A stretch of 64,000 nucleotides of DNA from an uncultured delta proteobacterium (GTDB taxonomy: Bacteria; Desulfobacterota; Binatia; UBA9968): the NCBI GenBank assembly GCA_963737905.1, contig CAVTUQ010000032.1, positions 21,096 through 85,095 of the forward strand. Direction: 5' to 3'. Below are positions 1 to 64,000 of the stretch, piece by piece. Position 1 is the first letter of the stretch. The number at the start of each line of letters is the position of its first letter. A program made the position numbers and the translations under genes. The notes below the pieces were generated by a model, which had not been told where the DNA came from, did not search any database, and saw only the letters and a program-made list of their open reading frames with translations.

Positions 1-1322
1 AGCATGTCGATGGCGTGCGCGTAATGGTTACGCACTTGCCCCTTCGCTTTTATGCCCTTGGGCCAGTGAACGATAAACGGATCGCTGACGCCGCCGCGAT
101 AGGTCTCGCGCTTCCACCGGCGGAACGGCGTGTTGCCGGCGTGAGTCCAGCCCCACGCATAGTGATTGAAGAACTTGGGTCCGCCGAGATCGTCAAGGGC
201 TGCGAGGTTCTGCTGCAGATCGTCCGGCACATTGTTGAAGAATTTGTTTTCGTTAACCGAGCCGGTGGGCCCGCCTTCGGAGCTGGCGCCGTTGTCGGAG
301 ATGACCATGATCAACGTATTTCTTAGCTCGCCCATTTGTTCCAGGAAATTAATCAGCCGGCCGATATGATGGTCGGTGTGTTCCAAGAAGCCGGCGAAGA
401 CTTCCATCATGCGCGCGTAAAGTTTGCGCTCATCGGCGGAGAGTTTTTTCCAATCCTGGACGTCGGGATCATGGCGCGAGAGCTTCGTGCCCTTGGGGAC
501 AACGCCCAATTCGAGCTGCCGCTTGAGCACTTTTGCGCGGTACGCATCCCAGCCATCGTCGAATTGGCCCTTGTATTTGTCGGCCCATTCCTTCGGCACC
601 TGGTGCGGCGCATGCATGGCACCGGTGGCGAAGTAAAGAAAAAAGGGCTTATCCGGCGCGAGCTGCTTCGAGTCGGCGATGAACTGGATCGACTTGTCGA
701 CCAGATCCTCAGTCAAGTGATAGCCCTCCTCCGGTGTCCTCGGCGGCTCGACCTGATGATTGTCGTAGACGAGATCCGGATAATACTGGCTGGTGTCGCC
801 GCCGAGGAAACCATAATAGCGCTCGAAGCCGCGTCCCAGCGGCCAGCGGTCATAGGGTCCCGCGGCGCTGATCTGCTCGGCGGGAGTCAAGTGCCATTTG
901 CCAACCGCGTAAGTGTTGTAGCCGTGCTGCAAAAGCATCTCGGGAAGAAAACCGTTCTCGAAGGGGATAGCACCGTTGGAGCCGGGATAGCCTTCAGAGC
1001 CTTCGGTGATACAGGCCATCCCATTCGAATGATGGTTTCGTCCCGTCAACATACACGAGCGCGACGGCGAACAGAGCGCCGTGGTGTGCATGTTGTTGTA
1101 GAGTAAGCCGTTTTTCGCCAGCTTATCCAGATTCGGCGTACGGATCGGCGAGCCATAGCAGCCGAGCTGGCCGAAACCGGTATCGTCGAGCACGATGAAC
1201 AAAACATTGGGCGCGCCCTCTTGCGCCCGCAGCGGCGCGGGCCATGCCGGTTCGGACTCGCCGATGGTCCGTCCCATCCGGCCGGGGAAAGTAGTTCCCG
1301 GTTTGTATTCTTTCAGTGCCAT
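1..1322 (-). CDS. Arylsulfatase (sulfatase family), 3' end runs off the window
   Basis: Manual translation from ATG 1322 (GGAGGAGG upstream): MALKEYKPGTTFPGRMGRTIGES...PNVLFIVLDDTGFGQLGCYG...TALCSPSRSCMLTGRNHH, with the formylglycine CxPxR motif. Not listed in the ORF track. Confidence 0.93.
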   Translation of the reverse strand, partial: MALKEYKPGTTFPGRMGRTIGESEPAWPAPLRAQEGAPNVLFIVLDDTGFGQLGCYGSPIRTPNLDKLAKNGLLYNNMHTTALCSPSRSCMLTGRNHHSNGMACITEGSEGYPGSNGAIPFENGFLPEMLLQHGYNTYAVGKWHLTPAEQISAAGPYDRWPLGRGFERYYGFLGGDTSQYYPDLVYDNHQVEPPRTPEEGYHLTEDLVDKSIQFIADSKQLAPDKPFFLYFATGAMHAPHQVPKEWADKYKGQFDDGWDAYRAKVLKRQLELGVVPKGTKLSRHDPDVQDWKKLSADERKLYARMMEVFAGFLEHTDHHIGRLINFLEQMGELRNTLIMVISDNGASSEGGPTGSVNENKFFNNVPDDLQQNLAALDDLGGPKFFNHYAWGWTHAGNTPFRRWKRETYRGGVSDPFIVHWPKGIKAKGQVRNHYAHAIDM

Positions 1323-1426
1323 GTTGTTCCTCCTCCGTCTGGTGACCAGGGCCACCTTACTGTCGCCCTGAACTTTATACTGCGAGAAGCTTAGCGATTT
1401 TTGTTTCGACAGTCAGGCCATCTGAC

Positions 1427-1466
1427 ATCAGGTGATCCCGGGTTTTTCGCTTCTAAATCCCTTAGG
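1427..1466 (-). promoter_or_regulatory. Box-A copy 1 (upstream of sulfatase)
   Basis: ATCAGG TGATC CCGGGT TTTTCGCTTCTAAATCCCTTAGG; matches eight other copies. Confidence 0.75.
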
Positions 1467-1485
1467 CGTGAGAACGCCACCACGA

Positions 1486-1628
1486 CTTCATCGAGTGCAT
1501 TGAGGAATACTTCGTCACTGAGCGGCTTGTGCAGAAATGCCACTGCGCCTGCCCGCAGCGCCCGCCCACGTACATCCGTCTCGTCGTGGGCAGTAATGAA
1601 AATCACCGGGAGAGTTTTTTTACTTCGG
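1486..1628 (-). pseudogene. 3' fragment of a single-domain response regulator, paralog of 9152-9294
   Basis: 143-bp gapless alignment to 9152-9294; encodes PVIFITAHDE...AGAVAFLHKPLSDEVFLNALDE; no N-terminal half. Confidence 0.85.
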
Positions 1629-1783
1629 CTGAGGGAATCTAGCGAAGATCTAACAGACTCTATATTGAACTTTGGTCCAACAGGGGGCGAAGGGGCCTAT
1701 CGCGCGAAGCCCCAAGAACGCAAAAGACGTCGATCCGTTAGTTAGACTAGAACAAAGACCCGATGATCTTTAAACCAGCCGGC

Positions 1784-3106
1784 TCAATACTCCGAGGGCT
1801 GGTTGCTCCAACTCGCCGGATCCGCACCCATCTTTTCCCCCAGGTCGCTTAGGTTGTTCATGGTCTCTTTGATGAACACCCCGGGGACCGGCGGGGACCA
1901 ATCGCCGGGGATCGACACGACACGCACCTCGACATCGGCCTTGCGCTTGAGCCGTGATATCTCGGCCATCGCGAAGAGATGACGGATGGCGGTCGACGTA
2001 GCCGCGCGCGTGGACGTCTCCAGGCTTCGTGAAATGACCGCCGGCCAGTTCGGCGGTGTCACCTGCGGTATGGGACGGAACTGATTGTTGAAAATCACCC
2101 AGTAGCGGATCTTAGGGATCGGTAGGTTCGGATAAGCCTTCTGCCATAGCGCCGGTAGACTGTCCTCTTCTCCTATCCGCCCGCCATAGATGATGTTGCC
2201 CGTCACGCCGCCGTCAACATAAAGCTGATCGTCGATCATCCGGAACGGAAACGCGCCTGGGATTCCTGCCGAGGCGAGCATGATGCTGTGAATGCGGTCG
2301 ACCTGTCCCGAATCGGCGGCGCGCTGCGCTTCCGCCACCAGGTCGAACACCCGCGAGGTGCCCTCATCAAGGTCGGTCGTGTTGACTGCCAGGACCCGGC
2401 CGTCGGCGCCCGCCTTCGCGATGCGGCGAACCATGTCCAGGGTAATGTGTTTTTGCATCTCGCGCTCCAGTCCGGGCACCTCGGCGAACGAGATGTTGTC
2501 CGGCAAGAAATAGAGAAACCCGCGCTGTTTCACCCAGTCTGGCTCCGGGTTGCGATAGAGGTTCACGATCTCGTCGGCCGACTGTTCGTCGCCCAGGAAA
2601 GCGAACGGGGCGATCAAGGTCCCCGTGCTCACCCCGGTCACGGCATCAAATTCGGGTTTGGCCAGAGGGTGCTGGGCGGGGATCTTCCGCCACCCTTTGA
2701 GAAACCCCGCCCCGAAGGCTCCCCAATCGCCCCCACCCGAGATGATCAGGATGTCGATCACCGGCGGCGGCTGCCCTGCTGCGGCGCGCCGGTCGTATTC
2801 GGCCTTGGTGAGTTCGAGCAATTTGCCGAGCAGTTTGCGCGATGCCGCTACGGACTGTTCGTCGCCCCTGGTGCGCACCTTCAGGAGATCCTGCTCCGTA
2901 ACCGGTGGGCGCGTCAGGGCGGGGCCACAACCGCCCAACATGAGCCCCACCGCGAGTACCGACACCGCCATCAGTGAGCACCTCCGACGGGTGGCCACCG
3001 CACCGAGGGTAACGGCAGATCGCGGCGAACTTTGGTGTGAGCATGGGATGTTGTCCAACAAACTCGTAAAATCGTCGGAGTGTGATGGTTCTAGGTATTT
3101 TGCCAT
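1784..3106 (-). CDS. Patatin-like phospholipase, probable lipoprotein
   Basis: SGGGDWGAFG, GVSTG (GxSxG) and DGG motifs; lipobox-like LGGC. Alternative start at 2971 with GGAGG. Confidence 0.9.
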   Translation of the reverse strand: MAKYLEPSHSDDFTSLLDNIPCSHQSSPRSAVTLGAVATRRRCSLMAVSVLAVGLMLGGCGPALTRPPVTEQDLLKVRTRGDEQSVAASRKLLGKLLELTKAEYDRRAAAGQPPPVIDILIISGGGDWGAFGAGFLKGWRKIPAQHPLAKPEFDAVTGVSTGTLIAPFAFLGDEQSADEIVNLYRNPEPDWVKQRGFLYFLPDNISFAEVPGLEREMQKHITLDMVRRIAKAGADGRVLAVNTTDLDEGTSRVFDLVAEAQRAADSGQVDRIHSIMLASAGIPGAFPFRMIDDQLYVDGGVTGNIIYGGRIGEEDSLPALWQKAYPNLPIPKIRYWVIFNNQFRPIPQVTPPNWPAVISRSLETSTRAATSTAIRHLFAMAEISRLKRKADVEVRVVSIPGDWSPPVPGVFIKETMNNLSDLGEKMGADPASWSNQPSEY

Positions 3107-3191
3107 ATAATCTCCTTCTCTTGCTTCTTAACCTCTATGGGGTCAATTCCGCGCAGCTTGCTGCGTTATGTAAATCGAATATCAGAAGTCC

Positions 3192-3267
3192 GTGATACCC
3201 ACATGGCTTAAGCGGGAATCCAGGCGGGTTCGGAACTGACCCCCGATAAACGCATTCGGGGGTGATG
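3192..3267. repeat. REP/MITE-like palindromic element
   Basis: GTGATACCC...GCGGGAATCCAG...CCCCCGA-TAAACGCAT-TCGGGGG-TGA hairpin; related to 53067-53163. Confidence 0.6.
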
Positions 3268-3415
3268 CCTTGGAGGTAAACTTGCCGTCCGCGCCCGACG
3301 ACTTTTCTTGGCTTACACTTTGTCTTCAGCATCTAGCTGCCGGGGCCAAGTGTAAACACCCCCAGTCTACACCTAAAACTCGAAACCTGATCACTGTTTA
3401 CTGCTTACTATTTTT

Positions 3416-3847
3416 CTAAGTTGCCTTGAGCCAAGTCCGCGTCTGATAGAAAAACCCGAGATACCCGCGAAGCCTGAGTTTCCCATCTTCAACCCAGATT
3501 TCCACCGTATGGAGTTGACCGTCGTTGGGGTTTACGACGGTGCCCTTGTAACGATCTCCGGTAGAACTAAAGTCTCTCAAGATTACTAGCCCCAGGATCG
3601 GTTTGCCTTTGTCGGTGCCCGTGCACGCGATGCAGGTTTTTGGTTTGCCTTGTTTATCGTTCGGCTCAGGCAGGGCCACGATCTTGCCGAACAGTTTGCC
3701 GCTCTGTTCATAGATCTCTACTTCGGATGTGACCTTGCCGCTCTTTTCATCGACTGTTTTCCATTTGCCCACGGGTGACTGGGCCGCCAGAACCAAGCTA
3801 GCACCCACGAAGCTAATCAGAACTACGACAAAACAAAACCATTTCAT
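3416..3847 (-). CDS. DUF2147 family secreted protein
   Basis: Signal peptide; SPVGKWKTVD...C..C...KPILGL...LRGYLG..RTW pattern. Confidence 0.88.
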   Translation of the reverse strand: MKWFCFVVVLISFVGASLVLAAQSPVGKWKTVDEKSGKVTSEVEIYEQSGKLFGKIVALPEPNDKQGKPKTCIACTGTDKGKPILGLVILRDFSSTGDRYKGTVVNPNDGQLHTVEIWVEDGKLRLRGYLGFFYQTRTWLKAT

Positions 3848-4206
3848 CTATGTTGGTCCTCAGATCTGACTTTGGGCTTTGAAATAATTATTCGACTTGT
3901 GATCGTCCGGCGATCCTGTCACTCGGATGGGGTCACTCATGAAAAGTTTGTCAAGGTCCTCGTTGCTCGACGCGCCTCTTTTGGTAGGGTGGGGCTGAGC
4001 TGTTCAACCGGCTCACCCTTGTTTGTACCATAGTAGGACTAGACCATGGGAGAATAGAGTTCAATCCTACGCTGCTTGATGAGCAAAAAAACGGCGACCT
4101 GATGTGGACCACCCGCTATGCTGTGAGATAGATTTTATTTGAGCGTGCGACTGAGCTTTATGCGCAAACCCAGCAAGAGCGCAATCTCAACCAAACACTC
4201 GTGCGG

Positions 4207-4235
4207 TTGACATCTCCCAGGGCCGGCGATATTAC
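4207..4235 (+). promoter_or_regulatory. Sigma70-type promoter for the 4301 gene
   Basis: TTGACA-17 bp-TATTAC, 66 bp before ATG. Confidence 0.55.
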
Positions 4236-4300
4236 TCCGGCCAGAAAAAAAGGCGTTTAAATTTCCTATACATAAGTGTTTCTCAACCCGGGAGATAACC

Positions 4301-5050
4301 ATGGTACGAAAGATTCTGGTGCTCAGCGTGCTGGCAATGTCGCTTGCGGCACCGAGCACCTATGCGCAGACTGCGCCGGCGAGTGCTGTCGATCCGGCGT
4401 CGATTCAGGCCCTCAAGGACATGGGTGCGTTCTTGCAGACACTGAAGCGTTTTCAGGTGTCGACCGAACTGACCGGAGAGCGCGTTCTGGCCGATGGCCA
4501 AAAGCTGCAGCATACGGCGACGGCCGTTATCGACGTCGAGCGTCCGAACAAGATCCGCGCCCTGATGCATAGCGCCCGTTCCGAACGCGAGATCGTCTAC
4601 GACGGTAAGACGGTCACACTCTATACGCCGGCGCAGAAGTATTACTCGACGGTCGAATTCACCGACACGATCGGCAAACTGATCGAGCGGCTGGAGGAAA
4701 GGTACGGGGTGGAACTCCCGTTGGCGGATCTTTTCCTCTGGGGTACCCCAGCTGCGCCAGTCGACAAGATCGAATCGGCAATGAATGCCGGCCAGGATTT
4801 CGTCGGCGACGATCTCTGTGACCACTACGCCTTCCGGCAGGCCAAGGCCGACTGGCAGATCTGGATTACCGCCGGGAGCAGACCGCTGCCACGCAAGGTC
4901 GTGATCACCAATCGCACCGACGAAGCGCGCCCGCAGTCGGTTTCCCTGATCGACTGGAATTTGAAACCTACCTTCAAGGACACGGTTTTCAAGTTCACGC
5001 CGCCCAAGGGTGCGTCCAAGATCGAGATTGTTCCGGTGAAAACAAAGTAG
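4301..5050 (+). CDS. DUF2092 family periplasmic protein
   Basis: Signal peptide; RPNK, YDGKTVTLY, LPLADL, CDHYAFRQ..DWQIWI and F.F.PP motifs; GGGAG RBS. Confidence 0.88.
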   Translation: MVRKILVLSVLAMSLAAPSTYAQTAPASAVDPASIQALKDMGAFLQTLKRFQVSTELTGERVLADGQKLQHTATAVIDVERPNKIRALMHSARSEREIVYDGKTVTLYTPAQKYYSTVEFTDTIGKLIERLEERYGVELPLADLFLWGTPAAPVDKIESAMNAGQDFVGDDLCDHYAFRQAKADWQIWITAGSRPLPRKVVITNRTDEARPQSVSLIDWNLKPTFKDTVFKFTPPKGASKIEIVPVKTK

Positions 5051-5062
5051 AGGAGCGCCAAC

Positions 5063-5587
5063 ATGAAGAGATCATTCGGTAAGTTGTTTCCGGCCTCGTT
5101 GGCCGCTCTCGTTCTCGCCAGCTTCGCCATCGCCCCCTACGCTGATGCCGCCGCGGCTCGGGGCGGCGGTGGTGGTGCTCGCGCTGCAGGCGGCGGTGGG
5201 GGTGCTCGCGCTGCAGGCGCCGGTGGCGGCGCCGCCAGGCAGACTGCGCACGTCGACAACAGCAAGGCCGATGCCCGCACCAACAATGTCCGCAGCACTA
5301 GCGTCAATAACGTCAACAACGTCAACGTAGACCGCGACGTCAACGTCAATGTCGAAGGTCATCGCGGTTGCTGTGGCGGCTGGGACAATGACTACCATCC
5401 GGTCGCCACTGCAGCGGCAGTTACTGCTGGCGTCGCCGTGACTTCCGCCGTCGTCGGCTCGCTGGTGCGAAGCGTGCCGCCAAGTTGCGTGCCGGTAAAC
5501 TACGGTGGCATGGTCTATCAACAATGCGGAAGCACCTGGTATCAGCCCCAGGGACCGGAGTACGTCGTGGTCAATCCTCCGTATTGA
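5063..5587 (+). CDS. Secreted Gly/Ala-rich hypothetical protein with NVN repeats and a C-terminal YQQCGSTWYQP domain
   Basis: Signal peptide, GGGGARAA repeats, AGGAG RBS, 12 bp after the DUF2092 gene. Confidence 0.75.
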   Translation: MKRSFGKLFPASLAALVLASFAIAPYADAAAARGGGGGARAAGGGGGARAAGAGGGAARQTAHVDNSKADARTNNVRSTSVNNVNNVNVDRDVNVNVEGHRGCCGGWDNDYHPVATAAAVTAGVAVTSAVVGSLVRSVPPSCVPVNYGGMVYQQCGSTWYQPQGPEYVVVNPPY

Positions 5588-5703
5588 TTCCAAATGAGCT
5601 GTTGGTAAGGATAGCGCGGACCGATTACGCTGATGCCGGCCTGCGTCGTTGCAGCGAGCACGAATTCGGACGGCAAACGAATTGGGAGAACCTGGAGCCG
5701 CTG

Positions 5704-5840
5704 GAAATCATTCCCAGTCCGATAGAGCAAGCAACCGAGCCCGCATGCGATCACGCGCAGCGCCGGCGCGCATGAGTTGGGCCAGACTGCTCAAACGAGT
5801 CTTCGATATCGACATCGACGACTGGCCGAACTGAAAGATC
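5704..5840 (+). mobile_element. Remnant of an IS91/ISCR-family transposase C-terminus
   Basis: Encodes EIIPSP...ARMSWARLLKRVFDIDI, typical of IS91-family C-termini; frameshifted and truncated. Confidence 0.75.
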
Positions 5841-5865
5841 GGCCCGCTATTCCCTGTCACGATTT

Positions 5866-7374
5866 TCAGCTCGACCCCTTGACCGTCTCACGCGCCTTTT
5901 TTTGCTCTTCCTCGTGATCGAGCATCAGCTTGTAGGTCGTGTAGTACTTGAAGATGTTGCGCACGTAGGTGGTGGTTTCGATGCCGACTTTCTCCGCCGT
6001 TACGATCTCGACATTGTTGAACCACTTGTCAGGGTCGAGGCTGCGCTTAACCGCCTCCTTCCTCATGCTGGCGATTCGACCTGGACCAGCATTGTAGGCC
6101 GCAAATGCGAAGAGCGACCGATTCGCTTCGCTAAACTTCGCGTCGGGGAAGTATCTGGTCATCAACTGGTCCATGTACTTGGTGCCCGCGTGGATATTCG
6201 GCTCGGTGAGCTTGATATCGCCGACCTTCATCTCGGCGCCGGTGGCCGGCATCAATTGCATGACGCCGATGGCGCCGACGTGGCTCTTCGCGTTCTGGTT
6301 GAGCTGCGACTCCTGGTAGCCCTGGGCCGCGAGCATCAGCGGATCGAAGCCGTATTTCTCGCCATACTGCCGAAACAGCGCCAGTGTGTCCTGGAAGCGC
6401 TTCGCCTCTGCCGAGCCGAACGGGTCCGTGATCTGCTTGATGCGCTTGTGGTATTGCTGCATCCGGTAGTTCATAACACCCTGCTTCTTGAGGAAATTGG
6501 TGAAAAATTCATAGATCTCAGCGGCGAGCTTTGGGCTGTCCTTGCGGATCGCCCAGCCGGTCAGTCCGACTGAGCGCACAACGATCTGCTCGTGAACCTT
6601 TATCTTGGGCAGTATCTGGGCCCACATCTTCGCCTTCCAGTTGTCGACGACGATGGCTTCCAGCAAACCGACATTTAACATCTCCATCATATCCTCGTCC
6701 TCGAGAGCGTCGGGCACGAGCACTAGATTGACCGCCGGCTTGCCCTCTTTCTTCAGCCGGCTGTTGAGCGCGTTCAGGCTCTCGTAGTAGCTCGACGCCT
6801 TGCGGACGTGCACGGTCTTACCAGACAGTTCGTCCGCCGTTGTAACCGTTTGTGACTTTGGGCCGGTTAGGACGATCTCGGAAATGGGCTTCTCGTTCGG
6901 TGGACCGACGAAATCAATTATCTGCTTACGCTCCTCGGTGACAGTGAGGTTGCCAGCGGCGATGTCCCCGAGCCCGTCGGCGACGTTCTGTAGCAGGACG
7001 TCACGGGTCGTCGGGATGAGGTAAATGGTGATCGGACGGTTGCCGAGCTGTTTCTTGAATTTTTGATTGATGTAGCGCTCGAAATCGCGCGCGGTATCCG
7101 CCGTTATGCCGCGTTCGCGCCCTTTATCATTGAAGTAGAGCGTCCGGCTGTAGGGAACCAAAAAGCGAATATGCCGGCGCTTGATCATGCCGTCGAAGTC
7201 GCCCTTCCATTCCTTGGTCTGCGTCGGGAGCGCACGACGCGCCGTCGCCGGAGCCGGCTTCGTGTCCGCGCCAGGTTGCTGCGCAAGCGAAGCGAATGCG
7301 CCGAAAAAAACCAGACCGCCGGCCATGGAAAACGTAATAAACGATTTAGTAACGGCTATACGGTTCAGCATCAT
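5866..7374 (-). CDS. mltF: MltF-like lytic transglycosylase (SBP_bac_3 + SLT domain)
   Basis: AAQGYQES, GAIGVMQLMP and AAYNAGPG SLT motifs after a substrate-binding domain; AAGGAG before ATG 7374. Confidence 0.88.
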   Translation of the reverse strand: MMLNRIAVTKSFITFSMAGGLVFFGAFASLAQQPGADTKPAPATARRALPTQTKEWKGDFDGMIKRRHIRFLVPYSRTLYFNDKGRERGITADTARDFERYINQKFKKQLGNRPITIYLIPTTRDVLLQNVADGLGDIAAGNLTVTEERKQIIDFVGPPNEKPISEIVLTGPKSQTVTTADELSGKTVHVRKASSYYESLNALNSRLKKEGKPAVNLVLVPDALEDEDMMEMLNVGLLEAIVVDNWKAKMWAQILPKIKVHEQIVVRSVGLTGWAIRKDSPKLAAEIYEFFTNFLKKQGVMNYRMQQYHKRIKQITDPFGSAEAKRFQDTLALFRQYGEKYGFDPLMLAAQGYQESQLNQNAKSHVGAIGVMQLMPATGAEMKVGDIKLTEPNIHAGTKYMDQLMTRYFPDAKFSEANRSLFAFAAYNAGPGRIASMRKEAVKRSLDPDKWFNNVEIVTAEKVGIETTTYVRNIFKYYTTYKLMLDHEEEQKKARETVKGSS

Positions 7375-7457
7375 TGGCTTCTCCTTTTCTTCTTCAAGCA
7401 AAATACTTTACTATTCTTCGGCCTTCAGGGTCGAAATTCTCGGATTTGGAAATTCCT

Positions 7458-7564
7458 CCCGCCAAGGCGCAAAGGCGCCAAGTTCGGAGGGAGAAAGATA
7501 AATATTTTTACGAATTCTTTTCACCATTTTTTCCGACCTTAGCGGCCTTGGCGTCTTTGCGGGA
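7458..7564. repeat. MITE-like element with ~30-bp imperfect inverted ends
   Basis: CCCGCCAAGGCGCAAAGGCGCCAAGTTCGGA ... TCCGACCTTAGCGGCCTTGGCGTCTTTGCGGG. Confidence 0.7.
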
Positions 7565-7643
7565 AATATTCCGAGTTTCGGTTGTGGTCTGCCGCACTGT
7601 GTCGCTGCAATGAATACTCCTTCACAGAAACCCCCGAAACACC

Positions 7644-8525
7644 CTATTCTTTGGCCATCCCCATCACTTCAACGACCTCGGCGTGCCGCTTGCGCCACAT
7701 CACATAAGGAATAGACAGGATCGCGCTCAGGACCAGGTACAAAAGGATTGCGGCGGGCGCGAGCTTTTGGTCCGGAAAGTTAGCGCTGGCAACGGCCATC
7801 GCGACCCCGGGATGACGGGCGGCCGTGGCAAGCGCGAGCACGCTCCGGTTTTCGTCGCCAGGCCCTCCGAGCAGATGACCGGTGATCAGTCCGATAACGA
7901 TGAAGGCCGCAAGGGCGACAACGGTTCCATTACCAATTAAGGATACGATCGGTTGCCAGGCAGAAAACAGCACGGCAAAGACGCATAAGAATAGCAGCAC
8001 CGTGGCGATCAGCGACATGGGTCGAACAATCCGCTGGGCAAATGCCGGCGCAACAGAGCGAAAAAGGAGGCCAGTCAGGAGCGGTCCGAGGACCGCCATC
8101 ATAGCCAGTCGCGCGATCGCCAGGAACGATATGTGATGAGTGGCCGTACCAAACCCTCTCCCAAGCAGCTCCACAGCAACGGGCACAGACACAATAGAAA
8201 TCAGCGCGGCGGCAACCAGCAACCCAACTGCATACGATGCGCGTCCCCCCGCCTTCCTCTGCTTCTTTGGGAGTAAAGGGGGCACCGGCGATATGGCCAG
8301 GGCGATGAGAGCTATCTTGACTGCCGGGTGAAAATCGAAGACGGCTGCTAAGATCGTAGCAACCAGCGGCATGATGATGGCCATAGCAAGCAGCGATCGC
8401 ACGAACTCGGACGGCCTGCGGAATAGATATGTAGTGTCATCGAAGGTCGAACTAAGACCAAGACCAAAGACCATTACAGCCACGCTGGTCTTAAGCCCAA
8501 GCGGAATTAGAGTTGCAAAATCCAT
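7644..8525 (-). CDS. Bile acid:sodium symporter (BASS) family transporter
   Basis: About 9 TM helices, MVFGLG start, ARHPGVA motif. Confidence 0.85.
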   Translation of the reverse strand: MDFATLIPLGLKTSVAVMVFGLGLSSTFDDTTYLFRRPSEFVRSLLAMAIIMPLVATILAAVFDFHPAVKIALIALAISPVPPLLPKKQRKAGGRASYAVGLLVAAALISIVSVPVAVELLGRGFGTATHHISFLAIARLAMMAVLGPLLTGLLFRSVAPAFAQRIVRPMSLIATVLLFLCVFAVLFSAWQPIVSLIGNGTVVALAAFIVIGLITGHLLGGPGDENRSVLALATAARHPGVAMAVASANFPDQKLAPAAILLYLVLSAILSIPYVMWRKRHAEVVEVMGMAKE

Positions 8526-8644
8526 AAATGGATTCCAGGAAAAGAGGGTCGAATGTCGAGGGTCGAGTGTCGAAACCACTCCTCGTTGTTTTTGCTTTCT
8601 GTTTTTCTCATCTCAAGCCTATTTGTTGAGGTTTCGACGAGCGA

Positions 8645-8725
8645 TCAGATGCGTCCCCTGATCATCTGTATTCCCAACCAAATCCCGACGAGCACGACCC
8701 CTAGCATCAAAAGCAAACTTGCCAT
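8645..8725 (-). CDS. 26-aa single-TM small protein MASLLLMLGVVLVGIWLGIQMIRGRI
   Basis: AGGAGG 8 nt before ATG; hydrophobic helix with basic tail; below ORF-track cutoff. Confidence 0.6.
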   Translation of the reverse strand: MASLLLMLGVVLVGIWLGIQMIRGRI

Positions 8726-8764
8726 ATCAATTTCCTCCTAACCAAAAGGAACGGTCGATAGCGA

Positions 8765-8932
8765 TCATCGCCAATCGTGGAAGGCAACACGGAGTCCGAG
8801 CTCAGAAATTCTCTCTTGGTTGCTGATCAACGGCGAACTAGTGCTATCCCGATTACGCTCCACCGAAAGCAGTGCGATCAATGAGTAGAGGACAAAAACA
8901 ATTGCGAAAAATTCCGCCGTAACATCCTTCAT
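8765..8932 (-). CDS. Small hypothetical membrane protein
   Basis: GGGAGG RBS before MKDVTAEFFAIVFVLYSLIALL; one TM. Confidence 0.45.
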   Translation of the reverse strand: MKDVTAEFFAIVFVLYSLIALLSVERNRDSTSSPLISNQERISELGLRVAFHDWR

Positions 8933-9116
8933 AGACCCCTCCCAGGTTGTGTCATACCCCCAGTAGGACTTCGGTAACGGAGCCGATTCCACGCAACGAG
9001 CTGCGGAGAATCAAAATCTCCGAATCGAAAGAGCTGGTACTGCGGGTGCTGCAGGGGGGTATCCTGCGCGGAGGCGCTACCCGCCGTACCAGCCAGCGCC
9101 GCCAGACACGCGGCCG

Positions 9117-9473
9117 CTATCTTTTAGCTTGCCTCCGGTCACGCTTAAGAGCTTCATCGAGTGCATTGAGGAATACCTCGTCACTGAACGGCTTGCGCAA
9201 AAAGGCCACTGCGCCTGCCCGCAGCGCCCGGTCACGTACGCTCACCTCGTCGTGGGCAGTAATGAAAATCACCGGGAGAGTTCTTTCACTTCGGACTAAG
9301 TGTTCCTGCACCTCCAGGCCGTTCATTCCTGGCATCTGCACATCAAGTACGACACAGTCTGGATGACACGACGGCATGGTCTCGATGTGCTCGATGAACT
9401 CGTGACCAGATGTGAACGTGTCGGTGTCCACTCCCAGGGAGCGAAGCAGCCGCCCAATCGCCCGGCAGACCGG
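9117..9473 (-). pseudogene. Single-domain (FixJ-like) receiver lacking its N-terminal DD strand
   Basis: PVCRAIGRLLRSLG...VVLDVQMP...FITAHD...FLRKPF; begins directly after the TAG of the 9474-9764 gene, in the same frame. Confidence 0.8.
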
Positions 9474-9764
9474 CTACTCTCTTCCGTTGCGCGTCGCTAG
9501 CCATACAGCCAGCATGCCCATGACGAATCCGATCGCCAAGCCCATAGCCACAGACCGCAGCGGTTCGTGCTTGATGCGATGGGTCGCATCGTCTATCAAA
9601 TCTTCCGTTGCGGCACGACCCCGCCTGGCCAACCGCCGGGCAGCAATCACTCGGTCTTCGACGGCCTGAGAAGCTTCGGTCTTGAGCCGCGAGACTTCAT
9701 CTCCCACTTCCATCAGCCGCTCTCTGGCTTTCCCGAGCAAGCTACTTTTGTCATTCTCTTCCAT
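9474..9764 (-). CDS. DUF883/ElaB-YqjD-like tail-anchored protein
   Basis: Helical N-terminus, IKHEPLRSVAMGLAIGFVMG C-terminal TM; AGGGAGG RBS. Confidence 0.75.
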   Translation of the reverse strand: MEENDKSSLLGKARERLMEVGDEVSRLKTEASQAVEDRVIAARRLARRGRAATEDLIDDATHRIKHEPLRSVAMGLAIGFVMGMLAVWLATRNGRE

Positions 9765-9886
9765 AGTGATCCCTCCCTTTGTTTACGGTTTTGTTACTTC
9801 GATCGACCAAAGCTTTGCACAACTTGGAGATTAAATGAATAGGAACGGTTCTAATGAAACTTATTTCGACGCGCTGACCGTTTACT

Positions 9887-9924
9887 ATCCGGGATTCTCT
9901 GATTTAAGCTTCCAAATCCCTTAG
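9887..9924 (-). promoter_or_regulatory. Box-A copy 2
   Basis: ATCCGG GATTC TCTGAT TTAAGCTTCCAAATCCCTTAG. Confidence 0.75.
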
Positions 9925-9994
9925 AGAAGGAGAGACGTAGAGTCCAGCCGCATGACCCTTGGAGGGCCCTATCGATGGGTATAATCATCTACCG

Positions 9995-10441
9995 CTATTT
10001 CTTGAGCTTGATTGTTACACCGCTCGGCGCCAGTTGAAGCAAGGCTTCTTCAGAATCTCCTCGCAGATGCAAGACGACGCCGTTTTTGTTGCGCATGAAT
10101 ATGCCGCCCATAGTCCCCGCCAAGGCAAATCCGGCCTCGCCGGCTAAGTAGGTTCCTTCAAACTTGGAGACGTCTGTCAGATTGTAAACTTCTCCCACCG
10201 CGCTCGCTTTGGCGATCCCAATATCAACGAGTGTGAGACCGTTGACGGCGAACAGCTGGTGCTTGCCTTTGAAAATCAGCCTACCATCGCCCCAGTTAAC
10301 CCCGACCGCCAGGGCAATCGAATTGCTTTCGATCGATATTTTTCCAGACGGTGCTGGGCTTTGCCCGTAAGCGTCATGGGTCGCACAGACCGCCAACAAA
10401 ACGAATTGCGTGAGCACAGCGAATATTGGAACTTTGACCAT
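9995..10441 (-). CDS. Secreted beta-rich protein, DUF1134/EipA-like
   Basis: Signal peptide; GVNWGDG.L.FKG, GEVYNL..F.G.Y and MRN.NGVV motifs. Confidence 0.7.
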   Translation of the reverse strand: MVKVPIFAVLTQFVLLAVCATHDAYGQSPAPSGKISIESNSIALAVGVNWGDGRLIFKGKHQLFAVNGLTLVDIGIAKASAVGEVYNLTDVSKFEGTYLAGEAGFALAGTMGGIFMRNKNGVVLHLRGDSEEALLQLAPSGVTIKLKK

Positions 10442-10642
10442 AGGACTCTCCTCGTGTAGTGATTAAACCAGACGAAGTACCAACGCGTGCGACAGTACAC
10501 TAGAAACTCTTCCCCGTGCCACAAAAGATCCCGGGATCAATATTCTGTGCATCCCGAAACGGAGTGCTCAAAGCCACGAACTGAATCTGGGATACGGGGG
10601 GTTACTCAGAAGAAACTTACTTTGGGTGGTCTACGATTCGCT

Positions 10643-10683
10643 ATCGGGGCTGCCCTGATTTTTGCCTGCCAAATCCCTTAAGG
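10643..10683 (-). promoter_or_regulatory. Box-A copy 3
   Basis: ATCGGG GCTGC CCTGAT TTTTGCCTGCCAAATCCCTTAAGG. Confidence 0.8.
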
Positions 10684-10769
10684 CCTAAGGGGTGGCGCCT
10701 AACCACTCGTCATCTTTTGTGCTTCTTTCGCGCTATGACCAAAAAACGCGAAGTCACCGCTTTATCATT

Positions 10770-13321
10770 TCACTCCATTTTGCGCGATTCGTGGTCGCCC
10801 GGGGAGAGGAGTTCTCTTATTTGCTTGTCCACCGATTTCAAATTGAGATCGCGCTGCGGGAACGGCATTTCTATTCCGGCTGCGTGAAGCGCTTGGAGCA
10901 ACGCGATGGAGAGCCGGCTCTTGGTGTCAAGATTAGCCTGCACGAGCGTCCAAACCCGCAAGCCAAAATTGAGCGCGCTTTCGCCGAAGCCCTGGAAAAC
11001 CACTGCGGGAGCAGGGTCTTTGAGAACACTGGAATCCGCTGCGGTGACGGCGAGCATTACCTCCATTACCTTCTGCAGATCGGAACCGTAGGCAACTCCG
11101 ATGTTAATCTCAATCCTCCGCCACGGATCCGTCAAGGTCCAGTTCATGAGTTTCTCGGAAATCAAGGTTGCGTTCGGAATGATGGCATCGGCGCCATCCC
11201 CGGTACTAATCGTGCTCGAACGGATACCGATATTCTTCACAATGCCTGAGACACCGCCGACTTCGATGGTATCTCCGGGATGGATGGGACGCTCAAACAA
11301 AAGAATCAGCCCTGAAAGAAAATTGTTGACGATATTTTGCAGGCCGAAACCGATACCGACGCCGAAGGCGCCGGCCAGCAACGTGAAGCGATTCAAGTCC
11401 ACTCCCGCCATGCCCAAAGCGACAAAAAAACCGAACAACAGGATCGCGTAGTAGACCGTGGTCGTAATCATCACGGGGATACCCCGGCCGACCCGCATCC
11501 TCGGAAAGACATCTTCCTCCAGGAGAAGCCGAACTCCCCGCGAGATCAGCATCGCCGCCGTTAGAACTAAACCAAAAGCGATGATGTCCCAGAGCGAGAA
11601 ATCCACTCGTCCTTCCCGGATCGGCGAAGTCAGAAAATCCGTGACCGCTTTGACGACGTTGTCCTTCACCGTAAAAAATCGGAGCGATCGCTTCAAGGGA
11701 CAGCACAAACGCGGCAAAGTTAAGAATACGAAAACCCCAGTGGGAAATGCTGCCGCCGTAACGTTTGACCACCGCAAGGGAGCGGGCCAGATCCGTGTCG
11801 AGAAAGACGGCGAATAGGATAGCTAGCGCTTTGGTCGCGCCAAAGATTGCGAATACCGCGTATGCGCTGTAAAGGACGCCGGTGCCCAACAATTTAGCGA
11901 GCTCGAAATATCCCAGGATGTTTGCGACGACCGAGATGCAGACAAGCAACAGGGTTATCCGGAAAAGGGAAATTAGATAGGCCGGTGTGGCCGTCTCAGT
12001 GAATAACCGCCTGACCCGAGCGAGCGTCAACAGCCAAATCAAAACGATGATGGCGATGATACCGAGAACGAGAAAAGCAAGCCGATCCACGATCGGCACC
12101 GCAAGGAGCAAATCTAGCGCGCTGTCGAAGATGTAGAAAGCGGCAACGGTGAAGAGAACTGGCCGGGCCGCCGGGTGGATCAGGCGCGGAAGCAATCGAA
12201 GTACTGGAATCAAAAGCAGCAAGGCTTCCAAAACTCTGATGAGGCGCGGGGCGTTGGCGGTGAAAAAAACCAGGGATAAGACAAGGGTAATAAGAAGCGC
12301 CAAGGACGCCGGGCGCTTGAGAAAGTGCGTAGCTTCTTCGAAAATTCCGGTGATCTTGTGTCCATTGCGCCACTTTCTGGCTCAAGAGTACGGACACGAT
12401 GAGGATCAAGAAGAAGAATCCGACGACCAGGCAGACGCCCAAGAGATGACTTCGCAAAAACTCGAGGGCGTCCGCAAATTGCCGGGAGAGCAAGGCGCCA
12501 ATTTCACCCGCGGCTGGCCCGACGCGCTGCCACTCTGTCTTGACCTGCCAAAGGGGAACTCGGTCCGCCACGATAAGGCTCTCCTGGAAACGCGCCCTGC
12601 CCAGGGCAACGTTGTCCAGAACCTCTGAGATCGCGGTCTCTCGTTGGTAGAGCTGATTCTCCAGCACGAGGGCCGCGTCGAGTCGTTTACGCGTCTCCGC
12701 TTTGACTTTTGTGATCTCACCGAGTACGCCACGGATCGCGCGCTCAACTTCCCGCGGCAAAGAACCCGGAGGAGAAGCCTTGAGCGTCAGTTCCCACGTC
12801 TGTTCTTCCTGATCGACGAGAGTGAAATCCCGGTAGAGCTGGCTCGTCCACCGTGAGATTGCCTGTTGCATTTTGACAAGCCTGGCCGCCCGATTTTTCC
12901 AGGAGATTTCCAGGTCTGAAAGTTGCTCCGGCCGCAGCGACTTGGCGATGGCCGATTCAGCGGTCTTCGCCTCCCCAGCAAAAGTATTCCGTGTCGCTTC
13001 AATTTCTTTGGCTATCTCCACCACTTCAGAGGGTTGAACCCTTTCAGCAACCTCGCGGATTTGCCGCCGCGAGCTTTCTAGCCGCTTGGACACGTCGCTC
13101 AATGGAATGGGCTCAACGACAGGCGCGACGTTCGGTGTCGTCGGAGGTTTAGTTTGGGGCGTCTCGCTTTGCTGTGGAGCTGTATTCTCTGGCTTGGGCA
13201 CGAGCTGGCCGGGAGCCGCTGCGAGCGCGGCAAGCGGCAAGAACAGCCAAATCCCAACGAGCGCGAGCAAGCGCATGAAAGAGAGGCATCGATGTGGCGC
13301 GGTTTTCAGGTGAAAAGGCAT
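10770..13321 (-). pseudogene. Large MscS/MscK-like mechanosensitive channel split by two frameshifts (~12345, ~11700)
   Basis: Three overlapping ORFs give signal peptide/coiled coil, TM region and MscS core (GVGIGFGLQNIVNNF.SGLILL.ERP..GD, IGVAYGSD, GIEMPFPQRD). Confidence 0.88.
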
Positions 13322-13401
13322 GAAGCGATTTAATGAACGACCCTACATCAAAGACTTGAATAGCGGAAGGGTGGAATAATGGATCCGTACCTGGGTCAAG
13401 A

Positions 13402-14490
13402 TCAGGTGACTATTGAACGTCTTCTCCAGATTCGACCATCGAGCCAGTAGTGGCAGAAAAGTCCACCCACTCCGAGCGGGGCGAGCCATTGGAACTGATA
13501 CCAACCGCCTGTGATTGCTCCCGCAAGACCGATCAGAGGCCAGAGCGCGAAAGAAGCGGCGAATCGTATCTCAGAGTGAGCACTCCCTTTTGGGAACTTC
13601 TCCAGTTCATCGCCACGCATGGATAACTTCGCCATGGCGTAGGTGAAATAGAGATACTGCACCTCGTGGTGGACGGCGAGCACGAGTAGGTAGGAAGCAT
13701 TCGTGGCACCGAGCACATAGGCGCTGCCAAAGGCCACAGCGTGGGCAAGCACAACCCACCGCTCGCCCGGATGCAAGGTTTCAACATTTCGTGTTTCCAC
13801 AATTTTCGATTCGGGCCGCTGCTGTGTCTGTCGCCATGTCCATACGAAATAGGCGACGACCCAGCCGACCGAGATTAAGCCCAATCCCCAGGCAACCTCT
13901 GCACCAGCGCCGATCGCATAGTACGCGTCGCCTTCATATTTTTCCGGCGCCAGATGGCCGTACAAGAAAACCGCGGCGATCATAGGCAGATAGATCGCGC
14001 CGGAAAAAAGCCGGCTGTGCAGTGACGAGATCGGCCCGCCGGCCTGACGCTGGTAAAATCTGGCGACCCCAAGACTCTGCCGCCCGCGATGCCAGACCGC
14101 GGCATACATGGCAATCGATGTGAGCAACACCGATTGGCCGCTTGTCGCAAGCGCGTAGGTCGCCACAAGAATTATCAGCGGGATAATGAGCACATCGACG
14201 GGAAGACGGCGCCAGAGCCGGCGGCGCGCTATAGCGTCGTAGGTTGCACCTAGATGGAGCTCAGAAAATACCAGATCGATCCAGTCGAGCTCGCGATCTC
14301 CACAAAGAACAATCAGGGCAAGCGCCGCCAGTAATCCGCCTGAAGCGCCGGCGGATGCGAGCCAAAAGTCGGCGCGCTCTGAGATCAGCCAGGTGCGCGT
14401 TTTCGGAATGGGGGCAGTTTGTTTCGGTATTGCGCCGGCGTCGCTCACCGATGAGAGCTGAGCATAGGAGGGTACATGGTTGCTGTACAC
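13402..14490 (-). CDS. Polytopic membrane protein with four His-containing motifs, function unknown
   Basis: Multiple TM segments; ELHLGATY, WHRGRQ, VHHEVQY, CHYWLD. Start uncertain because it abuts the mobile element. Confidence 0.75.
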   Translation of the reverse strand: MYSNHVPSYAQLSSVSDAGAIPKQTAPIPKTRTWLISERADFWLASAGASGGLLAALALIVLCGDRELDWIDLVFSELHLGATYDAIARRRLWRRLPVDVLIIPLIILVATYALATSGQSVLLTSIAMYAAVWHRGRQSLGVARFYQRQAGGPISSLHSRLFSGAIYLPMIAAVFLYGHLAPEKYEGDAYYAIGAGAEVAWGLGLISVGWVVAYFVWTWRQTQQRPESKIVETRNVETLHPGERWVVLAHAVAFGSAYVLGATNASYLLVLAVHHEVQYLYFTYAMAKLSMRGDELEKFPKGSAHSEIRFAASFALWPLIGLAGAITGGWYQFQWLAPLGVGGLFCHYWLDGRIWRRRSIVT

Positions 14491-14504
14491 TGAATCAGTA
14501 CACT

Positions 14505-15436
14505 GTGTCAGACTTGCCTAAATCTACTAACTCTTAGTCGTTTCTTTTGCAACGCCCGGCTGATGTTGGACGGATGACAAACGAGAAACCCGGCGACTTC
14601 AGAAGCAAGGTAGCCTTGTTCAAAGACCGCCTCGCGGATGAATCGATCCCGAGCCGCCACGATCCTGGCCATCCGTCCCTTGCGCCGCAACGTTTTCGGG
14701 TCGAGCCCAGCTTGAGTAGCCAGTTTTTTGACGATGTCTTCCAAAGGGATTCGCCTCGATGTGGGCGGCGCCGTTTTCTCTTTGGCCAATTGCTTGACGA
14801 ATTTCTCTGGACCCAAAAACGGCGCCTGTTCCCCCGGATGCCATTCCGCGCGGTAACCCTCCTTCACTCCGTCGCGTATGAATTCTTCATATCGGGCTGC
14901 ATTTCCTAGCTCTTCCATCACCGGTCCAGGATCGATCAGCCCGCGCTTTTGTTTACCCAAGTACTCCCCATGCCCGCTCCACGGCCATTCTATCGGCCGC
15001 TTCACCACACCGGCGCGCACGGGATTAAGATGAATATACCGTACCAACTCCATTAAATAGCTATCTTGATCGCATAGAATCGCTTTGTAGCGCCCTTGAA
15101 ACAAATGACCCCTATGGTGATGGGTGCGGTTAAATCGCTTGACGTAGCTGGTTAGAAGCGATTGCAGGATACGTGCGGTCGAGAAGCGTTGAACTTCCAA
15201 AAGTAAATGGAAATGGTTGGACATCAAGACGTAAGCATAAAGGTAAAACGGATAACGCTTGCGGACAACTTGCAGTGCTTCCAGAAACGCTTCGTAGTCG
15301 TATTGCCTTAAGAAGATCCTCTGCCCGTTATTCCCACGGGCTATGACATGATAGAGCAATCCTTCTGCATGTACTCGAAGATGCCGTGGCATGAACCGGG
15401 AATATCAAAGTTAGTGGAGTTAGGCAAGTCTGACAC
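14505..15436. mobile_element. 932-bp element: HUH/Y1 transposase bounded by 28-bp terminal inverted repeats
   Basis: Left 14505-14532 GTGTCAGACTTGCCTAAATCTACTAACT; right 15409-15436 revcomp GTGTCAGACTTGCCTAACTCCACTAACT (26/28 identical). Confidence 0.85.
14508..15392 (-). CDS. RAYT-like Y1 (HUH) transposase with C-terminal DnaA_C-like HTH
   Basis: YHVIARGN, AYVLMSNHFHLL (HUH), FQGRYKA, RYIHLNPVRAG (catalytic Tyr), WPWSG. Confidence 0.92.
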   Translation of the reverse strand: MPRHLRVHAEGLLYHVIARGNNGQRIFLRQYDYEAFLEALQVVRKRYPFYLYAYVLMSNHFHLLLEVQRFSTARILQSLLTSYVKRFNRTHHHRGHLFQGRYKAILCDQDSYLMELVRYIHLNPVRAGVVKRPIEWPWSGHGEYLGKQKRGLIDPGPVMEELGNAARYEEFIRDGVKEGYRAEWHPGEQAPFLGPEKFVKQLAKEKTAPPTSRRIPLEDIVKKLATQAGLDPKTLRRKGRMARIVAARDRFIREAVFEQGYLASEVAGFLVCHPSNISRALQKKRLRVSRFRQV

Positions 15437-15600
15437 TAATCACTAATTATTGGTTTGTTCGGCGCGACGACGGTAATCTCGGTGTCGCTCACGACCATGC
15501 GCCGCGAGCACAAAGATTTGTCCCCACTTACAACCCTATGTGCAAGTGGATAACGGCTATGTGGCTTTCTTAAACCGGCTCAGGCTACACTGAAGTCTTC

Positions 15601-16200
15601 TTAGCTCTTGAGCGCCTCCGGTACCGGCATCTTGAGAAGGGTCAGGACCTCGGCTGCCTTAACCTTTACAGAGCTCGCTTTAGCCACTGCGTCCATCAGG
15701 TTACCGCCCTTCGAAGCCTCAGTCGCCGCCGTCCATTGCTGCGTGATCTCGTTCAGACCGGCTTTTGCTTGGGCCAGGGTTTCCGCCGACATTCCGGCCG
15801 GAAGCTTCTTACTCTGCGAAAGGATATCCACGCGGCTTTTAATCGCCTCTACCACCCGGGGCATCCCGGAGCTCAATCCTTCCCAGCTTTTCGTAAGCTC
15901 CGCTTTTTTCTTGGCCGCAGCACTGGCCAACTCCTGGGCTTTGGACGTGACTGTCGACGCGTCCGACATCACGGCTTTGTAATCGCCCTTGTTGAATTTC
16001 TCTCTCATGGCTGCCAAAGCAGAATCCAACGAGTTTGCCTGGTCCGGCATGTATTTACTCACCTCGCCTTTTGCAGTGTTGATGGCCTCCTCCGCTGCCT
16101 TGAGCGCCGTCTCCGCCGGGCCTTTGTCGGCGTTGCCACAAGCCGCTAGCACCGCGGCGGCTAGAATCATGACGAAAAAATTATAAACGTGTCGATGCAT
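15601..16200 (-). CDS. Helical lipoprotein, function unknown
   Basis: Lipobox LAAC; Ala/Lys-rich helices; AAGGAG RBS. Confidence 0.8.
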   Translation of the reverse strand: MHRHVYNFFVMILAAAVLAACGNADKGPAETALKAAEEAINTAKGEVSKYMPDQANSLDSALAAMREKFNKGDYKAVMSDASTVTSKAQELASAAAKKKAELTKSWEGLSSGMPRVVEAIKSRVDILSQSKKLPAGMSAETLAQAKAGLNEITQQWTAATEASKGGNLMDAVAKASSVKVKAAEVLTLLKMPVPEALKS

Positions 16201-16247
16201 GACTTCTCCTTTTCATCGAATATGTTGGCTTCCGAGAATGCTGAAGC

Positions 16248-16502
16248 TCATGGAATGCGAAGCTTCTGACCGATGTTGATCCGGTTCGGGTCTTTGAGAG
16301 TGTCCCGGTTAGCATCGAAAATTTTCGGGTACAGGTTGCCGTCGCCGTAGTACTGCTCAGCAATTTTCCAGAGTGTTTCGCCCTTCTTGACTTCATGCCA
16401 CTGAGTCGTATCAAAGGCATCTGCATCGCTTTCAGTTTTATTTTCGTCCGTGGGACCGATATCGGGTATTGCCCACGGGTCGGGGGTTTTTTTGTCTTCC
16501 AT
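16248..16502 (-). CDS. LysM peptidoglycan-binding protein (Kbp/YgaU C-terminal-like)
   Basis: HEVKKGETLWKIAEQYYGDG.LYPKIFDANR..LKDPNRI..GQKLRIP. Confidence 0.9.
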   Translation of the reverse strand: MEDKKTPDPWAIPDIGPTDENKTESDADAFDTTQWHEVKKGETLWKIAEQYYGDGNLYPKIFDANRDTLKDPNRINIGQKLRIP

Positions 16503-16657
16503 AAAGTCCTCCTCTGTCTGGTTAATCGGCTAAGACAGTCTAGTGTTCCGATTTGATCTTCTGGTAGAACCCAAAACTCGAAACCACAAAATTGCAAACT
16601 CGCCTACGGAAAGCCGTCTGTCTGTTTCGTCACTACTCCAGTAGTTGGCTGACTGCT

Positions 16658-16697
16658 ATCGGGATTTTCCTGATTTCGGCCTCCGAAATCCTTTACG
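16658..16697 (-). promoter_or_regulatory. Box-A copy 4
   Basis: ATCGGG ATTTT CCTGAT TTCGGCCTCCGAAATCCTTTACG. Confidence 0.8.
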
Positions 16698-16708
16698 AGA
16701 CATACCAA

Positions 16709-17260
16709 TCACTTCGGCACATACGCGATCTGCTGGCCGCCAAGGGATGCCTCTGCCATCGCACCCCCCGTCGGCCTAACGAACACCGCCACGCCGTCAA
16801 CGAACTGGGCACCCATGGCGGCGCCTTTATCCGCGATAACCGCGGAAGCGTTGGCGCCGAAGTCAATTTCATTTCGTTTGAATTTATCCATCGCCGGCTC
16901 ATTCTCGAAAACGATCAGCTGGCTATAGTCCTGGAACCCGGCCTGAAACCCCACCGACATCTGGGTTAGATCGGCATAGCCGATGTGTTGACCTTTCTCG
17001 TAAACGACACCTTGACCATGGGCTCCACCAACGACCAGGCCGCCTTTGGTGATCTCCGGGAAGAAAGCGAAGCCGTAACCCTTCTTGGCAAAGGCCTCAA
17101 ACTGGGGATCGACTTTATTCCATTCCTGCCTCGATGCCTGGGCGCTCTTCAAAAGCGCGTCTCCCTCCTCCTTGGTGACCGAGCCTGTGCTGCAGCCGGA
17201 CAGTAACCCCACGACCAGTGCCATCACAACAATGGCGCATTTCTTTGATGTCGATGTCAT
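16709..17260 (-). CDS. YSC84/SYLF-related lipid-binding lipoprotein
   Basis: Lipobox LSGC; FP.ITKGGLVVGG..G.G, SVGFQAG.Q, GAMAEASLGGQ; AAGGAGG before ATG 17260. Confidence 0.85.
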   Translation of the reverse strand: MTSTSKKCAIVVMALVVGLLSGCSTGSVTKEEGDALLKSAQASRQEWNKVDPQFEAFAKKGYGFAFFPEITKGGLVVGGAHGQGVVYEKGQHIGYADLTQMSVGFQAGFQDYSQLIVFENEPAMDKFKRNEIDFGANASAVIADKGAAMGAQFVDGVAVFVRPTGGAMAEASLGGQQIAYVPK

Positions 17261-17462
17261 AAATCCTCCTTCACGGAAGGTTGTTCGTACTCCTACAAAA
17301 TTCAGCACGAAGGGTAAATGAATTTCTATTTCACCGCTCATCCGCGCATCACGGCCATTGCAGGTCGCAAGCTACCTTTTCTCCACCACCAATTCAGTTC
17401 GCTGGTTTTTCGCCCGGCCTCCCCGGTGTCGTCCCGCACTACACACTGCGCTGTGCCGAAAT

Positions 17463-17954
17463 CTAGACCTTGACCCCGAGTGCAGTGGACAGATCCTTGA
17501 TCGTCGCGGCTTCTTGCTCGCTCACTTGCGTGCCGCCAAAGCCAAGGAATCCGCCCTCCTTGGCGGCCTCGGCGACCTTCTGCGAAACGGAGACAAGCCA
17601 CTGCTTGAACCCTTGAGCTTCGTCTGGTTTCGCTTTCTTCTCGATGAGCGCGGCCACCTGCCGCACACTGTCAATCGAATAGCTCTTTACCTGGTCCGGC
17701 GTTTTGCCTTTCAGTTCCGCCGGAGCGCTCAAGTCTCGCGCTCCCGCCTCAATGTCGGCTACCAGCGCTTTGATCAGTTCATTGGATGATCCTTGCGTCT
17801 TGACTTCGCCGAGCATTTTCCCCACCGCGAACATTTCCTTTACCACTCCGAACGGGCCACTCGGACTGGCCGCAACTACAGCCAGACCCGCCATGAAAGG
17901 CGCGCGCTGGATCTCTTTCCACTCTTCCGCCGTAAAATCCGCCTTCGTCGCCAT
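17463..17954 (-). CDS. Conserved hypothetical protein (MATKADFTAEEW type)
   Basis: Strong RBS; VAEAAKEGGFLGFGG..VSE.E motif. Confidence 0.8.
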   Translation of the reverse strand: MATKADFTAEEWKEIQRAPFMAGLAVVAASPSGPFGVVKEMFAVGKMLGEVKTQGSSNELIKALVADIEAGARDLSAPAELKGKTPDQVKSYSIDSVRQVAALIEKKAKPDEAQGFKQWLVSVSQKVAEAAKEGGFLGFGGTQVSEQEAATIKDLSTALGVKV

Positions 17955-18053
17955 AAATACCTCCTCTTTTTTTGTGAGGCCGATTAGAGCTGCTAATGCG
18001 ATGATGCCACCTCTGATTATCGAGAGTCCTATCGCGGCGGCGGTGCACGCTCC

Positions 18054-18093
18054 ATCGGGATTACCCGTATTTTGGGGTTCTAAATACCCTAGC
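18054..18093 (-). promoter_or_regulatory. Box-A copy 5
   Basis: ATCGGG ATTAC CCGTAT TTTGGGGTTCTAAATACCCTAG. Confidence 0.75.
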
Positions 18094-18212
18094 GAGCTAC
18101 TGAAAAGCTATACTCGTGCTTCGAGACCTCAGCACGAAAGGAAAATCTCCAATGATCTCAACCGCCTCTCCGTTCGCCTTAGAACAGAGCAGTCATCGGT
18201 TTAGCAGATCTC

Positions 18213-18953
18213 TTATCTGCGAGGTCGGTCGCCCTCGACGGGAACTCTCCTTGATGGATCTTCCTCACCGAGCCAGAGGTAGGTCCATCCGGCGAGTATA
18301 GCGCCTATGATCGGCGCCAGCCAGAAGAGCCAAAGCTGGGAGAGGGCCCAGCCTCCGACAAAGATTGCCGGGCCTGTACTTCGGGCCGGATTGACGGAGG
18401 TATTGGTGACGGGGATGCTGATCAAATGGATGAGTGTCAACGCAAGGCCGATGGCGATACCGGCAAACCCGGCAGGCGCGCGCCCGTGGGTGGAACCCAA
18501 GATAATAATGAGAAACATATAGGTCATCACAATTTCGCAGACCAAAGAGGCAAAGAGAGAGTAGCCGCCCGGAGAATGGGCTGCATAGCCGTTGGCGGCA
18601 AACCCGCTTTGAACGAGATCGAAACCCGGTTTGCCTGTGGCGATGAGATAGATCACAAAAGCGCCGGCAATCGCGCCGAGCACCTGCGCTATAATGTACG
18701 GAAATAAATCGGAAGTGGGGAAACGCTTGCCCGCCCACAAGCCGAAAGAAACAGCCGGGTTGAGATGGCAACCAGAGATGTGACCAACGGCGTATACCAT
18801 CGTTAGGACGGTTAGACCGAAAGCAAGAGCGACTCCGTAAAAGCCGATCCCGAGATCGGGAAAGGCCGCCGCTAAAACCGCGCTCCCGCATCCCCCGAGC
18901 ACCAACCACAAGGTTCCAATAAACTCTGCTGCAAGACGCTTGGATAAAGGCAT
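18213..18953 (-). CDS. aqpZ: Aquaporin Z
   Basis: [12 protein letters not shown] and TSVNPARS (two NPA motifs); [21 protein letters not shown]. Confidence 0.96.
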
Positions 18954-19010
18954 GAGTCCCTCCTCGTGTCCAGTCTTCCCTGAGCGTAATTGAGCGGTCT
19001 ATGCTCCGCT

Positions 19011-19050
19011 ATCGGGTTTTCCCTTATTTTGGGGTTCTAAATATCTTAGG
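19011..19050 (-). promoter_or_regulatory. Box-A copy 6 (upstream of aqpZ)
   Basis: ATCGGG TTTTC CCTTAT TTTGGGGTTCTAAATATCTTAGG. Confidence 0.75.
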
Positions 19051-19074
19051 GACGGCCGGTTCATAGTCAGGAGA

Positions 19075-19542
19075 TCAAGAACCACTTTGGCGGCGAGGAG
19101 AAAGCTTCTCCGGTTCTCGTTTGAGGTCTGCCCAATAGGAGAACCCTTCACTGTCCTTAGCTTCAGCTCTAAGTATGCGTTCGGAACTTCCGGAATCCGC
19201 AAAAAGCTGCAGTGTCATCTGGCCGCCCTTATCGGATTTGGCGCTGAGCTTGCCGTCAGTTAAAACTAACTTTCCTTTCCCGGCGAACACCCCGATCATC
19301 CGATAGCTGACGAACTCGTACGCTCCCGTTTCACCGATGGCGAGAGTCACCCAGTCGTCGTCTCGATTCCGGGGATTTCGAACCAAGAGTCCTTCCCATT
19401 TTCCAGCAACACTCTTCATATCGGTTACTGTGGTCGGCTGCCATTGCCGTTTTTCTTTAGGATCCATCAAGCTGCATGCGACCATCCCTTGCACCGCAAC
19501 GATCACCGCAATCATCCCTAAACTTCGTTTGAGTCTTGTCAT
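19075..19542 (-). CDS. Hypothetical lipoprotein
   Basis: Lipobox MVAC; SVAGKWEG beta-barrel-like start; CAGGAG RBS. Confidence 0.75.
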   Translation of the reverse strand: MTRLKRSLGMIAVIVAVQGMVACSLMDPKEKRQWQPTTVTDMKSVAGKWEGLLVRNPRNRDDDWVTLAIGETGAYEFVSYRMIGVFAGKGKLVLTDGKLSAKSDKGGQMTLQLFADSGSSERILRAEAKDSEGFSYWADLKREPEKLSPRRQSGS

Positions 19543-19599
19543 TTTGATCTCCTGTTATTTATATGCCGTCTCGGCTGAAGTGCCACATCGTTGTACTAG

Positions 19600-22365
19600 T
19601 TAGTCATGCAGTTCGACCTTTGACCGCAAGGGACGGCGGATGCCGAGTTTTAGCATGCGTGAGCGCAACGTGCTCGGATTCAGGCCAAGAATTTTCGCCG
19701 CTCCTTTTGGCCCCTCAACCCGCCACCTAGTTTGCTCCAGAATACGCAGGATATAACCTTTCCCAACTTCGTCCAGTGAGATCTCTTCCAACGGGCGATG
19801 ATTATTTTGAAGCTGCACTTCCTTCGCTGGTGGAGCCGGCAACGTATTCGAGGCCTTCCCACCCGCGGCCCACTCCTCCGGAAGTTGGAGCCGGCGCCCG
19901 ATCGAAATCACGGCTGCTCTCTCAATCACGTTCTGCAGCTCCCGGATGTTGCCCGGCCACTCATAGCGCTTGAGCGCCTCCAATACCTCCTCCGAAATCG
20001 GATCAAATAATCGTCCCAACCGCCGGCTCGCTTCCCGCAAAAATATTTCCGCCAACAATCCTACGTCTTCCCAACGCTCCCTTAACGGCGGTAACCCGAT
20101 CGGATAAACGTTTAGTCGATAATAAAGATCAGGACGAAACCTCCCTCTTTGCATTCCCTCCACCAAATTACGGTTGGTCGCCGCGATCACCCGCACGTCG
20201 ACTTTGACCGTCTTACCGCTCCCCAACCGCTCAAACTCCCCCTCCTGCAAGACCCGCAGCAGCTTGGCCTGCAGCTTCAACGGCAAATCCCCCACCTCAT
20301 CCAAAAAGATGGTCCCCCCATCCGCTAACTCAAACCGCCCCACTTGCTTACCCGTGGCCCCTGTAAACGCTCCCTTCTCGTGCCCAAACAACTCACTTTC
20401 GATCAGCTCTCCAGGTAGCGCCGAACAGTTCACCTTCACCAGTGGCTTGTCTCTTCTCGTGCTCTTCTCATGGATCGCCCGCGCTACCAATTCCTTTCCT
20501 GTTCCCGTCTCTCCCAGGACGATGACAGTCATGTCCGTTCCCGCTACCTGATTCATTTGATGAAGCACTTTGCGGATTCCCTCACTCTGGCCGATGATTT
20601 CGCGATAGGCGTGCGCCTCAGAGACTTCTCTACGCAGATACACGTTCTCCGCTTCCAGGCGCTCCTTGAGTCGCTCCACTTCCGTCAACGCCCGCTTCAA
20701 CTCCTCTTCCGCGCGCTTGCGCTCTATCTCAGCACCCGCCCGCGCTGCAAAGATTTCCAGTATGGATCTGGCACGCTGTTCGTTACCGAGAGGTTTATTG
20801 TCAATGATGCAGAGATTCCCTATGAGCTGCCGGGCTGAATTGAACAGTGGAGCTCCCATGTAACTAACGGCATTGAGAGCTGCGAGCGATCTGCATTGAG
20901 GAAACATCTCTTGAACTCGCTCCCGGCAATAGAAGAGCTTTTCTTCGCGCACGACCTGCCCGCAAGGGGCATCGGCGACGTCATATTCATAATTTTCTGC
21001 CCAACTTTTGCCCACCCACACCGCAACGGTTCTCAATCTTGGGTTCTCTTCATTCGTTAACTCTGCTACGGCAGCATAGTGGACCTCGAGCACGGCCGCG
21101 ACATGACCCACATAGGCTGGAAAAAATTCCTCTCCCGTCACCGCGGTTCCGGCCACGAGATCTTGTAGCGCCTGTTCGGTTCGCTTGCGCTCGGTGATGT
21201 CTCGCACGACACTCAAGATCTTGTCTCCATTGTGCCGTACCATCCGCGCTTCATAGTCGCGTGTTGCCCCCTCGATACATAGCGAATATTCCTGAACGAC
21301 GGTTTCCCTCGTGTCCATCAGAGACTCGAAACAACGCGCAAACGTTTGGGCCAATTCCGGCGGCAGCACCTCCCTCATATTTTTCCCTAGAAATTTTTCA
21401 GGTGCCACGAGCAAAGCCTTCGGGTCCTTCGCGTGATAGTCCAGATATACGCCGTCTTGGCTCTGGACGAACATCAGATCCGGCAAAGCCTGGAGGATAG
21501 CGCGATTTGTCTCTTCGCTCTCGCGCAGCTTTTCCTCGGTTTTCTTGCGCTCGGTGAGGTCGATGGCAAACACGACGCCGCGGTTAGGCATACCGGGAAG
21601 CATCCCGCCGCCGATAAGCACAGGGACCCGGCGGCCGTCCCGCCGCATGTAGTGCTTCTCATAGGGAGTACAAACACCCCTGGTCATCGCCTCTTGGATC
21701 GCCTGCTTGTCCAGTTGAAGCTGATCCGATGGGGTGAGTACTCCGCAACACAACTTGCCCTCGTCGAGCTCGGCACGGCTAAAGCCGGTCAAACCCAGGT
21801 AGGCGTCATTGGCATTTGTGATGCGTCCATCGAGATCCCAAAAGGCAACCGGGACCATGTTGCTCTCATATATTCCCCGAAACTTTGCGTCCCGGTCCGC
21901 CAACGCGCTTTCCATCTGCTTGCGTTCAGTGATGTCGATATGGGTGATCACCACGCCACCCGGATTCGGCGGCAGTGGATCGACATTCATCAGAAACCAC
22001 CGGTGCCGCCCTCTGGGCTCGTGACAAGGATACTCCAATGAGATCCTGGCGAGCCGTCCGGCCAACACCGCTTCAATTCCCTCCAATGCTTGCTGGGCGA
22101 GCGGGTCGCCTTGTCGTGAGGCGGCCCTGCAGACCGCCAGGTAGTCTGCGCCAAGCCCGATCCCGACCCAATCTGCGCCGTTTTCGAGCGCAAAGTTGAG
22201 CCAGGAACGACTCGCGTAATTTACCCGACCCTGGCGATCCAGAGTGACAACATAAGCCGATAAGGAATCCAAGATCGCCGCCAGCGCCGCATTGCTGCCC
22301 CAGCTCGGCTCTTCTACTTCGGCTGCACCGCGTTCCCAGTGCATTTCTTTCATTTCATTCTCCAC
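19600..22365 (-). CDS. Sigma54-dependent activator (PAS-PAS-PAS-GAF-AAA+-HTH, FhlA-like)
   Basis: [54 protein letters not shown]. Confidence 0.95.
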   Translation of the reverse strand: MENEMKEMHWERGAAEVEEPSWGSNAALAAILDSLSAYVVTLDRQGRVNYASRSWLNFALENGADWVGIGLGADYLAVCRAASRQGDPLAQQALEGIEAVLAGRLARISLEYPCHEPRGRHRWFLMNVDPLPPNPGGVVITHIDITERKQMESALADRDAKFRGIYESNMVPVAFWDLDGRITNANDAYLGLTGFSRAELDEGKLCCGVLTPSDQLQLDKQAIQEAMTRGVCTPYEKHYMRRDGRRVPVLIGGGMLPGMPNRGVVFAIDLTERKKTEEKLRESEETNRAILQALPDLMFVQSQDGVYLDYHAKDPKALLVAPEKFLGKNMREVLPPELAQTFARCFESLMDTRETVVQEYSLCIEGATRDYEARMVRHNGDKILSVVRDITERKRTEQALQDLVAGTAVTGEEFFPAYVGHVAAVLEVHYAAVAELTNEENPRLRTVAVWVGKSWAENYEYDVADAPCGQVVREEKLFYCRERVQEMFPQCRSLAALNAVSYMGAPLFNSARQLIGNLCIIDNKPLGNEQRARSILEIFAARAGAEIERKRAEEELKRALTEVERLKERLEAENVYLRREVSEAHAYREIIGQSEGIRKVLHQMNQVAGTDMTVIVLGETGTGKELVARAIHEKSTRRDKPLVKVNCSALPGELIESELFGHEKGAFTGATGKQVGRFELADGGTIFLDEVGDLPLKLQAKLLRVLQEGEFERLGSGKTVKVDVRVIAATNRNLVEGMQRGRFRPDLYYRLNVYPIGLPPLRERWEDVGLLAEIFLREASRRLGRLFDPISEEVLEALKRYEWPGNIRELQNVIERAAVISIGRRLQLPEEWAAGGKASNTLPAPPAKEVQLQNNHRPLEEISLDEVGKGYILRILEQTRWRVEGPKGAAKILGLNPSTLRSRMLKLGIRRPLRSKVELHD

Positions 22366-22645
22366 AGTGACTTGCCTTTACTCGACCCCGGCAAGCGCCT
22401 CTAAAAAATGGCGCCAGGCCGCTGACACGGTTCTGTGTTCGGTTGGGTCGAGATCCGCGCCGCCTGCGCTCGCGTTATCCACGAATTACCTAATTTACCG
22501 AAGAAAAGGAATTCCTGCAATTAGACTTTGGTCCAATACAGGATCACTCTGGGAATGTAGATCGTGCTTTACCGGATCCACATGGAATCCGTTTGTGGGA
22601 GCCTATCTTAGAAAAAAGGTTATTCCGGGTTTCTGGAAGAAGTAT

Positions 22646-22790
22646 TCACCACAGAGGCGCCGAGTTCCCAGAGATCGGAGAATTTTTGAATCTAGAACTC
22701 TTTACTCCGCGTCCTCCGCGCCTTCGCAGTTCGGCAGGCTCACTGCGTCCTGAGCCCGCCGAAGGACGCGGTGCAATCTCCGAGTTCTTC
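22646..22790. repeat. Composite MITE/REP-like element
   Basis: CACCACAGAGGCGCCGAG...CTCCGCGTCCTCCGCGCC interrupted by CCTTCG...GGCTCA...CCTGAGCCCGCCGAAGG; resembles 40940-41115. Confidence 0.6.
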
Positions 22791-22893
22791 TTCACAGGAA
22801 TGCCTGAAGTCCCAGAAAAAAAAGAGCGCCAGCGGCATTCCCTCGCGGGATTGCTCAGCCCTGGCGCTCCGAGCCGGAGTTTATCCGAAAATC

Positions 22894-23605
22894 CTAGTTG
22901 ACTTTAATCTCGACTCTGCGGTTTTTGGCTCGACCTTCCGCGGTCTTGTTATCAGCGATCGGTTTGGATTCTCCGAATCCCTGACCCGAGACCCGGCCGC
23001 CGTCCACGCCATGTTTCACCACATAATCCCTAACCGACATCCAGCGTCGATCGGATAGCTTCAAATTGTAGGCCTCCGTCCCGATGCTGTCCGTGAAACC
23101 CGATAAAGCGACTTTCTTATCTTTGTTCTCGTTCATGAACGCTACCAGCCGATCGAGAATCTTCGCCGCTTCAGGCTTGATCGTGCTCTTGTCAAAATCG
23201 AACAACACGTCATCCAATATGATCGTCCGCTCGACCTTCGGCGCCGGTGGCGGTGGTGGCGGTGGGCGGCTTTGGTTTCGGCGGCGGTGGTGGCGGCGGT
23301 GGTGGTGGCGGCGGTGGTGGTGGCGGTGGCGGTGGTGGCTTAGGTTTGGGCTCCTGCGCTAGCAAGTACCCCAGACCGCCGCAAAGCAAAGCGCCGGTCG
23401 TCATGCCGATCGCCACCCCAGCGCCTATGTTTCTCTTATGACCTTCCACACCATTGTTTGCGGCCACTCCTCCACCCGCTGCTCCGGCCGCTCCACAGGT
23501 GATCGCACCCACGGTTGCCGCCTGCCACTTAGTCATCCCCGCACAGCCGTTTAGAACAAGACCTACGCCAACGACAACTCCCAGCCAACGTTTTTTGCCA
23601 GTCAT
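22894..23605 (-). pseudogene. OmpA-family lipoprotein with poly-Pro linker, frameshifted at ~23265
   Basis: Lipobox LNGC, Gly-zipper, Pro run; FDFDKS.IK...G.GES.P.ADN.T.EGRAKNRRVEI lies in another frame. Confidence 0.88.
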
Positions 23606-23669
23606 CGTTCCTCCCATCACATGAATACTTTCGCTCTAAGATTTATTTGCATATTTCGAAAAAAATTAA

Positions 23670-23710
23670 ATCAGGAAAAACCCTAGTTTGAGCCTCGTTT
23701 TCCCTTAGGG
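23670..23710 (-). promoter_or_regulatory. Box-A copy 7
   Basis: ATCAGG AAAAAC CCTAGT TTGAGCCTCGTTTTCCCTTAGGG (spacer 1 bp longer). Confidence 0.7.
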
Positions 23711-24070
23711 ACAATTTCCTCAAAGAAAATTTCCCATGAGCCACAATCTTACCCGGTCAGTCTTAACACTCCCCCGGCGCTGCTCCAACTATCATTGACC
23801 GAGGATTGCGATCAGTCCTTTGAAATCGATGATACAAGCTTGTGGAGATGATCTGGGTCACCTACACGAATGTCACTTCAAATGCGGCGGGGATGAGAAT
23901 ATGAAGGGTCGGGCGGATTGCTCACCGAACGGTGTGTTGATAAAACCGTCAGGAGACCTGTCGATTCAAGTTAGGCTCGTTGATGCGCGAAGAGCGCCAG
24001 CAGGCCACTAAGAGATCGCTGGATCTCCGGCGTGCCTGTGGCGCTCCAACCCGCACTTTGTCTGGAAATT

Positions 24071-24799
24071 CTAATTCACTTTTATTTCGACTCTGCGGTT
24101 TTTGGCTCGACCTTCCGCAGTCTTGTTGTCAGCGATCGGTTTGGATTCGCCAAATCCCTGACCCGAGACCCGGCCACCCTCCACTCCGTGCTTCACCACG
24201 TAATCCCTGACCGACATCCAACGCCGATCGGAGAGCTTCAGATTGTAAGCCTCCGTCCCGACGTTGTCTGTGAAACCCGCTAGGGCGACCTTCGAACCTT
24301 TGTTTTCGTTCATGAAAGCAACCAGCCGATCGAGAATCTTCGCCGCCTCGGGCTTGATCGTGCTCTTGTCAAAGTCAAACAAAACGTCATCCAGTATGAT
24401 CGTCCGCTCAACTTTCGGCGCCGGTGGCGGTGGTGGCGGTGGCGCCGGCTTTGGTTTCGGTGGCGGTGGCGGTGGCGGGGGAGGGGGTGGCGGAGGCGGC
24501 GGCGCTGGCTTTGGCGCAGGCGGTGGTGGTGGCTCCGGCGTCAGTAAATACGCCAGCCCGCCACAAATCAAAGCGCCGCCGAATAAGCCCGCAGCTGCTC
24601 CTGCCGGTACACGCATGTGTACATTCGCATCATTATTGTTTGCTACCAGACCTCCGGCCACTGCCGCCGGGAATCCACAGGCCGCAGCGGCGATTAATGC
24701 ATTTTCAGTTCTAGTTCTGTTCGACATCCACGCGCAGCCGTTTAGAACTAGACCCGCACCAACAACCACTGCCAGCCAAGATTTTCTATCGCTCATCAT
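24071..24799 (-). CDS. OmpA-family lipoprotein with poly-Pro linker
   Basis: Lipobox LNGC; OmpA C-terminal domain nearly identical to 22894-23217. Confidence 0.93.
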   Translation of the reverse strand: MMSDRKSWLAVVVGAGLVLNGCAWMSNRTRTENALIAAAACGFPAAVAGGLVANNNDANVHMRVPAGAAAGLFGGALICGGLAYLLTPEPPPPPAPKPAPPPPPPPPPPPPPPPKPKPAPPPPPPPAPKVERTIILDDVLFDFDKSTIKPEAAKILDRLVAFMNENKGSKVALAGFTDNVGTEAYNLKLSDRRWMSVRDYVVKHGVEGGRVSGQGFGESKPIADNKTAEGRAKNRRVEIKVN

Positions 24800-24896
24800 T
24801 GCTCCCCTTCCATTTGATAGAATAAATTCAGCCGCTGTATGTCAAGTTCTTCGAAAACACTCAGCGCAACCCTAGTAGATCGCGAAAATTAATGAA

Positions 24897-24935
24897 ATCA
24901 GGAAAACCCTGATTTTGGCTTCGCTTTTCCCGGGG
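24897..24935 (-). promoter_or_regulatory. Box-A copy 8 (perfect palindrome)
   Basis: ATCAGG AAAAC CCTGAT TTTGGCTTCGCTTTTCCC. Confidence 0.8.
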
Positions 24936-24958
24936 CGAGAAATCATTGCTTTTGGCAG

Positions 24959-25648
24959 CTAGAGCGTAGTCAGGCCTTCGCGAATACAATATTTCGTGAG
25001 CCCGGCGATGCTTCGTATTTCGAGCTTGTCCATGACCTGTTTGCGATGCGTCTCAACCGTCTTGACGCTGAGCTCGAGTCTTGCCGCGATATCCTTTGTC
25101 GATTTTCCTTCCGCGATCAATTGTAGCACTTGCAGTTCTCTTTTTGTTAGGTGTTCGGCTTGCCCTGCAACACCACCGGAAGGCCCGGCCTTCAGACTGG
25201 CGAGAGCCGCCGTTTTAGTAATTGCCGGACTCAGGTACATACCACCGCGGCTAATGGCAATCAGAGCTGTGGACAGTTCTTCAAAAGCAGAATCCTTCAG
25301 TAAATAGGCGGACGCTCCGGCTTGAAGAACTTGCAGGACATAATTTCTTGTGGCGTGCATGCTTAATACGACGACCTCAACCTCAGGCAACTCGCTCTTG
25401 ATCTGTCGCGTCGCCTCGATTCCATTTAAATTGGGCATCGCGATATCCATAATGACGACGTCAGGACGCATTTCTATCGCCAACTTCACGGCCTGGTAAC
25501 CGTCATCGGCCTCCGCAATACATTCGAAGTCACCACTTCTTTCCAACAACGAGCGCAGCCCCTCCCGCATGATCCTGTGGTCATCAGCGATGATAGCTCT
25601 CTTGACCATGGGGGGAACCAGGTTGCTTTTTCTTTCAACCACTTTCAA
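24959..25648 (-). CDS. NarL/LuxR-family response regulator
   Basis: IADDH, MDIAMP, YLLK, LTKRELQVL...SVKTVETHRKQVMDKL; alternative ATG at 25609. Confidence 0.95.
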   Translation of the reverse strand: MKVVERKSNLVPPMVKRAIIADDHRIMREGLRSLLERSGDFECIAEADDGYQAVKLAIEMRPDVVIMDIAMPNLNGIEATRQIKSELPEVEVVVLSMHATRNYVLQVLQAGASAYLLKDSAFEELSTALIAISRGGMYLSPAITKTAALASLKAGPSGGVAGQAEHLTKRELQVLQLIAEGKSTKDIAARLELSVKTVETHRKQVMDKLEIRSIAGLTKYCIREGLTTL

Positions 25649-25717
25649 TCACACCGTAGCGTCAAATGACTTATCGTCACGACCTTCTAGATAATATAAA
25701 CTTACAGACAAACCCCT

Positions 25718-25755
25718 ATTGGGGCTACCCTGATTTTAGCTTCGATTTTCCTTAG
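25718..25755 (-). promoter_or_regulatory. Box-A copy 9 (between the two response regulators)
   Basis: ATTGGG GCTAC CCTGAT TTTAGCTTCGATTTTCCTTAG. Confidence 0.75.
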
Positions 25756-25769
25756 TTTTTAGGAGGCGG

Positions 25770-26417
25770 TTATAACGAGGTAACGCCTTCGCGGATAGCG
25801 TATTTGGTTAACTCAGCGATACTGTGCAGATTCAACTTGTCCATGATCTGCTTTCGGTGGGTTTCAATTGTCTTCATGCTGACATACAAAGAGGCGGCCA
25901 TTTCCCTCGAAGTTCTGCCTTCGGCGAGTAGCTGGAGAATTTCTCTCTCTCGTCCCGAAATCCCTCGACGCATGGGTCGAGGGATTGCCGACCAGTGCTC
26001 GACTGAATTCCGGATCACCACGTGCGCTATAGCAGGACTGAGATACGTCTTTCCCTGCAAAACCACCTTGAGGGCAACCGCCACCTCCTCAAAAGCAGCT
26101 TCTTTTAAAAGGTATGCAGAAGCGCCGGCGGCAAAAGACTCCAAGACAGCCCGGCTGTCAGAACGCATCGAAAGGACCATGACTTTGACCTCGGGGCAGG
26201 CTTGACGAATTTGTTTTGTCGCGTCAATGCCGTTAAGACCCGGCATGCTGATATCTATAATAGCGACATCGGGCTGCAGTTTCTTGGCGAGTTTCACGGC
26301 GGTTCGACCATCTTCAGCCTCGCCCGTCACCTCGAAACCCTGACTTTCCAGCAAAGAGCTGAGCCCCTGTCTGAGCAGCCTGTGATCGTCCGTGAGAAGG
26401 ATCCGCAACGCCATCAC
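25770..26417 (-). CDS. NarL/LuxR-family response regulator
   Basis: LTDDH, IDISMP, YLLK, SGREREIL...SMKTIETHRKQIMDKL; start overlaps kinase stop. Confidence 0.95.
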   Translation of the reverse strand: MMALRILLTDDHRLLRQGLSSLLESQGFEVTGEAEDGRTAVKLAKKLQPDVAIIDISMPGLNGIDATKQIRQACPEVKVMVLSMRSDSRAVLESFAAGASAYLLKEAAFEEVAVALKVVLQGKTYLSPAIAHVVIRNSVEHWSAIPRPMRRGISGREREILQLLAEGRTSREMAASLYVSMKTIETHRKQIMDKLNLHSIAELTKYAIREGVTSL

Positions 26418-27250
26418 TATTCAAAACTGTTAATTTCGCTCTGGGGTAAAGCGATCATCGCGCTCGTTCCGGCTCCGGCACGGGAGTGAATAGATAGATG
26501 GCCGCCTAAAAAGCCGAGACGGGCCCGGATAATCATCAGACCGAAACTTCCGACCTTCGGTCTTGAGGAGAAGATTTTCGCGGGGTCAAAACCTCGACCG
26601 TCGTCAACGACAGCAATTTGAATCCAACCCTTTTCAGACCCACAAATGATTTTCGCCCTGGTTGCCCGCGCATGCTTGGCCGTATTCACGAGAAGTTCGC
26701 GAACTGCTTGCAAGAGGACTCCTTGAACTTCTTCTTTGATTGCTTTCGGTACCCCCGCGAACTCGATGTCGCAGGGAAGGCCATATCTTGCCTGGGTCTG
26801 CGCCGCAACCCAATCTATAGCTTCCTTTAGACTTGCCTTAGAGACCCATTCCGGATGGAGTTCATGAATCAAAGATCGCGTGTCTTGGATCGTATCACTG
26901 ATGAGGTCAGAAATCCCGGCAATGAGTGCCGCGTGCTTGTTGCCCACAGAGCTATTAAGCACGCCCAACTTGATTTTGGCTAGCGCGAGGTTTTGCCCGA
27001 TATGATCGTGGAGATCCTCGGCGATTTTTTGTCTTTCCTTCTCTCTCACGCGGCCAAGTTCTACAGCGAGAGATTTGGATAGCGGGTCAAGCCTTGGAAG
27101 GCCGTCCGCCTGGGAAGCGGAATCGCGCATTTTCCGATGCTGCCGCGGCAATTTTTTTTCAAGGCTCTTCGTTCTCAGAACGCTGGGCCGGTGGAAACCA
27201 GGGACTATAGACGCCGTAACACTTGGCACTAGGCTGTTCCCCTTTATCAA
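26417..27250 (-). CDS. HisKA_3 histidine kinase without a recognisable sensor domain
   Basis: ERQKIAEDLHDHIGQ (H box), ELLVNTAKHA (N), DDGRGFD (G1), GSFGL (G2); only ~65 aa before the H-box helix, no TM. Confidence 0.9.
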   Translation of the reverse strand: MIKGNSLVPSVTASIVPGFHRPSVLRTKSLEKKLPRQHRKMRDSASQADGLPRLDPLSKSLAVELGRVREKERQKIAEDLHDHIGQNLALAKIKLGVLNSSVGNKHAALIAGISDLISDTIQDTRSLIHELHPEWVSKASLKEAIDWVAAQTQARYGLPCDIEFAGVPKAIKEEVQGVLLQAVRELLVNTAKHARATRAKIICGSEKGWIQIAVVDDGRGFDPAKIFSSRPKVGSFGLMIIRARLGFLGGHLSIHSRAGAGTSAMIALPQSEINSFE

Positions 27251-27292
27251 TTATAGTGAGTGAAACACTAAGCTACGAAGTAAATTTCTAAC

Positions 27293-27307
27293 GCAATTCA
27301 AATGCCA
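27293..27307 (-). promoter_or_regulatory. Sigma54 -24/-12 promoter for the kinase-regulator operon
   Basis: Minus strand TGGCAT-TTGAA-TTGC(G), 43 bp before the kinase start; AT-rich upstream region. Confidence 0.75.
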
Positions 27308-27630
27308 CGGGAACACGATTATCAAACCGTTCATACTCCTGCAAACAAGAATTAACTTTCACAAACATCGATTGGTTGTTTAATGAGAATTCTCACCGCG
27401 CGCCACGGCCAAGAACGATAGCCTGTAAGTCATTATTTTAGCGGAAAAATTTAGATCTTTAGATCTCCACTCTACGCCCATTTGAAACCGCCTGAGCAGA
27501 AAACCGGGTGAAAATGAGAATATAAACTTAATAGGGTTTATAAGAAGGTTTGTATTAGGACTTTTAGGTATCGGAGGTAATCAAAAACCCTTTGGTAATG
27601 ATATTTCGTGGAAATTATGCGCCATATCCA

Positions 27631-30600
27631 CTATATGTCGCGGGTAAGTGCCGCGTCAATCAAACGATCAAGTCGCCTAATCCCTAATTTCTGCATGCGT
27701 GAACGCAAGGTACTAGGATTGAGGCCAAGAATTGCCGCGGCTCCTCTCGGGCCCTCAACCCGCCATCGGGTTTGTTGTAGAACTTGAAGAATATGGCTTC
27801 GCTCAAGCTCCTCCAATGTCGGCGCGTGAGGTGGCGACTCCATGGCATGCCTCACCTCCGGCATATCTTTCCCGGAAGGCGCAACGAAGGAAACGGCCCA
27901 CTCTTCCGGGAGCTGGAGCAGACGTCCCACCGAAATCACCGCCGCTCTTTCAATCACGTTCTGCAGCTCCCGGATGTTGCCCGGCCACTCATAACGCTGA
28001 AGCGTCTCCAGCACTTCGGCCGGGATCGGATCGAATAATCGCCCCAACCGCCGGCTCGCTTCCCGCAAAAATACCTCCGCTAATAATCCTATATCTGCCC
28101 GTCGCTCTCTTAACGGCGGTAACCCGATCGGATAAACGTTGAGCCGATAGTAGAGATCGACTCTAAATCTTCCTCTTTGAACTGCTTGTAAAAGGTCGCG
28201 GTTGGTCGCGGCGATCACCCGCACGTCGACTTTGATCGTCTTGCCGCTCCCCAGCCGCTCAAACTCCCCCTCTTGCAGCACCCGCAGCAGCTTGGCCTGA
28301 AGCTTCAACGACAAATCCCCCACCTCGTCCAAAAAGATCGTCCCACCATCCGCCAGCTCAAAACGCCCCACCTGCCTGCCCGTGGCCCCGGTAAAGGCTC
28401 CCTTCTCATGTCCAAACAGCTCGCTCTCGATCAATTCCCCGGGTAACGCCGAACAGTTCACCTTTACCAGCGGTTTGTCTCTCCTCTCACTCTGTCCATG
28501 CACCGCCCGAGCCACGAGTTCCTTCCCTGTTCCCGTCTCTCCCAAAACCAAAACGGTCATGTCCGTCGCCGCTACCTGATTTACTTGCCGAAGAACCTTG
28601 AGGATCCCCTCGCTCCTACCGATGATTTCCCGATCCCGATACGCTTCAGAGACTTCCCTGCGTAGATACACGTTCTCGGCTTCCAAGCGCTCCTTCAAAC
28701 GGTGAATCTCCTCCTCAGCTAGCTTGCGCTCGGTAACGTCCACCAGAACTCCCATGACTCTGGTGCATTGACCGTCCTGGTCGTAGATCGGCTCGCCCCG
28801 CGTCACCACCCAACGAATGGTGCCGTCGGGCCAGACCACTCGGTACTCGCAGCGGTACTCTTTTTTCTCCGTAATCGCTGCTTCGACCGCTGCTTCAGCG
28901 CGTGGGAGGTCCTCGGGATGCAGGCACTTAGCCCAGGCATGATAGCTTGGCTCCACGCTAAACGGCAGTAGACCCATGAGGAGAAAATATTCCTTAGACC
29001 ACTTGCACAGGTTGGTGCGTCTATCCCAATCCCAAACTCCCATCCGGCCTGATCTGAGCGCGAGCCGTAGACGCTCTTCACTGTCCCGGAGCGCCTGCTC
29101 GCTCTCGCGCAACGCCTGTTCTGCGTGCTTCCGATCCGTGATGTCGCGAATGTAACCGAGAAAGTAAACCGGATTTCCTTTTGAGTCTGTCACCATTGAA
29201 CAGTTCAGATAGACCCAGACAATATGACCATCTTTGCGAACGTAGCGTTTTTCGAGATCAAATGATTTGATCTCCCCCCGGATCAATCGGTGACACTGGC
29301 GCCAGCCCGCCTCGAAGTCGTCGGGATGCGTTATATCCTTTGAGGAGACTCCCAGCAGTTCTGCTGCGCTGTAGCCGAGAAGTTCGCACAGGGTCGGCGG
29401 CACCTTCAGCCAGCGACCCTCCAGATCCGCATGAGTCAGCATAACGAGAGAACTCTGCTCCGCCCGCGCCAAACGTTCCTCGCTCTCCCGGAGCGCATCC
29501 TCGGCGCGCTTGCGTTCTATTTCAGCCGCCGCGCGGGCGGCAAAAATTTCCAGTATTGATCTGGCACGCCGTTCATCCTCGAGAGGTTTGTTGTCAATGA
29601 TGCAGAGACTGCCGATGAGCCGCCCCGCTGAATTTAACAGCGGTGCGCCCATGTAGCTGACCGCGTTGAGATCTTCAAGAGCGCTGCATTCAGGAAACCG
29701 CTCTTGCACCCGCTCCCGGCAATAGAAGAGTTTTCCTTCGCGCATCACCTGCCCGCAGGGAGCGTTCGCTACCTTATACTCATAGTTTTTCTCCCACCCT
29801 TGACCTACCCAGGCCGCAAGGGTCCTCAATCCGGAGTTCTGCTCGTCCGTCACCTCGGCGACCATCGCACAGTGGACCTCGAGCGCCCCCGCCACATGGC
29901 GAACATAAGCCGGAAAGAATTCTTCTCCTATCACGGCCGTGCCAGCCACGAGGTCTTGCAATGCCTGCTCGGCTTGCTTGCGTTCAGTGATGTCGATATT
30001 GGCCCCCACCCACTCCTGGATATTACCGTCCGGCGTTAGAATCGGCACTGCGTGGACATAAAAATGCCTCTGGCTTCCATCACGAGCGCGAACCCGCAAC
30101 TCATTCTGGTAGGTGCGCTTTTCAACCATTGCCCGCTCCCAGAACCGCCTGGTCCGCTCGCGGTCGTCAGGATGAACAGCCTCCAGCCAACCCAACCCGC
30201 GCATCGCGTTCTCGTTCTGCCCGGTGAGCTCTTGCCAGCTCGGGGTGACAAAGACACCCTCCCCCAGCGCGTTTGCCCGCCACACCATCTCCGAACTCGC
30301 CATCACCAGCGCCCGGTACCGGGCCTCGCTCTCTCGCAAGGTCTGCTCCTTGTCCCGCCGCTCCTGGGTCAATACCGCTAACAACATCAGTGGCAGGGCG
30401 GTCACAATGAGATAAAATTGGACCGAAAGAACGTTCTCCACTGGCGCGTTCATAGCGAAGAAACCTAGTCCGCTGGCCGTACTTTTAAAAGCAAAATACG
30501 CGACAAGCAGCAGCGAGAGGCATAGTCCCTCCAGCCTGAAGCGTACTGCGGACCATAAAAGAACCGGCAAAGGTAAGATAATAGGGCACGCGATTCCCAG

Positions 30601-31302
30601 AAACTCTTCGACTTCCATACCGAAAGATACCGAACTGGTGAGCACGAGGGCGACCATGAACAAACCCGCTTCGATATAGCGCTGGGGCTTAACCCAATCA
30701 GCTTTCATGATTGGGCCGCGCCTAAATAATAAAATGATGAGCGGCACGATCATAAGGGTCGAAAGAGCGTTAGACAGGATACGCGCCCGCCACGCGTACC
30801 AGTAGTTTTGTTCCCACCCGCTAAGCACATAGAGATAGGCAGCGATGCTAGAGACGGCCACGGGCGCAAGAATGACGGCGCCCAAGGTAAAGACAACCAC
30901 GCCTCTAAAATTGTTAAAAAGCGGTGCTTCTTTGTTGAAGTAACGCACGCTGAAGGCGCCCAGTGATGCTTGACTAAAATTGCCGATGAGCTGGCTTACA
31001 ATCCCCCAACCCGGCACACCGTCTTGCAGTTGCAGGAAGACATGCACTGGAATAACTGCGAGCAGATAGATCCACCACTTTCGCAGTGGCACCAGGAGCA
31101 GCGCGGCGAGCAGGATAGCGGTGGGTGGCCAGAGGAGCGAAAGATGAGAGTCGGGAAATCGCAGTGCTTTGGCTACCCAAGCGCCAGCGAAATAGCCCGC
31201 GCAAACCAGCAACACCGGCTGAGCTTGAGACATAAGATCAGCCATGCGGCGCGCGGTTCCGTCTTTAAGGGAGTCTTCCGGTATCGCAAGCGATTCTGCC
31301 AT
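27631..31302 (-). CDS. Membrane-bound sigma54-dependent activator (MASE1-PAS-GAF-PAS-PAS-AAA+-HTH)
   Basis: N-terminal multi-TM MASE1 ([13 protein letters not shown]), three HP(D/E)D PAS folds, GAF, GAFTGA, Fis HTH. Confidence 0.94.
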
Positions 31303-31502
31303 CTTTATCCCCTCTCGCTTTTCCGGTGTGCCATATCTCGGAGAATCTCTTTGACTAAAACGGAGTCTAATCCAATTCGTCCTCTCATCACAAGAGTGAG
31401 AAATTGGATGACTAGCAGAACCTATGACTTGGAGCGCTGCTGGCTAGTTTGGGATGGCTTTTATAATTTTTCCGCGCGGGATGTTTGCTGACGAATCGAC
31501 AA

Positions 31503-31889
31503 CTACACGGTGTCGGCTAGCCAGGCTACGGCAGGTTTTGAGTCGTGGAAGACGGCAATTTTGAGACCACGTTTCGCCAGACCTCGGGTCAGTGCAAGCA
31601 GCTCATCGTACTGCTCGATTTCCCGCGGGGATACAATGGCGACCTTGTTGGTAGAGGGCCATAGGTCCGGTTCCACTCCATCAACAAAGGCCTGGATATC
31701 GGCGTCTTCAACGTTGCTCACGGCATCTTGTAGATCGATTACGACTTTGCAGTCTCGGAGAGGCTGGGTTGCCGTCGCCACTTCCTGGAAAATCTGCTCG
31801 AATCCCTTTATATCCATCACGCCGCGGGTGATCATGACCAGGTGATTGCCTCTATCCGGCCAACTGAACAGCTTAATTTGAAAATCCAT
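31503..31889 (-). CDS. Small STAS/SpoIIAA-like protein, paralog 1
   Basis: MDFQIKLFSWP...VVIDL...KVAIVS...AVF.D..A..WL; GAGGA RBS. Confidence 0.7.
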   Translation of the reverse strand: MDFQIKLFSWPDRGNHLVMITRGVMDIKGFEQIFQEVATATQPLRDCKVVIDLQDAVSNVEDADIQAFVDGVEPDLWPSTNKVAIVSPREIEQYDELLALTRGLAKRGLKIAVFHDSKPAVAWLADTV

Positions 31890-31930
31890 TAACTTCCTCA
31901 AATCCGGGGAATGTAAGACCTTGAAGAATC

Positions 31931-31970
31931 TTTGTCTTGACATTGAACGACACAGTATTGACATCCGCGG
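31931..31970 (-). promoter_or_regulatory. Putative AraC site: two TTGACA 21 bp apart
   Basis: TTTGTCTTGACATTGAACGACACAGTATTGACATCCGCGG; near copy at 32544-32583. Confidence 0.7.
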
Positions 31971-32083
31971 CCGGATGGGGCTCGGACAAGCGGCGAGAAA
32001 TATGTGTTTGCGGGGACCAGGTCGACGCGTTATTAGCCCATCCTACGCGAGCGGCTCAAGGCGAAAACGTCAAGGCTACGTAG

Positions 32084-32527
32084 TCAATTCAGGACGGGCG
32101 CTTTCTTTTTCTGGGTCAGCCACTCGATGGCCCGAGGGATGTCGTAGAAGACGTCTGCTTCTAAACCCTGGTCCGAGAGGCAAACGCTGAGTAAAAACAG
32201 TTGATCAGACTGCTCGATCGCCGGCGCAGAGACTAAGGCAATTCCGCCGTGCAGAGGCCAGAGAAACGGCCTAAGTTCGTCAAACAGGCCATAGATATCA
32301 CGGTAAGTAAATCTGTAGCTGCCCTGACGCAAATCGATTAAGACCCCGCGACCCACGAGCATTCGGTTTATCTGCGCAGCGTCAAGAAAAATCTTCTTGA
32401 TTCCCTCGGCCTCGATGTGGCCGCGAGCAACAACGGTCACGTGATCCTCTCCGGTAACCGGCCAGCTAAAGAAACCCGCTTCGATATCCATGGTATTATT
32501 ATTTTGCTTATCCATATCTTCAAGCAT
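32084..32527 (-). CDS. Small STAS/SpoIIAA-like protein, paralog 2
   Basis: MDIEAGFFSWP...VLIDL...LWP...IALVS..IEQ.D.L...VF.D..AIEWL; aligns with paralog 1. Confidence 0.7.
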   Translation of the reverse strand: MLEDMDKQNNNTMDIEAGFFSWPVTGEDHVTVVARGHIEAEGIKKIFLDAAQINRMLVGRGVLIDLRQGSYRFTYRDIYGLFDELRPFLWPLHGGIALVSAPAIEQSDQLFLLSVCLSDQGLEADVFYDIPRAIEWLTQKKKAPVLN

Positions 32528-32543
32528 AAGGACTGGATAAGAA

Positions 32544-32583
32544 TTTGTCTTGACACTGAGCGACAGTCCATTGACAGCTGCGG
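32544..32583 (-). promoter_or_regulatory. Putative AraC site, second copy
   Basis: TTTGTCTTGACACTGAGCGACAGTCCATTGACAGCTGCGG. Confidence 0.7.
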
Positions 32584-32622
32584 TGATTTGGAGCTAAGAA
32601 AAAATGGGAGCTTGGAGGTCCT

Positions 32623-33639
32623 GTGCGAGCAAGACCGATGATCTCTATAGCCGCTACCGCGGGCCTCCTCGAGGCCATCGCAGCGGCAGGTGGAAATCCG
32701 GATCAGGTCCTTCAGGCCTGGGATCTGGATCGCTCGGTCTTTTCCAAGGCGGAGGGTTTTATCCCCTGTTCCGCCTTCGCTGGAATCCTAAAAGACGCAG
32801 CTCGGGCGACAGGCGATGATTGCTTCGGGTTACATTTCGGTGAGAGCTTTCACCCCAAAAATATCGGCCCGTTGGCCTATGTCGCGTTAAACTCCCCCAC
32901 GATCGGCGCCGGTATACAGAACGTTGAGCGTTACCTTCACGTCTACGACGCGTCGGCCAAGTGGTTCTTCACGACGGAAGGAAATCGCGGCTATATTCGC
33001 TATCTGTTAACCGACGTGGGCATCGAGCCGCTGCGACAAATCAACGAGCACGGCATGACGCTCGTCATTAACACACTCCGCATGATGGTGGGGAGCCAAT
33101 GGGCCCCGCTGGAAGTACAGTTTGCCCACGAGGCGCCTGAAGAGACGTCAGAGCACCATCGAATCTTTCGTGCCCCAGTGGTATTTGGCTGCGAGACCAA
33201 TGCCCTGGTCATCGAGCTTGGGTTCGCTGATCGAGAGGTCCCGGCCGCAGATCAACAATTGTACCAGATTATGAAGCAATACCTCGATCAAGTATTGAGC
33301 GATATGCCGCGGGAAGACGGCCTGCTCAGCTCGATTCGAAAGGCAATTGCAGAATCGATGCGGGATGGGGATCCGAAGTTGGCACGGGTCGCGAAAAAAA
33401 TGGCGATGGGTCCGCGCACGCTCCAACGGCGACTCAAGGAATATGGCTTTGACTTCAAGAAGCTGGTTGAAGACACCCGCCAACGTTTTGCCGTCAGCTA
33501 CCTCAAGGACCGGAAAAACTCTCTTACCGAGGTCGCTTTCCTGCTCGGCTACTCGGAGCTTAGCGCCTTCAACCGCGCATTCAAACGCTGGACCCGCTCG
33601 ACCCCTTTGAACTACCAGCGCAAGATGCTTATGCAATAG
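32623..33639 (+). CDS. AraC-family regulator (Arabinose_bd_2/OruR-VirS type)
   Basis: TGDDCFGLH, PRTLQRRL, VAFLLGYSELSAFNRAFKRW. Confidence 0.93.
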   Translation: MRARPMISIAATAGLLEAIAAAGGNPDQVLQAWDLDRSVFSKAEGFIPCSAFAGILKDAARATGDDCFGLHFGESFHPKNIGPLAYVALNSPTIGAGIQNVERYLHVYDASAKWFFTTEGNRGYIRYLLTDVGIEPLRQINEHGMTLVINTLRMMVGSQWAPLEVQFAHEAPEETSEHHRIFRAPVVFGCETNALVIELGFADREVPAADQQLYQIMKQYLDQVLSDMPREDGLLSSIRKAIAESMRDGDPKLARVAKKMAMGPRTLQRRLKEYGFDFKKLVEDTRQRFAVSYLKDRKNSLTEVAFLLGYSELSAFNRAFKRWTRSTPLNYQRKMLMQ

Positions 33640-33675
33640 TAGTATCGAATGCCATGTCAACGCACATTCAGGTTT

Positions 33676-35787
33676 TCAGGCTTTTGGCTGCTCCTGGTCG
33701 ACGTTCCCTTCATTGTTTTCACTTCCGTGGATATCTGCCGATCTCTTTTTATCCTTGATGCTGTCGATGCTTCTCACTTTCAGAATCGCTTGCAATGCGG
33801 GTCTGTCAACGACTTCCTTTTCCAGCAGTAGTCGGGCCAACTCTTCCAGTGCCGCTCGGCGAGAGATGAGGAGATCTCGAGCTCGGGTATGAGCTTCGGT
33901 GAGTATTTGTTTTACCTCTTCATCGATCAGCCGGGCAGTTTCCTCGCTGTACTCTTTGGAACTCTGAGTCGGCACCATCAGGAACGTGGCAGTCCTAGCT
34001 CCTTCTAAAGAGGCTAGGCCTAGTTTTTCACTCATGCCGAATTGGGTGATCATCGTTCTGGCAATCTCGGTCGCTCGCTGAAGGTCGTTCTGAGCGCCGG
34101 TTGAGATGTCCCCGCAGACGATCTCCTCCGCGACTCTTCCTCCCAGAAGGACGCAGATCCGCGCGAGTAGCTCGGAACGGGTCATGAGATAGCGATCTTC
34201 CGTCGGCAGTTGGCTTGTGTAACCCAAGGCGGCGATGCCCCTCGGGATAATAGAGATCTTGGAAACGGGATCAGCGCCAGGCACCAGCTCCGCCACAAGG
34301 GCGTGACCCGACTCATGGTAGGCGACGATCTTTTTCTCCTTGGGATTGATGACGTGGCTCTTCTTTTGTAGTCCCGCGACTACCCGTTCAATCGCCTCGT
34401 CGAATTCCGCCATCTCTATGGACTCCTTGTCCTGGCGCGCGGCCAGCAAAGCAGCCTCGTTGACGATGTTGGCTAGGTCCGCGCCGACGAAGCCCGGAGT
34501 CTTCGCTGCCACTATGGCGAGATCCAGATCAGGAGAGAGTTTCACTTTCTTCGCGTGCAGTTGGAGGATTTTCGTGCGTCCCTTGATATCGGGACGATCC
34601 ACCAGGATTTGCCGATCAAAACGGCCGGGCCGTAACAGGGCGGCGTCCAGGATCTCGGGGCGGTTGGTAGCGGCCATGATGATGACCCCCTGGTTCGGAT
34701 CAAACCCGTCCATCTCGGCTAAGAGCTGATTGAGGGTCTGCTCCCGCTCGTCGTTGCTGGAAAGCACGTTCACTCCCCGGGCCTTGCCTACGGCATCGAG
34801 CTCATCGATGAAGATGATGCTGGGGGCACTTTTCACGGCTTGAAGAAACAGGTCCCTGACCCGAGCCGCCCCGACTCCGACAAACATTTCGACAAAGTCG
34901 GAACCGGAAAGGCTGAAAAAGGGAACGCCGGCCTCACCGGCGACTGCGCGAGCAAGCAGTGTTTTCCCTGTGCCCGGCGGCCCCACGATCAAAACACCCT
35001 TGGGAATACGCCCGCCCAGTCTCTGATACTTTTCCGGATCCTTCAGGAATCCGACAATTTCAGCGACCTCTTCTTCGGCCTCGTCGATTCCCGCGACATC
35101 GGCAAATGTTACTCCCGTTGCCTTTTCAATGTAGACCTTTGCCTTGCTTTTACCGATCTGCATTAAGCCGCTGCCTGCCGACCCCAGCTTCTTGCCAAGA
35201 TAGCTCCACAGCAAAAAAAATAGCCCCACCGGAACCACCCAGGATAAAATGGTCGGAAGCCAATTGTTGGCTACCTCCCCTTTGAAGGGAACTTTTGCCG
35301 CTTCAAGTTCCGCAGTCAAGCCGGGATCCTCTACTCGCACCGTTTCAAACGGTAACAGTTTTTTGCCTTCAACGATTTCCGGAGGAATCTTTTTTACTTT
35401 CTCCGGCGTAAAAATTTCCTTAACGGCCGCTCCCTTCAAATTGCCATCAATGGTCGTCTCGCCGATTGCAAGATCGTTGACAAGGTCTTTTTTGAGTAGA
35501 GATTTGAATTGGCTGTAGCTGATGATCTCGACATGAGCCCTGATAAAGTAGTTTTGAATCATTAGGATAGTTAAAAAAACGAAAACGAAATACCCGATGG
35601 AAAGTTGCCGCCGTTTCTTTTCCATCGGTAGCTTGTTTTTCTTTCTCGCTTGGTAGTCAGTCCGCAGGTCGGTGAGGAATTTCTTTACAGACTCTCGTGG
35701 ACCGGCTTTCTGTGGCATTTTGTCGTCCTGCCGATTGGACAAGAGCGGAACTCTTCGGATTACAGAGCTATGAAATGGGATTCTCAT
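33676..35787 (-). CDS. ftsH: ATP-dependent zinc metalloprotease FtsH
   Basis: Two [39 protein letters not shown]; true start may be downstream. Confidence 0.96.
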
Positions 35788-35957
35788 ATATTAGTCAGCT
35801 TTCTTTTATACCCGCTCCGCCGACCGCTGAGCAGGATGTTAATCAGCGCTAACGCTGCAGCAGCAACCAGCAACAGGTGAATCATTCCACCGGCGACCTG
35901 AGTGACCAAGCCCAAGACCCACAGACCAAGAAGAACAACGAAAACGGCCCAAGGCAT
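35784..35957 (-). CDS. lmo0937-family small membrane protein (57 aa)
   Basis: MPWAVFVVLLGLWVLGLVTQVAGGMIHLLLVAA...; GAGGTG RBS; TGA overlaps the ftsH ATG. Confidence 0.8.
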   Translation of the reverse strand: MPWAVFVVLLGLWVLGLVTQVAGGMIHLLLVAAAALALINILLSGRRSGYKRKLTNI

Positions 35958-35972
35958 AATTCACCTCAAGGT

Positions 35973-36476
35973 TCATATTGTTTCTGCTGCGTGCTGGTTA
36001 TCCTTAACCAGCCACCGCTCCCGCATGATCTTGTCCTGGATCCGCAGCAGCCCCTCGGTCAGGGCCTCGGGCCGGGGCGGGCACCCGGGAACATAAACGT
36101 CCACAGGAACGATTTTGTCTACGCCTTTGCAGACCGAGTAGGCGAGCTGAAAAAGTCCCCCACAGTTGGCGCAGCTCCCCATCGAGATGACGTATTTCGG
36201 ATCGGGCATCTGATCGTAAAGCAGCTTGGTCCGCTTGGCCATTTTGTAAGTCAGCGTCCCGGCCACGATCATCAGATCCGACTGGCGAGGCGTAGCCCGC
36301 GGGACAGCACCAAACCGATCGATATCGGCGCGCGGACCTCCCGTTTGCATCAGTTCGATAGCGCAACAGGCCAAACCAAACAACATGTACCACTGAGACG
36401 AAGCGCGCCCCCAATTAAGGAGATCATCAACTTTTGTCGTAAAAACGGTTTCGGGTAACTGGTTCAATAATGACGT
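35973..36476 (-). CDS. nuoB: Stand-alone NADH-quinone oxidoreductase subunit B
   Basis: [41 protein letters not shown]; SD points to ACG 36476, first standard start is TTG 36467. Confidence 0.92.
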
Positions 36477-36510
36477 AAAAGCCTCCTAGTTCTCTTCGAT
36501 TTTCCATTTA

Positions 36511-36578
36511 AACGTACGCCGACTTCGGAAGGATTGCTGTCCAATATTGGACGATCACAGAAGAATTATCGCGAGGCC
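36511..36578 (-). promoter_or_regulatory. Box-B promoter A
   Basis: TGTCC AATATT GGACG at 36538-36553; minus-strand -10 TACGTT 21 bp away. Confidence 0.75.
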
Positions 36579-36586
36579 GTGATCTA

Positions 36587-36665
36587 CCTTGCGTGAACGC
36601 TCGTTCTACCTCACGCAAGATTCCGTCGGGCTGTCGCAGCCAAGCTCCACAATTTGATCCGCGCG
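36587..36665 (-). pseudogene. Degenerate copy of the phosphomannomutase 3' end
   Basis: CGTGAACGCTCGTTCTA.CTCACGCAAGATTCCGTCGGG... matches 41117-41196. Confidence 0.85.
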
Positions 36666-36690
36666 CTACGCACAATGCAGCACTCCATGT

Positions 36691-37665
36691 TCATCGAATC
36701 ACCCTATCCGCCCTCACCAGCACATTCGGCGGGATCGTCAGGCCGATCTCCTTCGCGGTTTTTAGATTGATGACGAGGTCAATCCTATCGACTCCCTCCA
36801 CCGGCAAGTCCTTGGGTTTAACACCAGTAAGAATGCGCTGGACATACTTCGCTGACAGGCGGCCAATTTCGTGGCGGCTCACGCTGTAGCTGGCGAGGCC
36901 TCCCTTGATGACAGAACTGGGGGTGACGAACATAGTCGGTAACCTCTTGGCCCTTGCCGTGTCGATGATCAGTTGAGTATGGACAACCGCGATCGCGTCC
37001 GACACTTCAAAGTAGGCATCCATTTCCCCGGCCTTAAGCGCTTGCACACCTGCCCGAAGTTCCTCGGCGGAAGCGATGTGCCGCTCGACAAACTGAAGTC
37101 CCATCTGTCCCGCAGTCTCTCGCACCAACTTGGCGGACTCACTGGCAACACGACTGCGGGGGTTATAGAACGTTACTACCCGATGAAGCTTCGGCACTAT
37201 CTCTTTAAAGATCTCCAGACGCTTCGTAGTAAGATCGGTGTCCCGGTAGAAGACGCCTGTAAGTCTTCCACCCGGTTTTGCGAAGCTCGCCACTAGCCCG
37301 ATATCAACCGGGTCGGCCCCAGCACAGAAAACGATGGGGATGTCTACCGTCGCCCGCTTTGTTGCTAGGGTGACTGAGGTTTGAGTTGTATATATCAGGT
37401 TGACTTTCTCTTCTTCGAGATTTTTGGCTGCCTCCTCCGCCGCCTTCGCATCGCCCTTGGTATCTCGAATTGCCAGAGTAAATTGCTTCCCCTCTTCAAA
37501 CCCCAGCTGCTTGAGACCGGCCCTGAGCCCGTCAATTACCTCGTACCATGCGCCGCCTGCAGTAACGACACCGACTCGGTAGACCTTTAGCTGCTGCGCC
37601 TCGGCGAGGTTCGGGTGCACCATCATTACAGCAACGAGCAGTGACAGACCTATTCCTGTTTTCAT
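36691..37665 (-). CDS. ABC transporter substrate-binding protein (ABC_sub_bind, Trp/Tyr type), no permease nearby
   Basis: DPVDIGLVASFAKPGGRLTG, KPKDLPVE, INLKTAKEIGLTIPPNVL.RADRVI. Confidence 0.9.
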   Translation of the reverse strand: MKTGIGLSLLVAVMMVHPNLAEAQQLKVYRVGVVTAGGAWYEVIDGLRAGLKQLGFEEGKQFTLAIRDTKGDAKAAEEAAKNLEEEKVNLIYTTQTSVTLATKRATVDIPIVFCAGADPVDIGLVASFAKPGGRLTGVFYRDTDLTTKRLEIFKEIVPKLHRVVTFYNPRSRVASESAKLVRETAGQMGLQFVERHIASAEELRAGVQALKAGEMDAYFEVSDAIAVVHTQLIIDTARAKRLPTMFVTPSSVIKGGLASYSVSRHEIGRLSAKYVQRILTGVKPKDLPVEGVDRIDLVINLKTAKEIGLTIPPNVLVRADRVIR

Positions 37666-37793
37666 TGTCTTTCCAAGATGCAAGGCGTAGTCCTACCGCG
37701 AACATTCTTCACGACCTTCCGAACCGTATCGATGGGGTGCGGTGTCACTGAGCAACGCTGAGTGGCCATAAATTTAGGCTCCTTTCCTCTCCG

Positions 37794-37857
37794 AACTTAC
37801 GCTGATTCGGAAGGATTGCTGTCTAGTATTGAACGACTCTGGAAAAAGATTTATCGG
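37794..37857 (-). promoter_or_regulatory. Box-B promoter B
   Basis: TGTCT AGTATT GAACG at 37820-37835; -10 TAAGTT 20 bp away. Confidence 0.7.
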
Positions 37858-37960
37858 CAGATATGCAGCCGATCCCGGAAGTCTTCAGAATGAACTGGAT
37901 AAGAGATTTGCTTGAACGGGGAGATTTCAGCCCCAACTCCGCTTTTTCCTTGCACCCTTG

Positions 37961-38455
37961 TTATGGGAATTGGCCTCGGACCAACGAACGATGGTTGCCT
38001 CTAACTCGCGAGAATTTCAACGTAACCATGTTGTCGCCAATGTCAATGCCGTCGCTTGCGCCAAGTGAAATTACTGAAGCCCAGGGGCCATTGATGGCCC
38101 GCAGACACGTATCGGGTCCCGGCTCCCCGGCATACATCGCTAGCAGTCGGTTCTTAGTCACGAAATCCACGATACGCTTCAGGTGTGTTGATGAGGGGTT
38201 CGGGCGCGGTAATCGAGATTGGCGTCTTGCGCTCGACTTGCTCGCACGAGCGTAGGGGCCGCCGCGATCGATTTGCCAGTACAGCAGAGAGAAGGTCAGC
38301 ACGTTGGCCACCCATATCGCGTTGGCGACCGACGGTTGGAGCGTGCTCGCGCCGATCATATCTGCCAGCTCCACGATTGTGTTGGCAACATAGACCACGG
38401 CAAGGAGTATGATCGTCGTTCGCTCGATGCGCAGCCACTTTCCTCCCCTTGACAC
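37961..38455 (-). pseudogene. Chimeric remnant including a DUF1345-like membrane fragment
   Basis: AIWVANVLTFSLLYWQIDRGGP followed by unrelated sequence. Confidence 0.5.
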
Positions 38456-38477
38456 GGTGAAACGCCGTGATTAAGTT
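38449..38477 (+). promoter_or_regulatory. Sigma70-type promoter of hsp20
   Basis: TTGACA-17 bp-TAAGTT. Confidence 0.65.
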
Positions 38478-38517
38478 CCCCACATCTAAACAAAAGCTTT
38501 AAAAAGGAGGGCTAATT

Positions 38518-38964
38518 ATGGAACTAGTAAGATGGGATCAAGTTGAGGGTGTAAACAGATTTCAGTCCCGAATCAACGAGCTATTCGAAGACACGTTCGG
38601 TCGGACACGGGCGCAACAGAGTGCCGCTACTGGAGTCTGGTATCCTCCCGTCGACATTCTTGAAAGTAAGGATTCGTATCTCATTCGCGCCGAGTTACCC
38701 GGAATGAGAATCGAGGACCTCAAAACGGAAGTGAACGAAGGGATATTGACACTGAGTGGCGAGAGAAAGTTTGAAGAGCCGGCCAATGGGGTCGAGTACC
38801 ACCGAGCCGAGCGGGTTGCAGGTAAATTTTCTCGATCCTTCTACCTGCCGCAAACAGTGAAACACGATGGCATCAAAGCAACCTATCGCGACGGAATACT
38901 TGAAGTAAAAGTTCCCAAAGCCGAAGAGGCCAAGCCAAGACAGATCGCTATAAGCCTGAACTGA
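38518..38964 (+). CDS. Hsp20/alpha-crystallin small heat-shock protein
   Basis: PPVDI.E, AELPG, ER..GKFSRSF.LP, A.YRDGIL.V..PK; AAGGAGG RBS. Confidence 0.95.
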   Translation: MELVRWDQVEGVNRFQSRINELFEDTFGRTRAQQSAATGVWYPPVDILESKDSYLIRAELPGMRIEDLKTEVNEGILTLSGERKFEEPANGVEYHRAERVAGKFSRSFYLPQTVKHDGIKATYRDGILEVKVPKAEEAKPRQIAISLN

Positions 38965-38990
38965 TTCATCGCAAAACCGTCAAACAGCAG

Positions 38991-39024
38991 GAAGGGGGAA
39001 AGCCAGGCGCTTCCCCCTTGGTTT
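38991..39024 (+). terminator. Probable intrinsic terminator after hsp20
   Basis: AAGGGGGAA..GC-loop-GCTTCCCCCTT hairpin with a weak T tail. Confidence 0.55.
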
Positions 39025-39045
39025 CTCGTAACGCCGCCAAAAACA

Positions 39046-39438
39046 ATGGATGAAGGGCGCATTTTTATAGATGCCGAAACGTTCAACGATCTGTCTAACA
39101 CCATCGGTGAGCTGATTAAGTACCTAGGATGGCTCAATGAACGAAAGGATTTGGAGGCGATCAATAAACTCAGCCCGATCGTTGGGCGAATGACGGATCT
39201 ATTTGTAGCCATCACCGAAGGGGCTTTCCCGCGAATATCCCATGCCGTTGATACTATCAATCAGGTTCGCGGCGAGATTAGTCAGAGGATTGCTCAAGCC
39301 AACACACCGGAGGAGATTGAGCAACTCTCTAAAGAGGTCGATAAGCTAGTGAGCGACTACCAGAAGCGCATAGATGAAGTTAAGGCAGAAACAAAGCGCT
39401 TGGAAAAACAGAGTCGCAAGCAGAGTCGGAAGCAGTGA
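39046..39438 (+). CDS. Hypothetical coiled-coil protein
   Basis: 130-aa amphipathic ORF. Confidence 0.6.
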   Translation: MDEGRIFIDAETFNDLSNTIGELIKYLGWLNERKDLEAINKLSPIVGRMTDLFVAITEGAFPRISHAVDTINQVRGEISQRIAQANTPEEIEQLSKEVDKLVSDYQKRIDEVKAETKRLEKQSRKQSRKQ

Positions 39439-39512
39439 GGGTTACCGGATCCAGCTGAACGAATTGTCTACATCTCAGACAGCATGCCCCGCCCAAGAGA
39501 TAGAGCAAAAAG

Positions 39513-39626
39513 ATGGATGAGTTAGCGCGGGAATACCGCGACACCCACGACCCGGAAATTCCAGAGGAGATTTACCAATTGAGCCGCGAGCTAGAAAAGA
39601 TGGAGAAGCCTGAAAGAAAAAATTAG
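39513..39626 (+). CDS. 37-aa protein MDELAREYRDTHDPEIPEEIYQLSRELEKMEKPERKN (5' end possibly frameshifted)
   Basis: Manual translation; similar to C-termini of both neighbours. Confidence 0.5.
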   Translation: MDELAREYRDTHDPEIPEEIYQLSRELEKMEKPERKN

Positions 39627-39648
39627 GGGCCGAGCGTTAACCCGTCTT

Positions 39649-40038
39649 TCAACTTGCCACGAACACCCACGGTTCACCGAGCTTGCCATATTCCTTAGCA
39701 AGAAGGTTGATTTCGTCATTTTCGTCATTCACTTTCATGTCGTGAGTCGCGGCGAAGTTCCGCGCCAAGGCGTCCATTTGCTTTCCAATAAGCTCTTTGA
39801 CCGATTCTCGAATGCGGGGGAAGATCGTGCAAAGCACTTGTTGCTGAGCCTCCAGTTCCCACCAGTGTTGTTGTCCATAACGTTGAACATGATAGCGGAA
39901 CTGCGAAATCAACCATTCCGGTTGAATGTGTGGCTCCAAAAAGGTCAAGGCTTCACGAACCTCCGGCGTGTCGATGTCTCTTTGCTTACATTCCAGTGTG
40001 GCGGATTCGAGGGTCGCAAGGGCTTCTAAGACGGTCAT
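39649..40038 (-). CDS. Hypothetical protein
   Basis: CAGGAG RBS; C-terminal MDALARNFAATHD module. Confidence 0.7.
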   Translation of the reverse strand: MTVLEALATLESATLECKQRDIDTPEVREALTFLEPHIQPEWLISQFRYHVQRYGQQHWWELEAQQQVLCTIFPRIRESVKELIGKQMDALARNFAATHDMKVNDENDEINLLAKEYGKLGEPWVFVAS

Positions 40039-40175
40039 AGTGCTCCTGGTATCACAGAACGCATCGTATCCACCAGCATCACCAGGCTGATAACCACCGG
40101 AATCAACAGAGTGCGTTGGTGGATTCCCAAATCAGTATTTCGCCGATGTTCACTACGGCGTACAACGACGACCCA

Positions 40176-40460
40176 TCATGAAGTGGGTGCTAGTAACACA
40201 TCGAATCCGATTTGGCCGCCGTTCGGGGCGTTGACTTGGATGCCCTGTCCCGGAGGAATCAGATAAGTTCTTGAGCCTGTGCTCAAAGCCCCAACAATGG
40301 CTTGATCGGCTGGGTTCGCAGTAGAGTTGAAAATTACGGGGTGTGCGCGCGCGCGTGTACTAAACGAACCCGCAACCTGAACCGTGACCAGGAGTGGCGT
40401 GGGGGAATCATTTTGATAAAGGACTCCACTTGTATTTTGTGGCAGATCTGTAAACTGCAT
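40176..40460 (-). CDS. Hypothetical beta-rich protein
   Basis: GAGGAGG RBS, 94 aa. Confidence 0.65.
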   Translation of the reverse strand: MQFTDLPQNTSGVLYQNDSPTPLLVTVQVAGSFSTRARAHPVIFNSTANPADQAIVGALSTGSRTYLIPPGQGIQVNAPNGGQIGFDVLLAPTS

Positions 40461-40536
40461 TAAACCCTCCTCTCAGGATTGGCTAACGAGAAGTTGCTCA
40501 TGATGGTCTCAACACTAATCACCCGATCCTTCTGAG

Positions 40537-40722
40537 CTACCTTATTTGACTTTGTATAACATTTGCTGATACGTCCCCCGTTCCTTCAGAAATCTTCTGC
40601 ATGAACTCTTCTCGGGTAATCAGCCCCTTCTCAATCAAGAGTTTCGCCAGTGCGTCGGTCTGCGCGAGTCTTGAGACGAGAAGTTCTTCCAACGTGAGAG
40701 GTCTTTTATCTGGTTTTGCCAT
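40537..40722 (-). CDS. Small hypothetical protein (LAKLLIEKGLITREEF type), 3' end possibly frameshifted
   Basis: GAGGA RBS; helical motif. Confidence 0.65.
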   Translation of the reverse strand: MAKPDKRPLTLEELLVSRLAQTDALAKLLIEKGLITREEFMQKISEGTGDVSANVIQSQIR

Positions 40723-40732
40723 TGTGGCTTCC

Positions 40733-40933
40733 TCACTTGATTACCCGGTCGGCGCGGTAAAGAACTGACTGCGGAATCGTCAGACCGATCTGCTTGGCCG
40801 TCTTTAAGTTAATCACCAACTCGAACTTCGTCGGCTGTTCAACGGGAAGGTCGGCAGGCTTGGCTCCCTTGAGGATGTCCACGTAATATGCGACGCGCCG
40901 GTAGCTGTCCGCGAGGTCCGCCCCGTAGGACAT
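40733..40933 (-). pseudogene. C-terminal fragment of an ABC_sub_bind protein
   Basis: MSYGAD...[30 protein letters not shown]; 5' part replaced by a repeat element. Confidence 0.85.
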
Positions 40934-40939
40934 GAGCCC

Positions 40940-41115
40940 ACTTCTCCGCGACCTCAGCGGTCATGAGAAAAAATCGCCGCCCGCCCTTCGACCAGGCTCA
41001 GGACGAACGGCTAAGTACTTGATTCACCGATTCCGCCACCCCGTTCGTGCTCAGGTTCTCGAAGCATGACCGGATTTCCAGCGCCTCCGGGGTGCAAAAC
41101 TCTGAGTCCTTCTTC
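40940..41115. repeat. Nested MITE/REP-like element
   Basis: CCCTTCGACCAGGCTCAGGACGAACGG...CCGTTCGTGCTCAGGTTCTCGAAG inverted pair inside CTCCGCGACCTCAGCG/CAGCGCCTCCGGGGTGCAA. Confidence 0.7.
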
Positions 41116-41118
41116 TCC

Positions 41119-42841
41119 TTACGTGAACGCTCGTTCTAGCTCACGCAAGATTCCGTCGGGTTCGCGCAGTCCAAGGTCCACGATTTGATCGGCGCGGGCT
41201 TGCGAATCGCTGTTGGCATAGATACGTAGCTGGGGCGCGTTGCCCGACGGCCGGACGTGCGCGACGTCGCCATTGTGGAAATAGACGCGCACCCCATCGA
41301 GGACATTGATGCGCACGATATCGTCGAATCCGAGCGCGGGCGTGAAGAAACGCATCAACGTGGCTTTGCGTTGCTGCCAGTCTGCGATTGCCGGTGCCGC
41401 GAGCAGCGTGGAGACCGTGCCCGGATGGCTGCGGTCAAATACGCGTGCTGTGCTATCGAACGCCACCTCGATCACATCGCCGGGTGGTATCAGATGAGCC
41501 AGGATGGCCTGGCTAACCGCGACCGGTACGTTGTCGAGCAAGCCGGCGCGGCCAAAGCGTGCCGGCAGCCGGTTCCATAGTGCGGCCAATCCGACGCGCT
41601 GCTCGGCGGCGGCGAACAAATTTGCCAGGATGGGCAACGTCGAGTCGCGCGTGGGCAGCGCGATCAGTGTCCCCCCGGTCAACGGAATATCGCTGCCGGT
41701 CAAAAATCCGCCGTTGGCTTCCCAGCCCACGATCCGTGTGTGTTCTCCGGCGCGCAATTCGTCGAGGGCGGAGATGACATAGGGCGATCCGATCTTGGTC
41801 TTCTCGAAGAAAACCCCACGCTCGCCCATGCGTCGCTCGACCGCATCGTTGGCGCTAATGGGAACCGCGGCACCATCTGCGCGCAGGTATTCAGCGACTA
41901 CCATGCCGAGCAGGTCACCGGGCAAAAAGCGCACGCGCCGGCCGCCCGGGTGGACCTCGGCGGCGGGCAGCACCGCTATCACGAGCGGCCGGTCGGAGTC
42001 GCCATCCGTAGACACGATTGCGTGAAGCGGCCGGCCGCTCGCTTCGGCAGCCACCGCGAACTCCTCCAGGCGATCAAGCTGCTCGTCGGTGATGTTCTCG
42101 GTATCGATGGAAACGAAGGTCTCGCTGCGCCCAGCGGTGACCACCTCGGCGCCGAGCGCGCGCAGGATCTGCGGCAAGATATCGCGGCCCACCGCCGAAT
42201 GCTGATACACAAGAACGCGCAGGCCGGATAGACCACCGCCGGTGAAACTTGTCAAATAGCGGCGGACGTAGGCTTGCTCGGCGGCGCGATCGAGCGGCGG
42301 CAGGTCCGCCGGCCGCTTGAACATTCCGGAGGCGTCGAAGGCCGATGTGGTCGCGGTCCGGCTGTATTCCTCGACGCGCACGCGCTCGACCTCCGCCGTG
42401 ATGCCGGGTTCGTCCTGTTTCAGAACCTCACCGACACTTTTATTGATTTTAATACCGTTGCGATCGAACGGAATGTGGCTGCCGGTCACCATCACACCGG
42501 CTGCGTCCGGTAGAGATGGCATGCGAGACTAACGCGGGTGTAGGAATCTTGCCCGAGTTCTCCACGTGGCAACCCGAGTCGACAATCGCCCGTGCCGAGG
42601 CGCGCATGATGCGGTCGGTGCTCGGCCGGAGGTCCCCCGCGATAACCACTGTGCTGCCCGCACGGATATCGCCGATGCTCAACAAATACCGGAGCGCGCC
42701 TTTGACATTGACATAAGCCTCGATGTCGGTGATGTCTTTGACCAGACCGCGTAATCCGCTGGTGCCAAAGGTCAACGGGACTGGAGCATAGTTAAGAAAC
42801 GAAGCCGTGGGGTGGATTCGCGGTTCGGGCATTGGAGTCAT
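41119..42841 (-). pseudogene. Phosphomannomutase/phosphoglucomutase, frameshifted at ~42502
   Basis: FGTSGLRG and DLRPS in ORF1; MVTGSHIP, STDGDSDRP, GWEANGG, RPSGNAP in ORF2. Confidence 0.9.
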
Positions 42842-42888
42842 GGTGTTTACGCATGTCCTCAACGTACCTTAGTGGTTTGGCAACTCTT

Positions 42889-43194
42889 TCAAAACGAAAT
42901 GAATCTATTACTTCTCACCCAAGCTAGGTTTCCTGCGGAAATCAGCCGGACAACTCCCACGAGAGTGGCAGAGCCTAAGATCGCGGTGGCATATCTGCTA
43001 AACGAACTGCCTTCCCCGATGACAGCCCAGAGAAATAGATAACCTCCAAAAGAGGCACCAAGGATACCCAACACGATATCTAAGCTTCTGGCATAGCCGC
43101 CTAGTAATCTTTTCCCGTACCCCTGTTCCCCCATAAATGTTCCTGTCAACCAACCGGTCATTCCGCCCACTAAAATCCAAAATATCCCGCTCAT
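42889..43194 (-). CDS. GlsB/YeaQ/YmgE-family stress membrane protein
   Basis: W.LVG...GWL, DIVLGILGA..GG.LF, AILGS. Confidence 0.8.
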   Translation of the reverse strand: MSGIFWILVGGMTGWLTGTFMGEQGYGKRLLGGYARSLDIVLGILGASFGGYLFLWAVIGEGSSFSRYATAILGSATLVGVVRLISAGNLAWVRSNRFISF

Positions 43195-43221
43195 AAAAAC
43201 CTCCCGCTATTTACCATTGCG

Positions 43222-43253
43222 ATCCGGGGAGAGGGGACATCTCCCCTCCCCGG
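43222..43253. terminator. GC-rich hairpin, probable terminator of 43272-43589
   Basis: TCCGGGGAGAGGGGA-CATC-TCCCCTCCCCGGA. Confidence 0.55.
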
Positions 43254-43271
43254 ACCGGCAGGTCTTCCCGG

Positions 43272-43589
43272 TTAGGCCGCTTTAGCGGCGATCTGGTGCG
43301 AAGTCGAGTTCGCGACCTCAAACAACTCCACTCTGGGAGTACCTTCCACCACCTTCGACAAGGTCTTCAAGATCTCAGGATACTTCTCACGGTTGTAAGC
43401 CTCCGCGTCCTCTTTCCTATCCCAGAAGCTAATGGCTACTACCTCATTGCGCTCCGGGGCGACGAGGGTGATCTCATCCCTAAATCCCTTTTGTTTCCGG
43501 AGCACGGGAATAACCTCGTTCTCAAGAGTGCGGGTAAACTCAGCCACATTATTGGCCTTGAGCTTCATACTGACGTTGCGGGTATACAT
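43272..43589 (-). CDS. ABM-like (antibiotic biosynthesis monooxygenase fold) protein
   Basis: IPVLRKQKGF, ISFWD.KEDAEAY; AAGGAGG RBS. Confidence 0.8.
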   Translation of the reverse strand: MYTRNVSMKLKANNVAEFTRTLENEVIPVLRKQKGFRDEITLVAPERNEVVAISFWDRKEDAEAYNREKYPEILKTLSKVVEGTPRVELFEVANSTSHQIAAKAA

Positions 43590-43875
43590 TTCAACCTCCT
43601 TGGTTGGACTGGTGAGAGGGTTAAGTATTGTGGGGCTTACGTGAAGAATTTCAGTAACCGAGGAAGGAAACCCTATGCCTAGCTTCTTTAACAGTAGTCA
43701 CTAAACTCTCGTTGTCAAGTAACTTTGTTGAGCCGGCAAATAGGCGGTGTGTTTATAACTGGCGGTTCACTCCTAACGAAACTTGCAGAAGCGGAAGCGA
43801 TCCCCGCTAGCTGTTTGATCGATCGGAGTGGTATTTCGGTCGGCGCGGCTCTTTTCTGTCCTTTAGACCCTGCTA

Positions 43876-44097
43876 TTAAGCTTCCGATCCATGCTCATCA
43901 ATCCATGCCCTACATAGGCTGAGCGCGTGCTCTTCGGCTGCCTTCTTAGTCGTAAAAGTCAAGTCGGTGGATTCCAAACGTTTAATCTCTATCGTCGAGT
44001 TTTCATGTGTAGCGAACACGAGTCCCCGAGGTTGCCATAGCTTTCCCGATTTTGGAACTGCGATCCCGTAAATGGGATGGTTCTTGTATGGACACAT
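43876..44097 (-). CDS. Small hypothetical protein
   Basis: GAGGA RBS; F.TK..AEEHAL.LCRAWID. Confidence 0.65.
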   Translation of the reverse strand: MCPYKNHPIYGIAVPKSGKLWQPRGLVFATHENSTIEIKRLESTDLTFTTKKAAEEHALSLCRAWIDEHGSEA

Positions 44098-44411
44098 TTT
44101 GGTATCCTCTTTCAGTCCAGTATTATAGGACCCAGTAGGTTTCTACCATTTGTATTGAGCTCCTTTGCACTTATTCCAACTCACTCGCGTGCTAACGCTT
44201 TCAGCAATCGGTCTAGGTCATACTCCCGATTTCGAATCGTCGAGAAATAGTGCCTGCTGGCTATTACCCCGACTGATAACGTGATAAAAAGCTCGTGGCT
44301 TACGCGCCATGACGAGATGCTATGAGAAAGCTCATTCATAAGTCAATGCCCGGCCCACGCGCTAAGAATAAATAGACGCCGCCGTAGCTGTTATTCCAAG
44401 GAGCCATTGAT

Positions 44412-44855
44412 ATGAAGAAGTACAAAAAAATTCCTTACGTCGGATCCGTCATGACCCCTTTTCCCTATTTTGTTGACACGGATAATGAGGTTGGAGAAGT
44501 GGAGCGATTGATGGGCGAGCACCATATCCATCATATTCCTGTGCAGCAGAATGGTCGAGTTGTCGGAATAGTTTCAGAGCGAGATCTGTATCACTTAGGC
44601 GATCGGTTCCTGCCAATTACAGACAGGGCACGCATCCGAGCCCGCGACATTATGGCTTATCATCCGTATATCGTTGCCTTCGACACCCCTCTCAACGAAG
44701 TCGCTCTTGAGATGGCAAAACGTCATGCCGGGTCCGCGATCGTTCTTCATCATGAAAAACTTGCCGGCATCTTGTCTGCAACGGATATCTGTCGTATTTT
44801 GGCCGAGATATTCGAGTCTGAATTTTCGCCCGATACCGGAGGTGACGCTGCTTAG
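44412..44855 (+). CDS. CBS-domain protein
   Basis: VMT, HHIPV...VVGIVSERDL, LAGILSATDI. Confidence 0.9.
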   Translation: MKKYKKIPYVGSVMTPFPYFVDTDNEVGEVERLMGEHHIHHIPVQQNGRVVGIVSERDLYHLGDRFLPITDRARIRARDIMAYHPYIVAFDTPLNEVALEMAKRHAGSAIVLHHEKLAGILSATDICRILAEIFESEFSPDTGGDAA

Positions 44856-44941
44856 ACTCTCATGTGCCACCACGAACGGTGGCCGTAATAACTCGTGTGA
44901 ATTGAATTATTCTACTACAACGCCACTAACGTCCATGGTTT

Positions 44942-45055
44942 CTATGCCGGGATTTTTGTCGGTAGTCTCTCCGGACTCGCTTTTGCCGTTTGTGCCTGTT
45001 TTTTTATCTTCTGTTTCCGAGCCTTGTCCTTATCCTTCTTACCTTTGTCTCCCAT
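44942..45055 (-). CDS. 37-aa Lys-rich small protein MGDKGKKDKDKARKQKIKKQAQTAKASPERLPTKIPA
   Basis: AGGAGG 7 nt before ATG; below ORF-track cutoff. Confidence 0.7.
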   Translation of the reverse strand: MGDKGKKDKDKARKQKIKKQAQTAKASPERLPTKIPA

Positions 45056-45214
45056 CGTGTCCCTCCTGTTCCACAAAGCGCCGATAGCATCCCTCGCTTG
45101 GGCCCGCGAGGTTTACGTTGTAAGTTCACACTTCGACTTGCTGCGAAAATGGATTGTAAAAATAAAAACGCCGTCACCTAGCAGCCCCGTCGAACCAGAG
45201 CAGCGCACCCCTTT

Positions 45215-45502
45215 TCAATGCAATTTTGGACCACGCGGGTTTAATTCCCCGCAACAGTGACAAATCCAGTAGTCCGAGTATCGTTTTGTGACGGAGCATT
45301 CTTCACAAGCGCTACAATGACGATGGGGACAGCCGCCACAATCGGCGCTGCCAATCGTTCCCGATGCGCGGCTAGCCTTTGCCCATGCCTGTTTCGCTGA
45401 ACCCGCTTCGATCAGAACAAAACGCTTGTTATCCACCCCGTTATATTCCTGAGTCACCCGTCGGATCACCCGGTCTCGCAGATCAACCGCATAAAGCGCC
45501 AT
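45215..45502 (-). CDS. Cys-rich hypothetical protein, possible metal binder
   Basis: CGGC-x4-CSACEEC-x11-CHCC. Confidence 0.7.
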   Translation of the reverse strand: MALYAVDLRDRVIRRVTQEYNGVDNKRFVLIEAGSAKQAWAKASRASGTIGSADCGGCPHRHCSACEECSVTKRYSDYWICHCCGELNPRGPKLH

Positions 45503-45566
45503 ATTGCCTTCACTCCTCAAGGCGAGCCTTACGCCCGTTTTTGCTCACTATACTTTTGGTCCTGTA

Positions 45567-45636
45567 AAACTGCACCGGCTCACCAGGAATTACTGTCTAA
45601 TATTGAACAATACTGAAAATAATTATTGCGAGGCCC
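45567..45636 (-). promoter_or_regulatory. Box-B promoter C
   Basis: TGTCT AATATT GAACA at 45594-45609, then GAAAATAATTATTGCGAGGCC. Confidence 0.7.
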
Positions 45637-45762
45637 GCGGGCAGCCACAAGTGATAAAGCCTATTCTAAAACGCTCAACGTGACAAGGATTCCCCCCCGG
45701 CATGACCAGAGGATCGTGCTAAAAACGCCTCTGGTTCCCGTCGCACGGCAAGAGGGCTCGCT

Positions 45763-46506
45763 TTATGTAAGGAAACGTCTTAATAAGTCGACGGGCAACG
45801 GTAGGACGACGGTGGAATTATTATCCGCCGATACCTCGACTAGACTTTGCAGGAATCTAAGGTGCATCGCTGCCGGCTGTTTCGCAATGATCTCAGCTGC
45901 ATCTGCAAGCTTCTGCGAGGCCTGAAACTCTCCCTCGGCGTGAATGACCTTGGCACGCCGCTCTCTTTCCGCTTCCGCCTGCTTGGCCATGGCGCGCTGC
46001 ATCTCCTGGGGAAGGTCGATGTCCTTCAATTCTACTAAAACCACTTTGATTCCCCACGGCTCTGTTTGGGAGTCCAGGATCTCTTGAATTCGGGCATTGA
46101 TCTTTTCCCTCTCGGCTAAAAGCTCGTCCAGCAGGGCCTGCCCGCAAGTGCTCCTGAGTGTGACCTGGGCGAGTTGAGAACTGGCGAAGAGATAGTTTTG
46201 CACTTCGGTGATGGCTCGATTGGGCTCGACTACCCGGAAGTAGAGAACAGCACTGACCTTGATGGAGACGTTGTCGCGTGTAATCACATCTTGCGGAGGG
46301 ACATCCATAGTCACGGTGCGAAGATCCACTCGCATCATTTTCTCAACGAGTGGAATGACATACGTAATCCCAGGGCCCCGAGCCCGTACTAAACGCCCCA
46401 GCCTAAAGATCACTGCTCGCTCATACTCCTTTAAAATCTTGATCCCACTGATAGTGAGCAAAACGGAGATGATCAGAACTGTGGCGATCGCCCCAATATT
46501 AAACAT
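45763..46506 (-). CDS. SPFH/stomatin (slipin) family protein
   Basis: [33 protein letters not shown]. Confidence 0.95.
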
Positions 46507-46783
46507 AGCCTCTCCTACGCTAACTTCGCGCTCAGATCAACCTTTCTCCCTTGCAGGTGCAAGAGGCGCCACGGCATATCCTGCCGTCTCATTATAATAC
46601 GAACCGGATGTGATGCAGCAATATAACTGCGTCACGGGTTAACAGCAAAATGACGACAATCACCAGCTTGAGGTGCCTGATTGGCACCTCAAATCTGATT
46701 TGGATCTTTAGAAATCCCGCGTCGTCTATCTGGCTTCGACTGCTGCTTGGGAAATCTTCAGCGCGATACCCATAGGCAATGGA

Positions 46784-46975
46784 TTATCGCCGGTACTCAA
46801 TGCCGTGCCCTAATCTCTCCAGTTCCCAGGATGAGACCTTTTCTATCTTAACGTCTTCTTTTGCTGCGGCGGCCTGCAATTTATCCGCTTGGGGCAGTTT
46901 GATCAGGTATTTGACATTGTTCCCGTCGCTCAGCGTCACCGAGAGAACCATCTGTTTGCCTTCTTCCGTTCCCAA
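46784..46975 (-). CDS. Small hypothetical protein
   Basis: 63-aa protein-like ORF; start uncertain. Confidence 0.45.
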   Translation of the reverse strand: MGTEEGKQMVLSVTLSDGNNVKYLIKLPQADKLQAAAAKEDVKIEKVSSWELERLGHGIEYRR

Positions 46976-47058
46976 TGTTTGAAGTCCGGCAATGCATAGC
47001 TAGGCCCGCGACATTATCCTCTCTCTTACCCTCTTTAAAGAATATTGCCGTTTTTCAA

Positions 47059-47277
47059 CTACAAGAGTTTTAACGCAACTGCGTAACCGGTTAGCAGTCC
47101 GTGGAAAAACGCTTGCCTCTCCTTTTGGTTGGTCTTTTCATAGTGCCGAGACGCCTCATCCAGTGCTTTCAGGAGCTTTTCGCGGCGTTTCTGTCGCGTT
47201 CCTCCACCCAGCATCTTATCAAGAAGCACCTGCACCGCCTGATCGTCCGCGATGATATATTTGTGATCATGTGGCAT
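47059..47277 (-). CDS. Small hypothetical protein
   Basis: GGAGGTG RBS; helical, ends FFHGLLTGYAVALK. Confidence 0.7.
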   Translation of the reverse strand: MPHDHKYIIADDQAVQVLLDKMLGGGTRQKRREKLLKALDEASRHYEKTNQKERQAFFHGLLTGYAVALKLL

Positions 47278-47334
47278 AAAAAATCACCTCCCTATGGCAA
47301 CTCTATCCTGTACAAGCCGGCTCTTATTTGCCCG

Positions 47335-47808
47335 CTATGCGAGACGCATCTGGGCCAATGACGCGTACGCACCGCCGCCGCTTATATCCGGAACGATCTC
47401 TAGCTCAAGGGCGGTTACTCCGTTGAGCTTAACAGTATAATCCTCGATCTCCTGGTTAGTGACCGGCGGACTGAAGGTATACTGCTGACGCACAATCTCC
47501 CTGGGCGTCTGCTGGCCTTCCGGTAACCAGCGCAGCACGAATTCCTGCGTGCGCCCCTGTTCCTTTTCGTCGAACCCGAGAAGGATACGCCCGAGGCTAA
47601 GGGGTTGGTCAAAGATGAGGCGGATCGTCTGTTTTCCGGGTTGCGCCGCTCGCCAGCCCGGCCCGCGATCGAGTATCAGAGCCGACTCGATCGGATGTTC
47701 GGCACTTTCCGAGGTGATCTCGACCCGAGCTAAACGCTCGAGATCCAACCACACATCACCTGAACGTGAGACAGCTTCAGAACCTGTGTTGATCGTCTGT
47801 TTGCGCAT
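47335..47808 (-). CDS. Galactose-binding-fold (carbohydrate-binding-like) protein
   Basis: WLDLE.LA.VE.TSE...PIESAL, GWRAA.PG.Q.IRL.FD, RQQY.FSP. Confidence 0.8.
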   Translation of the reverse strand: MRKQTINTGSEAVSRSGDVWLDLERLARVEITSESAEHPIESALILDRGPGWRAAQPGKQTIRLIFDQPLSLGRILLGFDEKEQGRTQEFVLRWLPEGQQTPREIVRQQYTFSPPVTNQEIEDYTVKLNGVTALELEIVPDISGGGAYASLAQMRLA

Positions 47809-48194
47809 CAGACCTCCATTTTCTCTATCAGCATAACGATAGAATTCTCTGGCACCAGTTGGCTTTTAGCGTATGGTTCCAACTATATGCCATAAGCTAT
47901 CGGCCAATTTGTCTTTTTGTTCCCTCGATCCATTCGAAATCATCATCACTGAGCTTGCCCCACCACGATTTAAGTGTACCGCGCATTTGCTTCCACTGCC
48001 CTGCAAAGATGTCATGGTTCATCGGATTGTTCTCGATATTTTTGTCCATCTGTCAGTTACCTCCTCTCTATAGACCGAGTATGTACGATCAAAAATCAAA
48101 TCGTTTCCCGACCCTAACGCAAGTTGAACAAATGCTCTTGGACGCGAACGAATTGCGTGTAGCAAAGGCCGCTCTCCGATCCTTGCCTTCCGGC

Positions 48195-48716
48195 TCACTG
48201 CATTGTTCCGGCTGGCTGCTTGATTGCATTTTTTCGTAGTTTGAGAGCATTGTCTACTTGTTCCTCCGCCACGCTTTTGCTCTCCCCCATCACTTCCGAG
48301 ATCTCGCAAATCAGGAACTTTCTTGCTTTATCCAACTTCTGTTGATCGCGGGGTGATAGAATCTTCGTTTCATTCAACTGGGTCAGTGATTCAATGATTT
48401 GAGCCAAGTCAAATGCCGACCCCGAGCTCAATAATTTTACGTTGTCGATGTCACGCTGCTTCCAGTTCTTGGATGATGTAACGGAATTTTCTAAATGACC
48501 CATCAGCTTCGGAATCTCGGATTTTCCCATCAACTGCCGGATACGCAGGGCACTGACTTTGTCTACTGGGACGAACACTGCGTCGCCGCTATTGTCCAAC
48601 AGTGCCAACCGGTAGAAGCTTGTCGGCCGGCCAGCAACCACCTTTTTTACCAACGCGCCGATCAAACAGGGACCCTGGGACGGATAAACGACCTTATTGC
48701 CAATACTGAATGTCAT
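48195..48716 (-). CDS. CarD/CdnL-family transcriptional regulator
   Basis: F.IG.KVVYP..G, NWKQR, L.SG..F..A, L..EIS; AAGGAG RBS. Confidence 0.88.
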   Translation of the reverse strand: MTFSIGNKVVYPSQGPCLIGALVKKVVAGRPTSFYRLALLDNSGDAVFVPVDKVSALRIRQLMGKSEIPKLMGHLENSVTSSKNWKQRDIDNVKLLSSGSAFDLAQIIESLTQLNETKILSPRDQQKLDKARKFLICEISEVMGESKSVAEEQVDNALKLRKNAIKQPAGTMQ

Positions 48717-48959
48717 TCGATTCTCCTTTCCCGTTACGGGAACTGACATCAACTGGGTTGCTGCTGGGAAATAGCCGTAAACGTCGCGCCGTTGTGCGCT
48801 GAGAAAATCTGCTGCACAGCGGGACGTCCCAAGCCACTGTCGCCGGCCTTCGTGGTTTTAAATAATTCAGCCGCTCTAGGCGATCTTGGCGAGGTAAGCA
48901 GTGAGCTTGTTTTCTTTGATGATGAAAAAGCGATCTCTATTCGTCCGATCAGCCCGAGG

Positions 48960-49394
48960 TTATGAAATCTCGGCATAAACAAGTTGGCCCGAGGCCGCGT
49001 CGTGCCCACCATCCCCGACAATTGAATCATGATCCAGCTTCCTTTCGATAACAATTGAATGCTCTAGGGATTCGGTCGGCAAGACGCTGTTACAGTTGCC
49101 CCCTCGCTGTGTCGCAAATTCAAGAGCTTTGAGATGATGACTCAGCTGTTCCTGAAACCAAGTATCCGTGGGCCATTGCCACTTCATATGGGGAAGGTCC
49201 TTGTCGCGGTAGGAGCAGCCATTCGCCTTACTCTGCAAGAAAATGAGTTGCCAGTAGCTGATCTTGTCCTCCTCGTCTACATAAACACGAGTTCTGCTGA
49301 AGACCTCTTTCACCAGCGCTGCAACCCCGCTCGCCAAGAATCCAATCAGGAGTAATTGCTTTTCCAGATAATAGACCTTCATGGTTACCTCCAC
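48960..49394 (-). CDS. Hypothetical protein
   Basis: GGAGG before MKVYYL; C-terminus may be degenerate. Confidence 0.45.
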   Translation of the reverse strand: MEVTMKVYYLEKQLLLIGFLASGVAALVKEVFSRTRVYVDEEDKISYWQLIFLQSKANGCSYRDKDLPHMKWQWPTDTWFQEQLSHHLKALEFATQRGGNCNSVLPTESLEHSIVIERKLDHDSIVGDGGHDAASGQLVYAEIS

Positions 49395-49719
49395 GATATT
49401 TTCGTTTTCACTTCAGGCCGCCAGCCGCTGCTGCCACTCTCACGACGTAGAAAGGCTGAGCCGAAGGACCAGGCTCCACAGACCACCCCAAAGGCTCCCA
49501 GCTTTGTCCCGGGCCTTAATGTGGCCGGCCGGGCCTGTAGGCAGAGGAATCGCTGACGTGTTGTTCGTTGTGATAGTCTTTGCCCACGATAGACAATTCG
49601 TTCATGCCGAAGCCCGACCTCTAAACTTCTTTGATGATGCTTCTGCCTCGGCCTGGTGGTTGCCGACACTCACTGCGACATTGTTCTTCGCTAGGGATTG
49701 CCTTCCTCAGCGTAGATTT

Positions 49720-49782
49720 AACTTATGCCGACTCGGCAGGAGTTACTGTCTAATATTGGACGCTTTTGAAAATAATTATCGC
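49720..49782 (-). promoter_or_regulatory. Box-B promoter D
   Basis: TGTCT AATATT GGACG at 49747-49762; -10 TAAGTT 21 bp away; GAAAATAATTATCGC. Confidence 0.75.
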
Positions 49783-50049
49783 ACCGTTGGCAGAGATCCG
49801 GGGTCGATCTCGGCACCGGTCGGCTCTTGTTGGACAAGTCGTCGCGTTGGGACAGCCGGTTGGTTTGGCCTGGGTGAAGATGTGTAGAGCGCAGCGAACT
49901 CGGGCAACGCGAGCTTCGGGGTCGTTGGCGCTCAATTGAATTTTCCCAAAGGTCTCTTCCCGTGCCTCTCCACTATTCGTGGACGTATTCCGTTACGAAA
50001 ACTATCATGGTTTTTGCAAGTGATAACGAAGACTTCCGGTCACTTACCA

Positions 50050-50078
50050 TTGACAATGGCCCCTCCCATCCCTAGGTT
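50050..50078 (+). promoter_or_regulatory. Sigma70-type promoter of hsp20-lon
   Basis: TTGACA-17 bp-TAGGTT. Confidence 0.65.
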
Positions 50079-50132
50079 GTTTATTCGCCCCTAATATAAG
50101 CTGTGTTACGTAAGTCGTCTGGAGGCTCAGTT

Positions 50133-50564
50133 ATGTCAGCGAACGATTGGGATTTTCTAATCTGGCAGCGCGCGAACGATCTACTCCAACAGGCAGAACG
50201 GATCCGTAGGAATTTTTTGCAAATCGCCGATGGGGATCGCTATCGGGCATCTTACGGAAGAACGCCACGCTGGGAACCCCCGGTCAATGTCGTCGAGACC
50301 GACGAAAGCCTCTGGGTGATTTCGGCTGTCCCCGGAGTGGCAGTTGACCGAGTGGACGTACGGCTAGAAGGACGCGAACTTGTCATCGCAGGCGAACGCC
50401 CGCTGCCGAGATGCTGCAATGACGGGGAGCTAAAGATATGGGAGATCCCGCTCGGCCGTTTCGAGCGGCGACTGAGGCTCGTAGGAGGCGAAAAGCCTCT
50501 ATCGGTGGGAGAAATTTCTTTTCAGGATGGTCTATTCATCATCGAGATAAGGAAGCATTCATGA
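50133..50564 (+). CDS. Hsp20-family protein
   Basis: WEPPVNV.ET, EIP.GRFERR; overlaps the lon start (ATGA). Confidence 0.9.
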   Translation: MSANDWDFLIWQRANDLLQQAERIRRNFLQIADGDRYRASYGRTPRWEPPVNVVETDESLWVISAVPGVAVDRVDVRLEGRELVIAGERPLPRCCNDGELKIWEIPLGRFERRLRLVGGEKPLSVGEISFQDGLFIIEIRKHS

Positions 50565-52969
50565 AGGCTGAAGAAAACGAATCCTCTAAATCCAAGCCGC
50601 GCCTCAATATCCCTGAGGGAGCGATGGTCATCATACCCCTGCGGAACCGGGTACTCTTTCCGTCGATGATCATGCCCGTTATGGTCCGCCGGCCGGAAAG
50701 GCTCCACGCCGTCGAAGAGACCGTTCGCCAACAACTGCCCATTGGATTTGTCACCCAACGCGATCCGAATATAGACGCTCCGCAGCCCAAAGACGTCTAC
50801 GGAGTAGGTACCGCGGCGGATGTCCTACGGATGTATACTCTGCCGGACGGTCAGCGTCAGATCCTCGTTCAGGGCCGCCGCCGCTTCGAGATCGGCGAAT
50901 TTCTTGAAACCGATCCCCTCCTCATTGCGCGTGTCACGATGGTGGAAGAAAAGGCACCGCAGACGAAGGAGTTCGAGGCGCGAATCTTACATCTGCGTCA
51001 AGAAGCAGCCAGGGCCTTGTCATTATTCCCTGAACCCATGAACGAACTGAGAGCGATGATCGAAAGGATTGACGATCCCTTATCCGTAATCGATGTCATC
51101 GCTTCCACCTTGGACCTTCCGTCCGCCGAGAAACAAGAGATCCTGGCGATCCTCGACCCGGAGGCACGAGCCCAAAGGGTTTCAGAAAAGTTGGCGCGTC
51201 AGATCGAATTGCTGGAACTGAGCAGAAAAATCGGCGATGAAACCAAGGAATCCATGGATAAGTCCCAGCGCCAATATTTTCTGCGCGAACAACTGAAGGC
51301 CATTCAAAAAGAGCTGGGTGAGGAGGATGGGAAAGGTAGCGAAGTTGAAGAGCTGAGAAAACAAATCTACGAGGCAAAAATGCCTCCCGAGGTCGAGAAG
51401 GAAGCGCTCAAAGAGCTGGCTCGGTTTGAGCGTATTCCAGAGATGGCGGCTGAACACTCGTTGTTAAGGACTTACTTGGACTGGTTGGTGGAGCTCCCTT
51501 GGAGCGTTTTTACCAAAGAAGAGATCGATCTTCCAAAAGCACGTGAAATTCTCGACACCGACCATTACGGTCTCGAAAAAGTGAAAAAACGCATTATTGA
51601 ATTTCTCGCGGTCCGTAAGCTGATGCCGCAGGGGAAAAGCCCTATTCTGTGCTTAATCGGTCCCCCGGGAGTAGGAAAGACCTCCCTCGGACAAAGCATC
51701 GCTCGCGCCATGAATCGCAAGTTCGTGCGCCAGAGTCTAGGCGGGGTCCACGATGAGGCGGATATTCGAGGGCATCGACGCACCTATATCGGCGCACTCC
51801 CGGGTAATATTATTCAGGGAATCAGAAAAGCCGGCAGTAGAAATCCCGTCTTCATGTTGGATGAAGTCGACAAACTCAGCGCAAGTTTTCATGGCGACCC
51901 ATCCGCCGCGTTGCTGGAGGTCCTCGATCCCGCTCAGAACGCAACCTTTCAAGACCATTACATCGCGCTTCCCTTCGATCTAAGTCAGGTATTGTTCATC
52001 GCAACGGCTAACGTGCTCGACACCGTTCCGGGCCCTCTGCGTGATCGAATGGAGATCCTGGAATTGCCGGGATACACCGAGGATGAAAAGCTGGCTATCG
52101 CCAAGGGATACCTCGTTCCCCGGCAGATTTCTGAAAATGGTCTTAACCCCGGAGAGATTACTTTTACTGACGAGGCGATCCGGGAAATTATCCGGTCCTA
52201 CACACGCGAAGCCGGAGTGCGCCAACTTGAGCGCCAGTTGGGAGCGGTCTGCCGCAGTGTGGCAACGCGCGTCGCCGATGGATTTAAAGAGGCTATAACT
52301 ATCAATAGAGAATCTCTCGCCACTTACTTGGGTCCGCAAAAGTTCTTCAACGAGATCGCGCTGCGCACGAGCTTGCCCGGAGTGGCTACCGGCTTGGCCT
52401 GGACCCCGTTTGGCGGCGACATTTTGTTTATCGAAGCGACGAAAATGGCGGGGGACGGCAAGTTACTTTTAACCGGCCAGCTCGGCAATGTAATGAAAGA
52501 AAGCGCGCAGGCCGCTTTGAGTCTTGTCAAATCTCGCGCGGAAACCCTGGGAATCGATCCCGATATCTTCAAGAAGAGCGACTTGCACATTCATATTCCC
52601 GCTGGCGCTATCCCGAAGGATGGTCCCAGCGCTGGAGTCACGCTTTTTGTCGCCCTCGTTTCACTTCTGACTGGACGGCGAATCAGCAGAGATGTCGCCA
52701 TGACGGGCGAGATCAGTCTGCGCGGCTTGGTACTCCCGGTAGGAGGAATCAAAGAGAAGATGCTGGCAGCGAAAAGAGCGGGTATTTCCTGCGTCTTGCT
52801 GCCTGAGTTGAACCGAAGAGACTTGGAAGAGATTCCCCCGGCAGGCCGCCAGGGGATCCGTTTTGAGTTTTTGCAAACGGCGGACGAGGCCTTGCGGCTT
52901 GCCCTAGAGCCCGAAGTCCCGAGCGGCTTTTCTCCCGGTGATAGACTCGCAGCTCGCTCGCTTTCCTGA
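50561..52969 (+). CDS. lon: Lon protease (endopeptidase La)
   Basis: GPPGVGKTS, LDEVDK, PKDGPSAG (catalytic Ser), GGIKEK. Confidence 0.97.
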   Translation: MKAEENESSKSKPRLNIPEGAMVIIPLRNRVLFPSMIMPVMVRRPERLHAVEETVRQQLPIGFVTQRDPNIDAPQPKDVYGVGTAADVLRMYTLPDGQRQILVQGRRRFEIGEFLETDPLLIARVTMVEEKAPQTKEFEARILHLRQEAARALSLFPEPMNELRAMIERIDDPLSVIDVIASTLDLPSAEKQEILAILDPEARAQRVSEKLARQIELLELSRKIGDETKESMDKSQRQYFLREQLKAIQKELGEEDGKGSEVEELRKQIYEAKMPPEVEKEALKELARFERIPEMAAEHSLLRTYLDWLVELPWSVFTKEEIDLPKAREILDTDHYGLEKVKKRIIEFLAVRKLMPQGKSPILCLIGPPGVGKTSLGQSIARAMNRKFVRQSLGGVHDEADIRGHRRTYIGALPGNIIQGIRKAGSRNPVFMLDEVDKLSASFHGDPSAALLEVLDPAQNATFQDHYIALPFDLSQVLFIATANVLDTVPGPLRDRMEILELPGYTEDEKLAIAKGYLVPRQISENGLNPGEITFTDEAIREIIRSYTREAGVRQLERQLGAVCRSVATRVADGFKEAITINRESLATYLGPQKFFNEIALRTSLPGVATGLAWTPFGGDILFIEATKMAGDGKLLLTGQLGNVMKESAQAALSLVKSRAETLGIDPDIFKKSDLHIHIPAGAIPKDGPSAGVTLFVALVSLLTGRRISRDVAMTGEISLRGLVLPVGGIKEKMLAAKRAGISCVLLPELNRRDLEEIPPAGRQGIRFEFLQTADEALRLALEPEVPSGFSPGDRLAARSLS

Positions 52970-53066
52970 CAAAGTGATCTATAGCCCAGGTCCGCATAAG
53001 AGTGTTACTTCACAAAAACCAGGCGTGATCTGCCTATGTCTCCGAAGTTCGCTAAATAATTCATTC

Positions 53067-53163
53067 GTCATTCGGGGCGACCCCGGATCAGAGTCCGGGG
53101 TAGCGCGACCCAGAATCCAGGAAATTGAAAGGCTTTCTGGATGTCCGCTTTCGCGGGCATGAC
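53067..53163. repeat. REP-like palindromic element
   Basis: GTCATT...AATCCAG...CTGGATGTCCGCTTTCGCGGGCATGAC with internal CCCCGGA/TCCGGGG hairpin. Confidence 0.7.
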
Positions 53164-53191
53164 CATGGAAGAGCCACAGACTTGCTTCCTA

Positions 53192-53542
53192 CTAGCTCTT
53201 CTTTCCCGTTTCATCTTTGGCGAAGCATCGATCAAGGAATGCACCCAGTGGGCCACGCCCTGCCCTTCTCAAAATCCCTTTCAGCTCGCCTTTATCCAGC
53301 CAAATCCCTTCACAGCTTTCACAGCGATCCACGACAAAATCCATAAACTTATAGCTGGCAAGTTTCCCCGGACACTTTGGACAGTTGATTATCTGTCCTT
53401 CCCGCCTGACCAATCCAACCTTCTGAAACTCGGCCTTCATCCCCTCAATCAGTTCGTGTTCTTTCACAGCAAAATAGCTATCTTCATTGGCTCGCTCGTC
53501 AAACTTTACCTTCTCGCCGAAGCGATCCTTTTCGTTTTCCAT
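53192..53542 (-). CDS. zf-TFIIB zinc-ribbon protein
   Basis: CPKC...VDRCESCEGIWLDKGEL. Confidence 0.88.
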   Translation of the reverse strand: MENEKDRFGEKVKFDERANEDSYFAVKEHELIEGMKAEFQKVGLVRREGQIINCPKCPGKLASYKFMDFVVDRCESCEGIWLDKGELKGILRRAGRGPLGAFLDRCFAKDETGKKS

Positions 53543-53605
53543 GGATTTGCTCTCCGAGGTCATTTTGGCCACGACATTCCCCGTGGTAAGTGACCCTCAG
53601 TCGCA

Positions 53606-53832
53606 CTATGACGATTTCTTGGTTCCAACCACGACCAACACGATCCCGCCTACAAGCACCATTCCGCCCAAGAGAGGCGAAAGCGGGATGGTCTTCTTGG
53701 TATCAACGGTGGCCTGAAGTGGGCCAACCTCGATAACTCGCGGCTTGTGTAGTTGATCCCTTGGTAAGCAAAAGCCACGATCCCGAGAAAGATGAGAGCG
53801 ATTCCAATAAGCGTTATCGATTTGGTACCCGT
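53606..53832 (-). pseudogene. DUF3185-like small membrane protein; ACG at the start position and a frameshift at ~53738
   Basis: GTKSITLIGIALIFLGIVAFAYQGINYTSRE / VIEVGPLQAT..TKKTIPLSPLLGG in two frames. Confidence 0.8.
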
Positions 53833-53861
53833 AAAAACTCCTTCCCTCAAAGCTGTAACGG

Positions 53862-54011
53862 CTACAAAACTCTACGTCCCTGAACAAGATTGACCACGAG
53901 AACTATCAGAGCAATAACCAATAGGATATGGATGAGACCACCCATCGTGTAAGAGGTGACCAATCCCAGTACCCACAGGATCAAAAGAATCACAAAGATC
54001 GTCCAAAGCAT
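53862..54011 (-). CDS. lmo0937-family small membrane protein (49 aa)
   Basis: MLWTIFVILLILWVLGLVTSYTMGGLIHILLVIALIVLVVNLVQGRRVL; AAGGAG RBS. Confidence 0.92.
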   Translation of the reverse strand: MLWTIFVILLILWVLGLVTSYTMGGLIHILLVIALIVLVVNLVQGRRVL

Positions 54012-54218
54012 GTTTCAACTCCTTTTTTATAGCGAACCTACTCTGCCGGGTTTTTACCCCCCAATGTTTCTCGCCTTTCTTCCTGCCAGGCCTGATTTTC
54101 GCCGATTCTGTCTTCGGTTGCCGGTCTGTCGTCTCGTAGAAGATATTGCGTTCACAGTTAGTGGACAAAGCGTTGTCAGGTCTACGAGTGAAAACCTGAG
54201 GCTTTATAAACATTGTTA

Positions 54219-54288
54219 ACGATACGCTGACGAGTTTGAAATTGCTGTCTAATAAGAGACCAATTAGAAAAGAAATGTCGTGAGGCCC
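54219..54288 (-). promoter_or_regulatory. Box-B promoter E
   Basis: TGTCT AATAAG AGACC at 54246-54261; -10 TATCGT 21 bp away. Confidence 0.7.
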
Positions 54289-54343
54289 GGACTCCTGCGC
54301 AGGGCGCTCTTTCCACCGATATCTCACCATTTCAGCAGCAGCG

Positions 54344-54493
54344 CTACAATTTCTTCTTCACGGCGTCGGCCGCGTCCTGAGTCTTTTCGCCCGCCCGCTC
54401 AACGTCTTGCCCTAAACCGTGAACCGTGTTGCAAGCCACATTCGTGCCCACGAGGAGCAACATCAATAGTGTTCCGAAGATTATGTGGTCCAT
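54344..54493 (-). CDS. Entericidin EcnA/B-family lipoprotein (49 aa)
   Basis: MDHIIFGTLLMLLLVGTNVACNTVHGLGQDVERAGEKTQDAADAVKKKL; AGGAGG RBS. Confidence 0.92.
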   Translation of the reverse strand: MDHIIFGTLLMLLLVGTNVACNTVHGLGQDVERAGEKTQDAADAVKKKL

Positions 54494-54842
54494 CGTTGTA
54501 CCTCCTGTTTTCGGATTTTATTTTCTGACATCATTCATCTAGCGCACTATCTGTGCCAGACGTGCGATGAGGGAAATGCAGTGTTTCCGATAGCTTCTTT
54601 AGGCTGTCAGAGTGAAAGGAAGAGAAGGCCCGCTAAAAGCGTCGAAACTCTCGACCAAAGGGTCGAATTAGATCGTGTGAATAATGCATTGAAACGGATG
54701 GAATTCGAATCCGACTCACGTCACCGGTCGTCCATGAGGATTACCGTGAAATATGGCGCGATCTTAAAAAAGAATTATCGCAGCGCACCGTGAACAGTTC
54801 ATTCACGTGCTCGATGCCCTGTTGCTCGCTGGCGATCAGTCT

Positions 54843-55729
54843 TCAGTTCACAAGCCTCTTGCGTATCAAATGCAGTTCCCGCCGGCGTTTCGCGCTGGGT
54901 TTGGGGTAAGCCATTTTTAGCCCTTGAATACGTCGAGGATGATCTCGGCAATGATCAGCCGAGCGTTCTCTTTATCGTCGGCAGGGACAACATGCCAGGG
55001 TGCGTGCTTTGTGCTCGTCGCACTCAGGCACGCCTCATACGCCTCCATGTAATGCTTCCAGAATTTTCTCTCTTCAATGTCGGCAAGACTGAATTTCCAG
55101 TTCTTATCCGGCTCATCAATGCGTTCGAGGAAGCGCTTTCGCTGTTCTTCCTTCGAAAGGTGAAGGAACAATTTGATGATTCGCGTGCCGTTGCGGTAGA
55201 GATGGTTTTCTAGATTCACGATGGAGCGATACCTCCCCTGCCAGACATTTTTCTCGTCGAGCAACTCGTCCGGCAGCCCCTCGCTGCGGAGAATCTCCGG
55301 ATGCACCCGAACGATCAGCACTTCCTCGTAGTAGGAACGGTTGAAGATGCCGATGCGGCCGCGTTCCGGCAGAGATCGGGTGGTGCGCCAGAGAAAATCG
55401 TGATCCAGTTCCGTAGCGCTCGGGTGTTTGAAGCTGAACACCTGGCAGCCTTGTGGATTGACACCGGACATCACATGCCGGATGGCGCCGTCCTTTCCGG
55501 CGGCGTCCATCGCCTGAAAAATCAGCAGCACCGCATAGCGGTTGGACGCGTAGTGAAGACGTTGCAGCGAGCTCAGCTCCTCGACCTGTTCTTCGAGGCG
55601 TTTGTTGTACTTCTTCTTCGACTTGTAAGCCGGCTTCACGAGCGTCGGCCACTTTTTGAGGTTGACCTTTTCACCTTCCTGGACCCGAAAATCCTTTGAA
55701 TTGATTTTCATTTTTATTCTTTCGGCCAT
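54843..55729 (-). CDS. ppk2: Polyphosphate kinase 2 family protein; last ~25 aa shifted out of frame at ~54920
   Basis: [24 protein letters not shown]; ORF stops at 54917 while [14 protein letters not shown] continues in another frame. Confidence 0.92.
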
Positions 55730-55753
55730 GCCAGCCGCGTTGTTAGCGTCGGC

Positions 55754-58570
55754 TTATTTATGGGGTTCATCTTTCTGATTCTCCCGCTCCGCCTTCTCCC
55801 AGTCCTGAACTACTCGAACGTCCTCGCGCCCTAGCTCCTCATAGAGCTCATGCACTCGCTTGACGATCTGCGGCGTCAAATCGGATGGTGTCTTGGCTTT
55901 TGGTTGAGGCTCGGCTTTGGTTTCGGTTTCGGGCTGCGGCGTGGTCTTGGCCTCACGTTGAGGCTCGACTACAGGCTTGATTTCAGCCTCAGCTTTTGAT
56001 TCTGGTTCGGATTTGGCTTGAGCCTTGAGATCGGCCCTGGTTTCAGGCTTAGACTCATCCTTAGCTTCGGGTTTAGGCTCGGTTTTGACGGGATCAAAAA
56101 TCCGATACCCGAGCAGTTTCACGCGATCATTCAGGAGGAACCATGCCAGAGCATAGCCCCAAACGAACAGTGCCCAGCTCCAGCCGAGGGGCGTCATGAA
56201 CAGCCCATAAACCGCGATCAACGTCGCCACGATTTGCGTGCCGAGCACGGCGCCCCATAAAATCTTTGCCGGACGGATGGACCAGAACGGGCCGCGCGTG
56301 CGCGTGAGGAAGATCGTCAGATGTCCCGCCACGGACAACTTCAAATACATCAACGTCTGGATGTGCGCGCGGTCGAGGTGAAAGACCCGCTCACCCAGAT
56401 AAAACAAACCGAAGGCGGAGACGACCCCGATGACGCCCAGCACCGTGGAGATCCCCAGTACCATGCGCATGTTCCAGGCCTCGGGCTGGTCCTTGTAATG
56501 AACGTTGTCATAAGCAATGGAGAGGATCGCGCCGTCGTTGAGCAACGCTAGCATCACGATCATCACCGCGGTCAACGGATAAAAATTAAAGACCAGGATC
56601 GCCAGCGTCATAAAGAACAGCACGCGCAGCGTCTCGGCGATGCGGTAGATTGCGTAGCTGTTCATCCGCTGGAAGATACGGCGGCTTTCCTTGACCGCGT
56701 CGATGATCACCGAGAGGCCGGGCGTCATCAGCACGATGGCCGCCGCCGCGCGCGCCGCGTCCGTCGCGGCCGAAACGGCGATGCCGCAGTCGGCCTTCTT
56801 CAGCGCGGGGGCATCATTCACCCCGTCGCCCGTCATGCCAACGATGTGACCGCGTTTTTGCAGCACGTCCACAATGTGGAACTTGTGCTCGGGAAACACC
56901 TGCGCGAAACCGTCGGCCTTCTCAATGGACTCGGTCACCTCTGTGGTTTCCTGCTTCTTTGAGTCGCCCAGGCTGGAGGCATCGAGGATGTCTGCGCCCA
57001 TGTCCAACTTCTTGGCGGTTTCCTTGGCGATGGCGAGTGCATCGCCCGTAACCATTTTGATCTTCACGCCCATCTGTCCCGCGGTTGCGATGGTCGCCTT
57101 GGCATCGTCGCGTGGCGGATCGAACAATGGCAACACGCCAACGAACTGCCATGAACTTTCTCCTCCTCCCTCGGCTCGCGCCACGCCCAACGAACGAAAA
57201 CCGCGCGCGGCAAACTCGTTGACCGCCTGCTCGACGGCGGCTTTCACCTGCCCGGCATTGGCCGCCAAGGCCAGAATCACCTGCGGCGCGCCCTTCGTCA
57301 CCTTGAACGGCTTTCCGTCTTTGGCTTTGACGGTGGCCTCGGTGCGCTTGTGGACCGGGTCGAAGGGCTGGAAATGCACCACCTCGTAAGACTTCAACGA
57401 ATCCTTGTCTTTCAGTCCGCCCAGAACGGCCAGATCAATGGTGTCGTTATTCTCCGCGCGCGACGCGAGCGCGCCATTGAGGATGACTTGATCGGCAGCG
57501 ATGTCGTTCAGGCTGAACGGGTCGCCCAAGGTCAGCTTGTTCTGGGTCAGGGTGCCCGTCTTGTCGGCGCACAGCACGTCTACGCCCGCCAATTCCTCGA
57601 TCGCCACTAACTTGCTTACTATCGCCTGTTTCCTGGCGAGCAGGCGCGCGCCGACCGCCATCGTCACCGACAACACCGTCGGCATCGCCACGGGAATCGC
57701 CGCCACAGTCAGCACCAGGGCGAACTGCAACGTGGCGAGGATCGGGTCGCCGCGGAAGATGGCGACGGCAATAATCACCGTGACAAGAGCCACCGCGAGG
57801 ATGATCAGGTAATTGCCAATCTTCAGCACAGCGCGTTGAAAGTGGCTGACGGTATGCGCTTCCTGCACCAGTTGCGCCGTCTTGCCGAAGTAGGTTTTCT
57901 CGCCCGTGGCATAGACCAATGCACCGATTTCACCCTGGCGAATAATCGAGCCGGAAAACACCGCCTCGCCTGGTTTGCGCGTGGCGGGCAACGACTCTCC
58001 CGTCAGCGCCGACTGATCCACCTCCACTGGGTCGCCGTCCAGCAGGCGCGCATCCGCCGGCACAATGTCGCCCAAGCGCAAACGGATGACGTCACCCGGC
58101 ACCAACTCACGCGCCGCCGGGTTGACCCACTTTCCATCACGTTTCACCCGGGCCTTTATCGCCAGTTTAGCCTTGAGGGCCTCGATGGCGTTTCCCGCCT
58201 CGCGTTCTTCCCAGAATCCGACCACAGCGTTGGCAACCAGCAAAAGGAGGATGATGAAAAAGTCCGGCCAGTGCCGGACGACGCCCGACAGAATCACCGC
58301 CACTTCAATCATCCACGGGATGGGCCCCCAAAAATAGCTGAGGAATTTCAGGAACGCATTGGTTTTCTTTTCTTCAATCTCGTTGGGGCCGTATTGGGTC
58401 AGCCGCTTCTGCGCCTCGGCTTGACTGAGGCCGTCCGGCGATGACCCCAATTTTTTCTCCAGTTCCGCCAGAGGCAGGGATTTCAAATCATCTTTCGCAT
58501 CGGGCTTGGCATTGGGCTTCGATCCCGGCTTCGATTCGGGAGTCTTGGGCGGGTCTTCATTGGCTTTCAT
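55754..58570 (-). CDS. Plasma-membrane-type H+-exporting P-type ATPase (P3A)
   Basis: WGPIPWMIE, LTGES, IPVAMP, DKTGT, PFDPV.KRT, KGAP, GDGVND, ALLNDG. Confidence 0.95.
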   Translation of the reverse strand: MKANEDPPKTPESKPGSKPNAKPDAKDDLKSLPLAELEKKLGSSPDGLSQAEAQKRLTQYGPNEIEEKKTNAFLKFLSYFWGPIPWMIEVAVILSGVVRHWPDFFIILLLLVANAVVGFWEEREAGNAIEALKAKLAIKARVKRDGKWVNPAARELVPGDVIRLRLGDIVPADARLLDGDPVEVDQSALTGESLPATRKPGEAVFSGSIIRQGEIGALVYATGEKTYFGKTAQLVQEAHTVSHFQRAVLKIGNYLIILAVALVTVIIAVAIFRGDPILATLQFALVLTVAAIPVAMPTVLSVTMAVGARLLARKQAIVSKLVAIEELAGVDVLCADKTGTLTQNKLTLGDPFSLNDIAADQVILNGALASRAENNDTIDLAVLGGLKDKDSLKSYEVVHFQPFDPVHKRTEATVKAKDGKPFKVTKGAPQVILALAANAGQVKAAVEQAVNEFAARGFRSLGVARAEGGGESSWQFVGVLPLFDPPRDDAKATIATAGQMGVKIKMVTGDALAIAKETAKKLDMGADILDASSLGDSKKQETTEVTESIEKADGFAQVFPEHKFHIVDVLQKRGHIVGMTGDGVNDAPALKKADCGIAVSAATDAARAAAAIVLMTPGLSVIIDAVKESRRIFQRMNSYAIYRIAETLRVLFFMTLAILVFNFYPLTAVMIVMLALLNDGAILSIAYDNVHYKDQPEAWNMRMVLGISTVLGVIGVVSAFGLFYLGERVFHLDRAHIQTLMYLKLSVAGHLTIFLTRTRGPFWSIRPAKILWGAVLGTQIVATLIAVYGLFMTPLGWSWALFVWGYALAWFLLNDRVKLLGYRIFDPVKTEPKPEAKDESKPETRADLKAQAKSEPESKAEAEIKPVVEPQREAKTTPQPETETKAEPQPKAKTPSDLTPQIVKRVHELYEELGREDVRVVQDWEKAERENQKDEPHK

Positions 58571-58614
58571 AATATGAATCCTTTCACGGTTTGGAAACTT
58601 TGCCACCGCGCGCG

Positions 58615-59724
58615 CTACACTTTTGCATCCGGCGGATCGGCAACTCCTCCCGGCGGCAAGGAGTCCGGCAAATCAAGGCGTGCCACCCCAATCCGATTGT
58701 CGGCCATCCCGTAATAGACGTCGAAGCGGTCCGGTGAGCCGAGATCGTCGCGCCGGTCAATGCCGGTGGGGAACACAACGTTGGCGATGGTGCCACTACG
58801 TTCTTGCGGCAACTCCGGCGTCAACACCGGCGCCGCCGAACGATAGCGGATAAAGCGCGGATGCTCTTCCGAGAGCACCATCACCCCGGCCGAGTAGCAT
58901 AGCTGGCGTCCGCCGTTGCTTGCCTCCGCCATTTTGCTCACGCCGTGGTAAAGGATCAGCCAGCCATGCCGGGTGAGGATGGGCGGAGTGCCGCCGCCGA
59001 TTTTGAGCCGCTCCCAAGGCGATACCGGAGTTGCCAGCCGGTGATGGGAGTTAAACAGGCCAAGATGATCCGGTTCGAGTCTCTCCAAGGCCATCGGGCA
59101 GTAGGAAATCCAGATGCTTTCATGATCGAGATCCACTACCCGGGACGCGGTCTGGCACGCAGTTTCCTCGGGACGAGTGCCAGGAAAAAGCGGGCGATGG
59201 AGCATAGCCAGCTGCATTTTCCCGGCGTGATTGGGAATGGCGACGGGGAAGAGGCTGGCGTCCTTGTTGTCCACATGGACGAAATCGATGCCGTGATATG
59301 GCTCAAAAGTCGCGAGCCCGATACGCTTCCAGTGGAACAAATCTTCGGACATTGCCAGGGCGATACGTGGGCCTTCCGGCGAGAGCGCCGTGTAAGTCAT
59401 CACGTAGTGCCGGAGCGGTTCAACAAACGTGACACGTGGATCCTCGCAGCCGCCACGACCGTCGGGCCACCGTTCGTAATCGGCTTCCGGCTCCAGCACG
59501 ATGCCGAGCCGCTCGACTCCGCAGGGATCGCCGGCATCATTGAACCGAACCCGGGCAATGCCGATGCGCGAATAGTTTCCCTTCGCGACCAGCCGTGGAA
59601 AAAGATAGAGCTGGCCATCAAGACCACGGGCCGCAGCCGGGTTCAGGACCCCTTCGGTCTCAAGAGGATTGCCCGGCTCCGGCTCCATCACCAGCCCAAG
59701 GCGTCGCAACTGAAATCCAATCAT
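58615..59724 (-). CDS. GH130/PH1107-like glycosidase or mannoside phosphorylase
   Basis: GVLNPA, GCEDPR, NKDA, KIGGG.PP, YHGV, NVVFP, YYGMAD. Confidence 0.9.
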   Translation of the reverse strand: MIGFQLRRLGLVMEPEPGNPLETEGVLNPAAARGLDGQLYLFPRLVAKGNYSRIGIARVRFNDAGDPCGVERLGIVLEPEADYERWPDGRGGCEDPRVTFVEPLRHYVMTYTALSPEGPRIALAMSEDLFHWKRIGLATFEPYHGIDFVHVDNKDASLFPVAIPNHAGKMQLAMLHRPLFPGTRPEETACQTASRVVDLDHESIWISYCPMALERLEPDHLGLFNSHHRLATPVSPWERLKIGGGTPPILTRHGWLILYHGVSKMAEASNGGRQLCYSAGVMVLSEEHPRFIRYRSAAPVLTPELPQERSGTIANVVFPTGIDRRDDLGSPDRFDVYYGMADNRIGVARLDLPDSLPPGGVADPPDAKV

Positions 59725-59805
59725 CCATTCTCCTCACAAACGTCGCGCGGGCTGAAAGCAATCTAAACAAGCGATGATCGCGAGTTGCAGTCCGCAAACC
59801 TTGGT

Positions 59806-60801
59806 CTAGGTAACTTCGGGCAAAGCGATTTCCAATAAGCTCACTGCACCGCGCGGCCGGTAGAAACACGCTCCGACCAAGGCGGGCAAGAGCAGCACGT
59901 CGCCTTTACCGACGGCATAGTTGGCGCCATCGTGTTCCAACTCACCCTCGCCGGCGATGCACACCAGCACCCTCGGCGTTCCCGCTGCGCCGACGGTAAA
60001 CGGCGATTCTCCGTGGAGTCGCAACAAACTAAAATGTTCACAAAGAAAGAGCCTTTCGCGCCGCACCGGCTTCATCTCTTCCACCACCGGCACCACCGGA
60101 CCGATTGCACCTTGCGCAAAATCAATGCAGGCCATCGCCTGATCGACTTGCAGGGGTCGAGGCTGGCCGGTCTTGGCATCAACGCGGTCCCAGTCGTAAA
60201 GACGAAAAGTCACGTCGCTGTTTTCCTGCACTTCGAAAACCACTACGTCGCCCAGCGAATGAACGGTCCCGGCTTGAATGAAGACGCCGTCGCCAGACTT
60301 TGGCTTGAACCTAGTCAGATGATCGGCCACCGTCCCGCTCGCGATCGCCTTCCGCAGATTGTCTGCGGTGGCTGCAGGCTTGAGACCGGCGTAGATGCAG
60401 CTTTCGGGTCCTTCTTCCAGCACCACCCAGGCTTCGGTCTTCCCGCTCTCCCCCGGAGGGAGATAGTTCTTTTGCCGATCCGATGGATGCACTTGGACCG
60501 AAAGCATGTCGCGCGCGTCGAGGAACTTCAGTAGTAGAGGGAACCGGCGGAAGCGCCCAGCCAGTTTTCCCATCAACTGCTCCGGTGACTGCTCAAGCAA
60601 TTGTGCGATGGTCCGTCCTTTGAGCGGTCCCTCGGCGACGCGGCTGGGATGGTCGTCGCGGTCACTCAGCAACCAAGCTTCGCCGATGGGACCATCTCCG
60701 GGCAGCGGAGCTCTGAGCAGGTCGGCTAAACGCCGGCCGCCCCACAGCCGATACTGATAGATAGGTTCGAATCGCAGGGGATACAGGGATATTTGACTCA
60801 T
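59806..60801 (-). CDS. manA: Mannose-6-phosphate isomerase class I
   Basis: WGG, GEAW, FPLLLKFLDA..LSVQVHP, GKTEAW, AGTVH, QENSDVTFR. Confidence 0.93.
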   Translation of the reverse strand: MSQISLYPLRFEPIYQYRLWGGRRLADLLRAPLPGDGPIGEAWLLSDRDDHPSRVAEGPLKGRTIAQLLEQSPEQLMGKLAGRFRRFPLLLKFLDARDMLSVQVHPSDRQKNYLPPGESGKTEAWVVLEEGPESCIYAGLKPAATADNLRKAIASGTVADHLTRFKPKSGDGVFIQAGTVHSLGDVVVFEVQENSDVTFRLYDWDRVDAKTGQPRPLQVDQAMACIDFAQGAIGPVVPVVEEMKPVRRERLFLCEHFSLLRLHGESPFTVGAAGTPRVLVCIAGEGELEHDGANYAVGKGDVLLLPALVGACFYRPRGAVSLLEIALPEVT

Positions 60802-60825
60802 GGCATATCTCTTAAGGTTGAAAAG

Positions 60826-61767
60826 TCATCTCGCATGATTGGCCTCGTGGTTACTCATCGAGTTCAGCCACTTCCAGTTCCGGATCTCCGGCAGGTCTTG
60901 GCCGTGTTTATCAATGTAGTGCTTGTGCTCGATGAGCTTGTCCTGGACCATCTGCTTCAGATAGCTCCCCCTGGCACCCAGCTGCGGCAGGCGATCCACC
61001 ACGTCCTGCACCAGATGAAAACGGTCTAGATCATTCTGCACCCGCATGTCGAAGGCCGTCGTGATGGTGCCCTCTTCCTTATAGCCGCGGACGTGGAGGT
61101 TGCGGTTGGTGCGGCGGTAGGTCAGCCGGTGGACCAGCCATGGGTACCCATGGAAGCCAAAGATGATGTGCTTATCTTTGGTGAAGAGCGAATCGTAATC
61201 CGTTTCGCTCAACCCGTGCGGGTGCTCGCTCGCAGACTGCAGCTTCATGAGATCGACGACGTTGACCACCCGGATTTTCAGATCGGGCAGATGCTCGCGA
61301 AGAATAGAAACCGCGGCCAGAATCTCCAGCGTGGGCGTATCCCCGCAGCAAGCCATCACCACGTCCGGCTCGGCGTCTTCGTCGTTGCTGGCCCATTGCC
61401 AGATGCCATTCCTTCCGTGCAATGCACAACTGCGGCGTCCATGGTCAGCCATTGGGGCAAAGCGTGTTTTCCCGCAACCACCACGTTGACGTAATGCCGG
61501 CTCCGCAGGCAATGATCAAAGACCGACAGCAGACAGTTCGCGTCGGGTGGTAAATAAACGCGCACGATATCAGCCTTCTTGTTGTGGTCGAGGAAGCCGG
61601 GATCCTGGTGCGTAAACCACCAGCGGTTTCACGTGCGACAGCTTCAGCGGCTCCTTCAGCAGCGGATTGTCGTAGAGATAAATCTGGCCGACCGAGAGAT
61701 AGTTGGCGGCGCGCCAGTAGGCATCCATCTTGTGGAGCAGTTCCGGGGAAAGAGTGTCTCTCTTCAT
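60826..61767 (-). pseudogene. xfp: Phosphoketolase with a large internal deletion and frameshifts
   Basis: [23 protein letters not shown] joined at ~61617 to [20 protein letters not shown]; C-terminal FHGYP, GYKEEG. Confidence 0.93.
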
Positions 61768-61909
61768 AGTTCAATTCTCCTTTTTTTCAGTCAAGGGCGA
61801 GAACGCAGGAACCGTCTCGGCCGGCTTTCCTGCAAAGGGCTTACTGTCATAGCTTTCTCTCCTCAAATGTCGTGGCGACGTTGTCGCGTTCCATAGTCTT
61901 CACGCCCAA

Positions 61910-63526
61910 CTATTCCACCGAGTTATGCCCATCGGCGCGGTCTGGGGACGGCTGTTGCTCAGCGGACCCATCGGTTTCTTCTGATTCGAGACGCAGCAAC
62001 TGCGCGTCGATATCCGCGAGCAACTTTTCCTGGACGGCCTGACTGAGAAGTCCGCGGTGAAAGGCGTCGATCACCGCGTCTTTTTCCACCGACTGCAGGT
62101 GTCGCCGAGCCCGTTGTAATTCCTCAGCGTGAAGCTGCTGTCTCTCAAGGTGCAACTCATCCAGCGCTGCACTATCGCGCTCAATCTTTTGCTCATATTC
62201 GCGGCGGAGACTGGCAAGCACCTCCGGATTGGTGAAATAAACGTGCGACATTTGGTCGATCTCCTCCAACGCGGCATGGGCTGCCTGCAACTTGCCGCGC
62301 GTCAATTCGTACGCGGCGCGTTCCTGGTGTCCGCGCACAATGCCCAGCCATCGCAGCAGTGGGGACATCGTCAACCCGTGGACAAGGATCGAAAGAATGA
62401 CGACCCCGAAGGTCATCGAGACCAGCAATTCCCGATGCGGAAAATCCTTTGGGAGACTGAGCACCAGCACCATGGGCAACGCGCCGCGTAACCCGCCCCA
62501 GGTCAGGATCACGCTCCACGCCCAGGGAATTCGTTCCCGCGTCCTCCGCAGCAGCGAAGATGCGCCGAAGATGACCAGCGCCCTGCCTCCTGTGACCACG
62601 AGATAGGCAACCAGGATCGCCTGCCAGGAGGCCAGCAATGCCTGGAAGTGCACTTCGAGACCAATCAGAAGGAAGACGATGGAGTTGAGAGCGAAGGCGA
62701 CGTATTCCCAAAACGTCTCCACGGCGATCCGGGTCGATGGCGACATGCCGACACGGGCACCATAGTTTCCGCAGAGCATACCCGCCGATACGGTCGCAAT
62801 CACTCCGGAGTAATGAAAGTGCTCCGCAGCCAGGAAGGAACCGTACGCGGCAATCGTCGTCAGCGTGATCTCGATCATCGGGTCATCCACATGCTTGATG
62901 ACTTGCGAAACCGCCAGACCGACTCCCGTCCCAATGAGCGCGCCGACGCCGACGATCTTGATAAAATCGAAGGCCAACCCGCCGGCCGTCACCACCGTCC
63001 CTCTCACGAGCGCAAGGCTGAGCGTGAAGAAAACGATCGCGGTGCCATCGTTGAGCAGGCTCTCGCCCTCGAGCAACACGGCCAGACGCTTCGGGACGCC
63101 CAGGTTCTTGAAGATCGCGACGACCGCGATGGGATCGGTGGCGGAGATGAGTGCGCCAAACACCAGCGCGTGTTTCCAAGTAAAACCTTGCACGAAATGC
63201 AGCATGTTGGCGACCGGTGTCAAAATCATGGCCGTCAGTGCGATCGCCGCCACCACGCCCGGCAGGGCCAGCGAAGAAACGGCGAGGCGGTTTCGCCAGA
63301 ATTGTTTAAACTCGATATGAAACGCGGCCTCGAAGAGCAGCCCCGGCAGAAAGACGCTGAACAGCAGCGCCTTGGTCAGGTGGGGCGCTTCGAAGGCATG
63401 CAGCAGCCCCAACACGAGGCCGGTGAAGACCAAGGCCACTGTGTAAGGAATGGCCAGCCGCTGCACCGCGATCGCCACGGCTGTGGCCACAACAAACAGC
63501 AAAATGAAGATTGTTTCTGTCTCCAT
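61910..63526 (-). CDS. CPA1/NhaP-family Na+/H+ antiporter
   Basis: FLPGLLFEAA, ATDPIAV, EGESLLNDG, WGGLRG. Confidence 0.95.
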   Translation of the reverse strand: METETIFILLFVVATAVAIAVQRLAIPYTVALVFTGLVLGLLHAFEAPHLTKALLFSVFLPGLLFEAAFHIEFKQFWRNRLAVSSLALPGVVAAIALTAMILTPVANMLHFVQGFTWKHALVFGALISATDPIAVVAIFKNLGVPKRLAVLLEGESLLNDGTAIVFFTLSLALVRGTVVTAGGLAFDFIKIVGVGALIGTGVGLAVSQVIKHVDDPMIEITLTTIAAYGSFLAAEHFHYSGVIATVSAGMLCGNYGARVGMSPSTRIAVETFWEYVAFALNSIVFLLIGLEVHFQALLASWQAILVAYLVVTGGRALVIFGASSLLRRTRERIPWAWSVILTWGGLRGALPMVLVLSLPKDFPHRELLVSMTFGVVILSILVHGLTMSPLLRWLGIVRGHQERAAYELTRGKLQAAHAALEEIDQMSHVYFTNPEVLASLRREYEQKIERDSAALDELHLERQQLHAEELQRARRHLQSVEKDAVIDAFHRGLLSQAVQEKLLADIDAQLLRLESEETDGSAEQQPSPDRADGHNSVE

Positions 63527-63616
63527 TGCGGATATTATTTCGTCCCATCATTCCATCGGGCAAAGCCAAACCCATTGGCTTTCAATTGCAGTTCTGAACT
63601 CGCGCCCAAGAATATC

Positions 63617-64000
63617 TCACTCTTTTCTTCGATCAGCTCCTTGAAACCGGGTTGCATCTGAGGCGCCTTTCGGGCCGGCAACAGGAGGATCCCAATACTT
63701 CGGCCGACCATAGTGATCGTGAAGCTTCCCCTCGTATTCCCGGTTGAGAGTGTCCGGATGATATTCGGGCGCCTTCTTGATCGAATCCCGGGATAAGCTT
63801 ACGTATACCTTGGAATCGTTCCAGCTCACCCGATCGATCCACCGCGGCGCGATAAGCACTTTCTTGCCCGGCAACCAATTGCGCGTATCCACCACCATGT
63901 AGCGAATCTCCCAGGTTTCCTCGTCAATGATGAAGTCTTCGACATGACCGACGCCGCCATCCGTAGCCTCGATATGATACCCGGTCACGTTAGCAGCGCT
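63617..64000 (-). CDS. PRC-barrel domain protein, 5' end outside the window
   Basis: GYHIEATDG.VGHVEDFIID..W.IRYMVVDT.NWLPGKKVLI. Confidence 0.9.
   Translation of the reverse strand, partial: SAANVTGYHIEATDGGVGHVEDFIIDEETWEIRYMVVDTRNWLPGKKVLIAPRWIDRVSWNDSKVYVSLSRDSIKKAPEYHPDTLNREYEGKLHDHYGRPKYWDPPVAGPKGASDATRFQGADRRKE

Follow-up and report, generated by a model that had tools for sequence, protein, structure and literature searches.

A bipartite operator-like box and its predicted NarL-type response regulator in an uncultured Binatia bacterium

Introduction

Regulators of the LuxR/TraR type bind as dimers, through a GerE-type helix-turn-helix, to a palindromic lux-box of 20 bp near −42.5, where the site overlaps the −35 element and the protein acts as a class-II-like activator; they sense acyl-homoserine lactones and work without phosphorylation. 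NarL uses 7-2-7 pairs of heptamers, and HisKA_3 partner kinases are common to NarL-type regulators. To our knowledge, how Binatia and other uncultured phyla regulate their genes is almost unexplored. In Pseudomonas fluorescens, the LuxR-family regulator CrbR depends on an imperfect inverted repeat of 17 bp that spans −52 to −36 and directly precedes an RpoD promoter (PMC5715377).

Here, we analyze a stretch of 64,000 nucleotides (the window) from the genome of an uncultured Binatia bacterium. An initial annotation of the window had described a repeated, ∼40-bp operator, Box-A, upstream of genes for envelope and regulatory proteins, and had assigned it to two NarL regulators encoded nearby. We follow this box through the window, its genome, its class, and other phyla.

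Results

All nine copies in the initial annotation were recovered where it had placed them, in one orientation, each of them intergenic between two co-directional minus-strand genes. A profile built from these nine copies and searched genome-wide regains every one of them (E values from 5e-10 to 4e-7) and, even at E ≤ 10, finds no match right of window position 25,760, in agreement with the earlier remark that copies are absent beyond 26 kb. With at most one mismatch, the strict pattern ATCRGG-N5-CCYGAT finds five of the nine sites against 0.71 expected, a count of five being reached by none of 100 shuffles. The first base of the box lies 50 to 202 nt from the start codon; of the range given earlier, 58 to 202, the upper bound holds and the lower bound does not.

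The genes below the boxes, all on the minus strand, are those named before. The box at 1420..1467 (profile match, E 3e-9) lies upstream of a sulfatase gene with its start codon at 1355 (Sulfatase PF00884, E 1.5e-68). The box at 9879..9926 (predicted −10 TAAGTT, 9858-9863) precedes the gene of a 96-aa DUF883_C-like tail-anchored protein (9474-9764), and the one at 10636..10683 (predicted −10 TAAGTT, 10614-10619) that of an EipA/DUF1134-like protein (9995-10441). A LysM gene (16248-16502) and then a lipoprotein gene (15601-16200) stand below the box at 16651..16698 (predicted −10 TAGTGA, 16630-16635). The next two boxes, at 18047..18094 (predicted −10 TAGGAC, 18026-18031) and 19004..19051 (predicted −10 TACGCT, 18983-18988), lead into the gene of a 163-aa “MATKADF” protein (17463-17954), for which a family search found none, and the MIP/aquaporin gene aqpZ (18213-18953), respectively. 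Two OmpA-like genes follow, one split (23210-23620 plus 22894-23217) below the box at 23663..23710 and one intact (24071-24799) below the box at 24889..24936 (predicted −10 TAGGGT, 24869-24874). The last box, at 25710..25757 (predicted −10 TATTAT, 25691-25696), lies upstream of the gene for a REC plus GerE regulator, RR1; it is kept in four genomes from two genera, and where the RR1 upstream region was aligned from four genomes, the invariant columns cluster in Box-A.

Read in gene sense, the consensus of Box-A is CTAAGGnATTTnGAAGC-nn-AAAATCAGGG-N3-CCCGATAGCG, a bipartite element of ∼45 bases. The nine sites thus stand as called, but the extent of ∼40 bp does not, since GATAGCG, which extends the conserved block on the gene side, and then a positioned −10-like box follow. 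Across 19 aligned copies, the core reads ATCAGGG-N3-CCCGAT, an imperfect inverted repeat of 17 bp whose half-sites, separated by a short spacer, are conserved as sequence and not as base pairing (pairing is not above that of shuffles). The upstream block, CTAAGGnATTTnGAAGC, is a degenerate second copy of the site, in which the left half-site is repeated 22 bp (two helical turns) upstream of the core; in some phyla this block is an inverted repeat in its own right, and nearly complete. A weaker second site at a distance of two turns, as had been suggested, is visible in the box itself. In this genome, the two sites are dissimilar in their right halves.

Nine of 21 copies have a −10-like TAnnnT that begins 22 to 23 nt past the last base of the core, where the background rate is 0.7% per position, and TA occupies this offset in 14 of the 21; the spacing is also kept in the sister genus and in other phyla. 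By this offset, the inverted repeat extends from about −51 to about −35, the geometry of a class-II activator. On positions predicted from the −10-like box, the repeat has its center at about −43 and covers part of a −35 element of poor quality (TAGCGn), and none of the nine window promoters passes a generic TTGACA/TATAAT scan. A σ54 site (GG-N10-GC, TGGCAC-N5-TTGCW) was considered and rejected, with 31 matches in the window against 29.3 expected and none on the minus strand between box and gene.

RR1 (24959..25648, minus strand) and its paralogue RR2 (25770..26417, minus strand) are response regulators of the NarL/FixJ type, with recognition helices KTVETHRKQVMDKL and KTIETHRKQIMDKL, both correctly quoted in the initial annotation. 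There is no Box-A upstream of RR2, which directly follows the gene for a short HisKA_3/HATPase_c histidine kinase (26417..27250, minus strand; 277 aa) without a recognizable sensor domain, the presumed partner of RR2. A recognition helix of the form ETHRKQ[IV]M occurs in only three open reading frames of the genome, all on motif-rich contigs, the third being a paralogue on contig C21. The regulator fold matches the structures of VraR (E 3e-36) and NarL (E 9e-32). Against the MctR/CrbR equivalog (NCBIfam NF052445), RR1 and RR2 score 190.1 and 180.0 bits, both under the cutoff of 300, and RR1 is thus not an equivalog of the MctR family.

A strict 38-nt pattern with three mismatches gave just four matches in the genome and was too strict, so that the profile was used instead. 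With it, the genome holds 21 copies at E < 0.01, on 7 contigs, the nine of the window among them, and 26 matches at E ≤ 0.1; two searched species of the same genus hold 12 each. Among the other 150 genomes of the class, at E ≤ 0.1, 10 hold one match and 140 none, and there is never more than one. The weak matches in nine of these class genomes have no regulator nearby and several lie within apparent coding sequence, and we therefore treat them as chance. Within the genome, all 21 copies point toward an open reading frame that starts 28 to 250 nt downstream, and 18 of them are intergenic, compared to 17% of random positions. Equal frequency inside genes, foreseen for a mobile repeat, is not observed: only 3 of the 21 copies fall in open frames of at least 150 codons, compared to 829 of 1,000 random positions.

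The targets comprise genes for aquaporin, OmpA-like, EipA/DUF1134-like, DUF883-like, LysM, and Usp proteins, sulfatases, a P-type ATPase, a hybrid kinase, and a glycosyltransferase, and this set looks like an envelope/general-stress regulon of ∼20 promoters in this genus; the “osmotic” label attached to it earlier is a guess from gene content. Conservation upstream of orthologs, proposed earlier as a check, is found within the genus for aqpZ, MATKADF, the DUF883-like gene, LysM, two EipA genes, the glycosyltransferase, the hybrid kinase, RR1, and an HTH_17 gene. The predicted tie of envelope proteins of unknown function to aqpZ and OmpA is supported by comparative evidence. Four soil metatranscriptome runs contain 6 to 18% of the sampled words; since the matches are short assembled contigs from relatives, mostly 90 to 99% alike, transcript starts are not deducible from them. 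Two of these contigs span the aqpZ box (18912-19193 and 18883-19260), which would fit read-through or DNA carry-over.

In the sister genus (G048), the sole strong match to Box-A (E 2e-5) sits precisely between the RR2-like gene and the RR1-like one, and a second, weaker match follows the RR1-like gene. In another Binatia genome (MAG L131), these two genes nearly abut, without a box between them. In other genera of the family, the NarL-type homologues reach at most 50% identity and the motif is absent, so that the co-occurrence rests on few independent lineages. Across many phyla, 18 of 80 loci with homologous regulators carry the composite box, with 23 matches at E ≤ 0.1 against none in a reversed-sequence control, and the other 62 have no box at this threshold. 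Thirteen of the 23 matches lie no more than 300 bp from the regulator gene and share its orientation, the box being mostly directly beside the gene. When five box-bearing genomes were searched whole, the best match was on the regulator's contig in all five, as were 8 of the 10 matches; in other phyla the pair stays largely within the locus of the regulator. The genes near the regulator vary by phylum and include kinases, REC proteins, SSF and Amt transporters, and SOD, which leaves the ETHRKQ[IV]M regulator as the only constant partner of the box. By record titles, the pair occurs in Chloroflexota, Armatimonadota, Latescibacterota, Planctomycetota, Desulfobacterota-type “delta” lineages, Kiritimatiellia/Victivallales, Coriobacteriia, and Binatia.

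Discussion

We consider it likely, from comparison of sequences, that Box-A is the site of a NarL-type response regulator with an ETHRKQ[IV]M helix and forms the upstream half of an activator-dependent σ70-type promoter. The predicted link between regulator and box is strong: linkage in the sister genus, at 18 of 80 loci, and in five of five whole genomes supports the earlier assignment of Box-A as the putative operator of the local NarL regulators. In the mechanism that we propose, a phosphorylated dimer of a NarL/FixJ-type regulator with this helix would bind the core, with RR1, RR2, and the third paralogue as candidate binders; a second dimer would probably occupy the upstream site, and both would recruit RNA polymerase in the manner of class-II activators. 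Because its own gene carries Box-A, RR1 would either be under feedback control or stand downstream of the kinase-RR2 operon, and the system as a whole would drive ∼20 promoters in this genus. Box-A and the ETHRKQ[IV]M regulator are a previously undescribed, predicted operator-regulator pair of a known kind; searches of the literature outside subscription journals gave no account of Box-A or of the ETHRKQ subfamily.

The same regulators could act at the same site as repressors, occluding the −35 so that the genes come on when the regulator leaves, and the overlap of the repeat with the predicted −35 is a placing equally suited to this. We think such a repressor operator unlikely, because a poor −35 and the failure of all nine window promoters in a generic σ70 scan are typical of activator-dependent promoters, and because a second site fixed two turns upstream favors recruitment over occlusion; moreover, CrbR, which of the analogues studied comes nearest and has its site at this position, is an activator (PMC5715377). 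It is less likely still that another transcription factor binds Box-A and that the genes of the ETHRKQ[IV]M regulators are simply among its common targets. The linkage is positional only, and 62 of 80 regulator loci as well as L131 lack the box, as this would allow; yet in other phyla the box is nearly confined to the regulator's contig, the regulator stays constant there while other neighbors vary, and the short-spaced inverted repeat is compatible with a GerE-type dimer.

It appears very improbable that Box-A serves by itself as a promoter for an alternative sigma factor of the ECF type, for instance with GAAGC as −35 and CGATAG as −10. The spacing from nGAAGC to CCGATAG, ∼16 nt, would suit it, as would the resemblance of the target genes to general-stress regulons, but a separate, positioned TAnnnT lies 22 to 23 nt further downstream and is kept across genera and phyla, GAAGC is the least conserved block of the box, no sigma factor gene is found among the window open reading frames scanned, and the box travels with a response regulator gene. 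We give even less credence to a structured element (a hairpin with T run terminating antisense-strand transcription, or an RNA motif) or a small mobile repeat. Three of the nine copies do look terminator-like on the plus strand, where G-T wobble positions could pair; however, the copies show no covariation (73.7% of cells paired compared to 75.6% in shuffles, with one pair unpaired in 15 of 19 copies), an Rfam scan of the whole window gave no match, and the flanking genes run in one direction, which leaves a terminator no antisense transcript to stop. A mobile repeat is at odds with copies that are all oriented to a downstream start (21 of 21), almost all intergenic, and set in unrelated flanks, and it speaks against either element that conservation is lost between the blocks, in the manner of a protein footprint.

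If Box-A is indeed an activator site of the ETHRKQ[IV]M regulators, it would give this lineage, that of an uncultured soil bacterium, a first map of a regulon and would place ∼10 proteins of unknown function (DUF883-like, EipA-like, MATKADF, LysM/lipoprotein, and OmpA-like with proline-rich linkers) in a common envelope/stress programme beside an aquaporin. The pair would be readable from its letters alone and portable, and thus testable in E. coli as for CrbR. We further speculate, as a possibility that we do not favor, that these regulators and the bipartite 45-bp box are an ancient, undescribed pair, almost unchanged over at least eight phyla and mostly a small local circuit, which in one Binatia genus has grown to more than 20 promoters as a general envelope-stress response replacing a dedicated stress sigma factor. 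It would then exemplify one circuit that is local in many phyla and expanded to a large regulon in one genus.

Among known systems, the nearest analogue is CrbR with its ACTU motif, a likeness drawn at the level of the site: in the part of the description available, a 17-bp repeat holds a similar position before a σ70 promoter, is indispensable to activation through a REC plus LuxR-type regulator, and, like Box-A, is kept ahead of the regulon's genes in different genera (PMC5715377). The half-sites differ (∼TACGACC...GGTCGAA in CrbR, ATCAGGG...CCCGAT in Box-A), that same part of the text mentions no second upstream site, and the CrbR regulon of acetate use and the large STAC/SLC5 hybrid kinase of CrbR are unlike the Box-A system (PMC5715377). 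NarL, VraR, DesR, DevR, and RcsB, with solved structures, share the fold family of RR1 and RR2 and bind as dimers to inverted half-sites, whereas the ETHRKQ[IV]M helix is in none of them, among the structure matches as named. In NarL-group proteins, half-site sequences and spacing differ from those of Box-A, and the lux-box resembles it in geometry and is unrelated to it in sequence. The stress regulons of RcsB, DosR/DevR, RpoS, and EcfG share with the Box-A set an abundance of Usp, ElaB/DUF883-like, OmpA-like, aquaporin, and EipA/DUF1134-type genes. The control of the Box-A set differs from all four in that a two-component regulator of another subfamily would act through another box, in a stress role predicted here from gene content.

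Results

All nine Box-A copies of the initial annotation (positions 1427, 9887, 10643, 16658, 18054, 19011, 23670, 24897, and 25718) are present, each flanked by two co-directional minus-strand genes. The short pattern ATCRGG-N5-CCYGAT, with one mismatch allowed, finds five of the nine copies (0.71 by chance; none of 100 shuffles reaches five), and a profile derived from the nine copies finds each of them again in the 6.7-Mb genome (E values of 5e-10 to 4e-7) and has no match in the window past position 25,760, consistent with the reported lack of copies to the right of 26 kb. The copies lie ahead of minus-strand start codons, as described, at distances that we measured as 50 to 202 nt instead of 58 to 202. 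The genes named behind them were confirmed as well; all on the minus strand, they encode a sulfatase, a DUF883_C-like tail-anchored 96-aa protein, an EipA/DUF1134-like protein, a LysM protein followed by a lipoprotein, the MATKADF protein (163 aa; a family was sought and none found), a MIP aquaporin, two OmpA-like proteins (each behind a copy of its own), and one REC+GerE response regulator, RR1.

Several details of this gene row deserve mention. The real LysM gene is an 84-aa open reading frame (ORF) at 16248-16502, behind the box at 16651-16698; the longest ORF after this box (16181-16597; 138 aa, TTG start) overlaps it and was rejected for its implausible, R/K/S/T-rich composition. A stand-alone receiver-domain ORF (9117-9431; 104 aa, GTG start, possibly longer) directly follows the DUF883-like gene, so that both may be transcribed together from that gene's Box-A promoter (9879-9926); in other phyla, too, REC-only genes stand behind the box (loci L091, L126, and L087). 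Within the row, a 294-aa ORF (14508-15392), longer than typical IS200 transposases, carries an IS200-like Y1 transposase domain (PF01797). The OmpA-like lipoproteins (22894-23620 and 24071-24799) are paralogues, each with a long proline-rich (PPPP...) linker, and are joined chimerically in RNA contigs (joint 24122 to 22954). The first of them is broken into two overlapping ORFs (23210-23620 and 22894-23217) where the reading frame changes at or close to the proline tract. Either a genuine frameshift or a misassembled CCN repeat could explain the split.

Across the genome, we found 21 copies at E<0.01 on seven contigs (C32, C7, C21, C8, C40, C16, and C29). Every one of the 21 points at an ORF starting 28 to 250 nt downstream, and an open frame of 150 codons or more spans only 3 of them, compared to 829 of 1,000 random positions; a mobile repeat lying inside or behind genes, one of the outcomes named as refuting the operator, is thus not what the genome contains. 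Further targets encode a second sulfatase, a second EipA-like protein, a tandem-Usp protein, a PAS hybrid kinase, a GT4-type glycosyltransferase, a Rap1a-like protein, an alpha/beta hydrolase, an HTH_17 protein, and a TPR protein, with sites below the cutoff preceding the genes for a P-type cation ATPase (E 0.14) and a DUF748/AsmA-like protein (E 0.42). On contig C21 (26067-26143; about 4067-4145 of locus L013), two divergent copies stand back to back, one facing the TPR-protein gene and the weaker one the ATPase gene. On contig C8, the glycosyltransferase promoter is partly duplicated (193886-193911 versus 200369-200420, 6.5 kb apart); the duplicate is almost the same over ∼45 nt that take in the core repeat and the −10 side, and it lacks the upstream half of Box-A.

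The gene-sense consensus of 19 aligned copies is CCTAAGGnATTTnGAAGCnnAAAATCAGGGnAnTCCCGATAGCG. Its core is an imperfect inverted repeat, ATCAGGG-N3-CCCGAT, whose arms are kept as sequence and not as pairs (73.7% of cells paired versus 75.6% after shuffling), with one core "pair" unpaired in 15 of the 19 copies. The weaker second site expected about two helical turns away can be seen as a CTAAGGnATTT block, which repeats the left arm and center of the core 22 bp upstream and which, in some loci of other phyla, forms a near-complete second inverted repeat, such as ATCAGG-N5-CCCGAG in L162. Downstream, a −10-like TAnnnT starts at offsets 22 to 23 after GAT(A) in 9 of the 21 genomic copies (background, 0.7% per position), and TA is found at these offsets in 14; in the window, TAnnnN begins 23 to 24 nt past the T of GAT in six of nine copies. 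Given this predicted −10 spacing, the T of GAT would fall at around −35, the repeat would span about −51 to −35, centered on about −43, and the upstream site would be close to −65. The predicted −35 (TAGCGn) is poor, and none of the nine window promoters passes a generic TTGACA/TATAAT scan.

RR1 (24959-25648; recognition helix KTVETHRKQVMDKL), itself preceded by Box-A, and its paralogue RR2 (25770-26417; REC+GerE, helix KTIETHRKQIMDKL) carry the helices originally quoted. In a six-frame scan of the genome, ETHRKQ[IV]M occurs in three ORFs only—RR1, RR2, and one on C21—all on motif-rich contigs, and no box lies near four other homologues of this genome (on C34, C30, C9, and C7 at 92 kb) among the matches listed, out of 71 in all. 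RR2 forms the upstream operon with a short HisKA_3 kinase that has no recognizable sensor domain. About 40 nt before this operon, in the spacer 27251-27630, there is a sigma-54-like TGGCAT-N5-TTGCG (27292-27307, minus strand; about 0.09 such matches expected by chance in the spacer), with the gene of a MASE1-PAS-GAF sigma-54 activator (27631-31302) directly upstream, and a second PAS-GAF activator gene (19600-22365) lies among the Box-A genes; an enhancer-binding protein could feed the two-component system.

The two same-genus species searched have 12 matches each, preceding orthologues of aqpZ, MATKADF, DUF883-like, LysM, both EipA-like genes, the glycosyltransferase, the hybrid kinase, HTH_17, and RR1. 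In a genome from a different genus of the family (G048), the only RR1 orthologue (62% identity) adjoins an RR2-like gene, and the genome's single strong match (E 2e-5) falls exactly in the gap between these two genes, its spacing to a TATATC box unchanged; a weaker copy lies behind the RR1-like gene. When the region upstream of RR1 is compared in four genomes, invariant columns are concentrated in the box and the flanks diverge. Among 151 genomes of the class at E≤0.1, the genome studied here has 26 matches, ten others have one each, and 140 have none. Two genomes flagged as unpublished (G006 and G012) were counted in some of the "no match" tallies, and none of the positive results depends on them. 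No regulator was found near the weak single matches in the nine genomes of the class checked, and these nine look like chance.

Scanning one genome per species for peptide patterns from the RR1/RR2 alignment gave 80 loci in many phyla. With the Binatia-derived profile, 15 of these loci already showed the composite box, and a profile rebuilt from those matches gave 23 matches (E≤0.1) in 18 loci, compared to none in the same sequences reversed; at the same cutoff, no box is present in the other 62. In locus L131, from a Binatia metagenome-assembled genome, two regulator genes nearly abut with no box between them, and the RR2-like helix reads ETHRKRFM. Thirteen matches share the orientation of the regulator gene and lie within 300 bp of it; 3 are upstream of the gene, and 10 come immediately after it, where they serve the following gene, as in the window. 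The genes behind the boxes vary by lineage and include HisKA_3 kinases, REC-only proteins, the regulator itself, SSF and Amt transporters, and superoxide dismutase. When five such genomes were searched whole, the best match was on the regulator's contig in all five, as were 8 of the 10 matches overall, so that the box has no constant partner other than the regulator.

Discussion

Comparative genomics supports the original proposal that Box-A is the operator of the local NarL-type regulators. On this sequence evidence, Box-A is best read as a candidate class-II-type activator site, at which a dimer of an ETHRKQ[IV]M regulator would occupy the predicted core and the weaker site lying two helical turns farther upstream would assist; we infer the binding itself, the sign of regulation, the paralogue that acts, and the signal. 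It is possible that the same proteins use Box-A as a repressor site, a role that fits the poor −35 and the CrbR analogue discussed below less well. Binding of the box by an unrelated factor is improbable, given that the best match fell on the regulator's contig in every genome searched whole.

Box-A could also be taken for an ECF-type promoter, GAAGC-N16-CGATAG, a reading weakened by a −10 that is positioned separately and by the link of the box to a response regulator. Sigma-54 elements show no enrichment (31 matches in the window versus 29.3 expected, none in the right places), and hairpin, terminator, and mobile-repeat readings fail, with no Rfam match, pairing not above that of shuffles, a strict orientation toward a downstream ORF, and a mostly intergenic location.

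Text searches of literature other than subscription journals gave no description of Box-A or of the helix motif. A studied analogue is CrbR of Pseudomonas fluorescens, a LuxR-family regulator that depends on a 17-bp imperfect inverted repeat directly ahead of the RpoD promoter, at −52 to −36 (PMC5715377). The best curated family match of RR1 is MctR, at 190 bits against a cutoff of 300, which places RR1 outside the MctR equivalog group; relatives with solved structures are VraR, NarL, DesR, DevR, EvgA, and RcsB. Among NarL-family regulators, an operator overlapping the −35 is a well-known kind of element, and what appear to be new are the specific pair of regulator and box, its bipartite 45-bp form, its spread across many phyla, and its growth into a ∼20-promoter regulon in one Binatia genus.
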